Shown: positions 1 through 53,134 of the stretch, piece after piece
Numbering within the stretch: position 1 is the first letter of the stretch
Layout of the letters: each line of letters begins with the position of its first letter
Virus record (IMG/VR): IMGVR_UViG_3300045825_000032
Location: 1 to 53,134 of that record
Source: a virus
Taxonomy: Duplodnaviria > Caudoviricetes
DNA length: 53,134 nt
Reading direction: 5' to 3' (one strand)
Program-made: the position numbers and the translations under genes
The notes under the pieces: generated by a model
What the model was told of the DNA's origin: nothing
Seen by the model: only the letters and a program-made list of their open reading frames with translations
Database searches by the model: none

Positions 1-127
1 CTACTGATGAGTTTGCATGGGATACTGCCCCAGAGTGGGATACTCCAGTAAAACAATCTAAAGCGGAACTAGCTAAACAATACATGGACTCTGCCAAACA
101 GGGTTCTATGGATTGGTCTAATAACCT
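1..127. repeat. Terminal overlap identical to 53008-53134 (circular assembly)
   Basis: The first 127 nt match the last 127 nt exactly, and the overlap lies inside a CDS. Confidence 0.97.
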
Positions 128-3100
128 TACTGGGGTTGCCGAGTCTGGATTATCTCTTGCTACTGGAGCTGGTAGTATGCTGACTGGTCTGGTTCCTGCG
201 GCTATGCAGAAACTAAACGACTCCTCTGTTGACTTTGAGAAGCAGTATGCTGCTAATATTGATAGAACCACCTATGAACCTAGAGAACAACTAGGTAAAG
301 ACCTTGTAGAGAAATCAGGTAAGTTTATTAATGATACTTTGGTCCCCGGTGTTATGGGTGCCCAAGGACTTCCGTATGTAAATACGGCTGCTGTTCCTCT
401 TCGTGCTGGATTGTCTGCCCTAGGTAAGAATCTACGTAAAGCTGGAGAAAAAGCACCCTCTAAGGTTGAGTCTGCTATCGCAGAACTCAATAGTAAAGAA
501 GAATCTAAAGTTGACCCTAACTTAGAGTTCTATAAACAAGAAGCAGAACGTAAACGTCAAGAGGCTCTTGGTATCATCCAAGTAGATCCTAATGGTATTG
601 CTCGTACTGCCGAACAGGAACGTAGTCAACCTAGGGTAGAGGAGAAAGCCACTAATGGCCCTGACGGGCAAATGGCTTTGTTTGATATTCCTGAAAACCT
701 TAGACAACCTACTAAGTATGAGGCTGTTCCGGGGGATTGGCGTGTTGATGAGAATGGTATTCCTATTAAGGCCGACCTTAGTATGGAAGCTCAGAACCTA
801 CAGGAACCCCTTCAAAGGAACCTGTGGGGGGATGAACTTGCTCCTAAACATGAGCAGGAAGCCCCTAGAGGCCTCACAGACGCGATTGATTCAATGGACT
901 GGGCACATAAGAGGGGTGCCCTTAAAAAGACGCTCCTAGGCCATGATTTAGAAGCTCCCGGTACTCTGGAAGCAGCTAAGATGGCAGCCGAGAACCAAGC
1001 TAATCGTAACCCTCATGGCAGTCCTCTCATTGAGATGAACTCTGGGATTAAGGTTAGCCGTGAAGCCATTGAAAAGCTTCGTTTCCTTCGTGATGAAATC
1101 CCTGTTACTACTGATAAGGGATATAAGCTCTCTATTGGGGAAGCTGGTCCTGTTAAACGTAATGAAGCTAATCAATGGTTGGTAGACAATACACATACTC
1201 CTACAGAGGGTGATAGAAGTCTAGTAGCCAAGGATATTCATGGACGTGTAGTTGCTTATGTTGATTTAAGTCATGTAGAAGGTAACACCTTTACTCCTAA
1301 GGATGTGAAGGTATCTGCTGAGGCACAACGTAAAGGGATTGCTACTGCTCTCTATAATGAAGCAGAACGTCGTGGCTGGACTATTAAAGAGTCTCCCTAC
1401 AAGACGGATGCTGGTAGTGCCTTCCGTAAAGGCTTTAATGCCAAACAAGGACAAGTCACTGAACTCAACTCTGGTTTAAAGCCTAGTTGGGGTCAAAAAG
1501 ATACCATAGAACCTCTGAAGGCTATCCCCGGTATCGGTAATAGGCTTCGTGAGGTTGGTCATGCTATGATTCAATCTCCTGAGGAAGCTATCAAGCTTGC
1601 CAAAGAACGGCCTGACGTTTCTCAAGGACTTATAGATAAGACCTTATCTTTAAATAACATGATGACCAAGGGAGGTACTTACCTAAAAGCTAAAGTTAAC
1701 AACCCAGTGGTTCACTATGTTGTGGATAAGTTCTTAGGTGCAGAGAATAGAGGTAAGGCTGAGATTGCGGACAAGGTACATCAAACCTACCTTCCTACTC
1801 TCCGTGACCTCTCCGGTAAAGAGCGTACAGAAGTGTTCACTCTGTTGAATGCTGCGGACTTAAACAAGAAGACTATTACTCCTGAACTTATGAATAAATG
1901 GGGTCTTTCTGACAAACAGAAAGCCTTTATTACTCTTCATAACGAGAGGATGGCTGATGTATTGGGTAAGATTAACTCTGCCCGTGAAGCTGTAGGGAAA
2001 AAGCCTATCGAGGCTCGTGAAGCCTACTCTGCCATGAATATGACAGGTGACTATCGTAAGGTAGTTAAAGTAGGAGAACAGGTAGTAGGTGTGATTGGTT
2101 CTAACTCCATGACCTTTGGAAAGAACTCTCTAAAGAATCTTGAAAAGAATCTGAAGGAGAAGAACCCAACCTATGAGTTTGGTCCCTTAGTCAAAGCTAA
2201 TGAAACTACCCGTACTAAAGGTAGTCCACATGAAGCCTTTATGGATGTATTGAAGACTCTTGGTGAGGATAATCCCCACATGAAAGAGTTCCTGAATACT
2301 CTAGCTGAGGTTGCTAAAGATGATGCCTCTAACTATATGGGTATGCAGAAGCATACTCTGACTAAGAAGGGTGTCTTTGGTATGGAAGGACGGAAAGAGT
2401 GGCTGTCCCCCGAAGAGAATGCTAAACAGTTCTTTGAGAACCAAGTCCGCTATATGGAGAATGCCTATAATTGGGCACACATTACCGAAGCAGCTAAGGA
2501 TGTAAATAAAGTCCTTCGTGATAAGGATGTAATTGATAAGCAGCCTAAAGCTATTAAGATGGGTGAAGACTACATGGCTAATGCCATCGGTCTTAATACC
2601 AGTAAAGTAGGTAAGGCTATGAATACTCTTATTCATACTCCTTTAGAGTTGCTTGGATATGGTCCCTCAGTAGGTAGAGAGGGTGTTAGTTTAGCTCGTA
2701 AGACGGCTAATACTATGGTCCTGTCTCTGAATCCATTCTTCTTAGCTATTAACATAATGCAACCTATGGCAGCTATGCCGGGGTTGAGTTCGATGCTCAG
2801 GAGTGTTGGGGGTAGTAAATCCCTTACCTTTGGTATTGGGGATATGACTAAGGCTGCTTGGACTCTAACTAAACCTAAATCTATGCTTTCTGGCTTAGAG
2901 AAGGGTGCTTTAGACTATGCTAAAGACAACCATATATATTCTACTGATATGGTGGAACACGCTAATCAAGTGGAGAAAGGTACTCGTTACTATGGTACTA
3001 AGGTCCTACAAGGGCCTGCGGCTATGGTGGAACAGGCTACCCGTGCCCAGATGTATATGGGTCTAGTCCATATGCTAGACAGTGCAGGTATTACTCCTAA

Positions 3101-4127
3101 AGCTGGATTGTATGAACAAGCCCATCGGTTTACCGACATGGCTATGAACAACTATGCAGCTATTGAGAAGCCCCCTATCTATAATGCCCTAGGGGATGCA
3201 GGTAGTATGGCCTATAATTTAAAGAGTTATGGACATAATGAGATTTCTCGTTGGGCTTTGTATGCTCGTGAGTTAGGTGAACATGGAAATGCCAAACCTA
3301 TCCTGACCCAAATGGCGACTACAATTGCCTTGGCAGGGGTTATGGGGCTTCCCTTCTTCTCTCAATGGGATGATTTGTATAGTTACATTACTAAGAAACT
3401 AGGTTCTCCTAGGTCCCTTAGTTTGGATACTATTGCTATGTCTGAGAAAGTAGGTAAGCATCTAGGCCCTAAAGGAGCCTATGCTCTGTCTAATGGCTTA
3501 TTCTCTATTGCTGGTGCTGATATGTCTAAACGTGTTGGCCTAGGTGATGTGGTCCCTAGCCATGTATCTGATGCTGCTTTCGCTGGCGCAGGTAAGCTAG
3601 GAAGTGCTGTGAAGGCTGGAGTTGGTGCTGTGATGGACCCATCCAATCCTGATAAGTGGAAAGCTTTGGGATACAACGTGGCTCCTCAAGTTGCCCAAGG
3701 ACCTATGGATGTGAGTATGTACCAGAAGAATGGTCTTGCTTATAGTAAAGACCCTGAGAATATCCATCCTGTAGCTAAACGTAATGATACCGATATTCTC
3801 ATGAAGAAGATTGGTCTTACAGGGATAAATGAGTCAGTCCAAAAGACTAAGAACTATGAGAACTCCCAAATTACTAAAGCTATTATGGAGTATCGTACTC
3901 AAGGGTTACATCAGATTGCTCAAGACTTGTTTAACAACAGGCCAATCAATCCTAAAGCAATTGAACGCTACTTTAAGAATGGTCAGGGGGATGGTAAATC
4001 CTTTGAAATGGACCTACAAAACCTAGCTCAGAAGCAGAACATGGACCCACGTACTTACCAAGTTATCAGGGATGCTGCCTCACAGCGTATTCCCCAAGTT
4101 AGGGAACTGCAAAGGATTACACAATGA
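84..4127 (+). CDS. Large internal virion/ejection (polyvalent) protein with a GNAT domain; true start is ATG 52980 across the junction (about 1384 aa)
   Basis: The frame is open across the junction (MADFDWDKPATDEFAWD...KQY-MDSAK). It contains GNAT motif A (VSAEAQRKGIATALY) and is the last and largest of the post-tail genes. Confidence 0.7.
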   Translation: MDSAKQGSMDWSNNLTGVAESGLSLATGAGSMLTGLVPAAMQKLNDSSVDFEKQYAANIDRTTYEPREQLGKDLVEKSGKFINDTLVPGVMGAQGLPYVNTAAVPLRAGLSALGKNLRKAGEKAPSKVESAIAELNSKEESKVDPNLEFYKQEAERKRQEALGIIQVDPNGIARTAEQERSQPRVEEKATNGPDGQMALFDIPENLRQPTKYEAVPGDWRVDENGIPIKADLSMEAQNLQEPLQRNLWGDELAPKHEQEAPRGLTDAIDSMDWAHKRGALKKTLLGHDLEAPGTLEAAKMAAENQANRNPHGSPLIEMNSGIKVSREAIEKLRFLRDEIPVTTDKGYKLSIGEAGPVKRNEANQWLVDNTHTPTEGDRSLVAKDIHGRVVAYVDLSHVEGNTFTPKDVKVSAEAQRKGIATALYNEAERRGWTIKESPYKTDAGSAFRKGFNAKQGQVTELNSGLKPSWGQKDTIEPLKAIPGIGNRLREVGHAMIQSPEEAIKLAKERPDVSQGLIDKTLSLNNMMTKGGTYLKAKVNNPVVHYVVDKFLGAENRGKAEIADKVHQTYLPTLRDLSGKERTEVFTLLNAADLNKKTITPELMNKWGLSDKQKAFITLHNERMADVLGKINSAREAVGKKPIEAREAYSAMNMTGDYRKVVKVGEQVVGVIGSNSMTFGKNSLKNLEKNLKEKNPTYEFGPLVKANETTRTKGSPHEAFMDVLKTLGEDNPHMKEFLNTLAEVAKDDASNYMGMQKHTLTKKGVFGMEGRKEWLSPEENAKQFFENQVRYMENAYNWAHITEAAKDVNKVLRDKDVIDKQPKAIKMGEDYMANAIGLNTSKVGKAMNTLIHTPLELLGYGPSVGREGVSLARKTANTMVLSLNPFFLAINIMQPMAAMPGLSSMLRSVGGSKSLTFGIGDMTKAAWTLTKPKSMLSGLEKGALDYAKDNHIYSTDMVEHANQVEKGTRYYGTKVLQGPAAMVEQATRAQMYMGLVHMLDSAGITPKAGLYEQAHRFTDMAMNNYAAIEKPPIYNALGDAGSMAYNLKSYGHNEISRWALYARELGEHGNAKPILTQMATTIALAGVMGLPFFSQWDDLYSYITKKLGSPRSLSLDTIAMSEKVGKHLGPKGAYALSNGLFSIAGADMSKRVGLGDVVPSHVSDAAFAGAGKLGSAVKAGVGAVMDPSNPDKWKALGYNVAPQVAQGPMDVSMYQKNGLAYSKDPENIHPVAKRNDTDILMKKIGLTGINESVQKTKNYENSQITKAIMEYRTQGLHQIAQDLFNNRPINPKAIERYFKNGQGDGKSFEMDLQNLAQKQNMDPRTYQVIRDAASQRIPQVRELQRITQ

Positions 4128-4564
4128 ACATATCAGACAAAGGAATTAAGTTCCTTAAATATGTAGAAGGTGTAGAGCATAAAGCCTATATTGATAGTGG
4201 GGGTGTTGCTACTATTGGGGTCGGTCATACAGGTCCTGAGGTAAAACTCGGGCTTGTGTGGTCTGACCAACAGATAGAAGACTCCTTGAAGAAAGACTTG
4301 AAATGGGCAGAGGATGCTGTCAATGGTGATGTGGCTTGCCCCCTAAACCAAAACCAGTATGATGCCCTTGTCAGCTTTGTATTCAATGTTGGAGTTCATG
4401 CCTTTGAGCAATCCACTCTATTGAAACTCCTGAATATAGGAGATACTGATGGAGCCATGCACCAATTCATGCGTTGGAATATGGATAATGGTCATGTTGT
4501 CGCTGGTCTTACTAAACGTAGGGGAGCAGAGGTAGCTCTATTCAACGGTACTTGGAGTACCTAA
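4124..4564 (+). CDS. Endolysin, GH24 lysozyme
   Basis: EG...AYIDSGGVATIGVGHT, QNQYDALVSFVFNVG and GLTKRR motifs. Confidence 0.93.
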   Translation: MNISDKGIKFLKYVEGVEHKAYIDSGGVATIGVGHTGPEVKLGLVWSDQQIEDSLKKDLKWAEDAVNGDVACPLNQNQYDALVSFVFNVGVHAFEQSTLLKLLNIGDTDGAMHQFMRWNMDNGHVVAGLTKRRGAEVALFNGTWST

Positions 4565-5148
4565 TGGATGACAACCTTCAACAGATTATTGATAAGGCTA
4601 ATGCCAATCCTGACTATCGTGCTTTAGTTGATTATCTCAGTACTAGGAAACAAATGCCTAGTATGGCTGTAGAAGACTTAGCTGGAGGTTTGGGGATGTA
4701 TCGTCCGCAAACTAACCATGTGGTCTTAGACAGAACTAGGGGAATGACTCCCGAAAATCTACTACATGAAACTACTCATTCGGCATATAAAAATATGTCA
4801 GACCAATACCTTGAACTTCATAAGAAACCAAATAAGACTCCTTATGAATCTCAATTTGTTGATAGTTATGAGAAGATGAATGGAGAGGGAAATAGGGAAA
4901 TGACTTCTCCTCAGTGGTATGACCAGCAAAGAGACTATAGGGTAAAACCTACAGAAGAGTATGCTCATGGAGTGCAGAATGCTAATTATCCACCGGGACC
5001 TATTCCGTATGAGGCAACTAATGTGGGATGGAGAGCACCGGGAGGGCATTTAGACCCTACCAAGGCTAGTGAGATTATGATGTTAATGGAACAAGCTAAA
5101 CGAGCACAAAGTCCTCCGGGATTCCTTCAACGATTATTCAGTAGATAA
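4564..5148 (+). CDS. Putative zinc metallopeptidase-like protein
   Basis: LLHETTH (HExxH) with a downstream EEYA. The ATG at 4564 overlaps the lysozyme stop. Confidence 0.55.
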   Translation: MDDNLQQIIDKANANPDYRALVDYLSTRKQMPSMAVEDLAGGLGMYRPQTNHVVLDRTRGMTPENLLHETTHSAYKNMSDQYLELHKKPNKTPYESQFVDSYEKMNGEGNREMTSPQWYDQQRDYRVKPTEEYAHGVQNANYPPGPIPYEATNVGWRAPGGHLDPTKASEIMMLMEQAKRAQSPPGFLQRLFSR

Positions 5149-5186
5149 AAGAAAAGCCCCAAGGATTGCTCCAAGGGGCTTTTTTT
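5147..5186. terminator. Bidirectional intrinsic terminator between the convergent arms
   Basis: AAAAGCCCC...GGGGCTTTT hairpin with an A-tract and a T-tract on either side. Confidence 0.9.
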
Positions 5187-5328
5187 ATGTCGCTAGTTTA
5201 TACAAACCGATGTTAGAGACTGCATAACCTAAGAAAGTGATTCCCATTGCTAGGTTACCCCTCCAAGATTGTTCAATTCCAATACACAGGTAGATGAGTC
5301 CTACGAAGGCAATAAGCCATCCACTCAT
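5185..5328 (-). CDS. Small membrane protein (47 aa, not in the ORF track)
   Basis: MSGWLIAFVGLIYLCIG...GYAVSNIGLYKLAT has two hydrophobic segments and an ATGA overlap with the upstream gene. Confidence 0.7.
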   Translation of the reverse strand: MSGWLIAFVGLIYLCIGIEQSWRGNLAMGITFLGYAVSNIGLYKLAT

Positions 5329-5780
5329 TTAATCTTATAGGTCTTTACACCCATACCTGTATAAGTGTCCTTCTTACTAGCAATCTTAATGGCTTCCGTG
5401 GGGGTGGCTCCTGCCATCATAGCCCCCATAGCAATACCCTGACCACTACCAATAGCTCCAAAAGGTTCATTTACTTTAAGCCACTTATCATAGCTGTCAA
5501 AGGTAAAGATTTCCCCTTCTTCAGTTAGTACCAAACCAATAAGTCCTTTTACTTTTGGTGGTTTATCAAATTGATGGGGCCTACTAAAGAATTCTGCTGT
5601 TACAATAATGTCTTGGGCAGTCCCAGCAAACCCCACATAGAAGTCACAGTGCGGATAGGTATCCTTATGCTTCTCGAATTTGTAGACTTTAGGGGAGCCT
5701 TTAAATTTACTGGCATTATTCATATCAGTATATTGAAGGTCCCCTGCAATCTCCTGTTTGTTACAAGCAATAGTAGTCAT
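5325..5780 (-). CDS. HslV/proteasome-beta-like Ntn peptidase
   Basis: N-terminal MTTIA, then AGD, K, GFAG and AIGSG motifs. The ATG at 5780 abuts the RNR stop. Confidence 0.7.
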   Translation of the reverse strand: MTTIACNKQEIAGDLQYTDMNNASKFKGSPKVYKFEKHKDTYPHCDFYVGFAGTAQDIIVTAEFFSRPHQFDKPPKVKGLIGLVLTEEGEIFTFDSYDKWLKVNEPFGAIGSGQGIAMGAMMAGATPTEAIKIASKKDTYTGMGVKTYKIK

Positions 5781-7513
5781 TAGACTCCACAAGACCCACC
5801 ATGACCCGTAATATCACAAACATCATGTTCTTCAAATACAGTTCCTTTATGTGTTAGGGCTTCTCCATAGTCACACTCGGTAATGGGTTGACCTCCTCGA
5901 CTTCCATCTGGATAGCAGGTGAAACCTCGCAACCTAGGAGCGTACTTAGCGAGAGTGTTTGCAAAGAGTTCAACATCAGACTCTTTGTTTCCTTTACTCC
6001 CCCAACTAGGTAGGTTGATGGTTGAACTAATTGACATATCAACGTAATCCTGTATGTCGGCCTGAAACTTGATTCGTCGTTCATAATCATGACTTAGTTT
6101 GTAGGCGGTGTCAATGGAGCTTGGGTCGATTCCGTACTCTTTAATAAGTCTGTCGGCTGTCGCATCCACAACATAGGAGTATTTCCACTTTGTTCCTTCA
6201 GTGAGAAATCTACGTTTATATGCGACGGCAAACAAAGGCTCAATACCAGTTGTAGTAGAAGCAAGAATCCCAATAGTACCAGTAGGGGCAATAGCCCGAT
6301 AAGCCACAGGACGAGATATAAAAAACCTATCACAGTGCTCATCAGCCGCACGCTTAGATTCATCACGATATACCTTTAACCATTCGTGGAGTTCTGGGGT
6401 GACTTCATACTTTGCTCCTCGTTGTAGCAACCATTCATGAATACCCATAAGTCCAAGACCGAGCCGTCGATTCTTTTCACGGACACGATATACCTTTTCG
6501 TAAGGTAAGTCAGCGCGAAGGGTTCCACATACGAGGAATTTGCTTGCGAGGCTAACGACACTTTTGAAATCTTCCAAACTCGAAATATTACCAAGATTGA
6601 TAGACCCAAGATTACAAACGTCGCTGTCGTCTTCGCTCGTAACCTCTGTACAAGCATTTCTAAGTGTTTCATTCTGTTTATCTCCAAAGTTAAAGCTAAA
6701 GCCCGGCTCACCTGTCTCCATCGCCTGTCGAACATTCTGTAGGAAGATTGGGTTTTCTGCAAGGGTATTAACTTGCTTAAAGAAGAACTCTTTATTTATT
6801 TTATTTAGTTCTTCATGACTACCAGCTACTTTATATTCTTTATAGGAATACCCCTCTCCTAACAAGGCAGCATCATCATAATTGACACTAATGTTAGTCA
6901 TGTCCAACGGAGCAGGGAAGTTAAAGTCTTTCTCTTTCTGTTCCTTTATGAATTGGGACCAATTTTTGACTTTAAGGAATTCTGGAATATCTTCATGTTG
7001 CCAGTTAAGGCTTGCGTAGATTGCCGAGCGACGACTCCCACCTTGCATAACATTTCTACCAATTTCATTGATTGCTGACATGAGAGGGAGTGGCCCCGAA
7101 GCAATACCTCCAGTTCGTGACAGAGCCTTTCCAGCCGGGCGAAGTCGTGAGTAGTCAATTCCAATTCCGCCTCCAGTCATTAAACAAGACATAGCTCGCC
7201 ATGTTACATTACTCCATTCTTCTCGTGTGTCCTCTTCTGCTCTCAATAAATAGCAATTATTGAAGGCGTGATAAGGTCTACCAGCATAGTATAAATAACG
7301 TCCACCAGCAATGAAAGCCATTTCTTTCATATACTGAAGGAGCTGGTGTCTATCCCCCTCATTCATTAAAGCAGGAAGAGTCCCTCCTCTTGTTCCACAT
7401 ACATCATCTACTACTCGTTCACAAAGCGCGTCCCATGTATCGTTAGCACCTTGGGCATATTTGTTCCTAAAAATTGTGTCTGCAAATTCTGTTTTAAATC
7501 TATTTACTATCAT
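5780..7513 (-). CDS. nrdJ: Class II (adenosylcobalamin-dependent) ribonucleotide reductase
   Basis: NNC, NACTE, CNLGS and APTGT motifs with C-terminal cysteines. No beta subunit or activase was recognised in the genome. Confidence 0.85.
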   Translation of the reverse strand: MIVNRFKTEFADTIFRNKYAQGANDTWDALCERVVDDVCGTRGGTLPALMNEGDRHQLLQYMKEMAFIAGGRYLYYAGRPYHAFNNCYLLRAEEDTREEWSNVTWRAMSCLMTGGGIGIDYSRLRPAGKALSRTGGIASGPLPLMSAINEIGRNVMQGGSRRSAIYASLNWQHEDIPEFLKVKNWSQFIKEQKEKDFNFPAPLDMTNISVNYDDAALLGEGYSYKEYKVAGSHEELNKINKEFFFKQVNTLAENPIFLQNVRQAMETGEPGFSFNFGDKQNETLRNACTEVTSEDDSDVCNLGSINLGNISSLEDFKSVVSLASKFLVCGTLRADLPYEKVYRVREKNRRLGLGLMGIHEWLLQRGAKYEVTPELHEWLKVYRDESKRAADEHCDRFFISRPVAYRAIAPTGTIGILASTTTGIEPLFAVAYKRRFLTEGTKWKYSYVVDATADRLIKEYGIDPSSIDTAYKLSHDYERRIKFQADIQDYVDMSISSTINLPSWGSKGNKESDVELFANTLAKYAPRLRGFTCYPDGSRGGQPITECDYGEALTHKGTVFEEHDVCDITGHGGSCGV

Positions 7514-7638
7514 TCAGTCTTTTTAATTCTTCTTTAAGTTGTTCTTCTGCCTCAAGTTCCTCTTGCTTCCGTTTACGGTAATGAATTCCCTCTTTATGGG
7601 GATGCCGTACTTCTTGCAATAGGTCTTGGGGCTTCTTA

Positions 7639-7791
7639 TTATTCTTTGAGGTAGTCATGGATGTACTGGAAGCGTTCTTTAATCTTGTCTGGGAAGGCAT
7701 CAATTAAATCATCTGCCTCAATATCCAGTAATTCCAAGAGAGTTACTTCATCTACTTTCCTCAATTCTTCGATTAGGTCAATTAGTCCCAT
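7639..7791 (-). CDS. Small acidic protein (50 aa, not in the ORF track)
   Basis: MGLIDLIEELRKVDEVTLLELLDIEADDLIDAF... fills the gap between operon genes. Confidence 0.65.
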   Translation of the reverse strand: MGLIDLIEELRKVDEVTLLELLDIEADDLIDAFPDKIKERFQYIHDYLKE

Positions 7792-8326
7792 ATTGTTTTT
7801 GTAGTTCGTAATACCTATCCAGAAAGACTTCTTTTGCAGTAGCAGGAGCCATCCCGATAGGTTTAAAGTTGTGTTGTATTTGGGGACGTTTCCGGTCAGT
7901 CCATAGGTCCCAAGTATTCCCTTTGGACTTCATAAGGTAGTGAGCTTCTGTACTGAGCATGGTTAAGTCTAATTGCTTAATCAAAGGATTCAGTGGATAA
8001 TCAAATCCATATCTACTGGCAATCCGTGTCATAAGCATATCCTCTAGCTCTACATAATCCATCAAATGCTGCTTGATAGGAGAGGCTATGTCAGTAATAT
8101 AAGCTTCACTAGCATCATGGAGTAGGGCAGCTAGTTCAAAGCCCTCTGGGGCCATTCTAGACATATGCCAGCTATGTTCTGCCACACTATAGAACCTAGA
8201 ACAATGCCCGGTGTACCTACAGTTCATGGCGAGAGCATGAGCAATATCCTCAATATCAAAGTCCTCTGGTCTGGGCTTTAGGAAGTAAAACTTCCGCCCA
8301 GATACAGTCTCAATATAGGAGTCCAT
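7778..8326 (-). CDS. HD-domain 5'-deoxynucleotidase (YfbR/YfdR-like)
   Basis: DIAHAL..CRY.GH, YSVAEHS and LLHDASEAY.D motifs. Confidence 0.85.
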   Translation of the reverse strand: MDSYIETVSGRKFYFLKPRPEDFDIEDIAHALAMNCRYTGHCSRFYSVAEHSWHMSRMAPEGFELAALLHDASEAYITDIASPIKQHLMDYVELEDMLMTRIASRYGFDYPLNPLIKQLDLTMLSTEAHYLMKSKGNTWDLWTDRKRPQIQHNFKPIGMAPATAKEVFLDRYYELQKQYGTN

Positions 8327-8739
8327 TAGAATGGAGGAAGCCCACACTCAGCACCGCAAGCAGCATATCCTGCTAAGTCTACCCAACTATCACGATGGGC
8401 AGGGCTATTCTTTAGCCTTGCAATTTTGAGTAAAGCCAGCATAATAGCCACATCAGTAGGACGATATACAGTACCAAAGTAACTGCCCCAAAGCTTTGCG
8501 ATTGTTTCAAAGGATTGCTCTGGACCCCCATAGGTGTTGGCTCGTTCTCCATTTACAATCTTACTAGCCTCATCCAACACCTCTGCCCTAGTGTTTTTAG
8601 GTTGTTTAAATCCATCCGATTTATAATCTTTAATATCTGTTTCTGAAATCATAATCCACTCTCCGGGTTTAGGGTTATTCCATGCGTTTATAATATTAGC
8701 TTCCTGAATTTCCATTAATCTTTTTTTAACTTGCCCCAT
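8326..8739 (-). CDS. DUF6378-like protein (possible nucleotide pyrophosphohydrolase)
   Basis: R...YG.P..SF..IA.LW, LKIAR and DSWVDLAGY pattern. Confidence 0.65.
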   Translation of the reverse strand: MGQVKKRLMEIQEANIINAWNNPKPGEWIMISETDIKDYKSDGFKQPKNTRAEVLDEASKIVNGERANTYGGPEQSFETIAKLWGSYFGTVYRPTDVAIMLALLKIARLKNSPAHRDSWVDLAGYAACGAECGLPPF

Positions 8740-9496
8740 ACCGTTCCTTTAGAAACTTCATAGATACTGGCATCAATTCAAATTCACCATCATATACATC
8801 ATGAGCTACTAGGAATCCACGCCAATGTTTGTTTCCTTGGGGTCCTAGATAATCTTCATCATGTTCATAAAATGAACCACAGATAACAGAGGTAATTAAA
8901 CCACCATCAGCTTTGTATCCTGTAGCAATCTGGAGTCCTTGTTGATGCCCTGCAATACAGGACTGATGCTTCTTGTTTAATTGAGCACTAGCAGAACTAG
9001 CAGGACGACCAGCAACACCGGTAACGAAGTAATGGCTGTACGCAACACCATCAATGATAACCACTTTAAGAAAGTCATGAACTTCCCACCCCATCTCTTC
9101 ATATTTTAAATCTTTTATTGAGAGAACACCATCCAACTTAGGGTCATCATTTACTGCTCGATTGATTCGATTCTCATGATTGCCTAAGGTCATTACCATT
9201 CTGGGTTTGTACTGCTTCTCTTTATTCCTTTGGGCACGAGCATTAAATGTGTTAATAGGCCATAACATAGTTTTCATAGCCTCATTTGCCGCATCAATGT
9301 CTAGTTTATACCTACGCCCCTCAAAGGACTTCTTACCTACATCATAAGAAGACAAAGAAGGCATATCAGCAAAGTCTCCAATACAGATAATTACTTCTGG
9401 CTGTTTCTTCACCAAATATCGCCCAAGAGCAGTAAGATATTCTGTATTATCCCCTGCTCTAATCTGTGTGTCAGGAATTACAACGTGGCTTGTCAT
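8726..9496 (-). CDS. Calcineurin-like metallophosphoesterase
   Basis: PD, GDFAD, GNHE, SH and GH motifs. Confidence 0.85.
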   Translation of the reverse strand: MTSHVVIPDTQIRAGDNTEYLTALGRYLVKKQPEVIICIGDFADMPSLSSYDVGKKSFEGRRYKLDIDAANEAMKTMLWPINTFNARAQRNKEKQYKPRMVMTLGNHENRINRAVNDDPKLDGVLSIKDLKYEEMGWEVHDFLKVVIIDGVAYSHYFVTGVAGRPASSASAQLNKKHQSCIAGHQQGLQIATGYKADGGLITSVICGSFYEHDEDYLGPQGNKHWRGFLVAHDVYDGEFELMPVSMKFLKERYGAS

Positions 9497-9687
9497 TGTG
9501 TCATGGGGGCCTGTGGAGATACAATACCTAATTCCTCATCAGATTTACCTGTGAACAACGGCATCACTCCGTTAGCCATAAGAAAGTTAATCCCTACGTT
9601 GAGGACTAGCTCAACCTCTTGCTTATTGAGAGTACCTTCAAAGGTAACATTCCCATCAGCATCTTCAGTCTTTACTTGAATTTTCAT
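9493..9687 (-). CDS. Hypothetical protein
   Basis: ORF overlaps both neighbours within the operon. Confidence 0.6.
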   Translation of the reverse strand: MKIQVKTEDADGNVTFEGTLNKQEVELVLNVGINFLMANGVMPLFTGKSDEELGIVSPQAPMTQ

Positions 9688-10021
9688 TTATTTGTTTTAA
9701 TAGATTAAAAAAGTGTTCTGCGTTTACAATGGCTAAGGGTTCCTTGTAGTCCATCTTAACAATGACCAGTGGCTCATATTTACCATGAGTCTTAGCCTGC
9801 TCATAGTATGTGTGAATTTGGCTCGTCGCCTTGTTCTTACATTCGATTTGGTAAGGAACCAGTTTCCGTGCCGCTGGGCTAAGTTGTACGTCCTCACCAG
9901 AGGCACCCATCGAGGTTGATTTAACGTCGTCTGGTTCCAGTTTAGTAAAGGCTGTAAGAATTGCATCACGTACCCATTTCTGTAGTATCCGTCCTTTTGC
10001 TTTTGCACTTTGTGGTTTCAA
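9665..10021 (-). CDS. PD-(D/E)xK nuclease / Holliday junction resolvase-like protein (TTG start)
   Basis: SAKAKGR, GEDV and IECKN motifs. GGAG lies 5 nt before the TTG at 10021. Confidence 0.75.
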   Translation of the reverse strand: MKPQSAKAKGRILQKWVRDAILTAFTKLEPDDVKSTSMGASGEDVQLSPAARKLVPYQIECKNKATSQIHTYYEQAKTHGKYEPLVIVKMDYKEPLAIVNAEHFFNLLKQINENSSKD

Positions 10022-10092
10022 ATAATCTCCATATTCCCCTGTGTCTTCATTATACCAACCTCCCTCTATTTTTGGGATAGCGTCCCATGGGC

Positions 10093-10812
10093 TTAATTGT
10101 CCGAGAAGTCTGGAAATTGCCATATGTCATTTTCCTTGTGGAAGATATATAAGCATTGACCATTCATAAGCATTTCTTCATCATTAGAATAAGCATCACG
10201 AACAGCTTCAAACATTTCCTGCTCTGTAGTCAGGCCGTCCAAGATTCGAGTTGCTTTGACTTTACCAATTCCAGAAACACCCTTGAGGCCATCTGTTGCA
10301 TCTCCGATAAGGAGTTGGTAGTAGAAAAATCTAAGTCCATCTTCGGCTGTGACACTAGCAAACTCTGCTGGTTTTGTCCAACGATTTTTACCCACAACGC
10401 CCCCTGATATTTCCCAACTGTAATGATTACCGGGGATTTGCCGAAGGTCTTTGTCCAAAGAGCAAATAACTGTGTTACGAATATCCCCACATTGGCTAAT
10501 TCCAAGAAGGTCATCTGCTTCACATCCGTCAGAACGTACCGCGTTATATTGTTGCTCAAGATAGTCTTTACATTGTGTAAGGTACTGAGGTCGGTCCATA
10601 GTAAGCCGATTGGCTTTATACTCTGGAAAGACTTGATACCTAAAATTATTCTCTCCTGAGAGAGCTACATACATTTCGCTGGCATGTGTGGCTAATAGAA
10701 TATCATCTATCAAACGCTCCATATAATAACGAGCGATTTCAAAGGTTTCTAGATTAGCAGCAGCGGCACACCTGTATGCAATAATATCCCCATCTATTAG
10801 GGCTTTAATCAT
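10093..10812 (-). CDS. 5'-3' exonuclease (T7 gp6/T5 D15-like)
   Basis: LIDGD, YKANR, EADD, SLDKD and GD.TDG..GV.GIG motifs. Confidence 0.92.
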   Translation of the reverse strand: MIKALIDGDIIAYRCAAAANLETFEIARYYMERLIDDILLATHASEMYVALSGENNFRYQVFPEYKANRLTMDRPQYLTQCKDYLEQQYNAVRSDGCEADDLLGISQCGDIRNTVICSLDKDLRQIPGNHYSWEISGGVVGKNRWTKPAEFASVTAEDGLRFFYYQLLIGDATDGLKGVSGIGKVKATRILDGLTTEQEMFEAVRDAYSNDEEMLMNGQCLYIFHKENDIWQFPDFSDN

Positions 10813-11065
10813 AACTTATAACGGACCCCCTTGACCTATGTGGGTACTCTCGGTACTCCATAAAACATCGGTAAACTCCATTCTTTTTAGCTATCCATGC
10901 TTCTTGTTTTACTGTATCCCTACAGTTTTCATGCCATTCCATGTGTTCATTAACATCCTTGGTGAGAGCAACCCCCATCCAAAATCCGGCTGTTCCAAAG
11001 GAAGCAGAACAAAGGATAAGGGTTAGTATATACAAGAAGTCCTGAACCTTACTCTTTAGGCTCAA
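10805..11065 (-). CDS. Hypothetical membrane protein
   Basis: N-terminal hydrophobic helix and operon position. Confidence 0.55.
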   Translation of the reverse strand: MSLKSKVQDFLYILTLILCSASFGTAGFWMGVALTKDVNEHMEWHENCRDTVKQEAWIAKKNGVYRCFMEYREYPHRSRGSVISYD

Positions 11066-11516
11066 GTACCCAGTCCGTGAACTGTTGAGCTACCTCGATT
11101 ACAGTATTAACATCAAGATGCTCAATGTCAGACCGCAATTTAATGTACTCGATAGCATTACTGATACTGGACTGTTTAATGATATACACTTGTTTACGAG
11201 CACGTTCTTCTGGAGTCTCATAGTTACTACCAGTGACTCGTGTAGTGCCTGTAGTTGAGGCAGGAGCACCTGTAGGAGCACTACCATCACTAATAGAGGC
11301 CCATTCATTGTAACCTTGGGCATTCTTGGTCAACTGAACGTCAACTTCTTGTCCTGCCAAAGTTTGTACTTGTTTATAGATGCTAGGATTAGCAAAATCC
11401 ATAATGTTCTGAGTACGGGGTTCACCATTATAGGTGTAAGCTACAATAGCTTTATTGTAACCCTTTGTACCTTTTTTAACGAACTCGTTATTAACACTGT
11501 TAATTGTAATTTTCAA
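11049..11516 (-). CDS. Putative single-stranded DNA-binding protein (TTG start)
   Basis: Beta-rich N-terminal half. It lies between the polymerase and the exonuclease and has its own strong promoter. Function is inferred. Confidence 0.4.
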   Translation of the reverse strand: MKITINSVNNEFVKKGTKGYNKAIVAYTYNGEPRTQNIMDFANPSIYKQVQTLAGQEVDVQLTKNAQGYNEWASISDGSAPTGAPASTTGTTRVTGSNYETPEERARKQVYIIKQSSISNAIEYIKLRSDIEHLDVNTVIEVAQQFTDWVLEPKE

Positions 11517-12235
11517 AGTTTAATTTCCTTCATTTCTAGTTTGTTCATCCCATACTGCACTTCGCAGGACAGGGGTAGTTTAAATTCATAGTCGAAGACT
11601 TGTTTACATAGTTTTGGTACATCTTCGATTGCTTGTTTTAAAAGCATACTAATATTATACACGTTTTTCTCTGGTGTGTCAAGTACTATCGAGTCATGGA
11701 TGGTAGAAATCATTAGAGCTTCCATACCAGACTCACGTAGTAGCTTTCTAGCTTGTAAACGTGCAAGCATAACCAAGTCTGCACCGAATCCCTGAACTGG
11801 ATAGTTTTTAATAATTGTCAGGGGCCACGGCTCAGTCTTGTTGTAGTCAGGGGTTATGGGATAGTGTCTCCCACTTGGGATAGTAAGCTTCCCTTCTTTT
11901 TGGGCGGTACGGAGGAGTTCTCCGTGCCATCGCTGGATTCCTTTATATTTAGAGTAATACTCGTCAATAATGCCTTGCCAGAACTGGACAGACTTAGATA
12001 CGTCTTGAAAGTCTGCATCGTTTGCATAAGAGTATGCGCTTCCACCGTAGATAAGTCTGAACTTAAAGATTTTAGCAATAAGTCTTCCTTGTTTCCCTTC
12101 ACCGAGTTTAAATCTATCACGATTTGCTTCATGTATATCTACCTTGTCAATAATTTCTTGGCACAGAACTTCATCCCCGGATAGCTCTGCGGCTACAACG
12201 ACCTCTAGCCCTTTTACGTCAGCGTTAATTAGTAT
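11513..12235 (-). CDS. Family A DNA polymerase, C-terminal catalytic part (probable ATA start)
   Basis: The frame is open upstream of the track ORF and contains motif A (NADVKGLE), motif B (RLIAKIFKFRLIYG), NYPVQG and motif C (HDS). An in-frame TAG lies at 12248-12250. Confidence 0.88.
   Translation of the reverse strand: MLINADVKGLEVVVAAELSGDEVLCQEIIDKVDIHEANRDRFKLGEGKQGRLIAKIFKFRLIYGGSAYSYANDADFQDVSKSVQFWQGIIDEYYSKYKGIQRWHGELLRTAQKEGKLTIPSGRHYPITPDYNKTEPWPLTIIKNYPVQGFGADLVMLARLQARKLLRESGMEALMISTIHDSIVLDTPEKNVYNISMLLKQAIEDVPKLCKQVFDYEFKLPLSCEVQYGMNKLEMKEIKL
11654..11682 (-). promoter_or_regulatory. Sigma70 promoter inside the polymerase CDS
   Basis: Exact TTGACA-N17-TATAAT. Confidence 0.85.
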
Positions 12236-12413
12236 TATTGTACTCCTCTATAAAACATTCTGCTTCCGCATCTGAATCATTTTCTTGAAGAATATATAAT
12301 TCCATTATCCAAAGTTTATTTATAGTATCAAGATATTTCTCTGCCGGGTTAGCTTTATACCATTCTATATCTTGAAATTCTTTTTTCCATCTAAATGAAA
12401 CAAATTTAGTCAT
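12225..12413 (-). CDS. Small hypothetical protein between the polymerase halves
   Basis: AT-rich 62-aa ORF overlapping both halves. Confidence 0.6.
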   Translation of the reverse strand: MTKFVSFRWKKEFQDIEWYKANPAEKYLDTINKLWIMELYILQENDSDAEAECFIEEYNNTN

Positions 12414-13590
12414 ATCTTGAGATTAAAAGTTGGTCAACTTGATTTCCAAAGTTCTGCATATTGGGATTACTACTGGATAATCGACCAGTTCTAGCCACTA
12501 CCTGATTATACTGTCCATGTAGAAACTCACCCCATCCCATCTTGTCTAGGAGTTCAGGAAGCTTCCCAAAATAAGTATCCATCAGTTTAGCTAACTCTGC
12601 TCGTTCCAATAGCAACTCAATAATCCGTCTATGTTCCTTTGTGGGTTTCTTTAATTGTTTTAGTACCCCTTCATTAGTTTCATAGATAGTAATTTCCTGA
12701 ATACTTCCGTCTGGTAAAGCCAGCTTCTTTTTAAGTTTTGTTTCAGTTTTAGGGAGAGGTCTGAACCTCCACCCACATTCATAGATAACAATGTTATGTC
12801 GAACCCGTGTATAAACTTCTCCCTTACGTGGGCCGCTTTTGTAGACTGTCTCTTCTTCTGTGGGTTCATCAATATCTATTTTCCCGCCATATAACAGACA
12901 GCTAAGATGTTGACCGCTGTCGAGATTAATAGCAGGAGTAGGGGAATGCGTGAGAAGCTCCTCTGTAATCGTCTGTAATTTCTTTGCCGTTTCGTTAGCT
13001 TTAACATTACATAACTCCTTATCAAATTTAATTCCATTCCATTCAATCTCTGCAAGAACCAACAAATCTAATCCCATAATCAGACAGAGTTTCTTCTGTT
13101 TCTCTGTCATTACCTCTTGCTGTTTGAGATAGAGTTTGTAGGTAAGGTCTACATCGAGGTCATTGTAGAACTGCAATTCAGTTACAGGAATGTCTGGAGT
13201 ATCTATCCCAAGGGACCAATACTCGGCAATTTTATCATCTTTGGAACCTAGTTCATACTTCGCAAGGCACTCATTAAGACTAGGATAAGTGCTCGTTTGA
13301 CCGGAGATAATGAACTCCGCCAGTTGGCAATCCCAGATGCGAGTTTTATCAGGTGGTACTATCCCATGCCTGCGAACCCATGTCAGGTCAAATTTAAGAT
13401 TAAATCCTACTACCAGACTTGCTGACTGCATTTCGAGACGTAGCTCATGCAGGAAGTCCGGGGCATCATAATAGTTAAATGATGGTGGATTATCATCTAT
13501 CTTCACTGAATAGGACACCAACTTGTTACTCGCCGTAAACGGGTGTCCTTTCAGATGTGTGGTTGTCTCTACGTCAAATGTTAATACAAT
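12406..13590 (-). CDS. Family A DNA polymerase, N-terminal 3'-5' exonuclease/thumb part (probable ATT start)
   Basis: ExoI (FDVET) lies upstream of the track start, followed by GFNLKFD, YNDLD and RTGRLSSSNPNMQN. AGGAGG lies 7 nt before the ATT at 13590. Confidence 0.88.
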   Translation of the reverse strand: MVLTFDVETTTHLKGHPFTASNKLVSYSVKIDDNPPSFNYYDAPDFLHELRLEMQSASLVVGFNLKFDLTWVRRHGIVPPDKTRIWDCQLAEFIISGQTSTYPSLNECLAKYELGSKDDKIAEYWSLGIDTPDIPVTELQFYNDLDVDLTYKLYLKQQEVMTEKQKKLCLIMGLDLLVLAEIEWNGIKFDKELCNVKANETAKKLQTITEELLTHSPTPAINLDSGQHLSCLLYGGKIDIDEPTEEETVYKSGPRKGEVYTRVRHNIVIYECGWRFRPLPKTETKLKKKLALPDGSIQEITIYETNEGVLKQLKKPTKEHRRIIELLLERAELAKLMDTYFGKLPELLDKMGWGEFLHGQYNQVVARTGRLSSSNPNMQNFGNQVDQLLISRYD

Positions 13591-13601
13591 ATTAAAACCT
13601 C

Positions 13602-13700
13602 CTATTCACTTTTAATAAGTTTACATTTTCTGCATTGGTATCTATTCATACCATAACCAGCAGACCCAACATATTCCCAATCATGTTTGCATTCAATCAT
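13602..13700 (-). CDS. 32-aa zinc-finger-like peptide (not in the ORF track)
   Basis: MIECKHDWEY...YQCRKCKLIKSE (CxH...CxxC), overlapping the helicase stop. Confidence 0.6.
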   Translation of the reverse strand: MIECKHDWEYVGSAGYGMNRYQCRKCKLIKSE

Positions 13701-14946
13701 AATTTTCAATGTCCTTAAAACGTGCAATCTCCGGTTCAATCAACACTTGCATACGAGCATGGCGCATATGAGGGATAGTATCTTCATCTCCTAACAATTT
13801 GTTCTTTGAAATGTTAAGGTAGCGAATATACTCTGCACCCTCTGCATGGGTATTACCCATACCTAGAATCCAATCTGCCTCTGCTTGTTTACTGGTCTTT
13901 GCATTAGCTACGTTATCCATAGTAAGCCACTTCTGGCCCTCCGCAGTACCGTCAGCCTGACATACACCAATAACCGGACAATATCGTTTAGCTAGTTCCC
14001 TAGCCCAGATATAGATTGCTCCTAGCCGTAGGTCTTCCCGGTCAGCATCAAAGCCCTTAATCTTGTCAATCTGGTCAAAGACAACAAGACTAGGGTTTAG
14101 TTGCTTACAAATAGCTTCGACTTTGGACCGACCTATTAACGCGTCGTCAACAAGCCGGAATGAATCAGTTGGAAATCCATGTTTGTACCTTTCAGTTGAA
14201 CCCAACAATTGTTCAAGTCGTACTCCGTGGAACCCTTGATGTACACGAAGCATGACCTCAGCACCAACCTGCTCGTTGTTGAACCATATAATCGGGCCAC
14301 GAGTATCAGGTAAATGTTGAAGCATATATGAAACTTCCGATGCAAGGAAAGTAGTTTTTCCTGACTCTGGTCTTGCGAAAAGAAATCCGAAGTTTCCTTT
14401 TCTAAGGCTTCCAAGGCTTTTGTTAAGGCAATCAAGTCTCCATCTAAGTCCTTTATCCTGATATACTTCGTGTAGAAGCTTCTCCAAATCCCCCGAAACA
14501 AACTCGAAATCTTCCGTCGTTTCTGGATTGTCATTGTTTAATTCCTCCAATAGTTCATTAACAGGTGTTAATTCCCCGGACCCAGTACTGAACTTAAAGG
14601 CTGCCTCAGACAGTTTTAAAGCCGTTTTACGGCGTTTAATCTGCTTAAGGATACCTACCCCTAGGGTGGGGTCTATTTGTGTCTCTGAGAGCGTTTTAAA
14701 TAGCTCCAGATAGATTCCTTTATCCACATCAGGGTATGCTGTGAAGAAAGCAGCCTGTAGGTCGTCTAAACTGAAGTCCTGTATGTAATCCCTATGCAGG
14801 GATTGTAACACCTTGTAAACATAATATAGTTCTTTATACTCATCCCTGATATGTTGCAGGTCAATAGAGTCAAAGTAGCTATCGTAGAACTCCCGTCTTA
14901 GTAGGAGTGTGATTAAGTCCCGTTCAGGGACGTATATAGTATTCAT
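13693..14946 (-). CDS. DnaB-like (SF4) replicative helicase
   Basis: Walker A ARPESGKT, VVFDQ, CQA and AEAD motifs. Confidence 0.9.
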   Translation of the reverse strand: MNTIYVPERDLITLLLRREFYDSYFDSIDLQHIRDEYKELYYVYKVLQSLHRDYIQDFSLDDLQAAFFTAYPDVDKGIYLELFKTLSETQIDPTLGVGILKQIKRRKTALKLSEAAFKFSTGSGELTPVNELLEELNNDNPETTEDFEFVSGDLEKLLHEVYQDKGLRWRLDCLNKSLGSLRKGNFGFLFARPESGKTTFLASEVSYMLQHLPDTRGPIIWFNNEQVGAEVMLRVHQGFHGVRLEQLLGSTERYKHGFPTDSFRLVDDALIGRSKVEAICKQLNPSLVVFDQIDKIKGFDADREDLRLGAIYIWARELAKRYCPVIGVCQADGTAEGQKWLTMDNVANAKTSKQAEADWILGMGNTHAEGAEYIRYLNISKNKLLGDEDTIPHMRHARMQVLIEPEIARFKDIENYD

Positions 14947-14995
14947 GTATTAATATATTATATTAATAATATATATTATTATATATTATATATAA

Positions 14996-15024
14996 AGTAT
15001 ATCATATTCCTTTCTATATGTCAA
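14996..15024 (-). promoter_or_regulatory. Sigma70 promoter for the helicase-polymerase genes
   Basis: TTGACA-N17-TATACT with an extended -10 TG. Confidence 0.85.
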
Positions 15025-15060
15025 GTACTGTTACAAATGTTACTTAGCCTGGGGTGATGG

Positions 15061-15453
15061 TTACGTTATCTCGCACAGAGGGGTTATTTTGTTCGCTGTG
15101 TATTCGGAGAAGTTTTTACAGTCGTATTTTTTCCCACAGTATTCTTTTTGCGACCCGTTGCTTTGGACGAATGTTGAGTAGCTTCTGCAAGTTCTGCAAT
15201 CTTGCGTAGTCGGTACTGCGGCAAGGGCGGTGCGGAGTTCATACGTTTTCTCAAATATTTCTCGCCCGATTGGGTATTCCTCACTGCTGACACCGCGCAT
15301 TATTAAGTCGTCAGGCAGGACGGGCGTTATCCCTTCTCTGGTGCTGGAGTGCGACTCTCCTAGCCTTTGCTTACGTACATGGACGATAACAGGAAGTTTC
15401 ACGCATGGAACCCAGCCTCCATTATCCAGCGCCTCGCGCAGTTTATTGCTCAT
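15061..15453 (-). CDS. Hypothetical protein (PGDYG-like)
   Basis: TREG...DLIMRGV..EEYPI..EIFEKTYE pattern. Confidence 0.55.
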   Translation of the reverse strand: MSNKLREALDNGGWVPCVKLPVIVHVRKQRLGESHSSTREGITPVLPDDLIMRGVSSEEYPIGREIFEKTYELRTALAAVPTTQDCRTCRSYSTFVQSNGSQKEYCGKKYDCKNFSEYTANKITPLCEIT

Positions 15454-15863
15454 TTCACTCTCCCTTCTATATCAGAAATGCTTTGTTTGTAACTCTTTAA
15501 CACCCGCTCAAAGTGCGGAAGGCAGGAATCGGTAACAGTTGCACCGAGGTAGTCTTTCGCTGCTTTCATATCCCGCATCGCCTGCTCAAGCAGCTTGTCC
15601 TGAGACTCTGCTTTGCATTGCTGGCAATCGTGCTGCACCCAATTGGTAGCGGTTAGCCAGCCGTGACCTTTATCACATTCCTTGAATACGATGGTGCAGT
15701 TCTTCATTGAAGGCGGAAGTTGCTTCTCAAGTTCAGCAACTCGGGCGCGGAGTTCGTCTATCTCTGCTTCCATGGCGTAGTTATCTTCCTGAATATCAAA
15801 GTCTGGTCCCTTTGAATGTGCTGGCAACCGTTCCGGCCAAGTTTTAATAGTGGTCATGGTCAA
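15450..15863 (-). CDS. Hypothetical protein
   Basis: Coupled ORF within a GC-richer island. Confidence 0.55.
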   Translation of the reverse strand: MTMTTIKTWPERLPAHSKGPDFDIQEDNYAMEAEIDELRARVAELEKQLPPSMKNCTIVFKECDKGHGWLTATNWVQHDCQQCKAESQDKLLEQAMRDMKAAKDYLGATVTDSCLPHFERVLKSYKQSISDIEGRVK

Positions 15864-16108
15864 TCCTTTGGGAGAAAATGCAACTTCATTCCAAGTGGCA
15901 ATTCTTTTGCTGAATACAAGCCAACGACAACTCTCGCCAATGGCTCATTTTCAAGAACAATTCCAATCGGCTCACCAACCCGCTTGATGTAGTCCTGAAT
16001 GGCTTTGGCGTAGCAGGCGGCTCCGTATTCGTGCATATGGTCATGCGAGAACGACAAGTTATCCGCATAATCACCCATATCTGCTGGCGGCAATTCTGGT
16101 AAGTTCAT
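15860..16108 (-). CDS. Hypothetical protein
   Basis: RBS-led ORF within a GC-richer island. Confidence 0.55.
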   Translation of the reverse strand: MNLPELPPADMGDYADNLSFSHDHMHEYGAACYAKAIQDYIKRVGEPIGIVLENEPLARVVVGLYSAKELPLGMKLHFLPKD

Positions 16109-16830
16109 GTTAAATACTCCTTAATTTGTTGAACACTATATTCCTTTGGGTCTTTCTCTGTTCTTATCCATCGGACAGGATGTTTAAGAAACGTCTGTAA
16201 ACGTGCAACTTTTGCTGGTAATAGTGTATATTGGTCGTCATCCAACCATAAAGTCACAGGTCTTTTTTCCTTAATTAACAGTGTTAATGCTAGGTCATGT
16301 ATATGTGTCCCAAACAGACATAATGCTTGAGTAACCTGACCTACCTTGTGAGCAGAAATCAGGTCCTCAACCAGCACGATGGGAAGGTCGGTCCTTGTTC
16401 CAATTAATTCTACATACTTGTGCCCATCACCCCAGAATCTCCACTTTCTTTTTTCTTTCGTCTTGTCCATTTCAAGGGACCTGCCGATGGAGAACCTGAT
16501 GGGGTTTCCAAAGGTGAGTACAAGCCTGTTGTGGGCTGGAGAATAGCCGGTGTAGGGCTTCCAGTAGGAGTAGGGGAGTCCATACTGGAGGAGCCACTTC
16601 CATCCCTCTGGGGGAATTTCTCTGGTGAAGTCACTAGGTAACACAGCTTTTTCATCATCTGGTATCCTTTCTTTAAGTTTGAAACGAGAGGAATGAGGAG
16701 GTAGTCGATGAAACCCACAACTAAAACAGTGAGAAGAACCATCATTATAAATAGCAAGATTATCTCCAGACCTATCCCGCCCATTAGCAATACATCTTGG
16801 ACATTCATCATATTTTAGAAACTTTGCCAT
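16105..16830 (-). CDS. DNA primase (zinc ribbon plus TOPRIM)
   Basis: CPRC...HCFSCG, LVEDLIS and WLDDD motifs. Confidence 0.85.
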   Translation of the reverse strand: MAKFLKYDECPRCIANGRDRSGDNLAIYNDGSSHCFSCGFHRLPPHSSRFKLKERIPDDEKAVLPSDFTREIPPEGWKWLLQYGLPYSYWKPYTGYSPAHNRLVLTFGNPIRFSIGRSLEMDKTKEKRKWRFWGDGHKYVELIGTRTDLPIVLVEDLISAHKVGQVTQALCLFGTHIHDLALTLLIKEKRPVTLWLDDDQYTLLPAKVARLQTFLKHPVRWIRTEKDPKEYSVQQIKEYLT

Positions 16831-16832
16831 GA

Positions 16833-17261
16833 TTACCACTCATCATCACTACCCTCCTCATCCCCGTTATAGAAAGCCAAGTAGGTATTAATCTCTTCTT
16901 CTGGCAGGAAACGATTATATGTAGTTACCAAATGACCAGTGTTAGCATTCTTAAACTCTACCATAGGAACCCAACCAGACTCTAACAAGTAGTCCTGTAG
17001 AATCGGATATTGCTTTGTACCATTAGCACCATAACTTGATACTAGGGAGCATTGGAGTAGATACCCCCCGCCCGAATACTGGTTATTCCCACTAACAATA
17101 TCTACCACATAGTCTATGAGCGTTTCTTCAAACTTGGTACTATTCCATTTAGGAGGTATTACTTTATCAAGGAAGGTACCATACTCCTCATTAAAGTTCC
17201 CTACTTGGATAATCCCACAACAATTATCATCAATACCAGCATAAAATCTAATATTATTCAT
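16833..17261 (-). CDS. Hypothetical protein with NCCG motif
   Basis: ORF in operon. Confidence 0.6.
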   Translation of the reverse strand: MNNIRFYAGIDDNCCGIIQVGNFNEEYGTFLDKVIPPKWNSTKFEETLIDYVVDIVSGNNQYSGGGYLLQCSLVSSYGANGTKQYPILQDYLLESGWVPMVEFKNANTGHLVTTYNRFLPEEEINTYLAFYNGDEEGSDDEW

Positions 17262-17463
17262 TATCTTCTCCTTCCTCTACATCACTAAAATCTTCCATGT
17301 CAATCGCTTCTGTAGCTTCCAAGTCTTCCCGTGTAACTACAGGAATATCAGAGGATACATCACGGAAGCATCGGTTACACAAATCAATGAATTCTCCAGT
17401 GACTCCATGTTTGCGGGTACTTTCAAAATCATTAAGGTTTTTATCACAAGCAACACAGCGCAT
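17254..17463 (-). CDS. Small zinc-finger protein
   Basis: CxxC...CxxC with an acidic tail. Confidence 0.7.
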   Translation of the reverse strand: MRCVACDKNLNDFESTRKHGVTGEFIDLCNRCFRDVSSDIPVVTREDLEATEAIDMEDFSDVEEGEDNE

Positions 17464-18167
17464 TATACAAGTCCTTTAATAATAGCATTAGCATAACTAT
17501 CCAGAGTCTCTCCCATCAGCCCCGGATTAGCATTAACCTCAAGCAGAATCAATCTATCTTGCTGCTTGTTATAAATAATATCCACAGCACCAAGAGGGTA
17601 ATCCAGCGCTTTAACTGCTTTGAGGGCCAAGTCCCGTAGTCCGTTAGGCTCTTGAATGTCTCCACGGCAAAAAATATAACCATTAGCAAGATTGCGAATC
17701 CGAGTATCCCGTGTATCATCGAAACTCCTTTTCTTTCGTTTCTCTTGAACATCAATCACAGTCCCATTCAGGATATGCACCCGATACTCAAACTTCTTCT
17801 TAGTATATTTCGTGTACAAGGGAGCATTCACCAACTCTTCCCGAGTCTTAGCAAATACAATTCCCTTTCCCTCACTAGACCGAAGTAGAGTACGACAGAC
17901 AACCTGAACTTCTTCTCCAAGCCAAGTAAGAGCAGTCTCGCGGCTATCCGTCCATTCCGGAATCGGTAGCCCCGCCACAGCAAACTTACGGAATTGTGTA
18001 AGCTTATCTGTCCCCCTAAACAATTGGAAAGCTTTACGCCCTCGTACTCGTTCAGGAGATACACGCCAAACCTTGTAACCCAGCTTGGCACTCATAGTTT
18101 CCGCTAGTTCTTTAGCGGCACGTGACCCCATATTATTGGGGACTAATACAATTTTCTTAGTGGACAA
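17463..18167 (-). CDS. ATP-grasp ligase (RimK/glutathione synthetase-like)
   Basis: DKL, EYRVH, AVDII and LLEVNANPG motifs. Confidence 0.85.
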   Translation of the reverse strand: MSTKKIVLVPNNMGSRAAKELAETMSAKLGYKVWRVSPERVRGRKAFQLFRGTDKLTQFRKFAVAGLPIPEWTDSRETALTWLGEEVQVVCRTLLRSSEGKGIVFAKTREELVNAPLYTKYTKKKFEYRVHILNGTVIDVQEKRKKRSFDDTRDTRIRNLANGYIFCRGDIQEPNGLRDLALKAVKALDYPLGAVDIIYNKQQDRLILLEVNANPGLMGETLDSYANAIIKGLV

Positions 18168-19497
18168 CTAAAACTCCTTTATTAGCGTTAGGACCGACCG
18201 GTGTTTCTAGGTCTTGTTGTGAGAGGGTAATTGCAGATGTTGAACAAAGAACAAAGCCACTGGGTTCTGTGCCCTTCCATGTTGAAGGCCACATATTCTT
18301 TTGCCATGATTTGTTTTTAACAACACAATCAAATATACACCCAGTAGTAGCATACTCAATACACTCCTCCTCTTTAATTTTATCAGGGGCATATCTATGA
18401 CGAAGAACAACAGAAGGTTCATCTAGTGCCATAAGCCAAAGAAACATTCCATCCTTATCATCCACACCATTAATACAGGTAGCATCATAGGCATATGCCT
18501 CTACTGAGCAATCAGCAGGGATAACAGAGGTAATCTTTTCCCATTCAGTAACTGTACAATGTACCGCTTGTTTAGCACATTCCAGCATTTCTGTGGAGGT
18601 AAGAGCATTATCCCCAAATCCAACTACTAGGTTCATTGCTCTGTCTGCACAAGCATCCCGCCCTACATATCCTCCACGGGGACTATCATTCTGGTATGGG
18701 TGTCTATTCCACTTCCGTTCCTCATAGTCTTCCAAATCATATCCACAAGCATCAGGATAATATCCTGTAGTAATAGGAGCTACATATTTTGGTTTGATTT
18801 CAATTTTTGTATTAGTAACTCTCCATGATTTATCTACCAACTTATAGGAGCATTGAAGAAGCTCTGCTAGTTGAAAGGGTTTCTGTTTCCATACTAGATT
18901 CATCCGGTCCCCTACAAAATTCAACATAGCCAACTCAGAGGACCAAATCCATTCAGTATCTGTAGTCCCTACCCATAGAGGGCGTTGAGAATTCCGTAAG
19001 AAATTCACAGTTTCCTCCTCAAAGTTATACCAAATCAAGGCAAAGGCTCCATTAATAGTGTTAATGGCTACCTCTACCCCCTCTTTAGCAATCAAGTGGG
19101 CTATGGCATGACTATCCACATCAACATCAGCGTGTTGTTTATGGTCCCCCCATAGTGTACCATTATGGACAAGACAAATCTTATCATCCACTAGGAAAGG
19201 ATGGGCATTCTCATCAATGATATTACCCTTAGTGGCCTTTCGATTATGCCCAATGAGAGCACTACCATTAAGAATAGATAGCCGCATCAACTCATCATAA
19301 TCCTTATGACTCATGAACTCTTGTGCAGTACTTGCCTCCTTACTCAACCGAAGGGACCCATCGTTGGATACCAAGAAACTACCAGTGGAATCATCCCCCC
19401 TAAGGGTATCAACAAACAAAAGGGTTGAAAAGATTTCCTTCTGTCGTTGGGTAAATCCATTGGTATATTTACTAATAACTCCTACAAGTCCACACAT
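18157..19497 (-). CDS. Class II (Ntn) glutamine amidotransferase
   Basis: MCGLVG, RG.DSTG, GHNR.AT, NAHPF, HNG and DS motifs. Confidence 0.9.
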   Translation of the reverse strand: MCGLVGVISKYTNGFTQRQKEIFSTLLFVDTLRGDDSTGSFLVSNDGSLRLSKEASTAQEFMSHKDYDELMRLSILNGSALIGHNRKATKGNIIDENAHPFLVDDKICLVHNGTLWGDHKQHADVDVDSHAIAHLIAKEGVEVAINTINGAFALIWYNFEEETVNFLRNSQRPLWVGTTDTEWIWSSELAMLNFVGDRMNLVWKQKPFQLAELLQCSYKLVDKSWRVTNTKIEIKPKYVAPITTGYYPDACGYDLEDYEERKWNRHPYQNDSPRGGYVGRDACADRAMNLVVGFGDNALTSTEMLECAKQAVHCTVTEWEKITSVIPADCSVEAYAYDATCINGVDDKDGMFLWLMALDEPSVVLRHRYAPDKIKEEECIEYATTGCIFDCVVKNKSWQKNMWPSTWKGTEPSGFVLCSTSAITLSQQDLETPVGPNANKGVLVVH

Positions 19498-19498
19498 A

Positions 19499-20701
19499 TT
19501 ATGTATTCCTTTCTATTTCATATTCATTTAATTCTCTAATTGCTGCTGTATATTGAGCATCTGCCGCCTGTATTTCCGCTATATTACCCGCCAACATTCT
19601 CCGAGTCTGATGCTCCCTTGCTAGTAATTCCCTTTGATTCATGGGCCTTGGAGCTGGAGGGATAACATACTCTGTTCCAGTATGGCCTGTTAGTTCCGTT
19701 CCGTCTATGCGTCTAGCCGCTGTATCCCAACGCACAGCATTGTATTGTGTTCCTGCCGCAACACCTAGATTATGTAGACCTCCCTCCCTTAACCCCAGTA
19801 TTGCTTCTTCTTTAGAGATAGCTTTCTTTTTAGGAGGAACCACTACTTCCCGTTTATCTGGGTCAAATCCTACCAATGAGTACTTAGCTTGAATAACTCC
19901 ATCCTGTAGAGCGAGGCGATACTTATCATTGTAAGGAAGGAACCCATTAAAGACAGAATCAAAATACCGATTGTATTGAGAGCTATCATTCAATGTTGTA
20001 ATATCAGTAAAGATTTCATCAAAGGAAGATGATTTAGCCTTATACAGCAGGTGGCTAATAATATTCAACCATGTAGTAATCTTTGCTATATCCGCCGTAC
20101 CGTGCATATGTCGAAACTCTACTGTCCCCTGCTTAAGAATTGGTAGAAGATTCAATGCGGTATATTTTTGCCAGCGTTTTAATGTATCTGTTCCCTCTGT
20201 ATACAGCCCATTAATAAGTTTGTGATTCATTAGACATTGGGACCAAGGAATACAGTAGAGATTGGTGTCTCGATGCCCTCCTACAAACTCAAACAGAACC
20301 TGCTCAATAGTCTGGTAGCACAGAGCAAGACTAGATAACTGGTCCACAGTCATATCCACAACATTAGCATGAACATGGATACTACAGCGGTCAGTGAAAT
20401 TAGTCTCTGTGAATCCAGTCTGAGTGTAGAAGTAGTTAACACTGTTAATAAGACTTATAGCATTCATGGGCTTGGAGATAAACTCAAAGGCCCTACCACG
20501 AAGGGAAGAGTCATTAGTCACCAACCATTGATGAGCATCCAATGCAGCATGGTATGAATCAGCTCCATGACGACAATTTTCTACCTCAATCTCCATACCA
20601 AGAATCTGAGCTTGGTGAGGAATCTCTGGAGTCTTGCTGGTATATGTCAGAGGCATCTTGATGCCATAGATACTACCGATATTCGGTTCAGGTTTTTTCA
20701 T
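19499..20701 (-). CDS. Putative amidoligase (glutamine synthetase-like COOH-NH2 ligase)
   Basis: GMEIEVE, DSSL, EFIS, SIHVH, KY.ALN and TVEFR motifs. Confidence 0.8.
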   Translation of the reverse strand: MKKPEPNIGSIYGIKMPLTYTSKTPEIPHQAQILGMEIEVENCRHGADSYHAALDAHQWLVTNDSSLRGRAFEFISKPMNAISLINSVNYFYTQTGFTETNFTDRCSIHVHANVVDMTVDQLSSLALCYQTIEQVLFEFVGGHRDTNLYCIPWSQCLMNHKLINGLYTEGTDTLKRWQKYTALNLLPILKQGTVEFRHMHGTADIAKITTWLNIISHLLYKAKSSSFDEIFTDITTLNDSSQYNRYFDSVFNGFLPYNDKYRLALQDGVIQAKYSLVGFDPDKREVVVPPKKKAISKEEAILGLREGGLHNLGVAAGTQYNAVRWDTAARRIDGTELTGHTGTEYVIPPAPRPMNQRELLAREHQTRRMLAGNIAEIQAADAQYTAAIRELNEYEIERNT

Positions 20702-21308
20702 ATTGATGAATCTCCATAGTTTGTTCACAATTACGAAGGGCATCTTTAATTTCAGTAAGGAACATATTCCCAGATTTATTTAATTCGATTCGTCCAAGGT
20801 GCTGAAGGACCGACCCAACAATCTCCTTAAATACACAGATACCAAAGGGTGTTATTGCAATACTAGGTGAGATTGCATAGCAATTAAATTTTCCTACTGT
20901 TTCCTTAAAAGGAAGAGCCTTCTCATACACAGGTAAGAGACTAGAAAAATCAATATGCACAGGATTAAATCCTCTCTCTGTTACTTTATATGCACGCATA
21001 TTAGCAGAACATACTCCTCGTTTAAATTGACGACTGGCGTGGCGTTCCATAAAAAACAACCCGTCAGAAGTATTGTAGAAAGCAGAGGCCGGAGGAAGGA
21101 ACTCAAATCCAATCTCTCGTGCAATATCAGCATTTACCTGATACTTAGTTCCCTTTTTATCGGAAAAGCTCACAGTTTTTTCCTCTTGGTCAATATGCTC
21201 CAAGAGAGCAAGGAACTTACGAGTTCCATCCACAGTATAGAAACCAAAGGTTCCTTCATAGCGCTGACGGAAATCAGCAGATGTTGCTGAGAAGAATTTC
21301 TCAAACAT
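20688..21308 (-). CDS. Hypothetical protein within the ligase cluster
   Basis: GGAGG precedes the ATG at 21308. Confidence 0.65.
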   Translation of the reverse strand: MFEKFFSATSADFRQRYEGTFGFYTVDGTRKFLALLEHIDQEEKTVSFSDKKGTKYQVNADIAREIGFEFLPPASAFYNTSDGLFFMERHASRQFKRGVCSANMRAYKVTERGFNPVHIDFSSLLPVYEKALPFKETVGKFNCYAISPSIAITPFGICVFKEIVGSVLQHLGRIELNKSGNMFLTEIKDALRNCEQTMEIHQYEKT

Positions 21309-22089
21309 GGATAACCTCCAATCCAAATTTAGATACCATTTCTTGAGCCAATCGTTTATCATTATTGTTAATTGTGTTGACGATGCTATCTCGATATTCA
21401 TCGAAAGGAAACTGTGCTTCCACAGCAGAGATTGCTCGTTCTGTATTTCTCCATACCCATTCAATCAAACGATCGTCAAAAATCCAGAAGTTTGACAGAG
21501 TACGATACTCAAGGCCATAAGGCTTATACCGGACTGCTCCAGCTTTACCATACAACAGCTTGCGTTTGTCGCCTTTGTCCATTAGGACCGACCCAATTCC
21601 TAGGTGCATATCCATAGCCTTACCTAATTGGTCTGCATTAACAGTGTTAACATCCTCCAAACCAATATGAATGTGTCCCCCACAAGAGCGAAGAGTTTTA
21701 TCTTCTGCCTCTGGTCGAGGATTCTTCTTACCCGTCCAAACATTGTAATCAGGGTCACAGCCAAAATTCAAGGCCGCATCCGATTGCAATTCAGATTCAG
21801 GGAAAGAAGCAGCACTCTCATTAATAATCTGGAAACCATAACGGTTTTTGATTACTCCAGAGAGGAAATCCAAGGTGGATTTAATATGACTAACATATTC
21901 TTCTGCACCAGATGCAGGAGGAATATTGAATTCCATAGCCACATTATCTTCCTGAACAGCAAATCCCTTCCCAAGTGGAAGGTCCAGAGGAAATGCCTTA
22001 CTACCACCAATCAAACCCACAGAAGATTTGAGATTACCCTGCAAATCCGCCATGAATACTTCTGGGTCACAGCCAAGTTTAAATTTCAT
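21301..22089 (-). CDS. phiEco32-like COOH-NH2 ligase type 2
   Basis: LGCDPEVF, QEDNV, FGCDPD, GGHIH and EYRTLSNFW motifs. Confidence 0.88.
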   Translation of the reverse strand: MKFKLGCDPEVFMADLQGNLKSSVGLIGGSKAFPLDLPLGKGFAVQEDNVAMEFNIPPASGAEEYVSHIKSTLDFLSGVIKNRYGFQIINESAASFPESELQSDAALNFGCDPDYNVWTGKKNPRPEAEDKTLRSCGGHIHIGLEDVNTVNADQLGKAMDMHLGIGSVLMDKGDKRKLLYGKAGAVRYKPYGLEYRTLSNFWIFDDRLIEWVWRNTERAISAVEAQFPFDEYRDSIVNTINNNDKRLAQEMVSKFGLEVIHV

Positions 22090-22450
22090 ACACCTCACCC
22101 TTTCCTTTGTAAATGTAAATGGTTAATCGACGCGGTTTACTTGGATAATTCGGATTACTAATCACCGGACTCTGATGAATCAAGTACTCAGAAAATCCTA
22201 AAGTCTCCAATTGTTTTTTTGCAATAGGTTGCATATCTGTTAGAATAAAAATCAATGTGGTATCAGAGATTTTTAATAGCTCCAATAACTCCAACCAAGT
22301 ATTAACTCTTGGAGCATCAATTGGTATCTCAAAAATATTATAACCCTTTGGAATAATCTGTACATCTGTATAGACCTTCTCAGAAAATACACTAATAATC
22401 ATGTTAACCGTTCCAATACATAATATGAAGTTTACAATCGGTATCCTCAA
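22079..22450 (-). CDS. Hypothetical protein
   Basis: ORF in operon; start uncertain. Confidence 0.5.
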   Translation of the reverse strand: MRIPIVNFILCIGTVNMIISVFSEKVYTDVQIIPKGYNIFEIPIDAPRVNTWLELLELLKISDTTLIFILTDMQPIAKKQLETLGFSEYLIHQSPVISNPNYPSKPRRLTIYIYKGKGEVYEI

Positions 22451-22751
22451 GAGTTACCACCACTTTTTCTGCATCTTTGGTAACATCCTCTGGAGGATAT
22501 AGTTTTGGAGGTACTTTATCTGGTCCCCATATGGTATCAGGGTCTTCAGTTACTCCTAAAATTCGATTTATCTTTTGGTATACCTCTAAACTATGACCAA
22601 CAGTGAGACTTCCACAACAATTTGAAAGACTCCCATAATCGAGTAGTAATCCGAAAGGAACTTTCTTCCTTTTCTTATAACCATGTAAAGTTATAGCACT
22701 CCTCTGATTAAATTTTGCTAAGATATCCTCTACTGCTTTGCGGTTTGACAT
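22404..22751 (-). CDS. Hypothetical protein with NCCG motif
   Basis: ORF in operon. Confidence 0.55.
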   Translation of the reverse strand: MSNRKAVEDILAKFNQRSAITLHGYKKRKKVPFGLLLDYGSLSNCCGSLTVGHSLEVYQKINRILGVTEDPDTIWGPDKVPPKLYPPEDVTKDAEKVVVTLEDTDCKLHIMYWNG

Positions 22752-23389
22752 AGGCGTTCCTTCATAGTTTCAAACACATACTGAGTAGCCTCAGTCCGTC
22801 CATCCATCATTTCAGGATGCCATTGGATAGCGAATCCTTTTACATCTTTGAAATAGACATACTCAGGTTCGTGCCAATCAGGACTTGGAGGAGTCCATAC
22901 TTGGTCGTCTTTATAAATATAATGAGAACTCAAGTTATTGGGTAGCCAAGCCAATAGCTCGTGGTTTGTCTTCTCCAATCCTGCCATCATTTGATGGTGA
23001 ATAGAGTTTGTGCTGAAGGACCGACCATTAACAGTGTTAACTGTGTGTCGCCCACCATGACCGCGTACATCTTGGATAAGATAACCACCAGCCAAGGCAC
23101 ATAACATTTGAGCACCACGACAGATACCAATGATAGGAATACCCATCTCTTTAGCACGTTGCATCAAGTCCCACTCAGCATGGTCCCGTGTAGGATAAGG
23201 ATAAGTAGACTTGGATTGGGGATGCTTATAGGTCCACGTACCAATGTCTGACCCACCCCATACTACCAACATGGAATCCTTTTCCTTCAAATCCTCTGGC
23301 AATCGTGCTGTAACAACAATCTTAACCAGAGCATCAAAGGGATGGGCATCCCCACCACTAAGCGCACTATATAGAATTTTTGCAATCAT
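22730..23389 (-). CDS. Class I glutamine amidotransferase / peptidase C26 (PuuD-like)
   Basis: GG.DI, GICRGAQ, NSIHHQ and QWHPE motifs. Confidence 0.9.
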   Translation of the reverse strand: MIAKILYSALSGGDAHPFDALVKIVVTARLPEDLKEKDSMLVVWGGSDIGTWTYKHPQSKSTYPYPTRDHAEWDLMQRAKEMGIPIIGICRGAQMLCALAGGYLIQDVRGHGGRHTVNTVNGRSFSTNSIHHQMMAGLEKTNHELLAWLPNNLSSHYIYKDDQVWTPPSPDWHEPEYVYFKDVKGFAIQWHPEMMDGRTEATQYVFETMKERLCQTAKQ

Positions 23390-23679
23390 ACAGGCAAGAT
23401 TCCTTCCTTAGAAATTTCTTTCAATGTCATTTCCCCTGCTGGGCGAATACCAGAACGATATGGTTTATAGGCTACCACTTCCATCCCCGGATTCCATTCT
23501 GTTAACAGTGTTAATGCACCATCAACAAACTTTTCATCCACTTCATACAGACGAGGAGTACCCCCATCATCAAAACCAACCTTATCTGTTGTAATGTAAT
23601 GACAATGCCGGTCAAGTCCCTCCAAATAGGTTTCCGCCCTATTGTTAGGAGTGTTAATCAGAATCAATACTTTAGCCAT
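23386..23679 (-). CDS. Hypothetical protein
   Basis: AGGAG RBS followed by ATG. Confidence 0.65.
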   Translation of the reverse strand: MAKVLILINTPNNRAETYLEGLDRHCHYITTDKVGFDDGGTPRLYEVDEKFVDGALTLLTEWNPGMEVVAYKPYRSGIRPAGEMTLKEISKEGILPV

Positions 23680-23680
23680 T

Positions 23681-24022
23681 TTACGCTCCTATAAAACGAA
23701 GTTTAGTTTCATACGTCTTTGCATACATAGTCTGCCCAGCCGCATTCCTTTTCTCCAGCTCTACTGTAATGTATGCTGGAAGGGACCCTTCGGGTCCTCC
23801 TCTTGTCCATGTTACTTTATCCAAGTCCCTTTCAATGTTAGAGATACGACCATACACACGATTCTTCTTTGGTTTCTTGAACACAACCCGCTCCCCTACT
23901 TTAAGAACACAGCGGTTTAGGTGATGTTCCAACCGTGCCTTCCTACTCTCTAAGGTAAGCAGACCGGAGGAGTTCTGGGTCAGGTCCAGAGCCTTCGGTT
24001 TGAGCAGTTGTGTTGTTATCAT
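23681..24022 (-). CDS. Hypothetical protein (SH3/KOW-like)
   Basis: LKVGERVVF...GRI pattern. Confidence 0.55.
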   Translation of the reverse strand: MITTQLLKPKALDLTQNSSGLLTLESRKARLEHHLNRCVLKVGERVVFKKPKKNRVYGRISNIERDLDKVTWTRGGPEGSLPAYITVELEKRNAAGQTMYAKTYETKLRFIGA

Positions 24023-24386
24023 ATTTCTTTTCTTCCTCAGTTAGTTGACGCATATCATCAGGACAACGCCAAATTAAAGTACTACCGCGACTGAACCTAT
24101 CACCCAATACCCGAAGCCCCAAAGCTTTTGGAATTTTACGAACAGGGTCAATCTCAGCATCATAATGTAACTCTTGAATGTATTCCACAATATATGTAAA
24201 TGGTTCATGCCCTATTACATTAGGGAGCATCCTAAGAGTAACCTTATCCCCTATCTTGAAGGATTGCTTTACCGTTTCAATCCATCGAGAATAAACCAGC
24301 TTCCCCCAAGTAAGGTCTTCCAAGGTTCGTGTAGGTAAAGGTGCAGGGAGCATCCTAGGATGTTGTTGGTGGATGTGATTATACAT
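23943..24386 (-). CDS. Hypothetical protein
   Basis: FKIGDKV pattern; start revised to follow the upstream ORF. Confidence 0.5.
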   Translation of the reverse strand: MYNHIHQQHPRMLPAPLPTRTLEDLTWGKLVYSRWIETVKQSFKIGDKVTLRMLPNVIGHEPFTYIVEYIQELHYDAEIDPVRKIPKALGLRVLGDRFSRGSTLIWRCPDDMRQLTEEEKKYDNNTTAQTEGSGPDPELLRSAYLRE

Positions 24387-24399
24387 CCCCACTACCTTA

Positions 24400-24588
24400 C
24401 TAACAAACGACTTGTAGGGTTTCCGTAGTTCTTGTGTAATCATAGTTATTAACAGTGTTAATGAAAGCGTCTTCCCCGCTGGAGATATTACGCAGTTGAT
24501 GGGGTGCAGGACCGACCTTCTGTGGACCCTTTGGCATTTCGTGACACCAATCGCAATCCTGCATAATACAATGTTCACAGTGTTTCAT
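24400..24588 (-). CDS. Small Cys-rich protein
   Basis: CxxC...CxxC with an ATGA overlap. Confidence 0.5.
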   Translation of the reverse strand: MKHCEHCIMQDCDWCHEMPKGPQKVGPAPHQLRNISSGEDAFINTVNNYDYTRTTETLQVVC

Positions 24589-24863
24589 GATGGGTCTTTC
24601 TTAGTGGAGACAAGGGCAATACTTGGACTAGTCCCTTGTCGTGGTTCAAATGATATACTCAAATGATTACAAATACGATTAATCATTTCAATCGCAGTCA
24701 TTTTAAAACGAGTATCATGGTAACACATACCACTATACCCATTCCAGTCACCTACATAAGTCTTAGAGGCATAACTAAGCTCTACCACCTTTGCCTCTAA
24801 TTCCCTATAGGAAGTTTTAAGAGATTCAAACTCTTTTCTAGAAACTAATCCAAACATACTCAC
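24585..24863 (-). CDS. Hypothetical protein
   Basis: Coupled ORF. Confidence 0.55.
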   Translation of the reverse strand: MSMFGLVSRKEFESLKTSYRELEAKVVELSYASKTYVGDWNGYSGMCYHDTRFKMTAIEMINRICNHLSISFEPRQGTSPSIALVSTKKDPS

Positions 24864-25162
24864 TCCTTCGGAAGAAAATACTTGGTGCTGAAATCAAAGC
24901 TACCATGATGCCAGCTAGGGCTATCATTAGCTTCAGCAATCCGCGCCAATTCTTTTGGCAGATAGCGCAGAGGTAGCACCTTAACCGGTGCTTTAGAGGC
25001 CATGATACGGCCCGTATTGCGACAGTAATTATCTTTCTTACTGACAGGGGTGAATTGAACATCCACTTGTCCTACCTGTTCAGTATTTCCAGTGACCTTT
25101 ACGGTAGCACCACCTTTTTCCTCGTGATAACTCCGCAAATGAAAATAACGTATAACTTGCAT
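24860..25162 (-). CDS. Hypothetical phage protein
   Basis: RBS and S.KDNY.R..GR pattern. Confidence 0.6.
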   Translation of the reverse strand: MQVIRYFHLRSYHEEKGGATVKVTGNTEQVGQVDVQFTPVSKKDNYCRNTGRIMASKAPVKVLPLRYLPKELARIAEANDSPSWHHGSFDFSTKYFLPKE

Positions 25163-25171
25163 GATTAATCC

Positions 25172-25543
25172 TTACTTAATAAAGTTTTTCAATTCCAGCA
25201 ACAGCCATACTTTTGGAGCAAACCAAACAAGTAGCATATTGTTTAGATTATAGAGAATGAAAGGAACTCCGCATACTAAAGTGATTCCCCCCCCAAAGAG
25301 GGTAGCAGCACCACGGTCCACAGAATCTTTTATCTGTTTGACACTGCGGGAAGTTAGAATAAATCCAGCAACCAAGATAAAAATACCAACCAAAACCCAG
25401 AGGATTGTGGCTACCCTACCAAAAGCAAGGTACTGTAAGGCAATATCAGGTAATTGTTCAAGAATAAATGTTCCTGTTGTTTGAATACTACTTTGAATTG
25501 CATTGAGAATAGCTACCAGTTTGTTTTGTAAAGTTTCATTCAT
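25172..25543 (-). CDS. Membrane protein
   Basis: Two to three hydrophobic helices and an AGGAG RBS. Confidence 0.65.
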   Translation of the reverse strand: MNETLQNKLVAILNAIQSSIQTTGTFILEQLPDIALQYLAFGRVATILWVLVGIFILVAGFILTSRSVKQIKDSVDRGAATLFGGGITLVCGVPFILYNLNNMLLVWFAPKVWLLLELKNFIK

Positions 25544-25569
25544 TTCATTACTCCTATTAACAGTGTTAA

Positions 25570-26055
25570 TTAATCGTCTGAGGAACTAGAACTATCGCTA
25601 GAACTAGAATCAGACCCGCTATCCCAAGACCCAGAGGAACCACCACCAGCACCATCGCCACCACCACCAGATTGAAATGATGGTGTATCATCCGGTGGCG
25701 TGTAGGACCGACCTTCTGAATGATGATGTAGTACTTCATCCACTAATGCACCCACTACCATACCAGTAACAAAATCATTATTAGATGATTGTACTGGTAC
25801 AGGAGTTGGTTCTGGTACATAGGGTCTGGGTCTAGACACCACCCTACGGGGCTTGTCTTGGGCTTTATCTGGGGCCAGTGTGGGCTTATATGGAGTCAAT
25901 CTCCGCACTTGCTTAACACCCCCAAGTTTTGTGGGCAATGGCAATGGAATGTTCTTTTTCTTTTCTTCCTCAATACATCGCATAGTCTCACGATGTTTAA
26001 GGTAGATACCACACCCCACGCAGAGCAATAGAAACAACACAATCAATTCAAACAT
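25570..26055 (-). CDS. Membrane-anchored protein with a Ser/Gly/Asp-rich tail
   Basis: N-terminal TM helix, Pro-rich linker and low-complexity tail. Confidence 0.65.
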   Translation of the reverse strand: MFELIVLFLLLCVGCGIYLKHRETMRCIEEEKKKNIPLPLPTKLGGVKQVRRLTPYKPTLAPDKAQDKPRRVVSRPRPYVPEPTPVPVQSSNNDFVTGMVVGALVDEVLHHHSEGRSYTPPDDTPSFQSGGGGDGAGGGSSGSWDSGSDSSSSDSSSSSDD

Positions 26056-26056
26056 T

Positions 26057-26416
26057 TCAAACTCCTTTCTTAATTAACTGAACATCTTTCAACACACCAG
26101 TCTCACCATCAAAGATGGCCTTGATGTTTGGACCAGCCCCCGTAGGGTATGCACCACCGAGGTGGAGATAAAGAGTCTGAACAACATCAGGCTTTGGCTC
26201 AGGCTTGATACGATAGGTTTCTGAAATATTCCAAGTTGGACTATTCCTAACAACATCTCTCCAATCTCCACCAGAACACTGGTACTGAATCTTAGCACCA
26301 TCAGCCCATGCTTTAATCAATTCAGCATGAACATGGGGAGGATTGGGATAACCCTCTTTGCATCCCACATCATGCCTCTTTGCTTGGTCGCCGGTGAGTT
26401 GAATACATTTACACAT
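26057..26416 (-). CDS. Hypothetical phage protein
   Basis: HAELIKAWADGAKIQ...YRIKP pattern and an RBS. Confidence 0.65.
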   Translation of the reverse strand: MCKCIQLTGDQAKRHDVGCKEGYPNPPHVHAELIKAWADGAKIQYQCSGGDWRDVVRNSPTWNISETYRIKPEPKPDVVQTLYLHLGGAYPTGAGPNIKAIFDGETGVLKDVQLIKKGV

Positions 26417-26600
26417 GATTAACTCCTTTAATTAACACTGTTAACTGCTTTGCCATAGCTTGAGTCGATGGTCGGTCCTTACTTCCATGTGCCGGTCGAA
26501 TGTTACCGGAATGAATCAATACCTCACGAATAGCATTATCGGTACGACTGGGCAATGGTTTTTTGCCCGCATGACGATTGTTCAGATAGAAATGTTTCAT
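26409..26600 (-). CDS. Small basic early protein
   Basis: AGGAG RBS followed by ATG. Confidence 0.55.
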   Translation of the reverse strand: MKHFYLNNRHAGKKPLPSRTDNAIREVLIHSGNIRPAHGSKDRPSTQAMAKQLTVLIKGVNHV

Positions 26601-26758
26601 AATACAACTCCTTGTTTAAGTTTAAAATCCTCAACAGCACACTCAAGATAGATACGACGAGGGAATATTGAGGCAGCTCCAATAGTATTGTAGCCCTTCT
26701 CATATATTCTAACTCGTTTACTCAAGTAAGAAAATGGAATATGAATAGAATCACTCAT
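26597..26758 (-). CDS. Small early protein (53 aa, not in the ORF track)
   Basis: MSDSIHIPF...KQGVVL, coupled to neighbours on both sides. Confidence 0.5.
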   Translation of the reverse strand: MSDSIHIPFSYLSKRVRIYEKGYNTIGAASIFPRRIYLECAVEDFKLKQGVVL

Positions 26759-27041
26759 GCTCTTCTTCCTCTTCTTCAGTTACTTCCGTGTCAAACTCAC
26801 CTCGTATTAGTCCTGCAGTATACTCCCGATGTAGAACTTGCCAAAAGATTGCCCCTTGTGGGGTAGAACTAAAGGACATAGAATCAGACAAATCTCTCGC
26901 ATCCAAATCCAGATTGTTTGGATTCCTCTTATCATAGAGTACCCTTTTTAAAGCTGTAAACAATTGAGCTTTAGAGATACTGGTTATGTGTGGTGACACA
27001 TTCCGAAACAACCTTGATTCCACAATACTAGGTTTCTTCAT
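26751..27041 (-). CDS. Early protein with an acidic tail
   Basis: GGAG RBS and F..TPQG..FW pattern. Confidence 0.6.
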   Translation of the reverse strand: MKKPSIVESRLFRNVSPHITSISKAQLFTALKRVLYDKRNPNNLDLDARDLSDSMSFSSTPQGAIFWQVLHREYTAGLIRGEFDTEVTEEEEEEHE

Positions 27042-27066
27042 GTTAATTCTCCATTAACAGTGTTAA

Positions 27067-27267
27067 TTAAAACCAGAAGGCCATTGGAGAACGAAGACAT
27101 AGTGGTAAATCCCAGTATCTTTTTGGACATTGAAGATGAAAACCACCAGCACCCACACCCCAATTAATAGGGATAAATCCCCATTTATAGAAAGTCCATT
27201 GCCCCCTATCTTGTCCTTCAATCACCAATGTATCCCAATTGGAGAAGCAGTATTTAATCTTGTTCAT
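27067..27267 (-). CDS. Small early protein
   Basis: AAGGA RBS followed by ATG. Confidence 0.5.
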   Translation of the reverse strand: MNKIKYCFSNWDTLVIEGQDRGQWTFYKWGFIPINWGVGAGGFHLQCPKRYWDLPLCLRSPMAFWF

Positions 27268-27279
27268 GATGGTCGGTCC

Positions 27280-27390
27280 TTATTTCATCCAAATAATCTT
27301 CACACGCTTGGAAGAACCTTTGATTTCCTTCGCAACACGATAGGTAGAAACACAGCCAATCTCACGGGAACCACGGAAAATGTGATACAT
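27280..27390 (-). CDS. 36-aa early peptide (not in the ORF track)
   Basis: MYHIFRGSREIG...KIIWMK preceded by AGGTG. Confidence 0.45.
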   Translation of the reverse strand: MYHIFRGSREIGCVSTYRVAKEIKGSSKRVKIIWMK

Positions 27391-27477
27391 ATTAACACCT
27401 GTTAATTAAGTTAAACAAAATAGAATACATCGGAATGATGCACCCCAATATGCCTACATAATAGGCATATGGTGATG

Positions 27478-27594
27478 TTATCGCCCGTACAAACGATTAA
27501 AGAATCCATCTTTAGTTTTCTGTGGCACACAGCAAAACGATGGGTAATCCTCATGATAGAGGGTTAATAAAGCCTGATATTGTGCATCACTCAT
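27478..27594 (-). CDS. 38-aa early peptide (not in the ORF track)
   Basis: MSDAQYQALL...RLYGR preceded by AGGGGA. Confidence 0.45.
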   Translation of the reverse strand: MSDAQYQALLTLYHEDYPSFCCVPQKTKDGFFNRLYGR

Positions 27595-27644
27595 GTTATC
27601 CCCTTTAAGATTTTCATATCATACCTTTCATTTAATTAACAGGG

Positions 27645-27761
27645 TTAACGGGCCAGCGCATAAGGTCGGTCCTTATTTACCCAACTATACAACTTGGGGT
27701 TAGCCTCCATCATGGCGCAACGTACAGCATACCGCCATAGATTTATTTGCCCGATAGTCAT
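27645..27761 (-). CDS. 38-aa early peptide (not in the ORF track)
   Basis: MTIGQINLWRY...KDRPYALAR preceded by GGAGG. Confidence 0.5.
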   Translation of the reverse strand: MTIGQINLWRYAVRCAMMEANPKLYSWVNKDRPYALAR

Positions 27762-27788
27762 GGGATAACCTCCAAAAAGTATAGACGT

Positions 27789-27814
27789 AAAAAAGCCCGC
27801 ACTAGGCGGGCTTT
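27789..27814 (-). terminator. Intrinsic terminator after the first early gene
   Basis: AAAGCCCGC-N5-GCGGGCTTTTTT on the minus strand. Confidence 0.85.
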
Positions 27815-27849
27815 GTGTTAACAGTGTTAACTGTTAAGTTAGTGTGCGC

Positions 27850-28446
27850 TTACTTGCTTTCAATCAGGGCTGTAAGCCACAATGCGAGCTTTTCTTTGTC
27901 CTGCATCGGCAAGGTTTCAATCAGTGCCTTTGCTTTGTCAATGCCTGATGTGGCCTTGCGTCCTACTTTTTTAGTAGGGCTCACCGCGCTGGGGTTTTCC
28001 ACCGAGCCTGTATGCGCTTTGCTTTGCAGGGTTTCGGTGGCCTTCAAGCTAATGATAGCCCAAGCTTGCGTATGGTCAGGTTTAAACCCGGCCTCAATGG
28101 CAGAGGACATTTTCAGCCACAGCGACACAGTGACAGATACAGAATTGACTTTGGGGTCATTCCCGCGGTATGCGCTAATGGTCAACCCGATTGCTTCAGC
28201 GGCCATACGATAGGCGTCCATGCGATCGGCCAGTTCTTTCCTGAATTCTAGGTGGTCCTCCCGCGTGAATTTTTCCAAGCGCAGTACAGTATCCTTACGG
28301 GTTTCGGCCTGCTTAACTTCAGCTTCGGCCTGATTGTCTGCCAGTTTCAGGATAAGCAGACCCAGCGCATGGCCTGCAACGCCCTTGGCGGAGGGTTTCG
28401 CTGAACCTTTTGTTTTTCCGGCAGGTTTCATAGTGGTTAAGTCCAT
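27850..28446 (-). CDS. First early gene, function unknown
   Basis: GGAG precedes the ATG at 28446. Codon usage is GC-richer and the gene has its own terminator. Confidence 0.7.
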   Translation of the reverse strand: MDLTTMKPAGKTKGSAKPSAKGVAGHALGLLILKLADNQAEAEVKQAETRKDTVLRLEKFTREDHLEFRKELADRMDAYRMAAEAIGLTISAYRGNDPKVNSVSVTVSLWLKMSSAIEAGFKPDHTQAWAIISLKATETLQSKAHTGSVENPSAVSPTKKVGRKATSGIDKAKALIETLPMQDKEKLALWLTALIESK

Positions 28447-28716
28447 TTTAAATACTCCATTAAAGCAAAGGGCTATTTGATACAAGGTAAGCCCAATAAA
28501 CCTGTTAACAGTATTAATTGACTAATTCAAAAAACACTTACTAACAGGGAGATTGTGCCATAGGTAAATGTAACGTGCGTGTAACAAAGGTAACAATGTG
28601 TAACGCTATTCGGGCATTATTCATGACCTAATTACATCACACTAACCTTACACGAACCTTACAACCCTACTGCCATTAGGGGTATTATTCTAGGGGTTTC
28701 CGCCCGTGTTTTTTGA

Positions 28717-28750
28717 CTGTATAGGCATACAGTACTGTGATTAGATACAG
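28717..28750. promoter_or_regulatory. Tandem LexA (SOS) boxes
   Basis: CTGTATAGGCATACAG and CTGTGATTAGATACAG (both CTGT-N8-ACAG), 2 nt apart. Confidence 0.7.
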
Positions 28751-29158
28751 TGTGGGGTTAACACGTTTAATGGTGCTATGTTATTGATAGCATAGGGGAA
28801 TGGCTGACATCATAGGTATTTAGAGGATTCACTCTAATATATCTCATGCTCCAGTAAATATATATTTGATTATATGAAAGGGGGGAGGGGGGGAAAACTT
28901 GGAACCATGTAAAATTGCGTAAGCCTGCATATGGAATTTTTATATAGTTTTTAGATATTCGGACTAGGGAGGGGATTATAGGCCCTACAAGACGTTTGGC
29001 ACTCGGTTGGCTACCCTGCTATACCCTAGGGTGGTTTGGAGGCTCCTAGGCCCCTTTAAAGCCTTCCTAGGCATATTTTCATAGTTGTAGCTCCCTGACG
29101 GTCGCATAAGGTCTTGTTAATAGCTCCCCCTGTGGGGGTCGCATAGGTCTTCTTTCCT

Positions 29159-29263
29159 TATATATTATATTATATATTATTAAATACAATCCCTTTAGGG
29201 ATTGTATTATATATATTATATATTAATATATTATATATAATAATATATATTATTCTTATTATA
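29159..29263. other. AT-rich tract with a 12-bp inverted repeat (candidate replication origin)
   Basis: TATAT-type repeats surround AATACAATCCCT-TT-AGGGATTGTATT (29183-29208). Confidence 0.45.
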
Positions 29264-29286
29264 TCACATAAATGTGATATTGTCAA
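29258..29286 (-). promoter_or_regulatory. Leftward sigma70 promoter with a palindrome in the spacer
   Basis: TTGACA-N17-TATAAT, with ATATCACAT-AA-ATGTGATAT at 29261-29280. Confidence 0.85.
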
Positions 29287-29374
29287 GTACTTTAGTAAAT
29301 AAATATAGAATATCCCTGCAAAGAGCTACGAAGTAGCGATTCAAGAGATATTTGTATATAAATACAAATAAAGC

Positions 29375-29403
29375 TTGACAAATCATCAAAAGTATGGTAT
29401 AAT
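29375..29403 (+). promoter_or_regulatory. Rightward sigma70 promoter (tRNA/packaging arm)
   Basis: TTGACA-N17-TATAAT with an extended -10 TG. Confidence 0.88.
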
Positions 29404-29556
29404 ATTAGGGTAGGTGAAAATACCTTGTGCTTTTAAAATGGTGCGAATAGGTAGAACTCCACTCCTGTTGTCGGGAGAAATGACAAGACTTCCCATTAAA
29501 CTCGTCGATACTAGGGTAGGGGGAAGACAGCGGGGTACGAATCCCCGCCCCAATTT

Positions 29557-29631
29557 AAGTCTCTAAGATAACGGCAGTCGTCTGGCCTCCAAAGCCATGA
29601 AGTCGCGGTTCGAATCCGTGGGGATTTGCCA
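29557..29631 (+). tRNA. trnW: tRNA-Trp(CCA)
   Basis: Acceptor AAGTCTC/GGGATTT, anticodon arm TGGC-CTCCAAA-GCCA, T-arm CGCGG-TTCGAAT-CCGTG, discriminator G and encoded CCA. Confidence 0.85.
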
Positions 29632-29644
29632 AATAAGGAATAAT

Positions 29645-29887
29645 GTGAAATATCTAGTTTTAGTCTTTGCACTGTTATTCCTGCCAGTCCATGCGGAACC
29701 TCTCTTGGTTCCTGCTAACACCCCATTTATGGCAGATGAGCCATTAGTTGTAATGTCCCTAGAGGACGCAAAGGAACTCCAAGCATATGTCAGAAGCCTT
29801 GAAGGAGCAGCTTGCAAACGTCAAGATTGGAAATCTAAGACAGGTTCACCAAAAGAACAGAAACTATCCCCTCGAAAAGAAGGTTGA
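29645..29887 (+). CDS. Small secreted or membrane protein (GTG start)
   Basis: AAGGA RBS and a signal-peptide-like MKYLVLVFALLFLPVHA. Confidence 0.5.
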   Translation: MKYLVLVFALLFLPVHAEPLLVPANTPFMADEPLVVMSLEDAKELQAYVRSLEGAACKRQDWKSKTGSPKEQKLSPRKEG

Positions 29888-30491
29888 GGTAGTCTCCCAG
29901 TACCTAGTACTTGGGAACATGAAATTGGTGGCTGCTATGACTGGGGTTGACTATGGCCTCATCCGACAGTGGAAGATTCAGCCTTGGTGGATGGACCTTG
30001 AACGGGAAATCCGGGCTACCCAGAATATTGCTGTAGACAACAAACTTTCTCGAATTATCGAAAGGTCTATGGATGCCACCCTTGACAGGTTGGAAAATGG
30101 GGAACACCTAGTTGATAAGAAAACAGGTACAGTCTACCGCCAGCCGGTAGCAATGAAAGATGCGGCTAAAGTCACTACTGACTTCCTGACCCGTCAATCA
30201 GTTCTGCGTAAAGCAGAGGATGCTGTGGAGCAAGTTTCGACTACTTCGGTGGTTGACCAACTTAAAGCCCTAGCACAAGAATTTTCAAAATGGTCCAATA
30301 AGCAGAATGCTGTGGACATTATAGACATTGAATCTAAGGAGATTACAGAAGATGCCATTTCAGAAGAACGGGAAACGGGACTACAAGAGGGAGCTGGAGT
30401 GGGAACACAAGACCCATCCGAACCGAGTGAAGGAACGGGACGCGAGGAACAAAGCGCGCTCGGAACTGGCGAAAGCCGGGAAAGTCCATAA
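29787..30491 (+). CDS. terS: Putative terminase small subunit
   Basis: N-terminal HTH-like segment followed by helices; lies upstream of terL. Confidence 0.6.
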   Translation: MSEALKEQLANVKIGNLRQVHQKNRNYPLEKKVEVVSQYLVLGNMKLVAAMTGVDYGLIRQWKIQPWWMDLEREIRATQNIAVDNKLSRIIERSMDATLDRLENGEHLVDKKTGTVYRQPVAMKDAAKVTTDFLTRQSVLRKAEDAVEQVSTTSVVDQLKALAQEFSKWSNKQNAVDIIDIESKEITEDAISEERETGLQEGAGVGTQDPSEPSEGTGREEQSALGTGESRESP

Positions 30492-30663
30492 AGGAGATGG
30501 CAAGGATGTTGACCACATTAAGCCGTTGTCTAAGGGTGGTAAGCCTACTGATAAGTCTAACCTACGTGTGGTTCCCGCCAAAGAGAACCGCAGCTTCAGT
30601 CGAAATAAGGATGGCAGTCTGAAATCTCAAACTTCCAAAAAAGAACGAGCTAAGAAGAAATGA
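30352..30663 (+). CDS. HNH endonuclease (packaging-associated)
   Basis: DVDHIKPLSKGG...NL...ENR, adjacent to terL. Confidence 0.8.
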   Translation: MPFQKNGKRDYKRELEWEHKTHPNRVKERDARNKARSELAKAGKVHKGDGKDVDHIKPLSKGGKPTDKSNLRVVPAKENRSFSRNKDGSLKSQTSKKERAKKK

Positions 30664-32180
30664 AACTTACCCCTGATATCATTCAGGGCTTTAGTGCCTC
30701 CCTTCTTCAAAAGACGTTCGACTCCCCAGTACAGTCACCTTCCTGCCACAAAGAATGGTGGGAGTTATTCTGTATGGACCATCCAATGGTGGCTATTGCA
30801 GCCCCACGGATGCACGCCAAGACAACCGCCCTGACGCATACATATACGTTAGCGGCGGTACTTTTTCGTGAACGCAAGTATGTCCTAATTGTCTCAGACA
30901 CTATTTCTCAGGCAGTTCAGTTCCTTGGAGACATTAAAAAAGAACTTCTAGAGAATGAGCAGATTCGCTCTCTCTTCAAAGTTAAAGAGTTTATCAAAGA
31001 AACTGAAGATGACTTTATCTGTCTGTTTGAAGACGGAGAGAAGTTCAGGATTTCAGCCAAAGGTTCAGAGCAAAAGGTACGTGGTCTTAAATGGGACAAT
31101 ATGCGTCCTGACCTTATTGTATGTGATGACCTTGAGAATGATGAGATTGTGCTCAACAAAGAGCGCAGGATGAAGTTTAAAAGGTGGTTTTATGGTGCAT
31201 TGTTACCATGTAGGTCCTACAAAGGAATCGTCCGCTATGTTGGAACCATTCTTCACAACGACTCGTTACTTGAATCGGTTATGCCTAAGCGTTCCGACAA
31301 GTACACAGTTACAGAGCCTCTTAAACAATACTCCAGTAGAAAAAAACCTAGTTGGATTGCCGTCAAATACCGGGCACATACCAACGACTACACTGGAATA
31401 CTCTGGCCTGAGCGCTACGACAAGGACTTTTTCGTAACTAAACGCCAAGAGTTCATGGACCAAGGCCTTCCTGATGTGTATTCTCAAGAATATTTGAATA
31501 TTCCGATTGATGAATCCCTCAGTTACTTCAGAAAGACTGACTTTTTGGACTTTACTGAAGAAGACCATGTACTTTTACAGAAACCTGACTGGAAAAAGCA
31601 TTTCAACTTTTATGTTTCAAGTGACTTAGCAGTATCTCAAGCAGAAACTGCGGACTTTTCAGTGTTTGTGATAGGTGGTACAGATGAAAATGGAACACTC
31701 TATGTATTCAGGGTCATCCGGGAGCGCATGGACAGCCAAGAGATTGTGGAGACACTCCTTTCCCTTCAGCGGGTCTATGACCCCATCGCCGTCAGCATGG
31801 AAAAAGGCCAAATTGAGAAATCAATTGGTCCCTTTTTACGCCAAAGAATGCTGGAAACGGGTGATTTCTTGTCGTTACTCCCCCTTGCTCCATCGACGGA
31901 TAAGCCAACTCGGGCAAGGTCAATACAGGCTCGTACCCGTGCGGGTGCCGTTAAGTTTGATAAGCGTGCGGACTGGTACTTGGACTTTGAGGATGAATTA
32001 TCCATCTTTCCGCGAGGAAAACATGATGACCAAGTGGACGCCTTTGCATATCTGGGCTTAATCCTCGACAAACTAATACAAGCTCCAACTCAAACTGATT
32101 TGGATAAAGAAGAATATGAGGAATCCTTAGAGGGTTCCGATTTAAACCTACAAGGCAGAAATGAATTCACTGGCTACTGA
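30660..32180 (+). CDS. terL: Terminase large subunit
   Basis: APRMHAKT, IVCDDLE, VGT, SDLA and HDDQVD motifs. Confidence 0.93.
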   Translation: MKLTPDIIQGFSASLLQKTFDSPVQSPSCHKEWWELFCMDHPMVAIAAPRMHAKTTALTHTYTLAAVLFRERKYVLIVSDTISQAVQFLGDIKKELLENEQIRSLFKVKEFIKETEDDFICLFEDGEKFRISAKGSEQKVRGLKWDNMRPDLIVCDDLENDEIVLNKERRMKFKRWFYGALLPCRSYKGIVRYVGTILHNDSLLESVMPKRSDKYTVTEPLKQYSSRKKPSWIAVKYRAHTNDYTGILWPERYDKDFFVTKRQEFMDQGLPDVYSQEYLNIPIDESLSYFRKTDFLDFTEEDHVLLQKPDWKKHFNFYVSSDLAVSQAETADFSVFVIGGTDENGTLYVFRVIRERMDSQEIVETLLSLQRVYDPIAVSMEKGQIEKSIGPFLRQRMLETGDFLSLLPLAPSTDKPTRARSIQARTRAGAVKFDKRADWYLDFEDELSIFPRGKHDDQVDAFAYLGLILDKLIQAPTQTDLDKEEYEESLEGSDLNLQGRNEFTGY

Positions 32181-34242
32181 TGAACCAGAAGGTTCCTACC
32201 AAGATAACCCCACGGAAGAAGCCTCTGAAAAGCCTTTGGGGGCTATGCTTGAGTCTATTAACATTGCCGAAAAACTTACTGAGGATGAGCTTACTAAAAT
32301 TGGTTCGGATGCTTCTAAGGGCTTTGAATTAGACCTGTCTACTTGTTCTGAGTGGACTAAAAATATAGATGAGTGGACTAAACTGGCGAAGCAGACTATT
32401 GAGCCTAAAACATGGCCGTGGCCTCGTGCTTCTAATGTCAAGTATCCACTTCTCTCTACTGCTGCCATGCAGTTTGCTGCTAGGGCCTATCCTAGTCTGA
32501 TTCCTTCCGATGGTAAAGTTGTCAAAGCTAAGGCTGTAGGCAAAGACCATACCGGGGGCAAGACAGAACTGGCTCTTGCAGTCTCTACCTATATGTCCTA
32601 CCAACTCCTTGAAGAGATGGATGACTGGGAAGAGCAAATGGACAAACTTCTTATCATGTTGCCTATTGTGGGCACTATGTTTAAGAAGACCTACTGGGAT
32701 TCTCTTAAAGAGAAGAATTGCTCTCATCTTGTGATGCCTAAGAATCTAGTAGTGAACTACTGGACTAAGAATCTTAAAGACTCTGAGCGCATTTCTGAGA
32801 TTATCGAAATGTCTCCCCGTAAGGTTAAAGAGCGTCAACAATCCAACCTCTGGTTGGATGTGGAACTTGGGGATGCCCCTAGTCCTATGGCTGGAGAAAA
32901 GAATCAACCAGCATTGGATGAGACTACTCCCTATACCTTTATTGAGCAGCATACTTTCCTTGACCTTGATGAAGATGGCTATAAGGAACCCTACATTGTT
33001 ACCTTCCACAAGGAGAGTAAGAAGGTAGTTCGTATTGCTGCTCGGTTTGATGAAAAGACTATTACGTTAGGACCAGATGGAAAAATCCGTAAGATTGACC
33101 CAGTTGAGTTTTACACCAAGTATGGTTTCATTCCTAATCCAGATGGCGGATTTTACGACATTGGGTTTGGTGTTCTTCTTGGGCCAATTAATGAATCCGT
33201 AAATACTCTTATTAACCAGTTGGTTGACTCAGGTTCTCTGAATAATCTCCAGTCTGGTTTCCTTGGTAAAGGTCTTCGCCTACGCATGGGTGAATCAGCC
33301 TTCAAACCGGGTGAGTGGAAAGTGGTTAATAGCACGGGGGATGATTTGAAGAAACAAATCGTACCTATGCCGAGTAAGGAACCCTCCAATGTGTTGTTTC
33401 AACTCATGGGTTCTCTTATAACGTCAGGAAAAGAACTGGCGTCAGTGGCGGAAATCTTTGTAGGTAAGATGCCGGGGCAAAACACTCCAGCTACCACAAC
33501 GATGGCTACCATTGAACAGGGTATGAAAGTATTTACCGCTGTTTACAAGCGTATTTACCGTTCTATGGCTTCCGAATTCAACAAATTAGCCCGTCTAAAC
33601 ACGTTGTATTTGAACCCCAATACTACCACGGAAATAATGGAACAACCTCTGAATCCAGAGGATTTTGACATTACAACCCATAAAATCTATCCGGGTGCGG
33701 ACCCTACAGCAGTATCTCAGACTGAAAAACTCCTAAAAGCCCAAGGGTTGATGGAACTACTCCAGACTGGTATCCTGAACCCTGTAGAGGTTGTTAAACG
33801 CGTCTTAGAGGCTCAAGAACAACCCAATTGGGAACAGGTTCTTAATCCTCAAGTGGCCCAAACTGGGCAAATGCCCCCTCCTCCGCCTGACCCCAAACTC
33901 ATGGAAAGTCAAGCTAAGATTGAGGCAATGCAACAGGCAAGCCAGATTAAAGCACAAGAAGCTTCATTCAAACAGCAACTATCTGAGAGGGATTCTCAGT
34001 TCCAGTTGATGATGAGTAAAGCCGCTGCTGACCAAGAAGGTCGGCACAAAGAGATGTTAGCCGCCATTGATATTGCTATCAAGACACATACGGCTAAACA
34101 GCAGGTAGCTGCTGATAATGCGACCTTCATGCAAGGTTTGGCCCATAAGCAAGTGGACCATACCCAGAAGGTACAACACGCAGAACAGATGGCTACTGTA
34201 CAACGTAAGACAGCCCAACAAAAAGGACCTACTAAGAAGTGA
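32161..34242 (+). CDS. Portal protein
   Basis: 693 aa directly after terL, with a Gln-rich coiled-coil C-terminus. Confidence 0.85.
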   Translation: MNSLATDEPEGSYQDNPTEEASEKPLGAMLESINIAEKLTEDELTKIGSDASKGFELDLSTCSEWTKNIDEWTKLAKQTIEPKTWPWPRASNVKYPLLSTAAMQFAARAYPSLIPSDGKVVKAKAVGKDHTGGKTELALAVSTYMSYQLLEEMDDWEEQMDKLLIMLPIVGTMFKKTYWDSLKEKNCSHLVMPKNLVVNYWTKNLKDSERISEIIEMSPRKVKERQQSNLWLDVELGDAPSPMAGEKNQPALDETTPYTFIEQHTFLDLDEDGYKEPYIVTFHKESKKVVRIAARFDEKTITLGPDGKIRKIDPVEFYTKYGFIPNPDGGFYDIGFGVLLGPINESVNTLINQLVDSGSLNNLQSGFLGKGLRLRMGESAFKPGEWKVVNSTGDDLKKQIVPMPSKEPSNVLFQLMGSLITSGKELASVAEIFVGKMPGQNTPATTTMATIEQGMKVFTAVYKRIYRSMASEFNKLARLNTLYLNPNTTTEIMEQPLNPEDFDITTHKIYPGADPTAVSQTEKLLKAQGLMELLQTGILNPVEVVKRVLEAQEQPNWEQVLNPQVAQTGQMPPPPPDPKLMESQAKIEAMQQASQIKAQEASFKQQLSERDSQFQLMMSKAAADQEGRHKEMLAAIDIAIKTHTAKQQVAADNATFMQGLAHKQVDHTQKVQHAEQMATVQRKTAQQKGPTKK

Positions 34243-34445
34243 CTTCCAAAGACTTTTATGACTGGAAACGTCATCCAATGACGACCATAGTTATGTCGCA
34301 ATTATCCAGCCGAGTGAATGAACTTAAAGAAGTTCTCGCTCATCAAGCAGGTAAGAACCCTCCACAGGATTGCTACCACACCGGATATATTGCAGCTTTC
34401 AATGACCTTATCCTAATGGAATATGAGGGAGATGAAAGTAAATGA
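34239..34445 (+). CDS. Hypothetical protein
   Basis: Coupled ORF after the portal gene. Confidence 0.65.
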   Translation: MTSKDFYDWKRHPMTTIVMSQLSSRVNELKEVLAHQAGKNPPQDCYHTGYIAAFNDLILMEYEGDESK

Positions 34446-34933
34446 TTATCCCAGTTTCCGAAAAAAGACGGGAACAACTTAAAAAAGCCAATATTAAATT
34501 TAGAAGTTTGCATCCTGAAAAAGTAAAACTTACTAAATTAAAATACAAATTAACTAATCCTGAAAAATATAAACTTTCAATAAAAAAAGCAAATGATAGA
34601 AAACGTCTTTTGCACAAAGAAACTCTAAATTTAAAAAATAAAGAATGGCGCAATGCGAACAAAGAGTACATTGCTCATACAAATGCTTTAGCTCGGGCAC
34701 GACATAGAAAACAGACTCCCTTGTGGGATAATGAACTTACTGCCTTTGTCTATATGGAAGCTAAACGTCTTACAAAACTTAGAGAAATTTGTACTGGAAT
34801 AAAATGGCATGTAGACCATATTGTTCCGCTTAAGGGTAAGTTAGTCACTGGGTTTCATATTTGGAATAACTTTCAGGTAATCCCTGCAATTCTAAATATA
34901 AAGAAACATAATATTTTTAAGGAGATAGTTTAA
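34442..34933 (+). mobile_element. Free-standing HNH homing endonuclease gene
   Basis: WHVDHIVPLKG...H..NN...N..KHN motif in AT-rich sequence. Confidence 0.8.
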
Positions 34934-35262
34934 TGGCAGTAGTGCCGGTATTGCATAGAATTCTGGTTAAGCAGGATAAACTTGAAGAATCAGACAAGAC
35001 CTATGTGAAGATGCGGGAGATGGGGCTAACCCTTCCCGACTCAGATGATAGGAAACGCGCTCAAGTGGGCGTTGACAAGGGGACTGTAATCGCCATAGGT
35101 GGCACAGCCTACCGAGACTTCGGTACGGAACCCCCGATTAAAATCGGAGACAAAGTGGCATATGCCCGCTTCTCTGGTAAATTTATTACAGACCCACAAA
35201 CTGATGAAGAGTTTGTAGCACTTAACGATGAAGATATCATCGCTGTGCTGAAGACAGAATAG
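34933..35262 (+). CDS. GroES-like co-chaperonin
   Basis: PVLHRILVK...GTVIAIG...IKIGDKV.Y...G...LNDEDIIAV pattern. Confidence 0.8.
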   Translation: MAVVPVLHRILVKQDKLEESDKTYVKMREMGLTLPDSDDRKRAQVGVDKGTVIAIGGTAYRDFGTEPPIKIGDKVAYARFSGKFITDPQTDEEFVALNDEDIIAVLKTE

Positions 35263-35272
35263 GAGCTATTAG

Positions 35273-36061
35273 ATGGCTGACGCAGAAGATAATATTGGTG
35301 GAAACACCGAAGAAACTAAAGAAGTAACCTTTACCGCTGCTGAAGAAAAGGCAATGGAACAAGGATGGGTCCCTGAAAACGAATGGGAAGGTGACCCTGA
35401 CAAATGGCGACCTGCTAAAGAATTTCTAGACCGGGGAGAATTGTTTAAAAAGATTGATGACCAAAATCGCAGTCTTAAACAAGTTAAACAAGCCTTAGAA
35501 GACTTAAGCAAGCATCACGCCAAAGTCCGTGAAACTGAGTATGCACGAGCACTCGATTCCCTCAAAGCACAGAAAGTTACTGCTTTGGAAGAAGGAGATG
35601 CTGCTGCTGTAGTTAAACTGGATGACCAAATTGATTTGGTTAAAGATGCCCAGACTCAACTGAAATTGCAACCTACAGGTACACAAGAACCTGCACAGGT
35701 TAATCCTGAGTTCACAAACTGGATGAATCGCAATAAGTGGTACGAGTCTGATGATGGTATGCGGGGTTGGGCAGATGCAGTTGGTCGCCGTTTGGCGGCA
35801 ACTGGCCTATCTCCTAGTGCTGTCTTGGCAGAAGTAGAGAAACAGATTAAGACTGAATTCCCGAATAAGTTCCGTAATCCCAATAGGGATAAACCGGGCA
35901 GCGTGGAAGGCAGTTCTAGTAAAGGTGGAAAGGCTAAGGACGACTATGCCCTTTCCGACGATGAGAATCGAGCAATGCAGCGTTTTATCAAGACTATTCC
36001 GGGGTTTTCAAAAGAAACCTATATTGCGGAATTAAAAGCCCTTGATGCAAGACGTTCATAA
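35273..36061 (+). CDS. Capsid scaffolding protein
   Basis: Acidic, coiled-coil protein between the portal and capsid genes. Confidence 0.65.
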   Translation: MADAEDNIGGNTEETKEVTFTAAEEKAMEQGWVPENEWEGDPDKWRPAKEFLDRGELFKKIDDQNRSLKQVKQALEDLSKHHAKVRETEYARALDSLKAQKVTALEEGDAAAVVKLDDQIDLVKDAQTQLKLQPTGTQEPAQVNPEFTNWMNRNKWYESDDGMRGWADAVGRRLAATGLSPSAVLAEVEKQIKTEFPNKFRNPNRDKPGSVEGSSSKGGKAKDDYALSDDENRAMQRFIKTIPGFSKETYIAELKALDARRS

Positions 36062-36075
36062 ATAGGAGCTTAATT

Positions 36076-36489
36076 ATGAGTAACGAAAAAGAAGCTATTG
36101 CGAAAGCGCCGAGTGGCCGCAAGCAACGCACCCCGATAGGGCAGCGAAATGTTTTAACCGTAAGCGGAAAAGACCCCGAGTACGTATATAGAATTGTAAA
36201 TGACGTTGGAGACAACGTGCAGCGGTTCCTCGATGCTGGTTATGAGCCAGAAAAAGCGGATGCCGTGAAGGTAGGCGATAAACGTGTAAACAATGCTTCG
36301 GCAGAGGGAACCGTTAGTCAGATGAGTGTCGGACAAGGCATCAAGGGTTTAGTAATGAAAATCCGTAGAGAGTGGTACGAAGAGGACCAAGCTCGAAAAC
36401 AAGGCCATGTGGACAACACTGAACGCGCTATCAAAGATAAAGCTCTTGATGGTACTTATGGTAATCTCGAACTAAATGCTCGACTTTAA
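36076..36489 (+). CDS. Hypothetical head-module protein
   Basis: RBS and position in the head module. Confidence 0.65.
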   Translation: MSNEKEAIAKAPSGRKQRTPIGQRNVLTVSGKDPEYVYRIVNDVGDNVQRFLDAGYEPEKADAVKVGDKRVNNASAEGTVSQMSVGQGIKGLVMKIRREWYEEDQARKQGHVDNTERAIKDKALDGTYGNLELNARL

Positions 36490-36538
36490 CTAAACTAAGT
36501 GCCATTAGGATTAATCATTTAAATATGGAGAATTGCTA

Positions 36539-37165
36539 ATGGCAAGTGTTTCTAGAATTAACGGGTTTCGGCCTGTTAAATCAATCACGGGAGCGCCCTA
36601 TAATGGTGGTGCAAACGTGTATTTTATGCCCGCTTCTGACTCTACTGTAGTCATGGTTGGCGATGCGGTTAAACTCTTGGGTGATGCCCGAGCCGCATCT
36701 GGTGTTCCTACGGTGACTCGTGCAGGCGCTACGGATATTCCGGTTGGTGTGGTGGTTGGTATTCTCTTCAGTGGTATTGCCAATGAAGCTCAGAATACTC
36801 CTCCGGTCAATGACCTGAATACCCCAATTTATCGTCGTGCTTCTACTGACCGCTATTTGCTGGTTTCGGATGACCCGAATCTGGTTTATGAAGTTCAGTA
36901 TGCTGGTACGTCTGTGGCTGCTGCTACTATTACAGCTAACGTGGGTTTGAATGGTCAGTTTACGACTACGGCAGGCTCGACGACCTCTGGTTCGTCTGGT
37001 ATGCAGTTGGATTCTGCTGGCTTGGCTACTACGGCTACTCTCCCCCTCAAGATTGTTGGTTTCCCCAATCGTCCTGATAACATCCCCGGTGATACCTTTT
37101 TCAGTTACTATGTGAAGCTCAATACGACTTCGTTCAGTACTGGTACTGGTGCTGCTGGCGTTTAA
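36539..37165 (+). CDS. Putative capsid decoration/minor capsid protein
   Basis: Beta-rich protein directly before the major capsid gene, with highly expressed codon bias. Confidence 0.55.
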   Translation: MASVSRINGFRPVKSITGAPYNGGANVYFMPASDSTVVMVGDAVKLLGDARAASGVPTVTRAGATDIPVGVVVGILFSGIANEAQNTPPVNDLNTPIYRRASTDRYLLVSDDPNLVYEVQYAGTSVAAATITANVGLNGQFTTTAGSTTSGSSGMQLDSAGLATTATLPLKIVGFPNRPDNIPGDTFFSYYVKLNTTSFSTGTGAAGV

Positions 37166-37185
37166 TAGTTAAAGGAGAGATATAA

Positions 37186-38094
37186 ATGTCAGTTATGAAT
37201 AGTGGCTCATTTGCAAAGGCCCTCTGGCCCGGCGTAAATGCGTGGTATGGTAAATCTTACGGTGAATATGCCGTTGAGTGGGATGGTTTGTTTGACAAGA
37301 ATACGTCAAGCAAAATGTTCGAGGAGGATGTTGGTGTTTCGTCTTTTGGTCTTGCTGTAAGTAAGGCTGAGGGTGCTCCCATCTCCTACGATAGTGAACG
37401 TCAAGCTTTCATCACGCGTTATCAACACGTCGTGTATGGTCTGGGCTTCATTATCACCCGTGAAATCATGGAAGACGACCAGTATGACATCGTTGGTCAG
37501 CGCAAAGCACAAGGCTTGGCTTTCTCGATGCGTCAGACTAAAGAGATTGTTGGTGCTAACATCTACAATCGTGCTTTCAACAGTGCTTTCGTTGGTGGTG
37601 ATGGTGTTTCCCTGATTAACGCTTCGCACGTTAACATCAAAGGTGGTACTTGGTCTAACCAGATTGCTACTGCTGCCGACTTGTCGGAAGCTGCGCTGGA
37701 ACAAGCCTGTATTGATATCGCTGGTTTCACCAATGATGCTGGTCTTCTGATTGCGGTTAAACCCGAAACTCTGATTATCCCGCGTCAATTGATTTTTGAA
37801 GCTAAGCGTATCTTGGGTACGGAAGGCCGAGTTGGTACGGATAACAACGATTTGAATGCTATCAAGACTCTTGGTGCCATTCCGAAGATTGTTACTAACC
37901 ACTTCTTGACCGATACGGACGCATGGTTCATTCGTACTAACGTGCCGCACGGCATGAAGTATTTTGAGCGTCGTGCTGATTCGTTCGATATGGACAACGA
38001 TTGGGATACTGAGAACGCCAAGTTTAAGGCTACTGGTCGTTACAGCTTTGGCTGGACTGACCCCCGTGGTCTGTACGCCTCTGCTGGTGCTTAA
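37186..38094 (+). CDS. Major capsid protein
   Basis: 302 aa with a strong RBS, biased codons, HK97-like features and a following terminator. Confidence 0.85.
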   Translation: MSVMNSGSFAKALWPGVNAWYGKSYGEYAVEWDGLFDKNTSSKMFEEDVGVSSFGLAVSKAEGAPISYDSERQAFITRYQHVVYGLGFIITREIMEDDQYDIVGQRKAQGLAFSMRQTKEIVGANIYNRAFNSAFVGGDGVSLINASHVNIKGGTWSNQIATAADLSEAALEQACIDIAGFTNDAGLLIAVKPETLIIPRQLIFEAKRILGTEGRVGTDNNDLNAIKTLGAIPKIVTNHFLTDTDAWFIRTNVPHGMKYFERRADSFDMDNDWDTENAKFKATGRYSFGWTDPRGLYASAGA

Positions 38095-38102
38095 TAACCA
38101 TA

Positions 38103-38123
38103 TGGCCCCTTCGGGGGCTATTT
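38103..38123 (+). terminator. Terminator-like hairpin after the major capsid gene
   Basis: TGGCCCC-TTCG-GGGGCTA-TTT. Confidence 0.65.
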
Positions 38124-38135
38124 AAAGGATAAAAT

Positions 38136-38591
38136 ATGGCTATTATTGTTACTCAAGGACAAGTTGCGGTAAGCGACCCTTCTCCTACGGGACCAACAGC
38201 AAATAGTAATGTCAAGGACGTAGTTGTTAAGGTAGTTAAACTTACCTCTGCAAACTTCAGTACTGGTGGTGTTAATACCCAAGTGGCAACGCTTGCGGCT
38301 GACGCTACTATCCTTGGTATGCGTTTGTGGGTTAAAACCCAGTTGGCTGGTGGTGGTATTACTGCTGCTACCTACAGTGTGGGTTCTGCCTCAGCAGGTA
38401 CTCAGTTTGTGAATGCTATTACCGCTTTTGGTACGGCAGGCGCTTATGCTGTTGTTACTCCTATTTCTGGTATCATGCAAAACTATGCAATCCCTTTTGG
38501 GGGTGATATTCCGATTTGGGTGAACGGTACTGCTACCACAGGTACTCCTACCTCTGGTGAACTGTATCTCGTAATCGAATACGTGCGATAA
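38136..38591 (+). CDS. Virion structural protein
   Basis: Position and composition. Confidence 0.55.
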   Translation: MAIIVTQGQVAVSDPSPTGPTANSNVKDVVVKVVKLTSANFSTGGVNTQVATLAADATILGMRLWVKTQLAGGGITAATYSVGSASAGTQFVNAITAFGTAGAYAVVTPISGIMQNYAIPFGGDIPIWVNGTATTGTPTSGELYLVIEYVR

Positions 38592-38599
38592 ACAAGACT

Positions 38600-38623
38600 G
38601 GGGGATTCGTCCCCCTTTCTTTT
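38600..38623 (+). terminator. Intrinsic terminator
   Basis: GGGGGA-TTCG-TCCCCC-TTTCTTTT. Confidence 0.8.
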
Positions 38624-38636
38624 AAGGAATATATAA

Positions 38637-38954
38637 ATGCGACCAAAGAGTGTAACTCAAACTGGTACTGGAACGACGGCTTGGTTTCCCCTTGACCGTA
38701 TGCAAGCCCCATTCAATGTGGGCATCGGTGTTGTCCTTGTCTCAGGTACGGCTACTTACACAGTAGAACACACCTTCGACAATGTTCTGGACCCGGCTGT
38801 AGTGTCTCCGGTTGCCTTCCCGAACTCTGGCCTAACGGCACAGACTACAAGTAAAGATGGTAATTATGCTGCCCCTGTGTGTGCAGTCCGTCTTAACGTA
38901 ACTGCGGGTGCTGCCCCAGTTGTTAAAATGACAATTCTACAAGGAATCCGATAA
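38637..38954 (+). CDS. Virion protein
   Basis: Beta-rich protein with an RBS. Confidence 0.55.
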   Translation: MRPKSVTQTGTGTTAWFPLDRMQAPFNVGIGVVLVSGTATYTVEHTFDNVLDPAVVSPVAFPNSGLTAQTTSKDGNYAAPVCAVRLNVTAGAAPVVKMTILQGIR

Positions 38955-39427
38955 TGCAATTCGATGACTTCATGCAGGTCTTGGACCTTATCAAGAATCC
39001 TAAAGATTATGAAGCTAAAGTAAAAGACCTTATTGCCCAACAAAAAGCTATTCAAGATTCTATTGATGAATTGAATATTAAGGGTGATATTGGTAAGGCT
39101 CGTGATGATGCCAATACTTTAGTTAAACAAGCTAAGGCAAAAGTAGAAGCAGCTAATAAACAAGCTGCTGATATTATTGCTGGTGCTCAAGCATCCTTTG
39201 ATAAACGCAATGCTGAACTTCAAGTAAGGGAAGTTATTGCTGACCAAAAGTTTGCTGATTATAATACAATGAAAGCACAAGAAGCAGCCCGTAATGAGGC
39301 TCTCCGAGTGCAAGAGAAACAACTCTCTGCTATGCAAGCAGACTTGGAAAGCACTAAGGCAACCCTTCGTAGCGCCCAAGCAGAAGTTGATGAGCGTTTG
39401 AATAAACTACGACAAGCAATGGGGTAA
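38954..39427 (+). CDS. Coiled-coil protein
   Basis: Heptad-rich sequence. Confidence 0.6.
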   Translation: MQFDDFMQVLDLIKNPKDYEAKVKDLIAQQKAIQDSIDELNIKGDIGKARDDANTLVKQAKAKVEAANKQAADIIAGAQASFDKRNAELQVREVIADQKFADYNTMKAQEAARNEALRVQEKQLSAMQADLESTKATLRSAQAEVDERLNKLRQAMG

Positions 39428-39430
39428 TAT

Positions 39431-39646
39431 ATGGGTGTTTCCTTTTCTGATGCAACAGAATATACACTAGAAAAGGTCCCCGGACTAAGTATCCCGATTC
39501 ATGACTATATATCCCAAGCACAAAATGCTACTCAAGATATATGGTCATTCTTTTTCGGTGGCTCTGGTGGAACTCTTGTAGCGACAGTTACAATCACATA
39601 CACCGATGCTACCAAAGCAACAATAGCTAGTGTAGCTAAGACATAA
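39431..39646 (+). CDS. Small virion protein
   Basis: Coupled ORF. Confidence 0.55.
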
Positions 39647-41178
39647 TGGCATATACCTTTAATCCTCTTAGTGGTAAGTTTGATTACTTTGAACCTAGCA
39701 CGGGTACTCCCGGCCCACAAGGTCCAACTGGACCACAAGGCCCAATGGGTGCCCCTATTCCCGGTGAAGACGGCGTAGATGGTGAAGTTGGCCCCCCGGG
39801 TCAAGCTGGTCCTATAGGCCCACAGGGTCCCGCAGGAGCCGATGGTTCCTCAGGTGTTGCTGGTCCTCAGGGACCAATGGGACCTCCGGGGTTAATGGGG
39901 GATGATGGTTTAGATGGAGATGCAGGTCCTCCCGGACTTGCTGGACCACAAGGTACTCAAGGTATCCAAGGTGATCCGGGTTCTACAGGAGCCACTGGTC
40001 CTGCTGGATTGATGGGTACTCCCGGTAATGATGGTATTGACGGTGAGGATGGTTTAACTATTCCCGGACCACAGGGACCTGCTGGTTCTGCTGGTAGTCC
40101 CGGAAGTGCTGGAGCTACTGGTCCTTCTGGACCTCCCGGCTTTGGTATGGATGGACAAGATGGAGAGGATGGTTGGTCTATTCCGGGTCCTCAAGGCCCT
40201 ACAGGAGCAACTGGCGGTGGAGGTGGAGGAGGTAGTTCTACTTATACTACCATTGAGACTAACCTTAGTGCCAGTCAATATATTAATAGAGGAAGTAAAC
40301 AATTATTCTTCCATATTGAAACCTCTGTTAGAGGCGAGTCTGCTGTTCCGACAGGGAATGCTTCTTTATCAGAATGGCCTCCAGAATCTCCAGACTCAGC
40401 AGGACAACTTGCGGGACACCTATCTACTAGTACAGGAGCAGAGGGCTTCCTACTTAATAAACCTACTACCAAAGATGAAACTTATGTAGCAGGTACTTCT
40501 ATGCCTACCACAGCCCCTCCAGCGGTTGCTCATAGGTTTGGTTGGTTCTCTGATATTACCTATACTGGTATAATTACTCCCGGTATGTGGACATTCCAGT
40601 GGCGGGAAGATGATACTAACGTAGGACTTGCAGGTAATCCTGTCATAGCTTTGTTTGCATCTACTACTAGAGACTTTACTGGTTCTATGCGATTTCTAGG
40701 AGAACTCTCTGGATTCCAAGACTGGTGGTTAGCTTCTACTAATGCCATAGGGCAATTAAATAAAGCTTTAGATACTATTACATTAACTAATGAGTATCTT
40801 TTTGTATTACTGTGGTGTCATGAAACTTCTGGTTTTACTGCTGGACAGACACTGACATTTAATACAGAGGGTTCAGACCTTGACAACAATAATCGTTCTT
40901 GGCTCCGTACTCCTCCATATCGAGAATTAGTCTCTGGTCCTCAGTACACTGGAAACTTTACAATTTCTGGAACTGGACTTACAGCAGGAAAAGTAGTGTC
41001 TATCCAACAAGCAGCAGGACCTTATACTAATAAGGGAGATAGAGCAGATGAAGCAGAGATGGACCAAGTTCATGTAACTGGATATGTTCTGAATTCTACC
41101 ACAATACAAGCATACTGGAGTAGTGATAAATCACCTATGGCTGGTAATGTCAAATTTAATTATTTAGTGAGTGCATAA
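39646..41178 (+). CDS. Collagen-like fibre protein
   Basis: About 170 aa of interrupted Gly-X-Y repeats followed by a globular region. Confidence 0.85.
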
Positions 41179-41849
41179 TGGCAATCATCCAATCAGGCGT
41201 AACTACTGACCTTTTAACCGTAGACCCTACAACCAAGGCGGCTAGGATTACCTCCAAACCCACAGAGTATGGTGCTCTTGGGCATTACAAATGGGGGTCC
41301 TCTACTGGTATCCTTCCAGCGGCTTTAGCAGCTAACTCAGAGATTGTCCAGTTTCGTTGGTCGAACGCTACTAACCTTTGCCTTATAACAAAGATTCGTG
41401 TTTCTGCTGCTGTCACGACTACCTTCTTTGCTGCTGGTGTTCCTGTTGAGATTGATATTATTAAATCTACTGCATGGACTGTTGCTGGTACTGGAGGTAC
41501 TGCCCCAACCTTAGCTGCTACACTGAAGGCCCGTGCTAGTATGGGTAATAGTCTTATGGTTGCTGGAGACTTACGTATTGCTACTACAGCAGCATTAGGT
41601 GCCGGTACTAAGACACTTGAAGCAAACTCTTTAGCATCTCTGGTAGCCGCAGGACCTATTACTGCTTCTTTGAATGGTACTATTATTGCTCCGGGAACGG
41701 TGATATGGGAACCAGACATGGGGGATGGTGAGCATCCTTTGCTTCTGGGGACAAATGAGGGATTCTCTATTCGTAGTGTAGCAGTTCCTGCTACTGGTAC
41801 TTGGAGATTTTCAGTAAATATTAATTGGGTTGAACTTTCTGCTTTCTAA
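41178..41849 (+). CDS. Virion protein
   Basis: Ala/Thr/Gly-rich coupled ORF. Confidence 0.55.
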   Translation: MAIIQSGVTTDLLTVDPTTKAARITSKPTEYGALGHYKWGSSTGILPAALAANSEIVQFRWSNATNLCLITKIRVSAAVTTTFFAAGVPVEIDIIKSTAWTVAGTGGTAPTLAATLKARASMGNSLMVAGDLRIATTAALGAGTKTLEANSLASLVAAGPITASLNGTIIAPGTVIWEPDMGDGEHPLLLGTNEGFSIRSVAVPATGTWRFSVNINWVELSAF

Positions 41850-41860
41850 GGATAATAAAA

Positions 41861-42154
41861 ATGGCAATAGGAGCATCAGGGAATAGGATAGTAATTCTAG
41901 CTAGGAATATAGGTGTAAATCTCGATTCCATTGGACGAACAGTAATTTTAGTTAATTATAGATTATCGGAGGCTACTATTGATGGAGCACGGCAAGATGG
42001 TCTTCTGGAAAATACAGAAAGTCTTCTTGCTGAGTTTGAACCCACAGATAGTGAGATTGAAGCCACTCTTCGTGAAGAACTAGCTATTAGATTGTCAGAG
42101 GATTTCTTTCCTGCTGAATTCCTTAGTTCAGACATTCGGGGACTTAAAATATGA
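41861..42154 (+). CDS. Hypothetical protein
   Basis: RBS followed by an ORF. Confidence 0.55.
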   Translation: MAIGASGNRIVILARNIGVNLDSIGRTVILVNYRLSEATIDGARQDGLLENTESLLAEFEPTDSEIEATLREELAIRLSEDFFPAEFLSSDIRGLKI

Positions 42155-42432
42155 GTGATAATCATGGACAGACTGCTAAAATCGCTGCTACTCGTTTTGG
42201 TGCCGTTAGGCATCCTCTTACTGATGCTGAGGGTACTGCTAAAGTAATGCTGGAGTATGTATTCCTTTCTGGTACTACATATCGGGCAGCTAAATATGAA
42301 GTGAGTGTATTAGCTCCTAAAAATGAACAAGACTTTAAAGATTCTGTGAAAGATGCTTTAGTCTATGAATTGCGGGAACATTTTCCCACAGAAGATATAC
42401 GAGCCAAAGACATTATGTTGTTTGGGTTTTAA
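42151..42432 (+). CDS. Hypothetical protein
   Basis: Coupled ORF. Confidence 0.55.
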   Translation: MSDNHGQTAKIAATRFGAVRHPLTDAEGTAKVMLEYVFLSGTTYRAAKYEVSVLAPKNEQDFKDSVKDALVYELREHFPTEDIRAKDIMLFGF

Positions 42433-42449
42433 TTAAAGGATATTATTAA

Positions 42450-42824
42450 ATGGCAGCAAACAAAACAATACGTCTAGGTCCTGTAACGGTAGCTGGAACG
42501 GTTGGTAATCTTTTTAATCCCCCGACGGTAACTGGTGGTGTTAATCCTCCGGGTACGTCTACTAATACTTATTACATTCTGCGGCACATCCGTATTGTAA
42601 ATAAGACTGCTGGGGCAGTTACCTTCTCTGGGTATATTGGTGCTACTGGTGGTTCCGCTGCTGGTACTGAATTTTTGGGTACTGGCCTTTCCATTGCCGC
42701 TAACAGTTATGTTGATTGGTATGGTGCCGTCCGTTTGGACGTAGCTGACTTCCTCACCGGTGTTGCTTCTGCTGCTACCTCTTTGGTTATTGAAGCTGAA
42801 GGCGAAATCGGTATTGCAGGTTAA
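42450..42824 (+). CDS. Virion protein
   Basis: RBS and beta-rich sequence. Confidence 0.55.
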   Translation: MAANKTIRLGPVTVAGTVGNLFNPPTVTGGVNPPGTSTNTYYILRHIRIVNKTAGAVTFSGYIGATGGSAAGTEFLGTGLSIAANSYVDWYGAVRLDVADFLTGVASAATSLVIEAEGEIGIAG

Positions 42825-42826
42825 TC

Positions 42827-43210
42827 ATGCGTAATTGGCTTGACCTAGGAAACTGGAACGCCCTATGCGACAGTTGTGGTAGGAAATTTAAAGCCTCCCA
42901 ACTAAAAAAGCGTTGGGATGGTTTACAGGTCTGTGCTGATGATTGGGAAACTAGGCATCCTTCTGATTTCCTTAGGGTCCAACGAGAACAGATTAGTGTT
43001 CCTTGGTCCCGTCCAGAAGTAACAGATACTTTTATTAGAGATACCTGTGATTTGTGGTCTAGTTCCCCTATGGCAGATTTTGGTACTGCTAATTGTGCTA
43101 CTGTAGGAGGTAACACAAGTATTCGTATTCTTATTGATGTATTTAATCCTGTCGCTATAGCTGGTATTGCTATCACTGGTAGGTCTATCCCCGGAGTAAC
43201 TCGTGTATGA
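42827..43210 (+). CDS. Zinc-binding phage protein
   Basis: CDSCG...WDGLQVC...HP.DF pattern. Confidence 0.6.
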   Translation: MRNWLDLGNWNALCDSCGRKFKASQLKKRWDGLQVCADDWETRHPSDFLRVQREQISVPWSRPEVTDTFIRDTCDLWSSSPMADFGTANCATVGGNTSIRILIDVFNPVAIAGIAITGRSIPGVTRV

Positions 43211-44334
43211 GTACAACTACTTTTGTAAATAATGTAACACCAATTCTAGCTGATTGGCTTAATGACGTAAACTCTGCTGTTTACGGGAACGCTACTTGGA
43301 CTTTCACTGGTATTAATATTAGTGGAAACCTTGCGTTTACAGGTACTGGAAACCGCATCACCGGAGACTTCTCTAATGCGACATTAGCTAATCGGGTGGC
43401 ATTCAAATCCAGTACAGTAAATGGAAATTCTATTTTAGGTATTATTCCAAACGGGACTTCACAAGTTACTGGTTTTGATGCTTTTAATTCTGCTGACCCT
43501 GATAACAGTGGACGAGCTAGATTTAACATTTCAGCACTCGCTGTAACCCTTGAATCAACGGTAACTGGTACAGGAACGAACCTACCTCTGCTAGTGAATG
43601 TTGGCGGCAGCGAGAGGATGCGGATTGATACCAGTGGGAATGTTGGGATTAGTGGAAACCTTGCGTTTACAGGTACTGGAAACCGCATCACCGGAGACTT
43701 CTCTAATGCGACATTAGCTAATCGGGCGATGTTCCAGACGAGTACGGTTAATGGCGGTACAACAGTTGCTGCTATTCCAAATGGTGCTGGAACTATTGCT
43801 GGCTATATGGTGTCGGCAACGGCAGATACGGCAAACTCCTCACAGCTTTATATAAACACCGATAACTCCGCGTTTTATTTTAACTCCACCAAGTTCGGAA
43901 CTGGCACCTTCCTCCCCATGGCGTTCTACACGAGCGGCAGCGAGAGGATGCAGATTGATACCAGTGGGAATGTCCTGCTGAAATCTGCTACTGGTGGACT
44001 CGGCTACGGCACAGGAGCAGGAGGCTCAGTCACTCAGGCTACGAGTAAATCTACTGCGGTTGCTCTGAATACACCTACTGGTCAGATAACGATGAATAAC
44101 GCTGCTTTGGCGGCGGCTACTTCTGTTTCTTTCACCTTGAACAACACCGTTATCGGAGCAAACGACCTGATTCTTGTGCATCGAGTTTCTGGTGGCTCTG
44201 CTGGTGCTTACATAGCTACGGGCGATGGCGTTGGCGTAGGTTCTTGCTCAATCACTGTTCGGAACAATTCGGGCGGCTCTTTGTCAGAGGCGATTGTTCT
44301 GGGCTTTGCAATCATCAAAGGCTCAATAACATGA
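43207..44334 (+). CDS. Tail fibre 1 with two 110-aa repeats
   Basis: Repeated ERM.IDTSGNV and ISGNLAFTGTGNRITGDFSN segments. Confidence 0.75.
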   Translation: MSTTTFVNNVTPILADWLNDVNSAVYGNATWTFTGINISGNLAFTGTGNRITGDFSNATLANRVAFKSSTVNGNSILGIIPNGTSQVTGFDAFNSADPDNSGRARFNISALAVTLESTVTGTGTNLPLLVNVGGSERMRIDTSGNVGISGNLAFTGTGNRITGDFSNATLANRAMFQTSTVNGGTTVAAIPNGAGTIAGYMVSATADTANSSQLYINTDNSAFYFNSTKFGTGTFLPMAFYTSGSERMQIDTSGNVLLKSATGGLGYGTGAGGSVTQATSKSTAVALNTPTGQITMNNAALAAATSVSFTLNNTVIGANDLILVHRVSGGSAGAYIATGDGVGVGSCSITVRNNSGGSLSEAIVLGFAIIKGSIT

Positions 44335-44864
44335 ACGTAATAGCAACCCTTCTGCTATTTATCCCGCTAGAAGTAGCGGGGCTGGTCATGTCGCTAGTGG
44401 CGATGGTGTTTTGCTGGCTGATTGCTTTGTTCGTTGACAAAGATGGAAACCTGCCAAAGTACCTGCGCTGGTTTCAAACTCCAGATGCTACTTGTTTTGA
44501 TGAAATGTGGGTAGCCGAACACCCTACTTGGAGCAAGTACAAAATAGCTCTTACTTGGATAGCCCGCAATCCCGCCTATGGATTCAGGAAATGGGTTGGG
44601 ATAAAGGTTTCACCGATTGCAAAGACCTACGGAGATATTGAGATTGGTGATGGGGAACTAGGTAAAGCAGGATGGTTTTTGCTTATTGATGAACAGGGAT
44701 TCTGGAATTACACCTACGTCATTGATCTAAAAAACAAAAGCTGTATGCGCGGCACTTTAGGCTGGAACCTTATTCCTATTGCCAAAGGTTACGACAGTGT
44801 TAATTCGGGAATGCTGGAAACAGACTTCCTGAGGTTTTATTCTTTCGGTGTAACTGGACACTAA
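44331..44864 (+). CDS. Fibre-associated membrane protein
   Basis: Hydrophobic N-terminus, WFQTPD and W..RNPAYGF motifs. Confidence 0.55.
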   Translation: MNVIATLLLFIPLEVAGLVMSLVAMVFCWLIALFVDKDGNLPKYLRWFQTPDATCFDEMWVAEHPTWSKYKIALTWIARNPAYGFRKWVGIKVSPIAKTYGDIEIGDGELGKAGWFLLIDEQGFWNYTYVIDLKNKSCMRGTLGWNLIPIAKGYDSVNSGMLETDFLRFYSFGVTGH

Positions 44865-44866
44865 AT

Positions 44867-46249
44867 ATGACAAGTAAAACATGGTCTTCTGGAGTTGTAA
44901 TAGACTCTGCTTGGTTGCAGGATGTAGATACAAGTGTCTATACTACTGTTCCAGCAAATCAAGCAACAAATACTGCTGCTATTACAGCCCTTCAAACTAA
45001 AACTGCTAATCTTCCTACAGTATCAGCATTTGCTGGCACTATGATGGATGATGCGAATGCGGCTGCTGTTAGAACTACTATTGGGTCTGCGGCTAGTGGA
45101 GCCAATACTGATATTACTTCTTTAAGTGCTCCAGCATTAGGAGCAGCTACGGCTACTACTCAAGCAGCAAGTGATAATAGTACAAAAGTAGCTACTACTG
45201 CTTATGCAGACAGAGCTGGTGCTGGCACCTCCAAAATCCAATCAATCTCAGCCTCAGTCGCTGCAAATGCTTTAACGATTACCCTCCAGCCTACTACGCT
45301 GGATTTTAGAAGCACCACGCTCGGCTCGGGAACGATAACAACCGTTTCAAATGCGGCTGCTATCAGTACGGTTATTTCCTCTGGTTCTACCGCAGGAACA
45401 ACAAACGCTGTCAAGAGCGGGATTTGGGTCGCTGCGATAAACAACGCAGGAACGATGGAGCTGGCTTGGACGAACGGAACTCCAATCGACGAAACGGGGA
45501 TTATTAACACGACCGCCGAAGGGGGTGCAGGCGCGGCTGATAGCGGTAATGTCTGGTACTCCACGACCGCAAGAACTGGTGTGGCATATCGAATCGTAGG
45601 GCGTGTTGATTCCACTCAGGCGACAGCGGGAACATGGGCAACTGCTCCAAGCCTCGTACAGGGTGCCGGTGGATTTGCTTTCATTGGTTCCCTAATCGCC
45701 TATACCCGAATCACAGCAACAAACGCTTCTTTAGCCCGTACTGTTGGCACTACAAGAGCCTTGTATCGAGTTAAAGGTGGTGGTGGGAATGGCGGGGCTT
45801 CTAACGGTGCTACTTCTGGTGGTGGTGGTGGAGAGGGACAAGAGCGTGTTTATTTTGATACTGCTCCTACTGCTACTTATAACGTAACTATTGGTGCAGC
45901 GGCCTCAAGCTCTTCCATTGTTGGTAGCGTAACTGTTACTGCTACTGGGGGTACTAACGGCGGGTCTGGTGGTGCTGGTGCTGGGGGTGGTCCTGGCGCT
46001 CGTCAGGGCGGTTCCGGTGGGCTTGGAAAAGTTGGAGCCGATGGTTCTGCGGGTACGGGTGCAGCCGGTGGAAATAACGGCGGTGTCGGTGGCGGCGTAG
46101 ATGGGGGCACGGGTGGCGGCGCTGGTAGCGCCGGTACTGCTGGTGGGGCTAATACGGGCTGCGGCGGTCAAGGTTCTGACATTGGCGGCGGCGGTGGTGC
46201 TGGTGCTGCTGGTGGAACTGGTGTTGTTGAGATTTGGGAGTACGCATGA
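44867..46249 (+). CDS. Tail fibre 2 with a Gly-rich C-terminal domain
   Basis: DNSTKVATTAY motif, polyglycine repeats and a G.V.IWEY end. Confidence 0.78.
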   Translation: MTSKTWSSGVVIDSAWLQDVDTSVYTTVPANQATNTAAITALQTKTANLPTVSAFAGTMMDDANAAAVRTTIGSAASGANTDITSLSAPALGAATATTQAASDNSTKVATTAYADRAGAGTSKIQSISASVAANALTITLQPTTLDFRSTTLGSGTITTVSNAAAISTVISSGSTAGTTNAVKSGIWVAAINNAGTMELAWTNGTPIDETGIINTTAEGGAGAADSGNVWYSTTARTGVAYRIVGRVDSTQATAGTWATAPSLVQGAGGFAFIGSLIAYTRITATNASLARTVGTTRALYRVKGGGGNGGASNGATSGGGGGEGQERVYFDTAPTATYNVTIGAAASSSSIVGSVTVTATGGTNGGSGGAGAGGGPGARQGGSGGLGKVGADGSAGTGAAGGNNGGVGGGVDGGTGGGAGSAGTAGGANTGCGGQGSDIGGGGGAGAAGGTGVVEIWEYA

Positions 46250-46623
46250 TTAAGAACTTTGCCTCAATCGCTGGTGGGTTTATCACTCACGTTTCCCCTG
46301 CTGAAGATGTTTGGCCCCTACCTGACGAGCGGGTAGAGTGCCCCGATGGATTTGGAGTAGGTGATTTATATGACGGTACGACTTTCTCAAAACCTGCTCC
46401 TATTCCTCTAACCCAAGAGCAAATAGACGCTCAAGCCAAAGCCTCCAAGGACCGCGCAGACGCTATCGCTGCAAAGGCAGACGCAAAACTACAAGCCCTA
46501 TCAGCTATGAATCCAACTCAGGTACGTGCTTGGGTAGCAGCGAATGTTTCAACGCTTGCAGACGCAAAAGACGCTCTGGCGACTCTTGCTGTTTGTGTCT
46601 CTATCCTTGCAAGAAAACTATGA
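46246..46623 (+). CDS. Fibre-associated/chaperone-like protein
   Basis: Follows the fibre gene; GVGDLYDG..F..P pattern. Confidence 0.5.
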   Translation: MIKNFASIAGGFITHVSPAEDVWPLPDERVECPDGFGVGDLYDGTTFSKPAPIPLTQEQIDAQAKASKDRADAIAAKADAKLQALSAMNPTQVRAWVAANVSTLADAKDALATLAVCVSILARKL

Positions 46624-46865
46624 GCACTCACGATATAATTAGCGCCCTTCTTAGTGGGGGCCTTTTGGCACTTGGTTGGTTTGCAAGGGAGCTTTGGGCT
46701 GCTGTAAAGAATCTTAAAGAGGACCTAATCCGCCTTAAGGATGACTTACAAACTCACTACGTCCGTAAAGATGACTTTAAGGAGTTTCGGGACGAACTTA
46801 GAGGATTCCTCCAACGTATCGAAGCTAAACTAGATAATAAACAGGATAAACATAATGGCCCTTGA
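46620..46865 (+). CDS. Small membrane protein (holin-like)
   Basis: One TM helix, a coiled coil and YVRKDDF. Confidence 0.5.
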   Translation: MSTHDIISALLSGGLLALGWFARELWAAVKNLKEDLIRLKDDLQTHYVRKDDFKEFRDELRGFLQRIEAKLDNKQDKHNGP

Positions 46866-47250
46866 CCCTCTAACCGCTGGTATTGATGCAGTATCTAATA
46901 TTGGTTCTGCTTTAATTAAACACTTCTTTCCCGATGCTGCACAACAAGCGGCTGCTGAACAGAAGCTGGCAGAACTTAAACTGAATGGGGACCTTCAAAT
47001 TATTGCTGGTCAAAATGCAGTTAATCTAGAAGAAGCTAAAAATACCAATCTATTTGTATCAGGCTGGCGGCCTTTTATTGGTTGGATTTGTGGTGTGGGA
47101 CTTGCTTACCACTATCTAGTTTACCCTCTTCTGGTTGCTTTGATTCCTCATATTCTTCCTTTAGATGTCGGGGATTTGATTGCTCTTGTAGCAACCATGC
47201 TTGGTATGGGCGGTCTACGCTCTTGGGATAAGAAAAACGGAGTAGCTTAA
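46855..47250 (+). CDS. Holin-like protein (3TM/GTA type)
   Basis: FVSGWRPFIGW...LGMGGLRSWDK pattern. Confidence 0.7.
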   Translation: MALDPLTAGIDAVSNIGSALIKHFFPDAAQQAAAEQKLAELKLNGDLQIIAGQNAVNLEEAKNTNLFVSGWRPFIGWICGVGLAYHYLVYPLLVALIPHILPLDVGDLIALVATMLGMGGLRSWDKKNGVA

Positions 47251-47251
47251 T

Positions 47252-47962
47252 ATGGCAACGAGTGGAACAACTTCATGGACACTACAGAAGGATGCTGCTA
47301 TTAATGCAGCTCTTCGTAAGATTGGAGTTGTCTCTGGTGGGGCTTCTCCTCAGACTTACGAGATTACAAATGCCACTGAAACACTTAATGGGATGATTAA
47401 GAGTTGGCACGCTGATGGTATGCCTGTATGGGCTATTAATGATTACTCATTTGCCACAGTAGCTGGAACTTCTACTTACACTATTGGCACAGGGCAGACA
47501 CTAAATACTCCTGCTCCTCTTAAGATTACTCAAGCTTATCGTAATCAGGGCACTACCAGTGCTAATGTTCCTATGAACATTTATACTGAGTACAACTTTA
47601 AACTCTTACCGACTACGGCAAGTTCAAGTACTCCTGTTAATCTTTGGTATCAGCCCTTGGGAGCTACTGGTGTTATCAGTCTTTGGCCAGCCCCAGTAGA
47701 TACTAGCTACACAATCCATATTGTCTATCAGCGTCCCTTTGAGGATATGACAGCATCCACAGATAACTTTGACTTTCCTTCCTATTGGATGGAAGCTGTG
47801 GTCTATGGTTTAGCTGCTCGTATGGCTCCTGAGTATGGTATCCCTCTTCAGGATAGGCAACAACTAATGAAAGAAGCCGATATCTTCCATCAAGAAGCCT
47901 TGCTATTTGGTTCAGAGGAAGGTTCGATTTATATGATGCCTGATTGGGCAGGAAAGAAATAA
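47252..47962 (+). CDS. Head-tail adaptor (P22 gp4-like)
   Basis: I..ALRKIG...LN.M...W and A...GLAARMAPEYG patterns. Confidence 0.7.
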   Translation: MATSGTTSWTLQKDAAINAALRKIGVVSGGASPQTYEITNATETLNGMIKSWHADGMPVWAINDYSFATVAGTSTYTIGTGQTLNTPAPLKITQAYRNQGTTSANVPMNIYTEYNFKLLPTTASSSTPVNLWYQPLGATGVISLWPAPVDTSYTIHIVYQRPFEDMTASTDNFDFPSYWMEAVVYGLAARMAPEYGIPLQDRQQLMKEADIFHQEALLFGSEEGSIYMMPDWAGKK

Positions 47963-47964
47963 CT

Positions 47965-49893
47965 GTGCCTTTTTCTAAAGCCCCCGTTACCTCTACCTAT
48001 GAGACTAAACAAATACCCTTTGTTACAAGTCCTCATCAAAGGTCTGGTGCTTTACCAGCCAAGGATTCTCGTCTTGTAAATATGTTAGTGGAGGTTCTAG
48101 ATGCGCCTACTCCAAGTAATCCGGGTTCTAAGAAAGTCTTTGTCAAATCGAGGGCTGGAGTATCTACCGCTTATACTAATACTGCTGGTGCTGGTAGGGG
48201 GACTTATTTTTGGGTACTTAATGGCACTCAATATCTCTTTACGGTGATTGGAGCTAGTGTTTATGTTAATGGTTCTTTAAACCAGACTCTTACCACAAGT
48301 ACAGGTGAATGCGGATTTACTGAATATATTAATGATGTTGGAACTAAATACTTAGTACTACTAGATGGAACACAAGGATACATATGGGACAATCCGGCAA
48401 ATCCCCCTGTTTCCATTAGTCCTGCTGCTTGGGCAGCGGGAGACGTAATTACGTTAAATAGTCGCCGCCAACCCTCTACAGATGCAACAAGTAGAATTAT
48501 AAGTTCTAATGGATTTTATTATAAAGCGACTACTGCTGGAACCACTGGAAATTATTCTTGTAGAGTCTTTGGTATTAATGCTCTTGGAACTGGCTATATA
48601 GTTGGGGATGTTATCACGGTATTAGGGGGAACAGCCGTTACTCCCGCAAGTTTTACGGTAACTACTGTAAATGGGGGAGGGGGAATAACCGATTTTACTC
48701 CTAATGCAAATTTAGGAAATTACGTAGTTCCCCCACTTACATCAACAGTTTTATCCACATCTGGTGGTACGGGTACAGGGTTTAAAGTTGTTTATTTTAA
48801 TGCTGACCCGATAATGCCCACATGGCCTACTACGGAAGGAGCCACGCTAACAGATGGTACTGTGGTTTGGACTTGTGTTGGAGGAAGTTTTCCAACTCCC
48901 CATGTTCCAATGCCCGCTTTCCTTGATGGGTATCTTTGTGTGGCTAAAGCAAATACAGCAGACGTTTATAACTCTGACTTAAATGACCCGTTTACATGGA
49001 CAGCAGGTGATTTTATATCGGCTGAAATGTATCCTGATATTATTGTAGGTCTTGTTAGAAATAACAACTATATTAATGCTATTGGTACTAATAGTGTAGA
49101 ATTTTTATATGATGCTGCTAATGCCACAGGTTCTCCATTAGGACGACATGATGGTGTGGTTCTCCAATTTGGATGTGCTGCCGCCGGTACTATTGTTGGT
49201 ACAGAGAAAGAAGTTGTCTTTGTTGGTGAAACAGGAAATGGTGGTCATACTGTTTGGTTCATTGATGGGTATAAACCAGATGAAATAGGTACTCCTGCTA
49301 TTAAGGGAGTTCTTCTTAACGAAGGTTCTTCTCTAGCTAATGCTACTGCCCACTGTATTCGTGTCTCTGGTCAAAAGGTTTACATTCTTTGCTTATCCTC
49401 TAGAACCCTGGTGTATAGTTTTGATAGCAAGATTTGGACAGAGTTTGATAGTGGTGCTACGGGTGGTTCTACCTTCTTTGGTGGACATTCTACTGATGGC
49501 CCTAATGGAACTGCCTATATACTGGGTAAGACCAGTGGTAAAACCTATCAAATGGGAGAAGCATATCTAGATGATTCTGGAACTAATTTCCAATGCCAGA
49601 TTATTACGGATAAGCATAACTTTGATGTAATGGATAATAAATTTATGTCTAGATTAAGTATTGTTGGTGATATTCCAGATACTACTAATGTAGATAATGG
49701 ATTATCGGTAGAATGGTCAGATGATGACTATAATACTTGGACTACTGCTAGAACTCTTGATATGGGAGCAGAACAACCAAGTATTCGTCAACTAGGTAAA
49801 TTTCGTCGTAGGGCCTTCAGATTCAAATATGCTAAACCCCATTTACTTCGTTTAGAGGGTGTTGAGGTTGATATTAATAAAGGAAGTCAATAA
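47965..49893 (+). CDS. Tail hub/DNA stabilisation protein (P22 gp10-like), GTG start
   Basis: FLDGY, SAE.YPD, WSDD...W and LG.FRRR.F motifs. Confidence 0.75.
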   Translation: MPFSKAPVTSTYETKQIPFVTSPHQRSGALPAKDSRLVNMLVEVLDAPTPSNPGSKKVFVKSRAGVSTAYTNTAGAGRGTYFWVLNGTQYLFTVIGASVYVNGSLNQTLTTSTGECGFTEYINDVGTKYLVLLDGTQGYIWDNPANPPVSISPAAWAAGDVITLNSRRQPSTDATSRIISSNGFYYKATTAGTTGNYSCRVFGINALGTGYIVGDVITVLGGTAVTPASFTVTTVNGGGGITDFTPNANLGNYVVPPLTSTVLSTSGGTGTGFKVVYFNADPIMPTWPTTEGATLTDGTVVWTCVGGSFPTPHVPMPAFLDGYLCVAKANTADVYNSDLNDPFTWTAGDFISAEMYPDIIVGLVRNNNYINAIGTNSVEFLYDAANATGSPLGRHDGVVLQFGCAAAGTIVGTEKEVVFVGETGNGGHTVWFIDGYKPDEIGTPAIKGVLLNEGSSLANATAHCIRVSGQKVYILCLSSRTLVYSFDSKIWTEFDSGATGGSTFFGGHSTDGPNGTAYILGKTSGKTYQMGEAYLDDSGTNFQCQIITDKHNFDVMDNKFMSRLSIVGDIPDTTNVDNGLSVEWSDDDYNTWTTARTLDMGAEQPSIRQLGKFRRRAFRFKYAKPHLLRLEGVEVDINKGSQ

Positions 49894-50273
49894 TGGCTGC
49901 TCTTCTTCCACCACCTCCTTCCCGGTCAGACATGGGGAGTTTTGCGTATCAGTCTTGGTTCCAATCTCTACATGATTTCCTTGTAGTTAATTCAGGGACT
50001 ATTGCTTGGGCTAGTATTAATTTTGCAGGAAGTTCCCTCACAGACTTAGCTGCTAGGGCACATAGCCAACTTCAAAGCATTCAAGGCAACGGGGGATACC
50101 ATTTGAATGCCACGGAACAATCAAGGATTGCCGGATATATCTCTATTGCGGGGGACCCAACTACTTCCGATATTGCTTCTGGACAATGGGCAGTTTATAA
50201 AAATACTACCTCTGGGGTAGTTAAACTCTGGGCTAACAATGCGGGTACAATGAAAAGTGTAGCTCTTACATGA
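49893..50273 (+). CDS. Tail-associated protein
   Basis: LPPPP...W..WF N-terminus directly after the hub gene. Confidence 0.55.
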   Translation: MAALLPPPPSRSDMGSFAYQSWFQSLHDFLVVNSGTIAWASINFAGSSLTDLAARAHSQLQSIQGNGGYHLNATEQSRIAGYISIAGDPTTSDIASGQWAVYKNTTSGVVKLWANNAGTMKSVALT

Positions 50274-50725
50274 TATATCATGAGTTGACTGATGAGATTG
50301 CCTTTAAACTACTAGCTTTTGGAAAGCAAGCTCATAAAGAAACTAGGTACGGAGATAAACCATATAATCCACAGAGTTTATATGATTTATTTAATTTGAT
50401 TGCTACATATCCATTAAAGTTCTATATTGGTTATACCAAGAATAAGAATGGGGATATCACAGGAGCCTTCTTAGGTCAAATCTCTACTGAGTACTTTTCT
50501 GGTACTACGATAGCAAATGACTTAGGAATGTTTGTAGCGCCAGCCTATAGAGGGTCTAGTGTCTTTGTAAGACTACTAAAAGACTTCGAGGGGTGGGCTA
50601 AAGAGATGGGTGTTAAGAAGATTATACTGTATCACAGTACTGGGATAGAACCAGAAAAAACAAATAAATTATTTACTAAACTGGATTATACAATGTTTGG
50701 TACTATCTTTGATAAGGAAATATAA
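50270..50725 (+). CDS. GNAT acetyltransferase-like protein
   Basis: FVAPAYRGS...LL..FE.WAK..G...LF.KLDY pattern. Confidence 0.75.
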   Translation: MIYHELTDEIAFKLLAFGKQAHKETRYGDKPYNPQSLYDLFNLIATYPLKFYIGYTKNKNGDITGAFLGQISTEYFSGTTIANDLGMFVAPAYRGSSVFVRLLKDFEGWAKEMGVKKIILYHSTGIEPEKTNKLFTKLDYTMFGTIFDKEI

Positions 50726-50727
50726 GT

Positions 50728-51915
50728 ATGTGCGGTAAAGTAGATGACATTCTAAGCACGGTAGATAAAAAACCAATTAGCGGTCCGTTCACCCTAGCTA
50801 AGAACTTCTCTAAGGGTTGGGACCCTTTGGGTGAGAGAATAAATGAGGATATGGAACACTGGCATAAAGTTGGTGCAGCTAATCCTTATGTGCAAGGTGC
50901 AGGTACAATTGTAGCCGGTATCTATGGAGGTCCTGCTGGTGCTGCTGGTGCTCGTGCTGCTTTTATTCGTGAGAATGGTGGGAGTTATGAAGATGCCGCT
51001 AAAGGGGCTGCTGTAACCTATCTTGGTGGTTCCGCCATGCAAGGTATGAGTTCTGGTGGAGAATATTCTGATGTTGGTGGCGGTGTAGACCAATATGGTG
51101 GTAATGCCGGAGACTACCGTGGGGCTACTGATGGCTTCCAAGGGGGTCAGGCAGATGGTACTGATTATGGTGCCACTCAAAGTGCTCCAGAATACAGTGG
51201 AGAAGCTAACTATCAAGGTCCCCAAGATACAATGTTAGCTGGGGATTCTGGTGGATATAATGGGACTGCTCGTCCTATTTCGTATTCGGGAGATTCTTCT
51301 GGTGGTTCTTTAGGAAATATACAACAACTTAATGACACTGGCTATTCTCCCTATAATCCTTATGGAACTGGGGGACCCACAGATATGTCCTCCTCTGTTG
51401 GACAGGGTGGTAATTTATCTTATGATGGTACCCCAGATACTAATAATCTAGGATACGATAGTTCTCTTCCTAATGCTGGTCCCCAGAATTGGTGGCAAGA
51501 TATGGGTAAGATGGGTAAACTCCAGATGTACCAAGGGGGTATGAAAACTCTTGGTGGGCTTATGGACCAAGGCCCTATGAAGTCCCGTGCTGACGATATT
51601 GCTCGTCAACGTCAGGCTTATGAAACCCAAATGAATAGTTATTATGCTCCGGGTTCTGCTGAATCTAAGTTACTGCAACATCAAATGAATCGTAAGGATG
51701 CTGCTGCTGGTCGTAATAGCCAGTACGGTACTCGTGCTACTGATATTGCTGCTAAAATTGCTACTATGCAAGCAGAGAATCGTCAACGCTCTCTTCCTGA
51801 CCTGTTTAGAATGAATCAGACGGAAGGCCAACTGCGTGGACAAGCTGATGCGGGTATTTATGGGGGCGCATCTCAAATGGCTACTGGTTGGGGCATGAAC
51901 CAATTGTGGGGTTAA
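50728..51915 (+). CDS. Putative ejection (pilot) protein
   Basis: Gly-rich low-complexity sequence, AAAGRNSQYG motif and position. Confidence 0.55.
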   Translation: MCGKVDDILSTVDKKPISGPFTLAKNFSKGWDPLGERINEDMEHWHKVGAANPYVQGAGTIVAGIYGGPAGAAGARAAFIRENGGSYEDAAKGAAVTYLGGSAMQGMSSGGEYSDVGGGVDQYGGNAGDYRGATDGFQGGQADGTDYGATQSAPEYSGEANYQGPQDTMLAGDSGGYNGTARPISYSGDSSGGSLGNIQQLNDTGYSPYNPYGTGGPTDMSSSVGQGGNLSYDGTPDTNNLGYDSSLPNAGPQNWWQDMGKMGKLQMYQGGMKTLGGLMDQGPMKSRADDIARQRQAYETQMNSYYAPGSAESKLLQHQMNRKDAAAGRNSQYGTRATDIAAKIATMQAENRQRSLPDLFRMNQTEGQLRGQADAGIYGGASQMATGWGMNQLWG

Positions 51916-51918
51916 TAT

Positions 51919-52980
51919 ATGGCATATGCAGGACTAGAATCAATCTTTCAGAACGAAGGTCCTAACAGCGGTGCTGTAACTGGGGGCCAGCGTGAAGCTC
52001 TAGCTCAGTCTGGAGATTTGCTTACCCAAGGTGGGCAAGTACAAGCCCTCCGTCAAGCGGATATAATGAATCCCTTACTTGCCCAATATAAGCAAGGGGA
52101 AATTGACCAGCAGGCTCCCACTCTTCGTAAGCTTAACACTGAAGCTCAGTTTGGTGAGGATACCCTTGCCTCTAAAACTAGCTCTACTAATGCAGAGAAT
52201 GAGTCCAAGTTTACTAAAGCTAACTATGAAAAGCTTGCTCATGTAGCACAGACTGCTGCTGCTATTGGTACACAACTACAAGCAATCCCAGAAGGCTTTG
52301 CTAGGGACTCTGCTGCCCGTCAATTGCTACAACAGCATGGAGTTCCTGCTGATAGTCAAGCTGGTCAGTATGTGCTCAATGAGGGGGTTAAAGACCCTTC
52401 TAAACTTCTTGATATTCATAAAAAGATTGTAGAGGCAGGACCAGCCTTTATGACTAAGATGGCGGAAGAGAATATGAAGAAGGATTCCCATCTTCAAGGT
52501 ATTGCCTCGATTAATGCAAGCAACCAATTACTTGAAGATAAGCGTATTGCTGCTGGTAAATATGATAAGAAAGCTACGGCTTCCTTTGCTATAAAATTTA
52601 TGGCGCTGTCCCCAGATAAACAAATGCTGGAACTAGCAGAAGCTCTTCGTAAGAACATAAATCCCTTTACTGGCGAAGCTCTTGATGCTACAGATAGGGA
52701 TGCACTAATAGTTCGCTATCAACAAGCAGATGCTATAGTTAAGGCTAATAATGCCGCTAAAGCTTCTGGTGGTATTGATGTGGCTAGAACTGCGGGATTG
52801 CCTGAAAAACAAGTGGCCCCGATTGCTCAAGATATTCGTGGTCCTCAAGAACGAGCTGCTGCTCCAGCACAGCCTGCTAGTGCTGTTAAACCAGTACCTA
52901 CACCAGCAGATAGAGAAAGAGCGAAATCTAATCCTACCTCTCGTGCTAACTTTATTCGACACTTTGGAGTTGAACCATAA
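51919..52980 (+). CDS. Putative ejection protein
   Basis: Helical Ala/Gln-rich protein before the large ejection gene. Confidence 0.55.
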   Translation: MAYAGLESIFQNEGPNSGAVTGGQREALAQSGDLLTQGGQVQALRQADIMNPLLAQYKQGEIDQQAPTLRKLNTEAQFGEDTLASKTSSTNAENESKFTKANYEKLAHVAQTAAAIGTQLQAIPEGFARDSAARQLLQQHGVPADSQAGQYVLNEGVKDPSKLLDIHKKIVEAGPAFMTKMAEENMKKDSHLQGIASINASNQLLEDKRIAAGKYDKKATASFAIKFMALSPDKQMLELAEALRKNINPFTGEALDATDRDALIVRYQQADAIVKANNAAKASGGIDVARTAGLPEKQVAPIAQDIRGPQERAAAPAQPASAVKPVPTPADRERAKSNPTSRANFIRHFGVEP

Positions 52981-53134
52981 TGGCTGATTTCGACTGGGAC
53001 AAACCTGCTACTGATGAGTTTGCATGGGATACTGCCCCAGAGTGGGATACTCCAGTAAAACAATCTAAAGCGGAACTAGCTAAACAATACATGGACTCTG
53101 CCAAACAGGGTTCTATGGATTGGTCTAATAACCT
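52980..53134 (+). CDS. 5' end of the large ejection protein (continues into 84..4127)
   Basis: ATG 52980 is in frame with the ATG at 84 across the overlap. Confidence 0.85.
   Translation, partial: MADFDWDKPATDEFAWDTAPEWDTPVKQSKAELAKQYMDSAKQGSMDWSNN

Follow-up and report, generated by a model that had tools for sequence, protein, structure and literature searches.

Introduction

Site-specific single-strand interruptions in the DNA of phages such as T5, the phiKMV-like phages and tf have been known for about 50 years, and the accounts of them available to us assign them neither an enzyme nor a function. In Pseudomonas phage tf, 14 nicks were located from sequencing stops and from the ligase-sealable fragments that alkaline denaturation releases; they lie on one strand only, at the 9-mer TACT/RTGMC, and the word has only three further single-substitution variants, all un-nicked (PMC3517423). 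According to the annotation of the tf record, 12 of the 14 nicks fall in the early arm of the genome. Similarly, nanopore reads of phage Rembedalsseter end at all 13 of its WACTRTGAC sites, on one strand, and this word is common to 61 phages, whose copies of it group in the same genome region; the same survey reports no enrichment of the tf-type word outside this one cluster of 61 Pseudomonas phages (PMC11780129). In T5/BF23 and in the phiKMV-like phages, too, one strand of the virion DNA is broken at fixed, sequence-associated places (PMC3517423), and T5 mutants without nicks are viable (PMC3517423, PMC11780129). These latter phages belong to unrelated groups that have no gene context in common with the locus studied here, and their consensus words differ from its word, being longer or looser (R/GCGCRGG; CGACNNNNNCCTA/CTCCGG) (PMC3517423).

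Here we describe a dispersed 9-mer, GGACCGACC, in an uncultured member of the Caudoviricetes (IMG/VR record IMGVR_UViG_3300045825_000032), the window being the whole stretch that was analysed (53,134 nucleotides). We consider it somewhat probable, based on motif comparison and gene order, that its 12 sites are recognised by a phage nicking system and that the word is a variant of the tf/LUZ24-like motif.

Results

An exact count returned 12 copies of GGACCGACC in the window, seven on the + strand and five on the - strand, all within 10589-27672 and none outside this interval, compared with an expectation of 0.14 (largest 1) from 100 dinucleotide shuffles and of 0.18 from a third-order Markov model. 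Synonymous-codon shuffles (n=1000) of 40 listed early ORFs, a list that leaves out ORF 20688-21464 with its copy at 20807, gave a mean of 0.33 and a maximum of 3 vs. 9 copies observed in those ORFs. The positions and orientations given in the earlier note are thus reproduced exactly, its rough chance expectation of less than one copy per genome agrees with these values, and the comparison with codon-shuffled controls that it proposed shows clear enrichment.

The word is also sharp: only three one-mismatch forms occur in the window (4219, 7894 and 38054), which is at background, so that the matches with at most one mismatch total 15 (12 exact plus these three) vs. 4.9 expected. The degenerate symmetric pattern GGWCSGWCC finds the same 12 sites and zero further variants; that is, the site is asymmetric and occurs in two orientations. 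An A precedes the motif in 10 of the 12 copies. The nine copies inside the listed early ORFs are distributed three per frame over the three frames and are read as MDRP, GRSK, RTDL, PVGP, GSVL, GRSF, RSVL, GRSY and KDRP. The large excess over chance, the restriction to the early arm and the use of all three reading frames indicate selection at the DNA level, as had been proposed from the different reading frames, although the eleven copies originally assigned to coding sequences are a slightly generous figure (nine to ten, or eleven with the + strand ORF 27130-27405 included). Matches in the window to the tf-type word do not exceed background (3 vs. 3.9 expected).

All 12 copies lie in the early (replication and metabolism) arm (5325..29286, - strand), which makes up 43.6% of the genome and has a perfect sigma-70-type promoter at 29286-29258 from which its transcription runs leftward; the chance of this confinement is 4.7e-5, which bears out the earlier observation that the structural arm has none. 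The 127-bp end repeat of the record is an assembler overlap. From the promoter outward, the gaps between copies are 393, 801, 765, 1196, 1491, 1433, 778, 2616, 1805, 2261 and 3536 bp, i.e., they widen with distance from the promoter (Spearman 0.85, p 8e-4), and the gaps between the nick sites of tf likewise widen downstream (Spearman 0.69, p 0.019).

We define the + strand copies, which present GGTCGGTCC on the early-gene sense (-) strand, as being in family orientation and the - strand copies as inverted. The copies in family orientation are found in the DnaB-like helicase gene (14125..14133), at the 3' end of the glutamine amidotransferase gene 18157-19497 (18191..18199), in ORF 20688-21464 (20807..20815), in the COOH-NH2 ligase gene 21301-22098 (21585..21593), in the amidotransferase-like ORF 22730-23389 (23018..23026), in ORF 23943-24578 (24509..24517) and in ORF 25570-26055 (25705..25713). 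The inverted copies are found inside the 5'-3' exonuclease gene 10093-10812 (10589..10597, where the early-gene sense strand reads GGACCGACC), within the primase gene 16105-16839 (16386..16394), in the small ORF 26409-26600 (26470..26478), 4 nt upstream of the ATG of ORF 27067-27267 (27271..27279) and in intergenic DNA (27664..27672), the last being the copy closest to the early-arm start. Consequently, the three copies nearest the early-arm start are all inverted in the window. As a separate observation, one copy of a palindrome, TTAACAGTGTTAA, begins 3 nt downstream of the motif copy at 23018..23026.

The early arm is collinear with that of tf; the structural arm is unrelated to the structural arm of tf. 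Seven of the window's early-arm proteins have tf homologues in the same order (tblastn), namely the COOH-NH2 ligase (41% identity), amidoligase (27%), amidotransferase (36%), ATP-grasp protein (27%), primase (33%), 5'-3' exonuclease (29%) and phosphoesterase (39%). The motif resembles that of tf, Rembedalsseter and the LUZ24/PaP3-like phages in being asymmetric, nine letters long and present in about 9-14 exact copies per 45-53 kb with hardly any near-variants, and that of the tf/LUZ24-type phages in having only minor degeneracy inside one genome and in that its copies are concentrated in the early arm and reach their highest density at the arm start, with the family orientation corresponding to the early-gene sense strand. 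It differs from them in that the window has both orientations (7:5), which breaks the one-strand rule, in that its clade has at least six variants of the word vs. the one kept in the 61 Pseudomonas phages, and in that its sites are known from sequence alone, whereas the nicks of tf were mapped.

The search in related phages that the earlier note suggested returned sister motifs. At least four copies of one TGAYMGWCC core were present in 18 of 80 helicase-related loci, in the forms TGACCGACC, TGATCGACC, TGATAGACC and TGATAGTCC, which lie in the early arm and become sparser downstream; a clear family motif was absent from 60 of the 80 loci (many of which are short) and from MEP402, IME180 and KIT05. 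Across the 18 loci, 117 copies are antisense to the early genes vs. 6 on the sense strand, although mixed orientation also occurs in a few relatives (L021, 5:2; L035, 2:3). In four of five complete relatives, the copies are nearly all on one strand and mostly in one arm-sized stretch that holds the helicase-centred loci. The cultured Alcaligenes phage QDWS535 has 11 copies of TGATCGACC and 5 of TGATAGACC, split 16:0 by strand, 15 of the 16 being in the early arm with the highest density at the arm start. Hence, the element is polar at the level of the family, as judged by the 117:6 split and the 16/16 of QDWS535. The absence of strand bias reported earlier is therefore correct for the window and wrong for the family, and the argument built on it, against polar sites, is not supported because the 7:5 split is peculiar to the window and a few relatives. 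Applied to tf as a positive control, the de novo k-mer scan used here ranked TACTGTGAC as the top word.

In two close relatives, L041 and L063, three positions that are homologous and similarly flanked are occupied by TGATCGACC and TGATAGACC (2405, 3777 and 11927 in L041; 2774, 4150 and 11780 in L063), which indicates that the sites change in concert. Tandem copies are present at the arm start of both (three in L063, 13 bp apart; two in L041, 31 bp apart).

Read on the early-gene sense strand, the words form a series, TACTATGAC, TACTATCAT, GGACTATCA, GGTCTATCA, GGTCGATCA, GGTCGGTCA and GGTCGGTCC, the last being that of the window, with steps of one or two substitutions each and with register and strand as in tf. 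The members of the chain are tf (TACTGTGAC), LUZ24 (TACTATGAC), Vibrio phage 1.208.B (ATACTATCAT, with 10 early copies in graded density), oyster phage T5S1 (ATGGTATCAT), the relatives L075 (GGACTATCAA) and L023 (GGTCTATCAA), QDWS535 (GGTCGATCAT), L011 (GGTCGGTCAY) and the window (GGTCGGTCCT). Compared directly, the window and tf words are identical at only 3 of 9 positions, so that any homology between them would depend on the chain of intermediates.

Discussion

The proposal of the earlier note that the motif is a protein-binding site stands in a generic sense only, the closest documented counterpart being the recognition site of tf-type nicking. In the mechanism that we favor, GGACCGACC would be the window's version of the nick-associated motif of the tf/LUZ24-like podoviruses and would be read by a sequence-specific nicking activity, probably specified by the phage itself. 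Alignment with tf TACT/RTGMC predicts a cut at GGTCG/GTCC, e.g., on the - strand at the copy in the helicase gene; overall, seven of the predicted cuts are in the - strand and five in the + strand. Such nicking would interrupt one strand of the packaged genome at each of a set of fixed positions, with a site density that is high at the early-arm start and lower downstream, and, across the clade, the recognised word and its reader would have drifted stepwise together. A search of 36 early-arm ORFs against Pfam and PHROGs gave no nickase candidate except a FEN-type exonuclease and a RusA-like resolvase, and no gene matched the motif when patterns of gene presence and absence were compared with it.

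Alternatively, the sites might be bound, without being cut, by a DNA-binding protein that the phage encodes, with a role in the timing or silencing of early transcription, as a replication or packaging mark, or in organising the first-ejected DNA. A sharp word that is selected at the DNA level, restricted to one arm and tolerated in both orientations in the window is compatible with such a protein, and the tandem copies at the arm start of L063 and L041 resemble a loading or nucleation site. However, the 117:6 polarity in the relatives is unexpected for a simple duplex-binding protein, the profile scans of the early arm identified no DNA-binding protein, and the motif chain and the synteny both point to the tf system, where cutting is proven. 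Hence, we regard binding without cutting as unlikely.

Less likely still, in our judgment, is that these are Chi-like sites of the host, at which a helicase-nuclease of the RecBCD/AddAB type, entering from the DNA end beside the early arm, would stop degradation and start recombination. The geometry of the family, polar and with density falling from one end, matches what is described for E. coli phage LLS (23 Chi, 20 of them in active orientation, concentrated at one end) and for P. aeruginosa phage MD8 (32 Pseudomonas Chi, all on one strand) (PMC12315714), i.e., a short, asymmetric, enriched and strongly polar word that is densest near one genome end in lambdoids without a recombination module. 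Further, should the genome ends be located between the arms, as they are in tf, the TGAYMGWCC strand would have its 3' end there, which would be the Chi-active orientation. LLS and MD8 differ from the window, however, in being temperate lambdoids whose word is the host's Chi, and the known proteobacterial words GCTGGTGG and GCTGGCGC (PMC12315714) are, by eye, unlike any TGAYMGWCC/GGWCKRTCA variant even though the host of QDWS535 is a proteobacterium. Near-Chi words are described as abundant in Chi-rich genomes (PMC12315714), whereas the one-mismatch forms in the window are at background. The word also varies between related phages, with at least six variants among them and two close relatives differing at homologous sites, and its equivalent in the syntenic tf, with the same architecture, is a proven nick site and differs from Pseudomonas Chi. 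Finally, 5 of the 12 window copies, including the three nearest the end, would be inactive as Chi.

Lagging-strand priming by a T7-like primase, or promoters and RNA-level signals of early transcripts, are very improbable. GGTC is the recognition core of the T7 primase and is contained in the sense-strand word, the 0.4-3.5 kb spacing of the copies falls in the range of Okazaki fragments, and the sites of the relatives would be on the strand that serves as lagging-strand template if a fork travels in the direction of early transcription; however, the late arm of the window, which needs replication too, has zero copies, and the L075 variant GGACTATCA lacks GTC. As for promoters or mRNA signals, 10 of the 12 copies are intragenic, the five that point the other way exclude this role for themselves, and the late-arm copies of tf, G002 and G003, as well as the late-arm TGATAGACC of QDWS535 at 15789, keep the genome strand and not the transcript strand.

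It is possible, though we advance this only tentatively and with considerable doubt, that the nick motif of the 61 Pseudomonas phages represents one dialect within a wider, co-evolving system of nickase and site that spans the tf/LUZ24-like phages, the Zobellviridae and a large clade of uncultured freshwater and marine phages. Under this hypothesis, the target would have changed in steps of one or two letters, homologous sites changing in concert, and the lineage of the window would be one that loosened the strict one-strand rule but retained the site number, the restriction to the early arm and the gradient. Our search of the literature for Zobellviridae with nicks found nothing relevant.

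If the sites of the window are indeed nicked, the phenomenon would reach a broad and mostly uncultured clade of which QDWS535 is one cultured member, and the series of motif dialects would provide a previously missing handle, since motif letters that covary with residues of a protein could lead to the nickase. Genomes like the window, in which polarity is relaxed, can further reveal which features of the site pattern the function needs. Specifically, should the wider system exist, the function would rest on a graded density of nicks from the first-expressed, and probably first-ejected, end of the genome, and not on which strand is cut.

Results

A word confined to the early arm

An exact count gave 12 copies of GGACCGACC, seven on the + strand and five on the - strand, each with the position and orientation given in the earlier note; dinucleotide shuffles predict 0.14 copies and a third-order Markov model 0.18. 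Synonymous-codon shuffling of 40 listed early ORFs, where nine of the 12 copies lie, gave 0.33 expected and a maximum of three in 1000 shuffles. As that note had observed, every copy falls within the early arm (p 4.7e-5). A precedes the word in 10 of 12, with flanks otherwise unconserved, and the nine copies in listed ORFs are spread three per frame over all three frames. The farther a copy lies from the early promoter, the wider the gap to the next (Spearman 0.85, p 8e-4), and one-mismatch forms number three in the window, which is background. Reading the word as a palindrome was rejected, the symmetric form GGWCSGWCC yielding no added sites.

Another enriched word of the window is a 13-bp palindrome, TTAACAGTGTTAA (CAGTGTTAA occurs 13 times vs. 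0.47 expected), with 11 copies in 11491-27822, further copies at 44795 and 52133, and degenerate copies at 27634 and 28503. The copies at 25561, 26432 and 27058 lie just upstream of the ribosome-binding site of early genes and several others lie inside early ORFs; the palindrome is probably a phage promoter or operator. An analogous enriched element occurs in the cultured Alcaligenes phage QDWS535 (AATATTAGGA / CTAACATTAGGA, 8-10 copies).

Genome layout and nearest phages

The record represents a complete virus of 53,134 bp, with an end repeat of 127 bp; this is the length of an assembler overlap, and the record ends are therefore not evidence for the physical genome ends. The early arm runs leftward on the - strand from about 29.3 to 5.3 kb and, according to family scans, encodes a ribonucleotide reductase, a dNMP phosphatase, a metallophosphoesterase, a RusA-like resolvase, a 5'-3' exonuclease, a family-A DNA polymerase in two ORFs (11516-13521), a DnaB-like helicase and a primase; it also holds a cluster of ATP-grasp, class-II glutamine amidotransferase, amidoligase, COOH-NH2 ligase and second amidotransferase-like genes (17463-23389, - strand). 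The late arm runs rightward and carries terminase, portal, structural genes and endolysin. Two perfect sigma-70-type promoters (TTGACA-17-TATAAT with TG extension), at 29286-29258 on the - strand and 29375-29403 on the + strand, diverge around a TA-repeat region rich in inverted repeats (29159-29272), and 29159-29403 is likely a control region and perhaps the origin or terminal-repeat region. A tRNA-Trp gene (anticodon CCA; 29557-29631, + strand) lies just 3' of the rightward promoter, before the terminase genes.

One polymerase ORF spans 12406-13521 and the other about 11516-12247; the latter, whose alignment to QDWS535 gp31 begins at residue 1 of that protein, has no ATG, GTG or TTG before its last 87 codons. 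An Rfam search of the window returned the tRNA only, with no intron in the ~170-nt gap between the two ORFs, and the polymerase is split in the same way in QDWS535 and MEP402.

The nearest cultured phages are Alcaligenes phage vB_Af_QDWS535 (OK172329; TerL 50%, helicase 45%), which has both arms in common with the window, and two phages of Methylophilales, MEP401/402 (helicase 41%), which are classed in the Zobellviridae. A megablast of window positions 10000-28000 against 50,697 phage records gave no match, and a metagenome contig scan with the window amidotransferase gave 15 pattern matches, none of them confirmed. A search of public sequencing runs gave seven: two from wetland that may be the source of the window, a third wetland run containing 0.53 of its words, and four containing 0.12 or less, which is not evidence on habitat or genome ends. 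Among eight complete genomes, most late-arm ORFs (29500-53134 and 1-5150, + strand) have homologues in QDWS535 only, a few small ones also matching 1.208.B, MEP402, Klyazma or IME180 and TerL weakly matching MEP402 and IME180, whereas the early arm is common to Zobellviridae and tf-like phages; the genome is thus a mosaic of two modules. The ATP-grasp/amidotransferase/amidoligase/ligase cluster also occurs in tf/LUZ24-like, phiEco32-like and many Zobellviridae phages, and 314 phage records matched in a COOH-NH2 ligase search; we know of no assigned product for it.

Sister words in relatives

Of the search in related phages that the earlier note had proposed, the part concerning the word itself came out negative, GGACCGACC being found in none of 80 loci recovered from IMG/VR with the window helicase (45-63% identity), but sister words are the top-enriched 9-mers of many of these relatives (TGACCGACC/TGACCGTCC, TGATCGACC, TGATAGACC and TGATAGTCC). 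At least four copies of one core (TGAYMGWCC family) occur in 18 of the 80 loci, and two more loci, L050 and L055, have a variant read as GTCGGTCAT. In the 18 loci, 117 core copies are antisense to the early genes vs. six sense, with mixed strands only in L021 (5:2), L035 (2:3) and L011 (5:1). Hence, the earlier note's inference from the absence of strand bias, namely that polar sites of the Chi/KOPS type were disfavored, fails at the family level, and the 7:5 orientation mix of the window is an exception within its clade.

Four of five complete relatives likewise have nearly all copies on a single strand; most copies share a stretch the size of one arm, and one or two lie outside it. In the fifth (G004), strands are mixed. 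In QDWS535, whose early genes are on the - strand, all 16 copies (11 TGATCGACC and five TGATAGACC) are on the + strand, and all but one of these (15) fall inside the early arm, crowding toward its start. Motif density in the relatives peaks at the early-arm start. Tandem copies were seen at the extreme arm start of L063 (576-610, three copies 13 bp apart) and L041 (290-329, two copies 31 bp apart).

The dialects, that is, the variants of the word, group by clade in a helicase tree from a quick IQ-TREE search, where the nearest kin of the window (L009-L012) have TGACCGACC. The close relatives L041 and L063 carry TGATCGACC and TGATAGACC, respectively, at three homologous positions with similar flanks (2405, 3777 and 11927 in L041; 2774, 4150 and 11780 in L063). 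Polarity, arm-start density and clade dialects together indicate that the element is a conserved, polar and drifting feature of the clade. One subclade (L084, L087, L068, L072, L074, L083 and L077) has neither the ligase cluster nor the family motif and is enriched instead in a palindromic 8-mer, GTTTAAAC, often at homologous positions (11 copies in 21 kb of L084 vs. about 1.2 expected).

A series of words leading to tf

The genome of tf, a Pseudomonas putida phage, is laid out like the window, with an early arm of COOH-NH2 ligase, amidoligase, amidotransferase, ATP-grasp, primase/helicase, polymerase, exonuclease and phosphoesterase genes, and collinear tf homologues were found for seven window proteins; tf has a convergent late arm, with terminal repeats located between the arm starts. 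According to the excerpted text of PMC3517423, tf DNA has 14 nicks at TACT/RTGMC, all on the top strand and mapped by sequencing stops and ligase-sealed fragments, and only three further near-variants of that site, none of them nicked. Twelve of the 14 nicks lie in the early arm, with gaps widening downstream, and our k-mer scan, with tf as positive control, ranked the tf word first. In Rembedalsseter, a tf relative, Nanopore reads stop at 13 of 13 WACTRTGAC sites on one strand, and sixty-one phages keep this motif in the same genome part, as reported in sections of PMC11780129, where both the enzyme and the function behind such nicks are described as unknown.

A further scan covered five cultured or assembled phages in which the ligase cluster occurs, four being classed in the Zobellviridae. 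The word of Vibrio phage 1.208.B is AATACTATCAT, present in 10 copies on the early-arm sense strand, denser toward the arm start, and in two late-arm copies; the oyster-derived phage T5S1 has AATGGTATCATC, with six copies on the early-arm sense strand and two elsewhere; and k-mer scans of IME180 and KIT05 gave no clear word. Klebsiella phage Klyazma (L150-L152) has CCCCTGTA 13 times (12:1 strands, both terminal repeats included), which was rejected as the same phenomenon on account of its genome-wide spread; it is a polar word of another kind.

Written on the early-gene sense strand and aligned in one register, the words run from TACTGTGAC (tf) and TACTATGAC (LUZ24/PaP3, as given in the portion of PMC3517423 used here) through ATACTATCAT (1.208.B), ATGGTATCAT (T5S1), GGACTATCAA (L075), GGTCTATCAA (L023, L039 and L063), GGTCGATCA (QDWS535 and L041) and GGTCGGTCA (L011, L024, L032, L056 and L066) to GGTCGGTCC in the window. 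Adjacent words are one or two letters apart, and every word lies on the same strand with respect to the early genes. The two ends of the series share 3/9 letters by direct identity and the tf-type word is at background frequency in the window; common descent therefore rests on the intermediates, on the shared strand, arm and gradient, and on synteny. The pattern of the window is, in these respects, kin to that of tf.

Discussion

We consider it reasonably probable that the element is a variant of the nick-associated motif systems known from tf/LUZ24-like phages, nicks being the predicted outcome. That is, the 12 GGACCGACC copies would be recognized by a sequence-specific nicking activity that is produced in the course of infection and would leave fixed single-strand breaks in the packaged DNA. 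By alignment with tf, the predicted cut is GGTCG/GTCC; the cut strand would be - at seven sites and + at the other five, and as no two neighbouring sites on opposite strands are closer than 765 bp, no double-strand break would be expected. That the sites are cut, where they are cut and that the phage supplies the enzyme are inferences. Compared to the tf/LUZ24-like systems, the element differs in its new word, in the many dialects of the clade and in the relaxed polarity of this genome.

Alternatively, the sites might be bound by a protein that does not cut, which would fit the mixed orientation in the window, as well as the tandem arrangements where early arms begin, but is at odds with the extreme polarity of other genomes; we regard this as unlikely, albeit a credible alternative. 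Host Chi-like sites, which we name as the strongest rival, appear quite improbable. Polar, end-clustered Chi sites are described for phages LLS and MD8 in the part of PMC12315714 drawn on here; however, the motif words are unlike any known proteobacterial Chi, and closely related phages use different dialects. Near-variants of the word are lacking, the window has five inverted copies, and tf, at the syntenic counterpart, has a nick site distinct from the Pseudomonas Chi. A genome contig scan with QDWS535 GroES returned Campylobacter and one Bifidobacteriaceae MAG, and no Alcaligenes or betaproteobacterial genome. Readings as primase sites, promoters or RNA signals agree poorly with the observations and were rejected as very improbable.

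As for the enzyme of the favored nicking hypothesis, Pfam and PHROGs scans of 36 early-arm and five late-arm ORFs gave no nickase candidate; the only nucleases found were the FEN-type exonuclease and the RusA-like resolvase, plus the metallophosphoesterase. The phosphoesterase was rejected, with no detected homologue in the motif-bearing L044 and L082 yet present in the motif-less MEP402. Among the 80 loci, the ligase cluster initially seemed to go with the motif, but it was rejected as a marker because it is also found in the motif-less IME180, KIT05 and Klyazma. Presence/absence over eight complete genomes revealed no window ORF whose pattern matches the motif.

If the nicking hypothesis is right, these results would widen an old, unexplained phenomenon of phage nicks to a large, mostly uncultured clade, for which QDWS535 offers a cultured test case and the dialects a comparative route to the nickase.

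Follow-up and report, generated by a model that had tools for sequence, protein, structure and literature searches.

Early arm of the phage genome and its repeated motifs

The window, that is, the whole stretch of 53,134 nt that we analysed, is record IMGVR_UViG_3300045825_000032 of an uncultured freshwater phage (G000 below). A sigma-70 promoter with a perfect consensus (12 of 12 positions, with TG; 29258..29286, minus strand) points into a minus-strand early arm, and by analogy with Pseudomonas phage tf, as far as the available text on that phage goes (PMC3517423), the physical genome ends may lie in this divergent promoter region. The first early ORF (27850..28446, minus strand) encodes an orphan helical protein of 198 aa and is followed on its 3' side by an intrinsic-terminator-like hairpin and T run (27789..27815, minus strand), which was read from the sequence and is missing from the output of the promoter/terminator scan. 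The fold of the protein is all-helical, without a PDB match; it belongs to no Pfam or PHROG family and has no homologue among 84 related sequences, and the suggestion in the earlier note that it might bind the motifs described below thus gains no support. Family scans covering part of the window's ORFs, namely 34 by Pfam (30 early-arm and 4 late-arm) and ten promoter-proximal early-arm ORFs by PHROGs, returned no HTH or other DNA-binding, repressor or integrase family. With no integrase or repressor family among the scanned ORFs, there is no sign of lysogeny.

Two short motifs, A and B, recur along the early arm. Motif B, GGACCGACC (reverse complement GGTCGGTCC), has 12 exact sites, all within 10589-27672 and hence all in the minus-strand early arm, where they become denser toward the promoter end. 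Allowing up to one mismatch gives 15 matches, whereas shuffled sequences average 4.94 and never exceed 11. The three matches with one mismatch, at 4219, 7894 and 38054, all fall outside the range covered by the exact sites, and one of them is in the early arm; no degenerate copies occur within the B-bearing part of that arm. The sites fall in all three reading frames, in both orientations and also in intergenic DNA.

Seven of the B sites read GGTCGGTCC on the early sense strand (minus). They are located within the DnaB-like helicase gene at residue ~272 (14125..14133), a position shared by B-like sites of 4 related loci; in the class-II glutamine amidotransferase gene, at its 3' end (18191..18199); within ORF 20688-21464 (20807..20815); within the COOH-NH2 ligase-like gene (21585..21593); in the class-I amidotransferase-like gene (23018..23026), with 1 nt between this copy and the A site at 23028, at a protein position where L140 and L147 also carry B-like sites; in the probable intergenic stretch 24386-24585 (24509..24517); and within ORF 25570-26055 (25705..25713). 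The remaining five are reversed, with GGTCGGTCC on the plus strand. Two of these are within the 5'-3' exonuclease gene (10589..10597) and the primase-like gene (16386..16394), and three are promoter-proximal: one separated by a 25-nt gap from the A site at 26432 (26470..26478), one overlapping the ribosome-binding region of ORF 27067-27267 (27271..27279) and one separated by a 15-nt gap from the A site at 27636 (27664..27672).

Motif A is the palindrome TTAACA-S-TGTTAA (TTAACASTGTTAA), present as 11 exact sites and 4 variants, 15 in all. With up to two mismatches it gives 31 strand-matches, compared with a shuffle mean of 2.38 and maximum of 7, and the pattern read backwards gives none in an exact scan. 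Like motif B, it is found nowhere but in the minus-strand early arm, with a density that rises toward the promoter end, and it occurs in two reading frames, at gene junctions and in intergenic DNA. Five exact sites lie inside genes: within the primase-like gene at residue ~185 (16275..16287), the amidoligase gene (20436..20448), the COOH-NH2 ligase-like gene (21638..21650), the class-I amidotransferase-like gene at residue ~117 (23028..23040) and ORF 23386-23679 (23502..23514). A sixth marks the SSB-like ORF at its 5' end (11491..11503). Two variants are also intragenic, one with a 2-nt centre in the helicase gene (14558..14571) and one with a single mismatch in the class-II amidotransferase gene (19052..19064).

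Of the other A sites, that at 24449..24461 occupies the probable intergenic stretch upstream of ORF 23943-24386/24443. That at 25557..25569 adjoins the stop of ORF 25570-26055 and precedes the ATG at 25543 by 13 nt, with the ribosome-binding site between; that at 26432..26444 immediately precedes AAAGGAG and lies 15 nt before the ATG at 26416; and that at 27054..27066 adjoins the stop of ORF 27067-27267 and lies 12 nt before the ATG at 27041. A one-mismatch copy (27636..27648) overlaps the stop of a 38-aa ORF (27645-27761). The first early ORF has A sites on both sides: an exact copy ~20 nt past its stop and directly before the hairpin-plus-T-run terminator (27818..27830), and a one-mismatch copy upstream (28505..28517). 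The coordinates given for both motifs in the earlier note all agree with the sequence, the gradient it described toward the early end is real for both A and B, and its view of them as DNA-level signals is borne out, since they occur between genes and, within genes, in several reading frames.

Motif families in related phages

In the related phages, motif B corresponds to a polar 9-mer with the family-wide consensus GGWCKRTCM, whose form changes by one or two bases from genome to genome. Across 80 helicase-oriented related loci (1.185 Mb), the consensus occurs 202 times forward, on the early sense strand, versus 22 times in reverse, while the same pattern read backwards, as a control, gives 54 and 29. 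In 20 of the 80 loci, a single variant is present at least three times. Forward and reverse counts of B-like sites over whole records are 12:0, 11:0, 8:0, 1:11 and 6:6, with nearly all sites in the early arm. In the Alcaligenes phage QDWS535, a cultured relative, all 11 GGTCGATCA sites are on the early sense strand; the close relative G007 has 3 and 5 exact GGTCGGTCA copies on its two strands and, like G000, carries inverted copies near the promoter.

B-like sites take little account of gene boundaries: 15 of 123 are outside ORFs (random rate 8.8%), the next start is a median of 343 nt away, versus 327 nt for random positions (n = 123), and only 2 of 31 are just 5' of a start. In different genomes, different B variants occupy the same protein positions, at residues 215, 229-232 and 269-272 of the helicase and 122-125 of amidotransferase-1. 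The one gene association found is with the amidoligase/amidotransferase cluster, which is present in 18 of 19 B-positive loci versus 6 of 18 B-negative loci, in counts that ignore phylogeny.

The A-like palindromes differ from genome to genome, being TCCTAA-YR-TTAGGA in QDWS535 (TCCTAAYRTTAGGA), TTACA-N3-5-TGTAA in G007 and TTAAC-N2-4-GTTAA in L142. Their half-sites are invariant and their centres variable, with a centre length of 2-4 nt within L142 and 3-5 nt within G007. In five genomes, 15 of 61 A-like sites are at most 30 nt 5' of a Shine-Dalgarno (SD) sequence and start, compared with 4.0 expected (p = 7e-6), and 46 of 61 are away from gene starts. Two coding A sites of G000 match palindrome positions of L142 (primase-like gene, residue ~185 versus ~183; class-I amidotransferase-like gene, ~117 versus ~120). 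The first early ORF is flanked by A sites, with a terminator alongside, in both G000 and QDWS535: the QDWS535 sites at 46871 and 47630 repeat the arrangement of the G000 sites at 27818 and 28505, respectively. At helicase residues 273-280, L142 and G007 each have a palindrome, beside the B-like position of other genomes. Analogous motif families recur in relatives despite turnover of the early genes, a point in favour of the reading in the earlier note.

The two families do not always occur together. Both are present in G000, QDWS535 and G007. L142 has 10 palindromes and no forward B-like sites, and L187 likewise has only the A-like family (5 palindromes). B-like sites without A-like ones are found, for example, in L147, L209 and L218, whose loci have 7-11 B-like sites but lack any palindrome family that reaches four copies, and in phage tf, which has its own nick motif, at coordinates that we checked on the tf sequence, and no palindrome family.

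Proximity of motifs A and B

The earlier note held that the two motifs track each other almost one to one and read them as a two-protein array. The distances from each B site to the nearest A site, centre to centre, are 12, 26, 36, 55, 58, 109, 146, 215, 369, 435, 863 and 904 nt, so that 5 of 12 B sites are less than 60 nt from an A site. When the density gradient is kept in the permutations, p is 0.004-0.015 for the full set of 15 A sites and 0.004-0.019 if A is limited to its 11 exact copies. The near one-to-one tracking thus holds only weakly: five of the ten pairs that had been put forward are 100-435 nt apart, no closer than chance, and two B sites (10589 and 18191) and five A sites are without a partner. 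The closeness is not reproduced in QDWS535, where 2 of 11 B sites are within 60 nt (p = 0.06-0.27), or in G007, where none of 8 is (p = 0.41-1.0).

An array of two proteins laid as an address code over the first-entering DNA would draw on this closeness in G000 (p 0.004-0.02), on the common arm and density gradient of A and B, and on the directly abutting junctions at 23018/23028 in G000 and at 45443/45454 in QDWS535. It appears improbable to us, because QDWS535 and G007 do not show the closeness, some relatives possess a single family, spacing (gaps of 1 to ~47 nt) and orientation (both B orientations occur) are not constant among the close pairs, and A and B sit differently relative to genes. 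The earlier observation of two paired motifs is thus partly confirmed, and its interpretation partly supported. The nominal closeness in G000 has no account in a reading that treats A and B as two separate families.

Interpretation and relation to known systems

We tentatively favour, with a confidence somewhat below even, the reading that A and B are two independent DNA-level families, a nick-type motif (B) and an operator-like palindrome (A), rather than one paired code, since pairing is seen in G000 only and single-family relatives exist. Motif B (GGTCGGTCC) is the local version of GGWCKRTCM, the polar 9-mer that many members of the Zobellviridae-like group of G000 carry in their early arms. 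This 9-mer is most likely recognised by a phage-encoded site-specific nicking system that would produce programmed single-strand interruptions in packaged DNA. Nicking is most likely at B sites on the strength of the motif signature that they share with tf-type phages, and the inverted promoter-proximal copies in G000 and G007 would then lead to nicks on both strands. Such an arrangement (7 sense and 5 antisense in G000, 3 and 5 in G007) runs against the one-strand rule of known nick motifs, and the lack of relation between the B sequence and the tf motif also counts against nicking. No cognate nickase is named in the available text of the nicked-phage literature (PMC3517423, PMC11780129).

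Motif A is most likely bound by a dimeric sequence-specific protein, phage- or host-encoded, and its likely role at the junctions of early genes is that of an operator or roadblock that modulates or shuts off early expression. The symmetry of the sites, the invariance of the half-sites and their placement 5' of ribosome-binding sites suggest this role, as does their position beside the first early gene and its terminator. The many A-like sites away from gene starts (46 of 61) and the lack of an HTH among the scanned ORFs count against it, and the variable length of the A-like centre is awkward for a rigid dimer. The palindrome at helicase residues 273-280 in L142 and G007 hints that both families could serve one function, which, if so, fits binding better than nicking.

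Binding without cleavage is an alternative for B, whose sites would then act in an orientation-dependent way on transcription, replication or DNA translocation, as roadblocks or loading sites, with parallels in the stoperators of mycobacteriophage L5 and in Tus-Ter. The strong polarity of B relative to early transcription, its restriction to the early arm with a gradient from the promoter end, and the palindromes near B-like positions in L142 and G007 are all consistent with such sites. We nevertheless regard this as unlikely, if worth keeping in view, given that nothing in the scanned ORFs points to lysogeny and that the signature of B is that of motifs experimentally nicked in phages with a syntenic early arm. 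B could also be a Chi-like host sequence that shields phage DNA against RecBCD/AddAB-type exonucleases during entry or replication, as its polar, exact, over-represented and gene-indifferent character, its highest density near the presumed leading end and its variation between phages with probably different hosts would permit; but this is very improbable, given that B is confined to one arm and that its variants have a core in common in many phages, as would rather be expected of a conserved phage factor. To our knowledge, B has no resemblance to known Chi sequences.

For motif A, a rather unlikely alternative is that it acts in the mRNA, as a short hairpin or protein-binding operator 5' of the SD sequence that controls early translation, in the manner of the T4 RegA or gp43 operators. 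The excess of sites just 5' of SD sequences and starts speaks for it, and a centre of variable length is easier to reconcile with a stem-loop than with a rigid dimer site on DNA; moreover, the right half of the QDWS535 palindrome overlaps the SD sequence of at least three genes (46231, 46747 and 45454), and its TTAGGA would itself be an SD sequence, sequestered by the left half. Yet a stem of 5-6 A-U-rich pairs around a centre of 1-4 nt would be very weak, by an estimate made without a fold calculation, the half-sites are invariant where an RNA helix would show covariation, and most A-like sites are not at starts, some lying upstream of the first gene or beside terminators. That A and B are functionless by-products of codon usage, protein repeats or recent duplication has a next to negligible probability. 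Several coding A sites do encode V/I-N-T/S-V/I-N, and 3 of the 5 reversed B sites in G000 encode D-R-P, but the same 9-mer and 13-mer turn up in more than one frame, in proteins that are unrelated and between genes, their flanks are unrepeated, relatives have analogous families of different sequence, and dinucleotide shuffles never attain the observed counts.

Returning to the two-family reading, the nearest counterparts of motif A are the L5 stoperators and the conserved inverted repeats of phiC31, in which a protein-binding site of 13-17 bp is dispersed in 10-30 copies along transcription units, often at gene junctions, and silences transcription. The phiC31 repeats are palindromic, and both types of phage are temperate, with sites that serve the lysogenic repressor. 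Motif A resembles these arrays in its 15 dispersed copies and, as in phiC31, its palindromic form. It differs in that the temperate and repressor-encoding character of the class, including an integrase, was not found in the G000 ORFs scanned, in that most A sites are inside genes and in that the A-like centre varies in length in some relatives. Chi is likewise a polar, exact, over-represented oligomer, defined by a host enzyme, genome-wide and indifferent to gene boundaries. Motif B is alike as a polar exact oligomer and unlike in being confined to one arm with a common core across many phages.

The available accounts of T5/BF23 and phiKMV-like phages describe nicks at a consensus site in one strand, of unsettled function, which in T5 extend over the whole genome in major and minor classes (PMC3517423, PMC10644984). 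The programmed one-strand interruptions of these phages compare with those proposed for B, while the phage groups and the consensus differ. Closer parallels come from phages tf and Rembedalsseter, whose interruptions at TACT/RTGMC and WACTRTGAC, respectively, were demonstrated experimentally (PMC3517423, PMC11780129). As described in the available text of these reports, the tf and Rembedalsseter motifs are 9-mers whose 13-14 copies are confined to a single strand; the early half contains 11 of 14 copies, the sites are spread through and outside coding sequences at similar positions in relatives, and the tf motif differs by one base from that of LUZ24/PaP3 (PMC3517423, PMC11780129). By these accounts, every known nicked phage has its nicks in one strand.

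Motif B departs from the tf type in its unrelated sequence, in a phage group known here from assembled sequence, and in the inverted promoter-proximal copies that place it on both strands in G000 and G007. Unlike tf, which has 2 copies in the late arm, G000 has essentially none there, and a second, palindromic family coexists with B. In other respects the correspondence is close. As in tf, LUZ24/PaP3 and Rembedalsseter, B is an asymmetric 9-mer with ~9-14 exact copies; in most genomes all its copies are on one strand, the early sense strand; it is concentrated in the early half, denser near its start and indifferent to gene boundaries; and its positions are similar in relatives whose consensus is off by one or two bases. 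The early arm itself is homologous and syntenic with that of tf, the two phages having 7 collinear early-arm proteins in common at 27-41% identity.

Two motif families on the early arm

The window, a complete virus record of IMG/VR, has a 127-bp terminal direct repeat (1-127 and 53008-53134), the basis of its IMG/VR class DTR, that falls within a 1347-aa ORF, indicating an assembler overlap of a circular map rather than a physical end. The minus-strand early arm (5780-28485) encodes a ribonucleotide reductase, an HD protein, a 5'-3' exonuclease, a split family-A DNA polymerase, a DnaB-like helicase, a primase-like protein, an ATP-grasp protein, a class-II amidotransferase and an amidoligase, with many small orphan ORFs at its promoter end. 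The plus-strand late arm runs from about 29.6 kb, with a divergent pair of promoters at 29286-29258 and 29375-29403, each a perfect sigma-70 consensus. Among named relatives, Alcaligenes phage QDWS535, two Manatee Spring phages and Methylophilales phage MEP402 are nearest, and Vibrio phage ICP2 (Zobellviridae) is farther away. No GenBank phage matched 20000-28500 in a search for near-identical DNA; seven DNA matches among public runs, with no RNA dataset among them, were obtained as contigs from wetland, pond and riverine metagenomes, and Rfam detected nothing except tRNA in the window.

About 770 nt between the early promoter and the first early ORF (28520-29290) contain no convincing ORF and could constitute an origin or leader region; its repeats comprise four GTAAC units ~10 nt apart (about 28570-28606) and a pair of AACCTTACA copies (about 28637-28660), and a palindromic (TA)-rich block lies at 29160-29270. 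Farther along the arm, the family-A DNA polymerase is split, its parts at 12406-13521 and 11513-11776 being separated by a pair of small orphan ORFs. Annotations of QDWS535, MW202796, MW202697 and MEP402 show this split too; in ICP2 the polymerase CDS is joined and contains an HNH gene. Near-perfect minus-strand sigma-70 promoters at 11654-11682, before an SSB-like ORF, and at 14996-15024, before the helicase gene, suggest internal middle promoters for host RNA polymerase.

Motif A, the palindrome TTAACA-S-TGTTAA, has 11 exact sites and four variants in the window, and allowing up to two mismatches raises the count to 31 strand-matches, where shuffles average 2.38. Motif B is the polar 9-mer GGACCGACC (reverse complement GGTCGGTCC). 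All 12 exact B sites lie within 10589-27672, and allowing up to one mismatch gives 15 matches against a shuffle mean of 4.94, with none of the three one-mismatch copies inside the exact-site span. Both motifs are found in intergenic DNA and in several frames of coding DNA, arguing for nucleic-acid-level signals rather than protein repeats; B codes for G-R-S three times, for G-S-V-L twice and for P-V-G-P, M-D-R-P and R-T-D-L, and in three places lies at or near the end of a small ORF.

The earlier note had proposed that A and B are paired along the early arm as a two-protein DNA address code. Measured centre to centre, the nearest A lies 12, 26, 36, 55, 58, 109, 146, 215, 369, 435, 863 or 904 nt from the respective B site. 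Against uniform placement and against nulls that keep the density gradient by jittering each B site locally by 750, 1500 or 2500 nt, this closeness is nominal (p = 0.004-0.015); five close pairs lend it support, whereas the other five pairs listed in that note are 100-435 nt apart. The closeness does not recur in QDWS535 or in G007, a complete 52-kb genome with 57% helicase identity to the window, each of which carries both families. Other genomes carry a single family: loci L142 and L187 have palindromes without B-like sites, and polar 9-mers with no accompanying palindrome family occur in loci L147, L209 and L218 and in Pseudomonas phage tf. The GenBank relatives MW202796, MW202697, MEP402 and ICP2 carry neither family.

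The single-family genomes and the lack of closeness elsewhere indicate that A and B are separable systems on a common arm. What stands of the original observation is the presence of both motifs above shuffle, with pairing nominal only; the paired code itself is not supported, and co-localised motif families should be replicated in relatives before being named a code. A and B may still have a common positional role, since in L142 and G007 a palindrome at helicase residues 273-280 lies beside the B-like cluster at residues 269-272. The first early ORF (27850-28446), which had been suggested as a binder, turns out to be a helical orphan protein lacking conservation among relatives: its predicted fold is all helical (mean pLDDT 75.2) with no PDB match at E 0.001 or better, and the positionally equivalent QDWS535 protein shows no similarity to it. 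Eight metagenomic homologues exist, and none of the loci encoding them was retrieved from viral or metagenome contigs.

Genome-specific palindromes and their placement

The palindromes are genome-specific, reading TTAACA-S-TGTTAA in the window and L187, TTAAC-N2-4-GTTAA in L142, TTACA-N3-5-TGTAA in G007 (20 sites, 17 of them in the early arm) and TCCTAA-YR-TTAGGA in QDWS535, where the 11 sites are dense toward the promoter end. The QDWS535 palindrome flanks the first early gene and adjoins the terminator of that gene, as A does in the window. A-like sites are enriched within 30 nt 5' of an SD and start (15 of 61 vs 4.0 expected, p = 7e-6; for B, 2 of 31), as exemplified in the window by the junction sites at 25557, 26432, 27054 and 27636, with two sites flanking the first early ORF. 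Sites in coding DNA coincide with L142 palindromes at primase residue 185 (183 in L142) and amidotransferase-1 residue 117 (120 in L142).

A 14-mer scan of IMG/VR, in which the matches listed were mostly single chance ones, led to two mutually related records, G001 (L128-L129) and G002 (L131-L133). In these records TTAACA-N1-2-TGTTAA occurs five to eight times; its AT-rich arms are longer, and the copies follow terminators and precede the terminase operon. These records have only distant structural genes in common with the window, and no B motif, helicase homologue or common early protein was found in them. A 15-mer scan of genome contigs yielded 120 scattered matches in unrelated taxa and pointed to no host. 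There are 17 copies of TTAACANTGTTAA in a Cloacimonadota MAG, three of them ~100 bp apart on one contig, and six in a Pedobacter genome (G011 and G010, via L275 and L252), compared with one each for the backwards control. Both were rejected as hosts, being too far from the proteobacterial relatives, and TTAACANTGTTAA is probably the operator of a cellular regulator there. Recurrence of the 13-mer in these two viral records and two bacterial genomes suggests a generic kind of operator, and the best reading of A is a palindrome family of operator-like character with a putative binder. The palindrome families offer a second, separable handle on early-arm control in these phages.

A strand-biased 9-mer family across relatives

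A helicase-anchored scan of IMG/VR confirmed at least 509 stretches encoding helicase relatives, from which 80 loci were kept. De novo k-mer counting recovered B-like 9-mers in many of them (GGTCTATCA, GGTCGGTCA, GGTCGATCA and GGACGATCA). Over the 80 loci, GGWCKRTCM occurs 202 times on the helicase strand vs 22 times on the opposite strand, the backwards control giving 54 and 29, and one variant reaches at least three copies in 20 loci. Whole-record forward:reverse counts are 12:0, 11:0, 8:0, 1:11 and 6:6, nearly all in the early arm; in QDWS535 all 11 copies of GGTCGATCA (27896-47879) are on the early sense strand.

B-family sites disregard genes: 15 of 123 are not fully inside an ORF, compared with a random rate of 8.8%, their relative position within ORFs is flat, and the next start lies a median 343 nt away (327 nt at random). 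Their spacing is marginally regular (CV 0.748 vs 0.868 simulated, p = 0.06). Depending on the genome, helicase residues 269-272 carry GGTCTATCA, GGACTATCA or GGTCGGTCC and residue 215 carries GGTCGGTCA or GGTCGATCA, and three B variants occupy amidotransferase-1 residues 122-125 among genomes.

Other readings of the motifs were considered. Reading B as primase sites or as a replication-polarity signal was rejected, given its absence from the late arm and a GC skew that makes no turn near 26 kb. A promoter reading of either motif was rejected, as there is no sigma-70 partner element at a fixed distance and A is too near to start codons. To our knowledge, none of the IHF, DnaA, CtrA, ArcA, matS and boxA motifs resembles A or B well enough. 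A literature search with the exact A and B strings found no paper, and a topic-level search found nothing specific to the phage family of the window.

Presence of B correlates with a gene cluster encoding amidoligase, class-II amidotransferase, ATP-grasp protein and COOH-NH2 ligase (17463-23389 in the window; loci L139-L218). Amidoligase and class-II amidotransferase genes are found in 18 of 19 B-positive vs six of 18 B-negative loci (Fisher p = 1e-4, kinship ignored). When the amidoligase alone was used to search for loci, nothing was found. A small HNH endonuclease is encoded at 30328-30663, directly upstream of the large terminase, and tblastn finds it in every GenBank relative compared except MW202796 (four of five); it is a conceivable candidate for site-specific cutting, yet it is also present in relatives without B.

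Inverted sites and comparison with proven nick motifs

Five of the 12 B sites in the window are inverted (10589, 16386, 26470, 27271 and 27664), the last three being the most promoter-proximal, and in G007, too, the inverted copies are four proximal sites plus one elsewhere. The GC skew of the window turns at the divergent and convergent junctions only and stays steady at the ~26 kb orientation switch, which is thus no replication-skew boundary. The reversed 9-mer reads Asp-Arg-Pro in the sense frame at three of five sites in the window (10589, 26470 and 27664) and at least three of five in G007 (20299, 30731 and 32241), which may show where proteins tolerate it.

A more elaborate scheme, which we regard as improbable, would apply to the lineage of these two genomes. 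With the three to five sites nearest the early promoter inverted relative to all the rest, programmed strand breaks or polar marks would be placed on both strands; if these are nicks, the promoter-proximal and distal parts of the early arm would be broken in opposite strands. One nick set would then lie in the template strand, where host RNA polymerase could stall until ligation, and the DNA itself would thereby time either transcription-driven genome entry or the early-to-middle switch. A second factor would find the same conserved positions labelled by the genome-specific palindromes, and the whole apparatus would be tied to the co-occurring amidoligase/amidotransferase cluster.

Programmed nicks have been known in T5 for some fifty years and were later found in phiKMV-like and LUZ24-like phages, their role being described as still unknown (PMC11780129). 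In Pseudomonas putida phage tf, ligase can repair 14 nicks, which all fall within TACT/RTGMC on the top strand, 11 of them in the left, early half; nick positions are reported to be similar in LUZ24, PaP3 and MR299-2, with the main site differing by one base, and the tf authors proposed co-evolution of nickase and site (PMC3517423). Nanopore sequencing of phage Rembedalsseter revealed 13 strand-specific breaks at WACTRTGAC, a motif reported as enriched on one strand in 60 relatives, with its sites concentrated toward one genome side and lying both in and outside coding sequences (PMC11780129).

In the tf record, the plus strand is the early sense strand and carries all 14 motif sites, 12 of them before 25.1 kb. 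The window and tf have seven collinear early-arm proteins in common at 27-41% identity, namely the COOH-NH2 ligase, amidoligase, class-II amidotransferase, ATP-grasp protein, primase zinc-binding part, 5'-3' exonuclease and tf_47 homologue; relatives of tf also carry the amidoligase/amidotransferase cluster. From these likenesses we infer that B sites may be nicked. If GGWCKRTCM sites are nicked, the phenomenon would reach a large group of podoviruses from freshwater and the sea, most of them uncultured (20 of the 80 loci carry the motif), the amidoligase/amidotransferase co-occurrence would be a candidate genetic correlate, cultured QDWS535 would be a direct test case, and a natural variant with sites on both strands would be at hand. 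The B family matches the proven tf-type nick motif in its sequence-level properties, on a homologous arm, and is best read as a new form of the known nick-associated motif systems.

Follow-up and report, generated by a model that had tools for sequence, protein, structure and literature searches.

Most of the known networks of dispersed operators come from temperate phages and plasmids, in which a recognisable repressor silences the element. Short palindromes that are often intragenic, are scattered across an extended DNA domain and are read by dimers are also known from MatP/matS and SlmA/SBS, which belong to host chromosomes and whose readers are conserved between species. The Cluster A mycobacteriophages are described as having >20 13-bp sites (stoperators) distributed genome-wide, many of them in short intergenic spaces; the sites are presumed to halt host RNA polymerase during elongation, and the subclusters are described as having divergent repressors and motifs (PMC9283540, PMC6550527). 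Stoperators are described there as asymmetric, as being read by a two-domain monomer (L5 gp71-type repressor) and as working in only one orientation with respect to transcription (PMC9283540), and the phages as temperate, with either an integrase or parABS (PMC6550527). For plasmid RK2, PMC11790492 describes KorB, a ParB-family CTP clamp that acts with KorA, as having several dispersed sites and as silencing promoters at a distance; 13 bp long and palindromic around a central G/C, the OB core reads TTTAGCGGCTAAA in the printed oligonucleotide.

The window, i.e., the whole stretch of 53,134 nucleotides analysed here, is a complete phage genome of 53 kb. It contains the 13-bp palindrome TTAACASTGTTAA in 11 exact copies (Table 1) versus 0 in 100 dinucleotide-preserving shuffles. 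The original prediction, made from the sequence alone, had listed these 11 copies together with three one-mismatch copies and two copies with a 2-nt centre, and all of them were recovered at their coordinates. With at most one mismatch there are n = 14 matches versus a shuffle mean of 0.10, and with five additional two-mismatch copies and the 14-bp variant the total is 21 sites. With its flanking bases the word makes up a dyad of 15 bp, R-TTAACASTGTTAA-Y, position −1 being R in 11/11 exact copies and position +1 being Y in 11/11; the combinations of R and Y are free of a pairing constraint (A..C in 3/11 copies). The centre is always a C:G pair and occurs in both orientations (8 C and 3 G on the mRNA strand), and beyond ±1 the sequence around the copies is unconserved. 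As RNA, the bare palindrome has a minimum free energy (MFE) of 0.0 kcal/mol, i.e., it forms no stable stem-loop, and the mean arm-pairing probability in context is 0.34 (range 0.00–0.79) over the 11 exact copies. Symmetric flanks without base-pair covariation, the C:G centre and the unstable RNA fold favour duplex DNA read by a dimer, and the dimeric binder originally proposed from the dyad symmetry is thus supported. A search of the genome against Rfam yielded tRNA only, and our literature search found no paper mentioning the palindromes of the window or of its relative QDWS535, a cultured Alcaligenes phage.

The set of sites resembles stoperators or KorB sites but belongs to neither. With Cluster A it shares dispersed sites of about 13 bp, here 21, and lineage-specific words. 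As for placement at promoters and in short intergenic spaces, the picture is mixed: 5/11 exact copies and three near copies are at gene boundaries, 6/11 exact copies are intragenic, and none overlaps a predicted strong promoter. Unlike stoperators, the sites in the window are dyad-symmetric with a centre of C or G in either sense, and they lie in one arm only; nor was an integrase, a ParB or a recognisable repressor found in the window. With the KorB OB the palindrome has in common the length of about 13 bp, the S centre and the multiple dispersed copies, whereas its sequence is different, ParB_N is absent from the six-frame search, and the RK2 system serves plasmid partition and regulation rather than the arm of a lytic-type phage.

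Table 1. Palindrome copies and neighbouring features in the window. Peptides are minus-strand readings; SD, Shine-Dalgarno site.
Feature	Position	Strand	Context
Exact copy	11491..11503		9 nt past stop of ORF 11513-11776, at start of ORF 11049-11516
ORF	11513-11776		C-terminal piece of DNA polymerase A
Exact copy	16275..16287		Within primase-like gene 16105-16839; LTLLI in variable segment
Exact copy	20436..20448		Within amidoligase gene 19499-20743; INSVN, residues differing in orthologs
Exact copy	21638..21650		Within COOH-NH2 ligase gene 21301-22098; VNTVN, variable loop past conserved HIHIG
Exact copy	23028..23040		Within peptidase C26 gene 22730-23389; VNTVN
Second word GGACCGACC	23018-23026		Adjoins exact copy 23028
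Exact copy	23502..23514		Within ORF 23386-23679 (97 aa, no relatives found); LTLLT
Exact copy	24449..24461		In ORF 23943-24578 or ORF 24400-24588 (ambiguous); ATG 5 nt downstream; LTLLI
Exact copy	25557..25569		Fills gap between stop of ORF 25570-26055 and SD + ATG (25543) of ORF 25172-25543
Exact copy	26432..26444		Upstream of ATG 26416; overlaps 3' end of ORF 26409-26600; LTVL (read directly from sequence)
Exact copy	27054..27066		Fills gap between stop of ORF 27067-27267 and SD + ATG (27041) of ORF 26751-27041
Exact copy	27818..27830		19 nt past stop of first early gene; 3 nt ahead of terminator stem
Partial copy TTAAC-A-GTTAA	from 27827		Overlaps exact copy 27818
One-mismatch copy	19052..19064		Within GATase gene 18157-19497; INTIN
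One-mismatch copy	27636..27648		Holds stop codon of 38-aa ORF 27645-27761; next ATG 41 nt downstream
One-mismatch copy	28505..28517		In 5' leader of first early gene, whose ATG (28446) is 58 nt downstream
14-bp variant, 2-nt centre	14558..14571		Within DnaB-like helicase gene 13693-14946; LTPVN
14-bp variant, 2-nt centre	27392..27405		Ends 1 nt ahead of ATG 27390 (36-aa ORF)
Five two-mismatch copies	span 9243..28770		Starts 9243, 12785, 16942, 23645, 28758
First gene of leftward operon	27850..28446	-	198 aa, all-helical, no family; between copies 28505 and 27818
Rho-independent terminator	27786..27814	-	9-bp GC-rich stem + U-run, directly after copy 27818
Perfect sigma-70-type promoter	29258..29286	-	12/12 with TG; would drive palindrome-bearing arm
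Internal sigma-70-type promoter	14996..15024	-	11/12 with TG; upstream of helicase
Internal perfect sigma-70-type promoter	11654..11682	-	About 150 nt upstream of copy 11491

All 21 sites lie within 9.2–28.8 kb, in the minus-strand arm (5.3–29.3 kb, 45% of the genome), a restriction with P = 3e-6 (16/16 sites). The structural arm, in which no exact copy had been seen, contains 0 copies even at ≤2 mismatches. AT-rich, origin-like tracts are located in the same arm as the palindromes. It had also been claimed that the spacing tightens towards the early end, and tightening towards the promoter-proximal end is borne out by the gaps along the 16 sites from 11491 to 28505 (3067, 1717, 2777, 1384, 1202, 1390, 474, 947, 1108, 875, 622, 338, 244, 182, and 687 bp). 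The density gradient is present in the window and in QDWS535 but not in the relatives G001 and G002, whose spacing is roughly even, and the abundant short intergenic gaps among the small early genes may explain part of it.

At gene boundaries there are 5/11 exact copies and three near copies, and in the promoter-proximal 3 kb the palindromes stand between the stop codon of one gene and the ribosome-binding site of the following one. For example, the exact copies 25557, 26432, and 27054 do abut Shine-Dalgarno sites, as had been noted, with an ATG 13, 15, and 12 nt downstream, respectively. That the element itself is a promoter was rejected because the start codon is just 12–15 nt downstream and because the words of the relatives are unlike promoter hexamers. 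There is no overlap of palindrome copies with predicted strong promoters, and classical operator action is therefore not indicated. The other six exact copies are found deep within genes; in the conserved enzymes, the intragenic copies occupy loops that vary, use two reading frames and encode residues to which those of the orthologs are unrelated. The palindrome word is imposed on the coding sequence at the nucleotide level. With respect to the encoded peptides, the original prediction was right for VNTVN, INSVN, LTLL, and LTVL, but INTVN was not found in the translated frames (Table 1).

The exact palindrome is absent from 20 whole related genomes and from 80 helicase-centred loci, and comparing the early arm with phage records by megablast gave no match; single one-mismatch matches in 2/20 of the related genomes have to be compared with 3/20 for a reversed-pattern control. 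Palindromes of their own, with different words, were found in 4/21 other genomes examined, namely G001, G002, G009, and QDWS535, in 11–15 copies versus shuffle maxima of 5–8 and in the homologous arm only. The trait is patchy, since clear positives, the window included, amount to only 5/22 genomes. The flanks in G001 are likewise symmetric R/Y (13/13 and 12/13). In G002 the arms are separated by 3 nt in 6 copies and by 4 nt in 8 copies, and a rigid dimer would not normally use two spacers about equally. In QDWS535 and G009, as in the window, the first sizeable early gene lies between two palindrome copies, and in QDWS535 a terminator again follows the downstream copy. The positions of the palindromes in orthologous genes differ between relatives, so that density is seemingly more important than exact place. 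The layout is conserved while the word turns over, as would be expected if each phage lineage had a reader of its own. Hypervariability marks the early region, in which 14/16 early ORFs are without a relative in about 100 related loci. The intragenic dispersal had been thought to resemble matS or SlmA sites more than operators. This likeness is not supported in a complete 53-kb phage with sites in one arm only and at promoter-proximal gene boundaries, and the unrelated words of the sister phages argue for a lineage-specific reader, as in operator/stoperator networks, and against a conserved protein that organises the host chromosome.

A protein that could read the sites was sought in several ways. 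When about 45 arm proteins were scanned against Pfam and PHROG, only enzymes and no regulator were identified, 30-odd of the proteins being without any match. In six-frame searches the genome was negative for integrase (Phage_integrase), HTH_3, RHH_1, HTH_17, and Sigma70_r2, for three DNA methylase families, for LexA_DNA_bind (PF01726) and, over the whole record, for ParB_N (PF02195; 0 matches, with the control positive in 11/14 genomes). The check for an immunity repressor or a temperate life style covered Phage_integrase, ParB_N, and HTH_3 together with the Pfam and PHROG scans. A role in restriction/modification was rejected because none of the three methylase families searched was found in the phage and because sites of this kind tend to be depleted, whereas the palindrome is enriched. 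A search for a T7-type RNA polymerase gave no match in the window, but its control matched in no genome either, so that this result carries no information. Because the phage has sigma-70 promoters of consensus type and lacks a sigma factor, host RNA polymerase would be the target of a roadblock on the DNA. Clustering of ORF presence and absence over 20 genomes revealed no protein family that tracks the palindrome; a RusA-like resolvase was present in 3/6 palindrome-positive versus 0/12 negative genomes, and the remaining rows were mostly antisense artefacts. Among the early ORFs, only that of a 119-aa protein (26057-26416) has several relatives, and the protein gave no PDB or family lead.

By position, the product of the first early gene is a candidate for the reader, although we consider this assignment doubtful. 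The protein is predicted to form a symmetric homodimer with a score of 0.80 (best of 3 controls 0.00), the mark for such scores being reached by 20/30 proteins solved as pairs and by 1/23 solved as single chains; in the prediction runs the contacts agree to ≥83% with pLDDT ≥75, and the AlphaFold model has a pLDDT of 75. There are 8 homologs with 49–77% identity, but none is detectable in any relative genome compared, and no loci encoding them were found in viral_contigs or metagenome_contigs. Foldseek against the PDB returned nothing at E ≤0.001 (best E 0.47), the VIA wide search led to generic helical bundles (best Z 7.2) with no match to a DNA-binding fold, and the best score in the ESM Atlas, 0.84, was for unnamed clusters. 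In G010, a homolog of the first gene of QDWS535 is present and the dispersed palindrome is absent.

Since the palindrome is confined to the early arm and relatives have different palindromes at like places, the copies are most likely docking sites for one regulatory protein. More specifically, they would be putative duplex-DNA docking sites of one lineage-specific dimeric protein, forming a multi-operator or roadblock network over the early/middle arm, a reading to which we give roughly an even chance. Protein binding, the identity of the reader and the effect on transcription are inferred. The leftward arm, with host-takeover, amidoligase, and replication genes, would be the early/middle arm, and host RNA polymerase would initiate at the consensus promoter and transcribe it leftward. 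As the reader protein builds up, it would fill the intercistronic sites of the first 3 kb and then the sites that follow every 1–3 kb, and the bound dimers could serve as roadblocks or as nucleation points of silencing. Transcription of the leftward arm would thereby be damped or shut off, and the site-free late arm would be spared.

That the element acts instead in the early/middle mRNA, as a short intercistronic hairpin or tag for an RNA-binding protein or ribonuclease of phage or host that would process early messages, promote their decay or couple the termination of translation to re-initiation, appears unlikely. Such a role would fit the promoter-proximal copies that lie exactly between stop and ribosome-binding site, sometimes with the stop included, and a hairpin loop would tolerate the 3- and 4-nt centres of G002. 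The elements of QDWS535 (bare MFE −3.5 kcal/mol, arm-pairing probability 0.70) and of G009, which is longer (0.83), could indeed fold, and the right arm of the QDWS535 palindrome holds the AGGA of the ribosome-binding site. However, the bare element is unfolded both in the window and in G001 (MFE 0.0 kcal/mol), where in context the arms pair at a mean of only 0.25, little as in the window; the flank preferences are symmetric rather than complementary, the centre in the mRNA can be C or G, and the copies deep in genes would have no obvious use for processing or coupling. Even less probable are DNA sites with a non-transcriptional function in genome organisation, replication, recombination, or segregation, be it of the matS/SlmA type or for ParB/KorB-like loading. 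The many intragenic copies at intervals of about 1–3 kb, their unconserved positions in the orthologs of relatives, the origin-like tracts in the same arm and the parallel with the KorB OB (13-bp palindrome, S centre, about a dozen dispersed copies; PMC11790492) would be in line with it. But no ParB_N, integrase, or other maintenance gene was found; given a central divergent control region, replication should be the same for both arms, whereas sites are found in one alone; and boundary placement near the promoter looks transcriptional, as do the copies on either side of the first gene with their terminator.

The reader could also come from the host or a resident prophage, e.g., as a LexA-type winged-helix protein by which the phage senses or exploits the state of the host. 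That no reader was found among the phage's own proteins would agree with this, as would the viral contigs L107, L143, and L194, in which 2, 3, and 5 copies, respectively, of an identical 15-bp core, ATTAACASTGTTAAT, stand immediately ahead of a small gene with a LexA_DNA_bind domain (PF01726, above cut-off). The arrangement makes it plausible that the word is read by a dimeric winged-helix protein; that the word can be an operator also counts in favour of the docking-site reading. These phages are unrelated (G+C 51–53% in the two measured, L107 and L143), and their copies are packed in tight arrays located between the genes for the small and the large terminase, whereas those of the window are dispersed over 19 kb, without a LexA-type homolog having been found: a profile of the three proteins detected nothing in six-frame searches of the window (best E 5.3) or of G001–G005, G010, and QDWS535. 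Moreover, unrelated words with a kept layout in the relatives are easier to understand with a co-evolving, phage-borne reader, and a lytic phage is expected to lose operators of a foreign repressor. We therefore regard a foreign reader as quite improbable. T4-type phages have promoter-plus-stem-loop cassettes, of which short recombination linkers at cassette boundaries, shuffling small early genes, would be a minimal version. The hypervariability of the early region and the copies at its ORF boundaries are what such linkers would predict. Conservation, however, is limited to 13–15 bp, with flanks beyond ±1 unconserved, six exact copies are inside conserved enzymes and the dyad symmetry would be left unexplained, which makes linkers a very remote prospect.

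The preferred reading, docking sites for one dimeric regulatory protein, can be taken further. The phages are Zobellviridae-like podophages and apparently virulent; they could encode a fast-evolving dimeric "arm silencer" of their own, of no known DNA-binding fold and possibly the first early gene product, which would read a private palindromic code repeated about 15–20 times over the early/middle arm and set the timing from early to late by a roadblock to host RNA polymerase. We consider this extension rather unlikely as a whole. If it were true, lineage-private words could decide the outcome of co-infection by sister phages, as a lytic analogue of immunity groups. The window presents the signature of an operator network in a phage without recognisable lysogeny genes or regulator, with the palindromes confined to the arm that needs to be switched off late in infection. 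The question is directly testable because QDWS535 is in culture and the feature is clear there. If a protein binds, this would show how gene expression is ordered in a group of podophages that are widespread in freshwater and in the sea and depend on the RNA polymerase of the host, and it would probably uncover a new family of DNA-binding proteins.

All 11 exact copies of the 13-bp palindrome TTAACASTGTTAA were found where the original prediction had placed them, and their enrichment is confirmed: 100 dinucleotide-preserving shuffles of the genome contained 0. Allowing one mismatch raises the count to 14 (shuffle mean 0.10); a further two variants of 14 bp and five copies with two mismatches bring the total to 21 sites, every one of them within the leftward arm, which makes up 45% of the genome. 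When words of 9 to 12 nt were counted without bias, the palindrome word headed the list of those over-represented in the genome. The motif reaches one base further to each side (R-TTAACASTGTTAA-Y), its 15-bp duplex form being ATTAACASTGTTAAT.

The record is that of a complete virus; it measures 53,134 bp and carries direct repeats at its ends. Its minus-strand genes extend from ~5.3 to 28.5 kb and its plus-strand genes from ~29.8 kb on, wrapping to ~5.1 kb; the two perfect promoters (see the table) are divergent. In the leftward arm, taken in the direction of transcription, the first ORF is followed by about 15 small ORFs without family. Next come the phiEco32-like module, which is kept throughout the whole phage family, and the genes for primase, DnaB-like helicase, a family-A DNA polymerase in pieces and a 5'-3' exonuclease; a RusA-like resolvase, phosphoesterases and a ribonucleotide reductase complete the arm. 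The plus arm begins with tRNA-Trp, a probable small terminase, an HNH protein and the large terminase. Six-frame searches of the window for an integrase, a ParB, a sigma factor and DNA methylases were negative, and for this reason the phage seems to be virulent and to rely on the host's RNA polymerase. Among cultured phages, the closest to it, with ~40-50% protein identity, are Alcaligenes phage vB_Af_QDWS535 (hereafter QDWS535), whose cultured host is Alcaligenes faecalis, and MEP401/402, Methylophilales phages that their record places in Zobellviridae.

The first gene is separated from the leftward promoter by an untranslated leader of ~800 nt (28447-29257). This leader, which matched no Rfam family, holds an inverted repeat of 11 bp (29183-29208), four GTTAC(A/C) repeats at ~28560-28605 and, near 28880-28900, a run rich in C. 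Two tracts of alternating A/T repeats (14950-15050 and 29150-29300), each a short way downstream of a leftward consensus promoter, have equivalents in QDWS535 (~31855-31890 and 48500-48550) and in the related genome G009 (~2390-2480 and 19130-19250) and are candidate transcription-activated replication origins. The family-A DNA polymerase, which in relatives is encoded by two genes, is fragmented in the window: 12406-13521 encodes the exonuclease and the start of the polymerase domain, 11513-11776 the end of that domain, and small ORFs separate the pieces; the extra breaks in 11513-13521 may be real or may be assembly errors. The structural arm is closed by an ORF of 1347 aa (84-4127; 23-32% identity to the relatives' versions) whose sole recognisable feature is a weak GNAT-like stretch at residues 375-431; a phage lysozyme gene (4124-4564) follows it.

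Coordinates and copy numbers of the features discussed (positions refer to the window unless a genome is named; G numbers, related phage genomes; L numbers, unrelated viral contigs)
Feature	Position	Strand	Remark
First leftward ORF, no known family	27850-28446	-	198 aa, then terminator
phiEco32-like module: ATP-grasp, class-II GATase, amidoligase, COOH-NH2 ligase, peptidase C26	17463-23389	-	
tRNA-Trp, anticodon CCA	29557-29631	+	first gene past rightward consensus promoter
Perfect sigma-70-type promoter, leftward	29286-29258	-	
Perfect sigma-70-type promoter, rightward	29375-29403	+	
Strong leftward promoter	15024-14996	-	
Strong leftward promoter	11682-11654	-	
Palindrome copy	27818		19 nt past first-gene stop, 3 nt before rho-independent terminator
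Palindrome copies	27054, 25557		exactly fill gap from stop codon to next Shine-Dalgarno site
Palindrome copy	26432		15 nt 5' of start codon
Palindrome copy	11491		9 nt past stop codon
Near copies	28505, 27636, 27392		also at gene boundaries
Window palindrome, TTAAC...GTTAA			15 copies, shuffle maximum 9
G001 palindrome, TTAAA-N3-TTTAA			13 copies, shuffle maximum 5
G002 palindrome, TTACA-N3/4-TGTAA			15 copies, shuffle maximum 8
G009 palindrome, ATAGA-N5-TCTAT			12 copies, shuffle maximum 5
QDWS535 palindrome, TCCTAAYRTTAGGA			11 copies (CCTAA arms), 10 exact 14-mers, shuffle maximum 5
Word arrays	L194 4661-4782; L107 3897-3953; L143 1992-2004		upstream of LexA_DNA_bind gene
Second-word copies	10589, 14125, 16386, 18191, 20807, 21585, 23018, 24509, 25705, 26470, 27271, 27664		
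Cognate second word, G001			TGACCGACC
Cognate second word, G003, G005, QDWS535			AAGGTCGATCAT
Cognate second word, G006, G007			AGGTCTATCAAC
Cognate second word, G014			GGACTATCAAC

Five of the 11 exact copies lie at gene boundaries on the transcribed strand. The terminator stretch beside copy 27818 has a dG of -21.3 kcal/mol (z = -3.7), and since near copy 28505 sits 58 nt upstream of the first gene, this gene has a copy on either side. The remaining six exact copies are intragenic. Four of these lie in genes with orthologs, where they are read in two frames (VNTVN twice, INSVN, LTLLI) and always fall in a variable loop adjoining conserved residues, the residues at these positions being unrelated in seven relatives. 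Because of this use of two frames, the variable loops and the unrelated residues, selection on the word acts at the level of the nucleotides and not of the peptide.

A helicase query of the viral collection yielded 198 related stretches, of which 80 loci were kept; the word was absent from all 80, and none of 20 whole related records held an exact copy. A uniform palindrome test of 22 genomes, with arms of 5 bp, gaps of 1-6 and 10 shuffles per genome, gave five clear positives, each with its own gapped palindrome and, except for G002 with two, a single dominant spacer. G006 and G014, in which copies cluster at the early end, were borderline; G005 passed a narrower test (7 vs 4) and failed the pooled one, and G004 may use a degenerate TTAAK-N3-MTTAA. 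In the other genomes of the 22, MEP401 included, this detector found no dispersed palindrome. By these comparisons the trait is recurrent but patchy.

In the positive genomes the copies are restricted to, or concentrated in, the homologous arm: all 13 of G001 lie within 1.2-18.9 kb, all 11 of QDWS535 within 25.2-48.1 kb, and 12 of the 15 of G002 in 25.2-50.8 kb, with two near the convergence point and one (gap 1) in the structural arm. QDWS535, as annotated in its deposited record, mirrors the window: one copy lies 31 nt 5' of the first leftward gene, another immediately past the stop of that gene and followed by a terminator-like hairpin, and others between stops and ribosome-binding sites, with the highest density at the early end. 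The longer element of G009 (~23 bp) likewise brackets the first sizeable early gene. Within orthologous enzymes the positions of copies differ from genome to genome. Layout and density are kept between genomes and individual intragenic sites are not.

A scan of the viral collection with the 15-bp form returned at least 117 stretches, mostly single chance matches. In L107, L143 and L194, however, the word occurs in 2, 3 and 5 copies, respectively, directly upstream of a small gene for a LexA-type winged-helix protein (79-98 aa; PF01726 above its cut-off), which is located between the small and the large terminase gene. This placement shows that the word is able to serve as a protein operator. 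The protein might regulate late genes or act at a packaging site, the arrays being its operators. The window encodes no homolog of this protein.

No DNA-binding family was recognised among ~45 arm proteins or by six-frame searches, and no protein family tracks the palindrome-bearing genomes. This phage shares almost nothing of its early region with others: for 14 of the 16 ORFs there, ~100 related loci contained no relative. By position, the candidate reader is the first early protein, whose gene position is bracketed by copies in three lineages. It has eight homologs elsewhere (49-77% identity) and is all-helical with basic disordered segments in the structure model. A symmetric homodimer is predicted for it, with a score of 0.80 against 0.00 for the best control, at least 83% of contacts shared between runs and a pLDDT of at least 75; of proteins with solved structures, 20 of 30 known as pairs and 1 of 23 known as single chains attained this mark. 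Fold searches matched no known fold, the protein cannot be aligned with the QDWS535 first-gene product, and G010 has a homolog of the latter and no dispersed palindrome; for these reasons its identification as the reader is kept doubtful. The RusA-like Holliday-junction resolvase (9665-10123) is, among 20 genomes compared, common only to the window, G002 and G009, all palindrome-bearing; three other positive genomes lack it.

The leftward arm alone also contains a second dispersed word, GGACCGACC (often AAGGACCGACC), in 12 copies between 10589 and 27672 (at up to one mismatch, 11 matches vs 0.53 expected). This word lacks symmetry and is found in either orientation, seven copies being antisense to the mRNA; sense copies stand just before an ATG at 27271 (a real gene start) and 27664 (inside a 38-aa ORF). 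With cognates in relatives, it looks like a family-wide signal.

The closest known system is the operator/stoperator network of the Cluster A mycobacteriophages, of which PMC9283540 and PMC6550527 describe more than 20 sites of 13 bp, partly in short intergenic spaces, that stop elongation and diverge between subclusters jointly with the repressor. As described there, however, stoperators are asymmetric and orientation-dependent, are read by a monomeric repressor and are found in temperate phages, and on these three features the window does not belong with them. The OB sites of KorB, which acts at a distance from them (PMC11790492), are also 13-bp palindromes with a G/C centre, but they require a ParB-family protein, and this is absent from the window. 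We found no paper holding the palindrome word of the window or that of QDWS535, and in the main text of the MEP401-group paper the terms "palindrom", "inverted repeat" and "promoter" are absent.

Flanks, centre and folding bear on whether the element acts as DNA or as RNA. The flanks are dyad-symmetric, with R at -1 and Y at +1 in all 11 copies, and show no base-pair covariation (A..C in three); those of G001 are alike (R in 13 of 13, Y in 12 of 13), G standing opposite T five times and opposite C never. All centres are C:G pairs, but their orientation varies, the mRNA strand carrying C in 8 copies and G in 3, and the bare element has an MFE of 0.0 kcal/mol in the window and G001, i.e., no stable fold, with mean arm-pairing probabilities of 0.34 and 0.25 in a context of +/-40 nt. 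Because of the symmetric flanks, the centre readable either way and the lack of a stable RNA fold, duplex DNA read by a symmetric dimer is favoured. An action at the RNA level would agree with the folding ability of the QDWS535 and G009 elements (arm-pairing probabilities 0.70 and 0.83) and with the nearly equal use of 3-nt and 4-nt centres in G002, but flanks and folding energy in the window and G001, and the centre in the window, speak against it, and we consider it unlikely.

A role on DNA other than in transcription is a rather improbable alternative; the original prediction had likened the sites to matS or SlmA sites, an analogy drawn from dispersal and symmetry only and not supported by the present findings. 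That the reader is supplied by the host or a prophage also has little probability in our estimate, and that the copies are recombination linkers has very little indeed. What is established here are the sites with their statistics, symmetry, placement and behaviour in evolution; binding, reader and transcriptional effect are inferred. To the reading with a symmetric dimer on duplex DNA we would give about an even chance in its full form: a lineage-specific dimer would bind the palindrome copies and damp or shut off the host RNA polymerase's transcription of the early/middle arm, and the late arm, being free of sites, would be spared.

Follow-up and report, generated by a model that had tools for sequence, protein, structure and literature searches.

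In Escherichia coli, infC, which encodes initiation factor IF3, and pcnB, which encodes poly(A) polymerase I, are initiated at AUU, a near-cognate AUH start that is discriminated against by IF3. In Staphylococcus aureus, cvfC1 (AUU), ccpN, citZ, and infC (AUA) lie behind extended Shine-Dalgarno (SD) motifs, and such AUU and AUA starts are reported to give ∼10 to 30% of the AUG level, with an output that depends partly on the growth medium (PMC13009471). In an in vitro study, AUU and AUA mRNAs were context dependent, and nutrient limitation and ppGpp had a severe effect on all non-AUG mRNAs (PMC5499595). A lower figure is reported for E. coli non-canonical start codons, only 0.01 to 2% of the AUG level (10.1101/063800). 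Our literature search turned up no study of phage DNA polymerases with near-cognate starts.

Replication genes that have come apart are also on record. In phage T4, gene 39/gene 60 is described as split by the mobA homing endonuclease, with a 50-nt bypass cassette (bioRxiv 10.1101/2022.08.31.505936). For MEP401-type phages a two-piece polymerase layout has already been published (PMC10580990).

Here we describe the window, the whole 53,134-nucleotide stretch that we analyzed, a complete 53-kb phage genome that matched no phage record in a DNA search. Two minus-strand cistrons, PolN and PolC, encode its family A DNA polymerase (Table 1). We put at roughly 80% the probability that the phage makes this enzyme from two separately translated cistrons that are AUU- and AUA-initiated behind strong SDs.

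A family A polymerase carried by two cistrons

When searched against Pfam, PolN matched PF00476 (E 6.5e-18, profile positions 42 to 131) and, under the curated cut-off of 23.6 bits, PF01612 (E 5.4e-4, 20.3 bits), and PolC matched PF00476 (E 1.9e-30, profile positions 153 to 378), so that a family A polymerase domain and a 3'-5' exonuclease domain are both found across the pair. The PolN translation contains FDVET, GFNLKFD, and YNDLDVD, which we take to be Exo I to III, and the PolC translation contains NADVKGLE, RLIAKIFKFRLIYGG, and IHDS, presumably motifs A, B, and C; by translation and by alignment to the Klenow and Bst polymerases, all of them are intact across the two halves. PolN aligns to Klenow up to chain residue 356 and then runs on for 13 more residues, its C-terminal end lying ∼13 residues beyond the NMQNF motif, while the alignment of PolC to the Bst and Klenow polymerases begins at chain residues 352 and 377, respectively. 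Judged from these alignments, nothing essential is missing between the end of PolN (Klenow 356 plus 13 residues) and the beginning of PolC (377). The gene is cleanly cut in the loop directly before the motif A strand, and the two proteins presumably assemble noncovalently.

The same split and gene order are present in MEP401, Alcaligenes phage QDWS535, MW202697, and IMG/VR loci. A sequence-only reading of this DNA had noted that nearby putative SSB and resolvase genes use TTG. A TTG start does follow PolC, at 11516; searches with that ORF returned no Pfam or PHROG match and did not confirm its SSB identity, and no resolvase was identified.

Table 1. Features of the polymerase region, numbered from the first letter of the window
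Feature	Positions	Strand	Remarks
DnaB-like replicative helicase gene	13693..14946	-	ATG start; PHROG 19, E 2.5e-43; from the ORF list
32-aa mini ORF	13602..13700	-	ATG overlaps helicase stop (ATGATTGA)
PolN Shine-Dalgarno AGGAGG	13598..13603	-	7 nt before ATT
ATT, proposed PolN start codon	13588..13590	-	Aligns with homologue starts
PolN cistron, 394 aa plus stop	12406..13590	-	3'-5' exonuclease (Exo I to III) and N-terminal polymerase part
62-aa orphan spacer ORF	12225..12413	-	ATG overlaps PolN stop (ATGACTAA)
PolC Shine-Dalgarno GAGGAG	12243..12248	-	Duplex -8.6 kcal/mol
ATA ATA, proposed PolC start	12233..12238	-	Alignment with homologue ATGs
PolC cistron, 240 aa plus stop	11513..12235	-	Palm and fingers; motifs A, B, and C
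Conserved 155-aa ORF	11049..11516	-	TTG start overlapping PolC stop (CTTTGA); after PolC in relatives
5'-3' exonuclease gene	10093..10812	-	ATG start, strong SD (-11.1); PHROG 107, E 2.6e-59

Start sites of PolN and PolC

The PolN frame is closed upstream by an in-frame TGA at 13608-13606 on the minus strand, and from that stop on it holds no ATG, GTG, or TTG ahead of Exo I; its first canonical start, TTG 13521, lies 28 codons into the open frame and past that motif. The proposed ATT start is followed by GTA TTA ACA TTT GAC GTA GAG ACA, which encodes Exo I, and it aligns with the ATG of L022 (ATG GTA CTG ACG TTT GAT) as well as with the ATT of L025, L020, L005, and L010. The SD:anti-SD duplex at this site has an energy of -10.9 kcal/mol, a value reached by only 2 of the 72 long-ORF starts when computed, like all duplex energies here, with a generic bacterial anti-SD that may not be that of the host. 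From the ATT, the predicted N terminus of PolN is (M)VLTFDVETTTHLK.

Directly upstream, the TAG stop of the mini ORF overlaps the PolN SD, 11 nt before the ATT. The mini ORF had no Pfam match and only weak PHROG matches (E 0.0014). We asked whether it is a relic of a metallophosphoesterase gene, which in L025, L020, and L017 lies ahead of PolN, and found no meaningful similarity; the common TTG TAY TAA is the +1 frame of conserved PolN codons. A frameshift fusion of the mini ORF to PolN was also rejected, given the lack of a slippery sequence and the presence of stops in the PolN frame up to 13606, as was TTG 13589, which overlaps the ATT but reads TTG TAT TAA and cannot yield a polymerase.

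The PolC frame opens after an in-frame TAG (12250-12248, minus strand) and contains no ATG, GTG, or TTG between that stop and motifs A and B. After GAGGAG come TACA, ATA (12238), ATA (12235), CTA, ATT (12229), and AAC GCT GAC. The second ATA (12235-12233) is the favoured start on alignment and spacing, being 7 nt from the SD and in register with the ATG of L006, L010, and L023, and it predicts the N terminus (M)LINADVK. The first ATA, 4 nt from the SD, aligns with the ATG of L020, L009, and L016, and ATT 12229 is a weaker candidate; sequence alone cannot fix the choice among the three. Relatives carry their own ATG at the homologous codon, for instance ATG ATA CTT AAC GCA GAT in MEP401 and ATG CTA ATT AAT GCG GAC in L006. 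The small ORF that fills the PolN-PolC spacer contains the PolC SD in its last codons, and its TAA stop overlaps the PolC codons ATT AAC. It had no Pfam or PHROG match, no homologue in any locus, and no match to the spacer ORF of L020.

The anatomy that the sequence-only reading had described, TGA and then AGGAGG-N7-ATT for the N-terminal half and TAG and then GAGGAG-TACA-ATA ATA for the C-terminal half, is therefore read directly in the sequence. Its claim that both halves need non-canonical starts is borne out, no canonical start preceding the essential motifs and the SDs being in place, and so is its warning that a start at TTG 11776, the first canonical one and 157 codons in, would drop motifs A and B. 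Among the 72 long ORFs on the coding strands, only PolN and PolC lack a canonical start near the upstream stop; an ATT candidate at 4540 and an ATC candidate at 9520 were discarded, each gene having an ordinary overlapping ATG start. Near-cognate starts lead gene finders to cut the enzyme short, so that PolN loses the proofreading Exo I and PolC loses motifs A and B, and this too had been foreseen: the public gene call for the window's PolN is 366 aa long, begins VKIDDNPPSF, and lacks Exo I. A further 27 of 119 other best database homologues begin past Exo I, with contig-edge truncation possible for those 27.

The reading had also suggested comparing the start codons of homologues. In the close clade, defined by at least 58% PolN identity and counted as distinct lineages, PolN starts with ATT in 5 of 13 (the window, L025, L005, L020, and L010), with ATG in 7, and with TTG in 1, and PolC starts with ATA or ATC in 3 of 11 (the window, L005, and L007), with ATG in 6, and with GTG and TTG in 1 each. 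Near-cognate starts are the sole option in 7 of 98 PolN loci and 4 of 97 PolC loci in a wider set, for which the best 80 of 497 IMG/VR relatives were kept. The near-cognate codon thus recurs but is not fixed in orthologues, other lineages having ATG at the same codon. Lineages with ATT are scattered on the PolN tree, on which the start-codon state flips several times; L005, for example, groups at 99/99 support with L006 and L009, both of which have ATG.

Start-codon type goes together with SD strength. Near-cognate starts always stand behind a strong SD, in contrast to ATG homologues with weak SDs: duplex energies at PolN are -7.7 to -10.9 kcal/mol for ATT starts versus +1.3 to -6.4 for eight canonical homologues, and at PolC they are -7.3 to -12.1 for ATA or ATC starts versus +1.0 to -4.3 for six ATG homologues. 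The difference gave a P value of 0.0002 for 8 near-cognate versus 13 ATG starts pooled (Mann-Whitney) and values of 0.0004 (PolN) and 0.0025 (PolC) in the wider set, all of which ignore phylogeny and count some near-identical loci separately. Orthologous cistrons that alternate between ATG with a weak SD and ATT, ATA, or ATC with a strong SD form a natural series, and this series offers a ready test bed for the trade-off between start codon and SD strength.

Most likely, then, PolN and PolC start at ATT and ATA behind strong ribosome-binding sites. PolN would be initiated at AUU (13590), 7 nt past AGGAGG, and PolC at AUA (12235, possibly 12238), 7 or 4 nt past GAGGAG, and a small upstream ORF has its stop within ∼11 nt of each start. 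Given the proximity of that stop, terminating ribosomes could add to de novo SD-led initiation through translational coupling. A search for RNA runs containing this stretch listed none. Published work on AUU and AUA suggests that a weak codon with an unusually strong SD would give modest expression dependent on IF3 and host physiology rather than near-silence; an output of 0.01 to 2% could be insufficient unless SD and coupling compensate. The design may persist as a means of tuning polymerase dose or as a tolerated by-product of the rebuilding of junctions by mobile ORFs.

Competing explanations

That ATG was turned into ATT and ATA by sequencing or assembly error might be thought of for a record that is a metagenome assembly and was inspected as contigs. 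The sequence-only reading had called such error unlikely, and the idea is by now refuted in practice. Contigs from three other runs (X3, 13114-13747; X4, 12150-12302; X5, 12220-12493), compared as contigs rather than raw reads, show 0 differences at both start sites; ATT is found in four other lineages and ATC in two, in separate assemblies, and the covariation with SD strength speaks against chance error as well. A slim chance attaches to a 4-nt hop at the stop of the spacer ORF, from AAT (12230-12228) to AAC (12226-12224) with one T skipped, which would produce PolC as a spacer-PolC fusion. tRNA-Asn decodes both codons, and AAT T AAC, where TAA would occupy the A site, is built like CTT T CTT and CTT C CTA in L047 and L017. 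An AAT TAA overlap is, however, expected from any stop-over-start arrangement, and the hop would replace the I-L-I strand encoded by ATA CTA ATT, which relatives preserve as M/I-L-I or P-L-V while their third codon positions vary, by N-T-N (junction ...YNNTNADVK). The strong SD at initiation distance from the ATA argues against it too, and L020 and MEP401, with the same three-cistron layout, use a plain ATG for PolC.

There is barely any chance that a group I intron, an intein, or long-range bypass joins the halves as RNA or protein, in which case PolC would need no start codon; we regard splicing or fusion in the window as unlikely. An intron was suggested for MEP401 by Yang et al. 2023 (PMC10580990), in the ICP2 RefSeq record an HNH gene lies between polymerase segments annotated as joined, and real group I introns do interrupt the polymerase gene of the relatives L025 and L020. 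The Rfam library that finds RF00028 at full length and in frame in those two (95 and 75 bits, at other sites) returned, with E values up to 10 allowed, no intron family for 11000-14200, the four chance matches all falling under the gathering score, and it found no intron in ICP2 or MEP401 either. The spacer measures only ∼170 nt and is occupied by an ORF with stop-start overlaps; an intein is excluded by the difference between the three reading frames; and relatives without any spacer have an ATG for PolC. In L006, L023, and L016 the PolN and PolC cistrons abut or overlap in different frames, so that no intron is possible there. Joining the halves would in any case leave the ATT of PolN unexplained.

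Why the design exists is a different matter from how initiation works. The sequence-only reading had proposed that polymerase synthesis is deliberately throttled or switched at initiation. Deliberate throttling or switching is partly supported at best, as the SDs, much stronger than those of ATG homologues, may compensate and net output may be similar. RNA folding gave no significant structure hinting at a switch at either start region (z +0.89 and -0.86) or at the end of PolN (z +1.72), and the predicted pairing of the PolC SD with upstream spacer-ORF sequence is no better than in shuffled sequence. The flips in start state, together with junctions churned by mobile ORFs, make a nonadaptive origin a live rival, one that we rate somewhat short of even odds: near-cognate starts would be tolerated leftovers of mobile-element turnover rather than a selected throttle. 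Homing endonuclease genes and other small ORFs would repeatedly insert at the helicase/PolN and PolN/PolC junctions, capturing or duplicating the resident start, and the downstream cistron would be left with any Ile, Leu, or Val codon behind a strong SD in the 3' end of the insert. The PolN-PolC spacer indeed ranges from 0 to ∼1.5 kb with unrelated ORFs inside, and HNH endonuclease ORFs lie in it (L009 and L012), inside PolC (L007), or before PolN (L017). In L017 the HNH ORF opens with the first ∼19 codons of PolN in recoded form; in L025 the endonuclease ORF opens with MLVNADV, which copies the PolC start, and the genuine PolC that follows has a TTG start. Both SDs of the window lie inside the last codons of inserted small ORFs, and an extra ORF separates helicase and PolN in 5/5 ATT lineages, whereas the helicase is directly upstream in 4/7 ATG lineages. 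Yet a single T-to-G change would give ATG, and ATT is nevertheless kept in the window and L025 (74% protein identity); the near-cognate PolN start is always ATT and never ATA or ATC (close clade, 5/5); the ATC start of L007 occurs without an inserted ORF; and L016, L017, and L022 have inserted ORFs upstream of ATG starts. The spacer ORF of the window is, moreover, unrelated to the endonuclease family (hhalign probability of 0.5%).

Inserts of 1, 4, or 6 nt within motif A disrupt the PolC frame in 11 of 97 related loci; these inserts resemble hop or frameshift sites and show tight linkage to a homing endonuclease gene. The window has an intact motif A, with no frame-breaking insert, and contains no homologue of the PHROG 3322 endonuclease family, the split site included. 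We tentatively entertain, without counting it the probable account, that a free-standing homing endonuclease of the HNH/endonuclease VII type is in conflict with this phage family over the 5' end of PolC and that the features of the window reflect conflict-driven turnover, not a dedicated throttle. Endonuclease-bearing genomes would shield their own motif A target with the inserts, and ribosomes would cross these by +1/-1 shifts, by +4 hops, or by hops over a stop codon between matched Leu codons (CTT TAG CTT, CTG TAA CTG, and CTT TGA CTA) driven by maximal SDs. Such a conflict would cover the split gene, the orphan spacer ORF, the strong SDs, and the near-cognate starts. If true, these would be the first natural stop-hops: a 2016 review knew stop-hopping only from synthetic constructs, and in our literature search no natural stop-hop in a polymerase gene came up. 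This by-product may matter more than the start-codon finding.

Comparison with known systems

Beside infC and pcnB, the window likewise has a near-cognate AUH start for an enzyme needed in small amounts and missed by gene finders; here as there, no canonical start lies between the upstream stop and the essential N-terminal residues, and an SD stands at functional spacing. Unlike in those genes, two cistrons of one enzyme are both near-cognate, and the start state is not fixed in the clade, ATG alternating with ATT, ATA, or ATC. The autoregulatory logic of infC has no counterpart for the window's polymerase. With the S. aureus genes the window shares a weak start codon combined with an unusually strong SD (PMC13009471), a pairing that in the window concerns a phage gene and is drawn from comparative sequence.

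The relatives of the window resemble the T4 mobA system in three ways: a free-standing gene for an HNH-type endonuclease divides an essential replication gene, the insert carries copies of flanking coding sequence, and a frame-breaking insert shortly downstream, which ribosomes have to pass, protects the target (bioRxiv 10.1101/2022.08.31.505936). They differ in that a DNA polymerase gene is affected and the inserts measure 1, 4, or 6 nt rather than 50 nt. The window itself, unlike T4 gene 60, has neither endonuclease nor frame break and would at most be a lineage that lost both. If confirmed, the motif A inserts and their endonuclease would be a second system of the T4 mobA/gene 60 kind.

A polymerase interrupted by a group I intron would show an RF00028 core between its exons, and none is present in the window (Rfam, 11000-14200). 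The layout is instead that of MEP401-type OM43 phages and Vibrio phage ICP2, with the order helicase, PolN, small ORF, PolC, conserved ORF, and exonuclease, a split directly before motif A, and protein identities of 37 to 44%; the ICP2 polymerase is cut ∼12 residues earlier, directly after NLQNI, and MEP401, in contrast to the window, uses ATG for both halves. For MEP401-type polymerases our data argue against the published intron suggestion and favour two separate cistrons over it (PMC10580990). The mechanism of the window is of a known kind, that of infC, pcnB, and S. aureus ccpN, and its near-cognate-started split polymerase is a further case of it in a layout that has already been published.

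Start sites of the split polymerase

In the window, a complete virus record of 53,134 bp with direct terminal repeats, a family A DNA polymerase is divided between two cistrons, PolN (exonuclease and N-terminal part) and PolC (palm and fingers, motifs A to C). PolN matches Pfam PF01612 and positions 42-131 of PF00476, PolC matches positions 153-378 of PF00476, and all exonuclease and polymerase motifs are readable in their translation. In comparisons with solved structures, the PolN alignment to Klenow ends at chain residue 356 and that of PolC begins at residue 377. Outside the alignment are 13 residues at the PolN end and 1 before PolC, compared with 20 in Klenow; the gene is therefore cut cleanly, within the loop ahead of the motif A strand. 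Methylophilales phages MEP401/402, Alcaligenes phage QDWS535, MW202697, the Vibrio phage ICP2 group, and many IMG/VR and metagenome contigs share this split and gene order; the window polymerase belongs to a split-polymerase family that has already been described. One relative, L014, has a PolN 38% and a PolC 65% identical to those of the window, suggesting that the halves may be exchanged separately by recombination.

The PolN frame opens past a TGA (13608-13606) and reads ATA GGA GGT TTT AAT ATT GTA TTA ACA TTT GAC GTA GAG, with a Shine-Dalgarno sequence (SD), AGGAGG, at 7-nt spacing to the ATT (13590). Its earliest in-frame ATG, GTG, or TTG is TTG 13521, downstream of the Exo I motif. The PolC frame opens past a TAG (12250-12248) and reads AGG AGT ACA ATA ATA CTA ATT AAC GCT GAC, where the SD, GAGGAG, is spaced 4 and 7 nt from the two ATA codons; its earliest canonical codon, TTG 11776, is downstream of motifs A and B. 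All checked coordinates of the sequence-only reading, which had assigned ATT and ATA starts to the two halves, proved correct when frames, stops, and SDs were read on the minus strand. PolN and PolC are separate cistrons, neither with a canonical start, and in each the sequence shows a strong SD suitably spaced for initiation at an AUH codon (ATT, ATA, or ATC) homologous to the ATG of relatives. Among the ORF starts of the window genome, no other gene needed a near-cognate start. The stop of the mini ORF (TAG 13604-13602) lies 11 nt upstream of the PolN ATT, and that of the 62-aa spacer ORF (TAA 12227-12225) lies just downstream of the PolC ATA. A TTG in the +1 frame overlaps the PolN ATT (A TTG TAT TAA; 13581-13590, minus), and the same ATTG occurs in relatives L025, L020, and L005; initiation there would yield fMet-Tyr only and could compete with the ATT.

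Sequencing error, which had already been considered unlikely, was evaluated by contig-level comparison: contigs of three other runs (X3, X4, and X5) had 0 differences to the window across both start sites, which excludes it. Splicing is very unlikely: an Rfam search of window 11000-14200 at E up to 10 returned zero intron families. With the same library, two close relatives, L025 and L020, each yielded a full-length RF00028 group I intron; introns of the polymerase gene are therefore detectable, these being located elsewhere than the window's split. L034 and L015 have open frames that stop at the same NYPV point as the L025 intron and may contain the same intron there. In three further relatives (L006, L023, and L016), PolC has an ATG of its own and lies in a different frame from PolN, which it directly adjoins or overlaps, and in MEP401 and QDWS535 the PolC ATG is 4 to 5 codons upstream of the motif A Asp. 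For ICP2 (L030, NC_015158; 2456-5024), RefSeq gives a single polymerase protein joined over an HNH endonuclease gene. Rfam found no intron in this stretch, PolN ends in ...NLQNISN and a stop, and PolC has its own ATG at locus position 4140; the ICP2 gene thus resembles a split into two cistrons, placed about 12 residues farther upstream than in the window's clade. Yang et al. (2023; PMC10580990) described the split in MEP401-type phages and suggested an intron, an idea against which this evidence argues.

Features of the window and of related split-polymerase loci (L numbers; coordinates within each locus). X3 to X5 are contigs of other runs, in window coordinates.
Source	Feature	Position	Strand	Remark
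Window	DnaB-like helicase	13693-14946	minus	
Window	Mini ORF	13602-13700	minus	32 aa
Window	PolN	12406-13590	minus	
Window	ORF between PolN and PolC	12225-12413	minus	62 aa
Window	PolC	11513-12235	minus	
Window	Conserved ORF		minus	155 aa; TTG start; next after PolC
Window	5'-3' exonuclease gene		minus	Next after conserved ORF
Window	tRNA-Trp (CCA), single	29557-29631	plus	Where minus-strand early genes give way to plus-strand structural genes
X3	Identical to window	13114-13747		
X4	Identical to window	12150-12302		
X5	Identical to window	12220-12493		
L025	Group I intron	5667-5921		RF00028, 95 bits; in PolC, NYPV / QGFGAD junction
L020	Group I intron	2985-3230		RF00028, 75 bits; in PolN, RLSSS.P / NMQNF junction
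L017	HNH ORF	3001-3525		
L007	PolC	4184-5565		
L007	PolC, first piece	4184-4366		
L007	HNH ORF	4508-4981		157 aa
L025	In-frame stop, matched Leu codons	5231-5275		CTT TGA CTA GAG
L034	In-frame stop, matched Leu codons	3835-3880		CTT TAG CTT GAG
L040	In-frame stop, matched Leu codons	4479-4525		CTT TAG CTA GAG
L049	In-frame stop, matched Leu codons	4222-4265		CTG TAA CTG GAG
L114	In-frame stop between Leu codons in motif A	1351-1376		New locus from IMG/VR pattern scan
L047	4-nt insert, matched Leu codons	3634-3680		CTT T CTT GAG
L017	4-nt insert, matched Leu codons	5423-5470		CTT C CTA GAA
L097	1-nt insert	4356-4400		CTT T GAG
L015	1-nt insert	3979-4020		GTT T AAA
L001 (MW202697)	1-nt insert	3848-3895		AAA A GCT
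L059	1-nt loss	3000-3045		At A AAG
L068	1-nt loss	3698-3740		At A AAG
L025	PHROG 3322-type endonuclease	4761-5240		
L025	PHROG 3322-type endonuclease	3906-4391		
L040	PHROG 3322-type endonuclease	4028-4489		
L049	PHROG 3322-type endonuclease	3773-4222		
L017	PHROG 3322-type endonuclease	4972-5433		
L047	PHROG 3322-type endonuclease	3185-3634		
L059	PHROG 3322-type endonuclease	2567-2995		
L068	PHROG 3322-type endonuclease	3264-3698		
L015	PHROG 3322-type endonuclease	3818-3982		

Start codons and SD strength among relatives

We defined a close clade by PolN identity of at least 58%, giving 13 distinct lineages once loci of the same or identical contigs were merged. PolN begins with ATT, without a canonical alternative, in five of these (the window, its closest relative L025 at 74% identity, L005, L020, and L010), with ATG in seven, and with TTG in one. 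L022 reads ATG GTA CTG ACG TTT GAT against the window's ATT GTA TTA ACA TTT GAC, and the near-cognate codon of PolC aligns with the ATG of other lineages. Among the 11 lineages with a readable PolC start, the codon is ATA in the window, ATC in L005 and L007, ATG in six, GTG in one, and TTG in one. In a wider set, drawing on the best 80 of 497 IMG/VR relatives and with near-identical loci partly uncollapsed, 7/98 PolN and 4/97 PolC loci had only near-cognate candidates. For 27 of the 119 other top PolN homologues in the database (P0031-P0119; e.g., MVSYSVK...), the gene call begins past Exo I, as expected of a near-cognate start, a 5' insert, or a contig edge. On a midpoint-rooted maximum-likelihood PolN tree, in which 5 of 18 forks were drawn open, the window and L025 are paired (support 99/98), L005 falls with L006 and L009, both ATG-bearing, inside a 99/99 clade, and L020 and L010 lie elsewhere. 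This scatter of ATT lineages implies at least three or four changes of start state.

SD strength was taken as the energy of the duplex formed by an assumed, generic anti-SD with the 18 nt ahead of each start. In the close clade, five PolN ATT starts ranged from -7.7 to -10.9 kcal/mol versus +1.3 to -6.4 for eight canonical starts, and three PolC ATA/ATC starts from -7.3 to -12.1 versus +1.0 to -4.3 for six ATG starts. Pooling 8 near-cognate and 13 ATG starts gave a Mann-Whitney p of 0.0002; in the wider set, p was 0.0004 for PolN, even using the strongest-SD canonical candidate of each locus, and 0.0025 for PolC, relatedness being ignored in all three comparisons. The SD sequences do, however, vary among lineages (AGGAGG, AAGGAG, AGGGAG, GGCGGAGGA). 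Of the 72 long-ORF starts in the window, only 2 match or exceed the SD strength of PolN (<= -10.9) and 9 that of PolC (<= -8.6).

Mobile DNA and broken motif A frames in relatives

Mobile DNA is concentrated at the cistron junctions of this family. The PolN-PolC spacer measures anywhere between 0 and about 1.5 kb across relatives, and HNH endonuclease ORFs occur in the spacer (L009 and L012), within PolC (L007), and upstream of PolN (L017; an ORF so placed in L016 is HNH solely by likeness to that of L017). The first ~19 codons of PolN recur, wobble-recoded, at the beginning of the L017 HNH ORF (LIVTFDVETST...), and the L025 endonuclease ORF at 4761 opens with MLVNADV, which copies the PolC start (4761-4781); at the DNA level, nearly all third codon positions of these two copies differ from the resident copy. 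In a second L025 endonuclease ORF, it is the last residues that copy the PolN tail (...DKLLVSRYD; 4360-4391). In L007, an HNH ORF splits PolC a second time, ahead of motif B (RLIYGG), and the first piece, with zero canonical starts, begins at ATC behind AGGAGA.

The PolC frame is broken within motif A, between its catalytic Asp and its Glu, in 11 of 97 loci (wider set, including the best 80 of 497 IMG/VR relatives). Five stop-type loci, counting L114, have the form CTT/CTG-stop-CTN followed by GAG or GAA, and a sense codon was never found at the stop position. An IMG/VR-wide scan for CTT NNN CTN in motif A context gave five matches: NNN was a stop in all three in polymerase context, and the other two were unrelated sequences with sense codons. 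The L097 insert has the CUU UGA form known from prfB, and at the L001 break the MW202697 annotation has a truncated PolC. A canonical start lies 5 to 6 codons upstream of the Asp in all 11 broken loci, whose SDs average -12.0 kcal/mol versus a median of -5.6 in 82 intact loci (p 1e-7). Purifying selection acts on the frame past the break, with dN/dS of about 0.12 (L047/L049) and about 0.11 (L059/L068). An endonuclease family of ~145 to 160 aa, matching PHROG 3322 as well as endonuclease VII and HNH PHROGs, with zero Pfam matches, occupies the spacer in 8 of 11 broken versus 0 of 86 intact loci (Fisher p 1e-9, uncorrected for phylogeny, as is the SD comparison of these loci); its final codons contain the PolC SD, and in L015 the match is limited to a 28-residue C-terminal remnant. 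Ribosomes may cross the breaks by recoding, and the five CTT/CTG-stop-CTN loci are candidate natural stop-hops. Atkins et al. (2016; PMC5009743) report stop-hops with matched codons around the stop in synthetic constructs, with no natural cases known. The arrangement in the broken loci mirrors the T4 mobA/gene 60 cassette, in which an HNH endonuclease splits the gene for topoisomerase, with a bypass insert protecting the target (10.1101/2022.08.31.505936). The window has neither a PHROG 3322-family endonuclease nor a motif A frame break. Its spacer-ORF end (AAT TAA) over PolC ATT AAC (12224-12230, minus) gives AAT T AAC, resembling the relatives' +4 hop sites, which we judged a coincidence of stop-over-start overlap.

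Probable initiation at near-cognate codons

We infer that PolN initiates at the AUU at 13590 and PolC at the AUA at 12235, position 12238 or the ATT at 12229 being less likely. Ribosomes terminating on the upstream small ORFs would add to initiation of both cistrons, and the two proteins would assemble as one enzyme. IF3 discriminates against near-cognate start codons. In published work, AUU/AUA starts behind extended SDs in S. aureus reach about 10 to 30% of the AUG level (PMC13009471), noncanonical start codons in E. coli reporters give 0.01 to 2% of AUG (10.1101/063800), non-AUG mRNAs in vitro are hit severely by nutrient limitation and ppGpp (PMC5499595), and IF3 overexpression reduces re-initiation (PMC2268962). 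The sequence-only reading had taken the two starts as a throttle on polymerase synthesis. The SD pattern fits compensation for a weak codon at least as well; given this pattern and the literature on AUH starts, throttling is therefore plausible but unproven.

No paper on a phage DNA polymerase with a near-cognate start was found in the literature searched. What is new here is that both cistrons of a single enzyme have near-cognate starts and that orthologues alternate between ATG and AUH, with a compensating SD; the evidence against an intron is also new. In operation, the window starts would resemble the AUU starts of infC and pcnB and the ccpN and cvfC1 starts of S. aureus.
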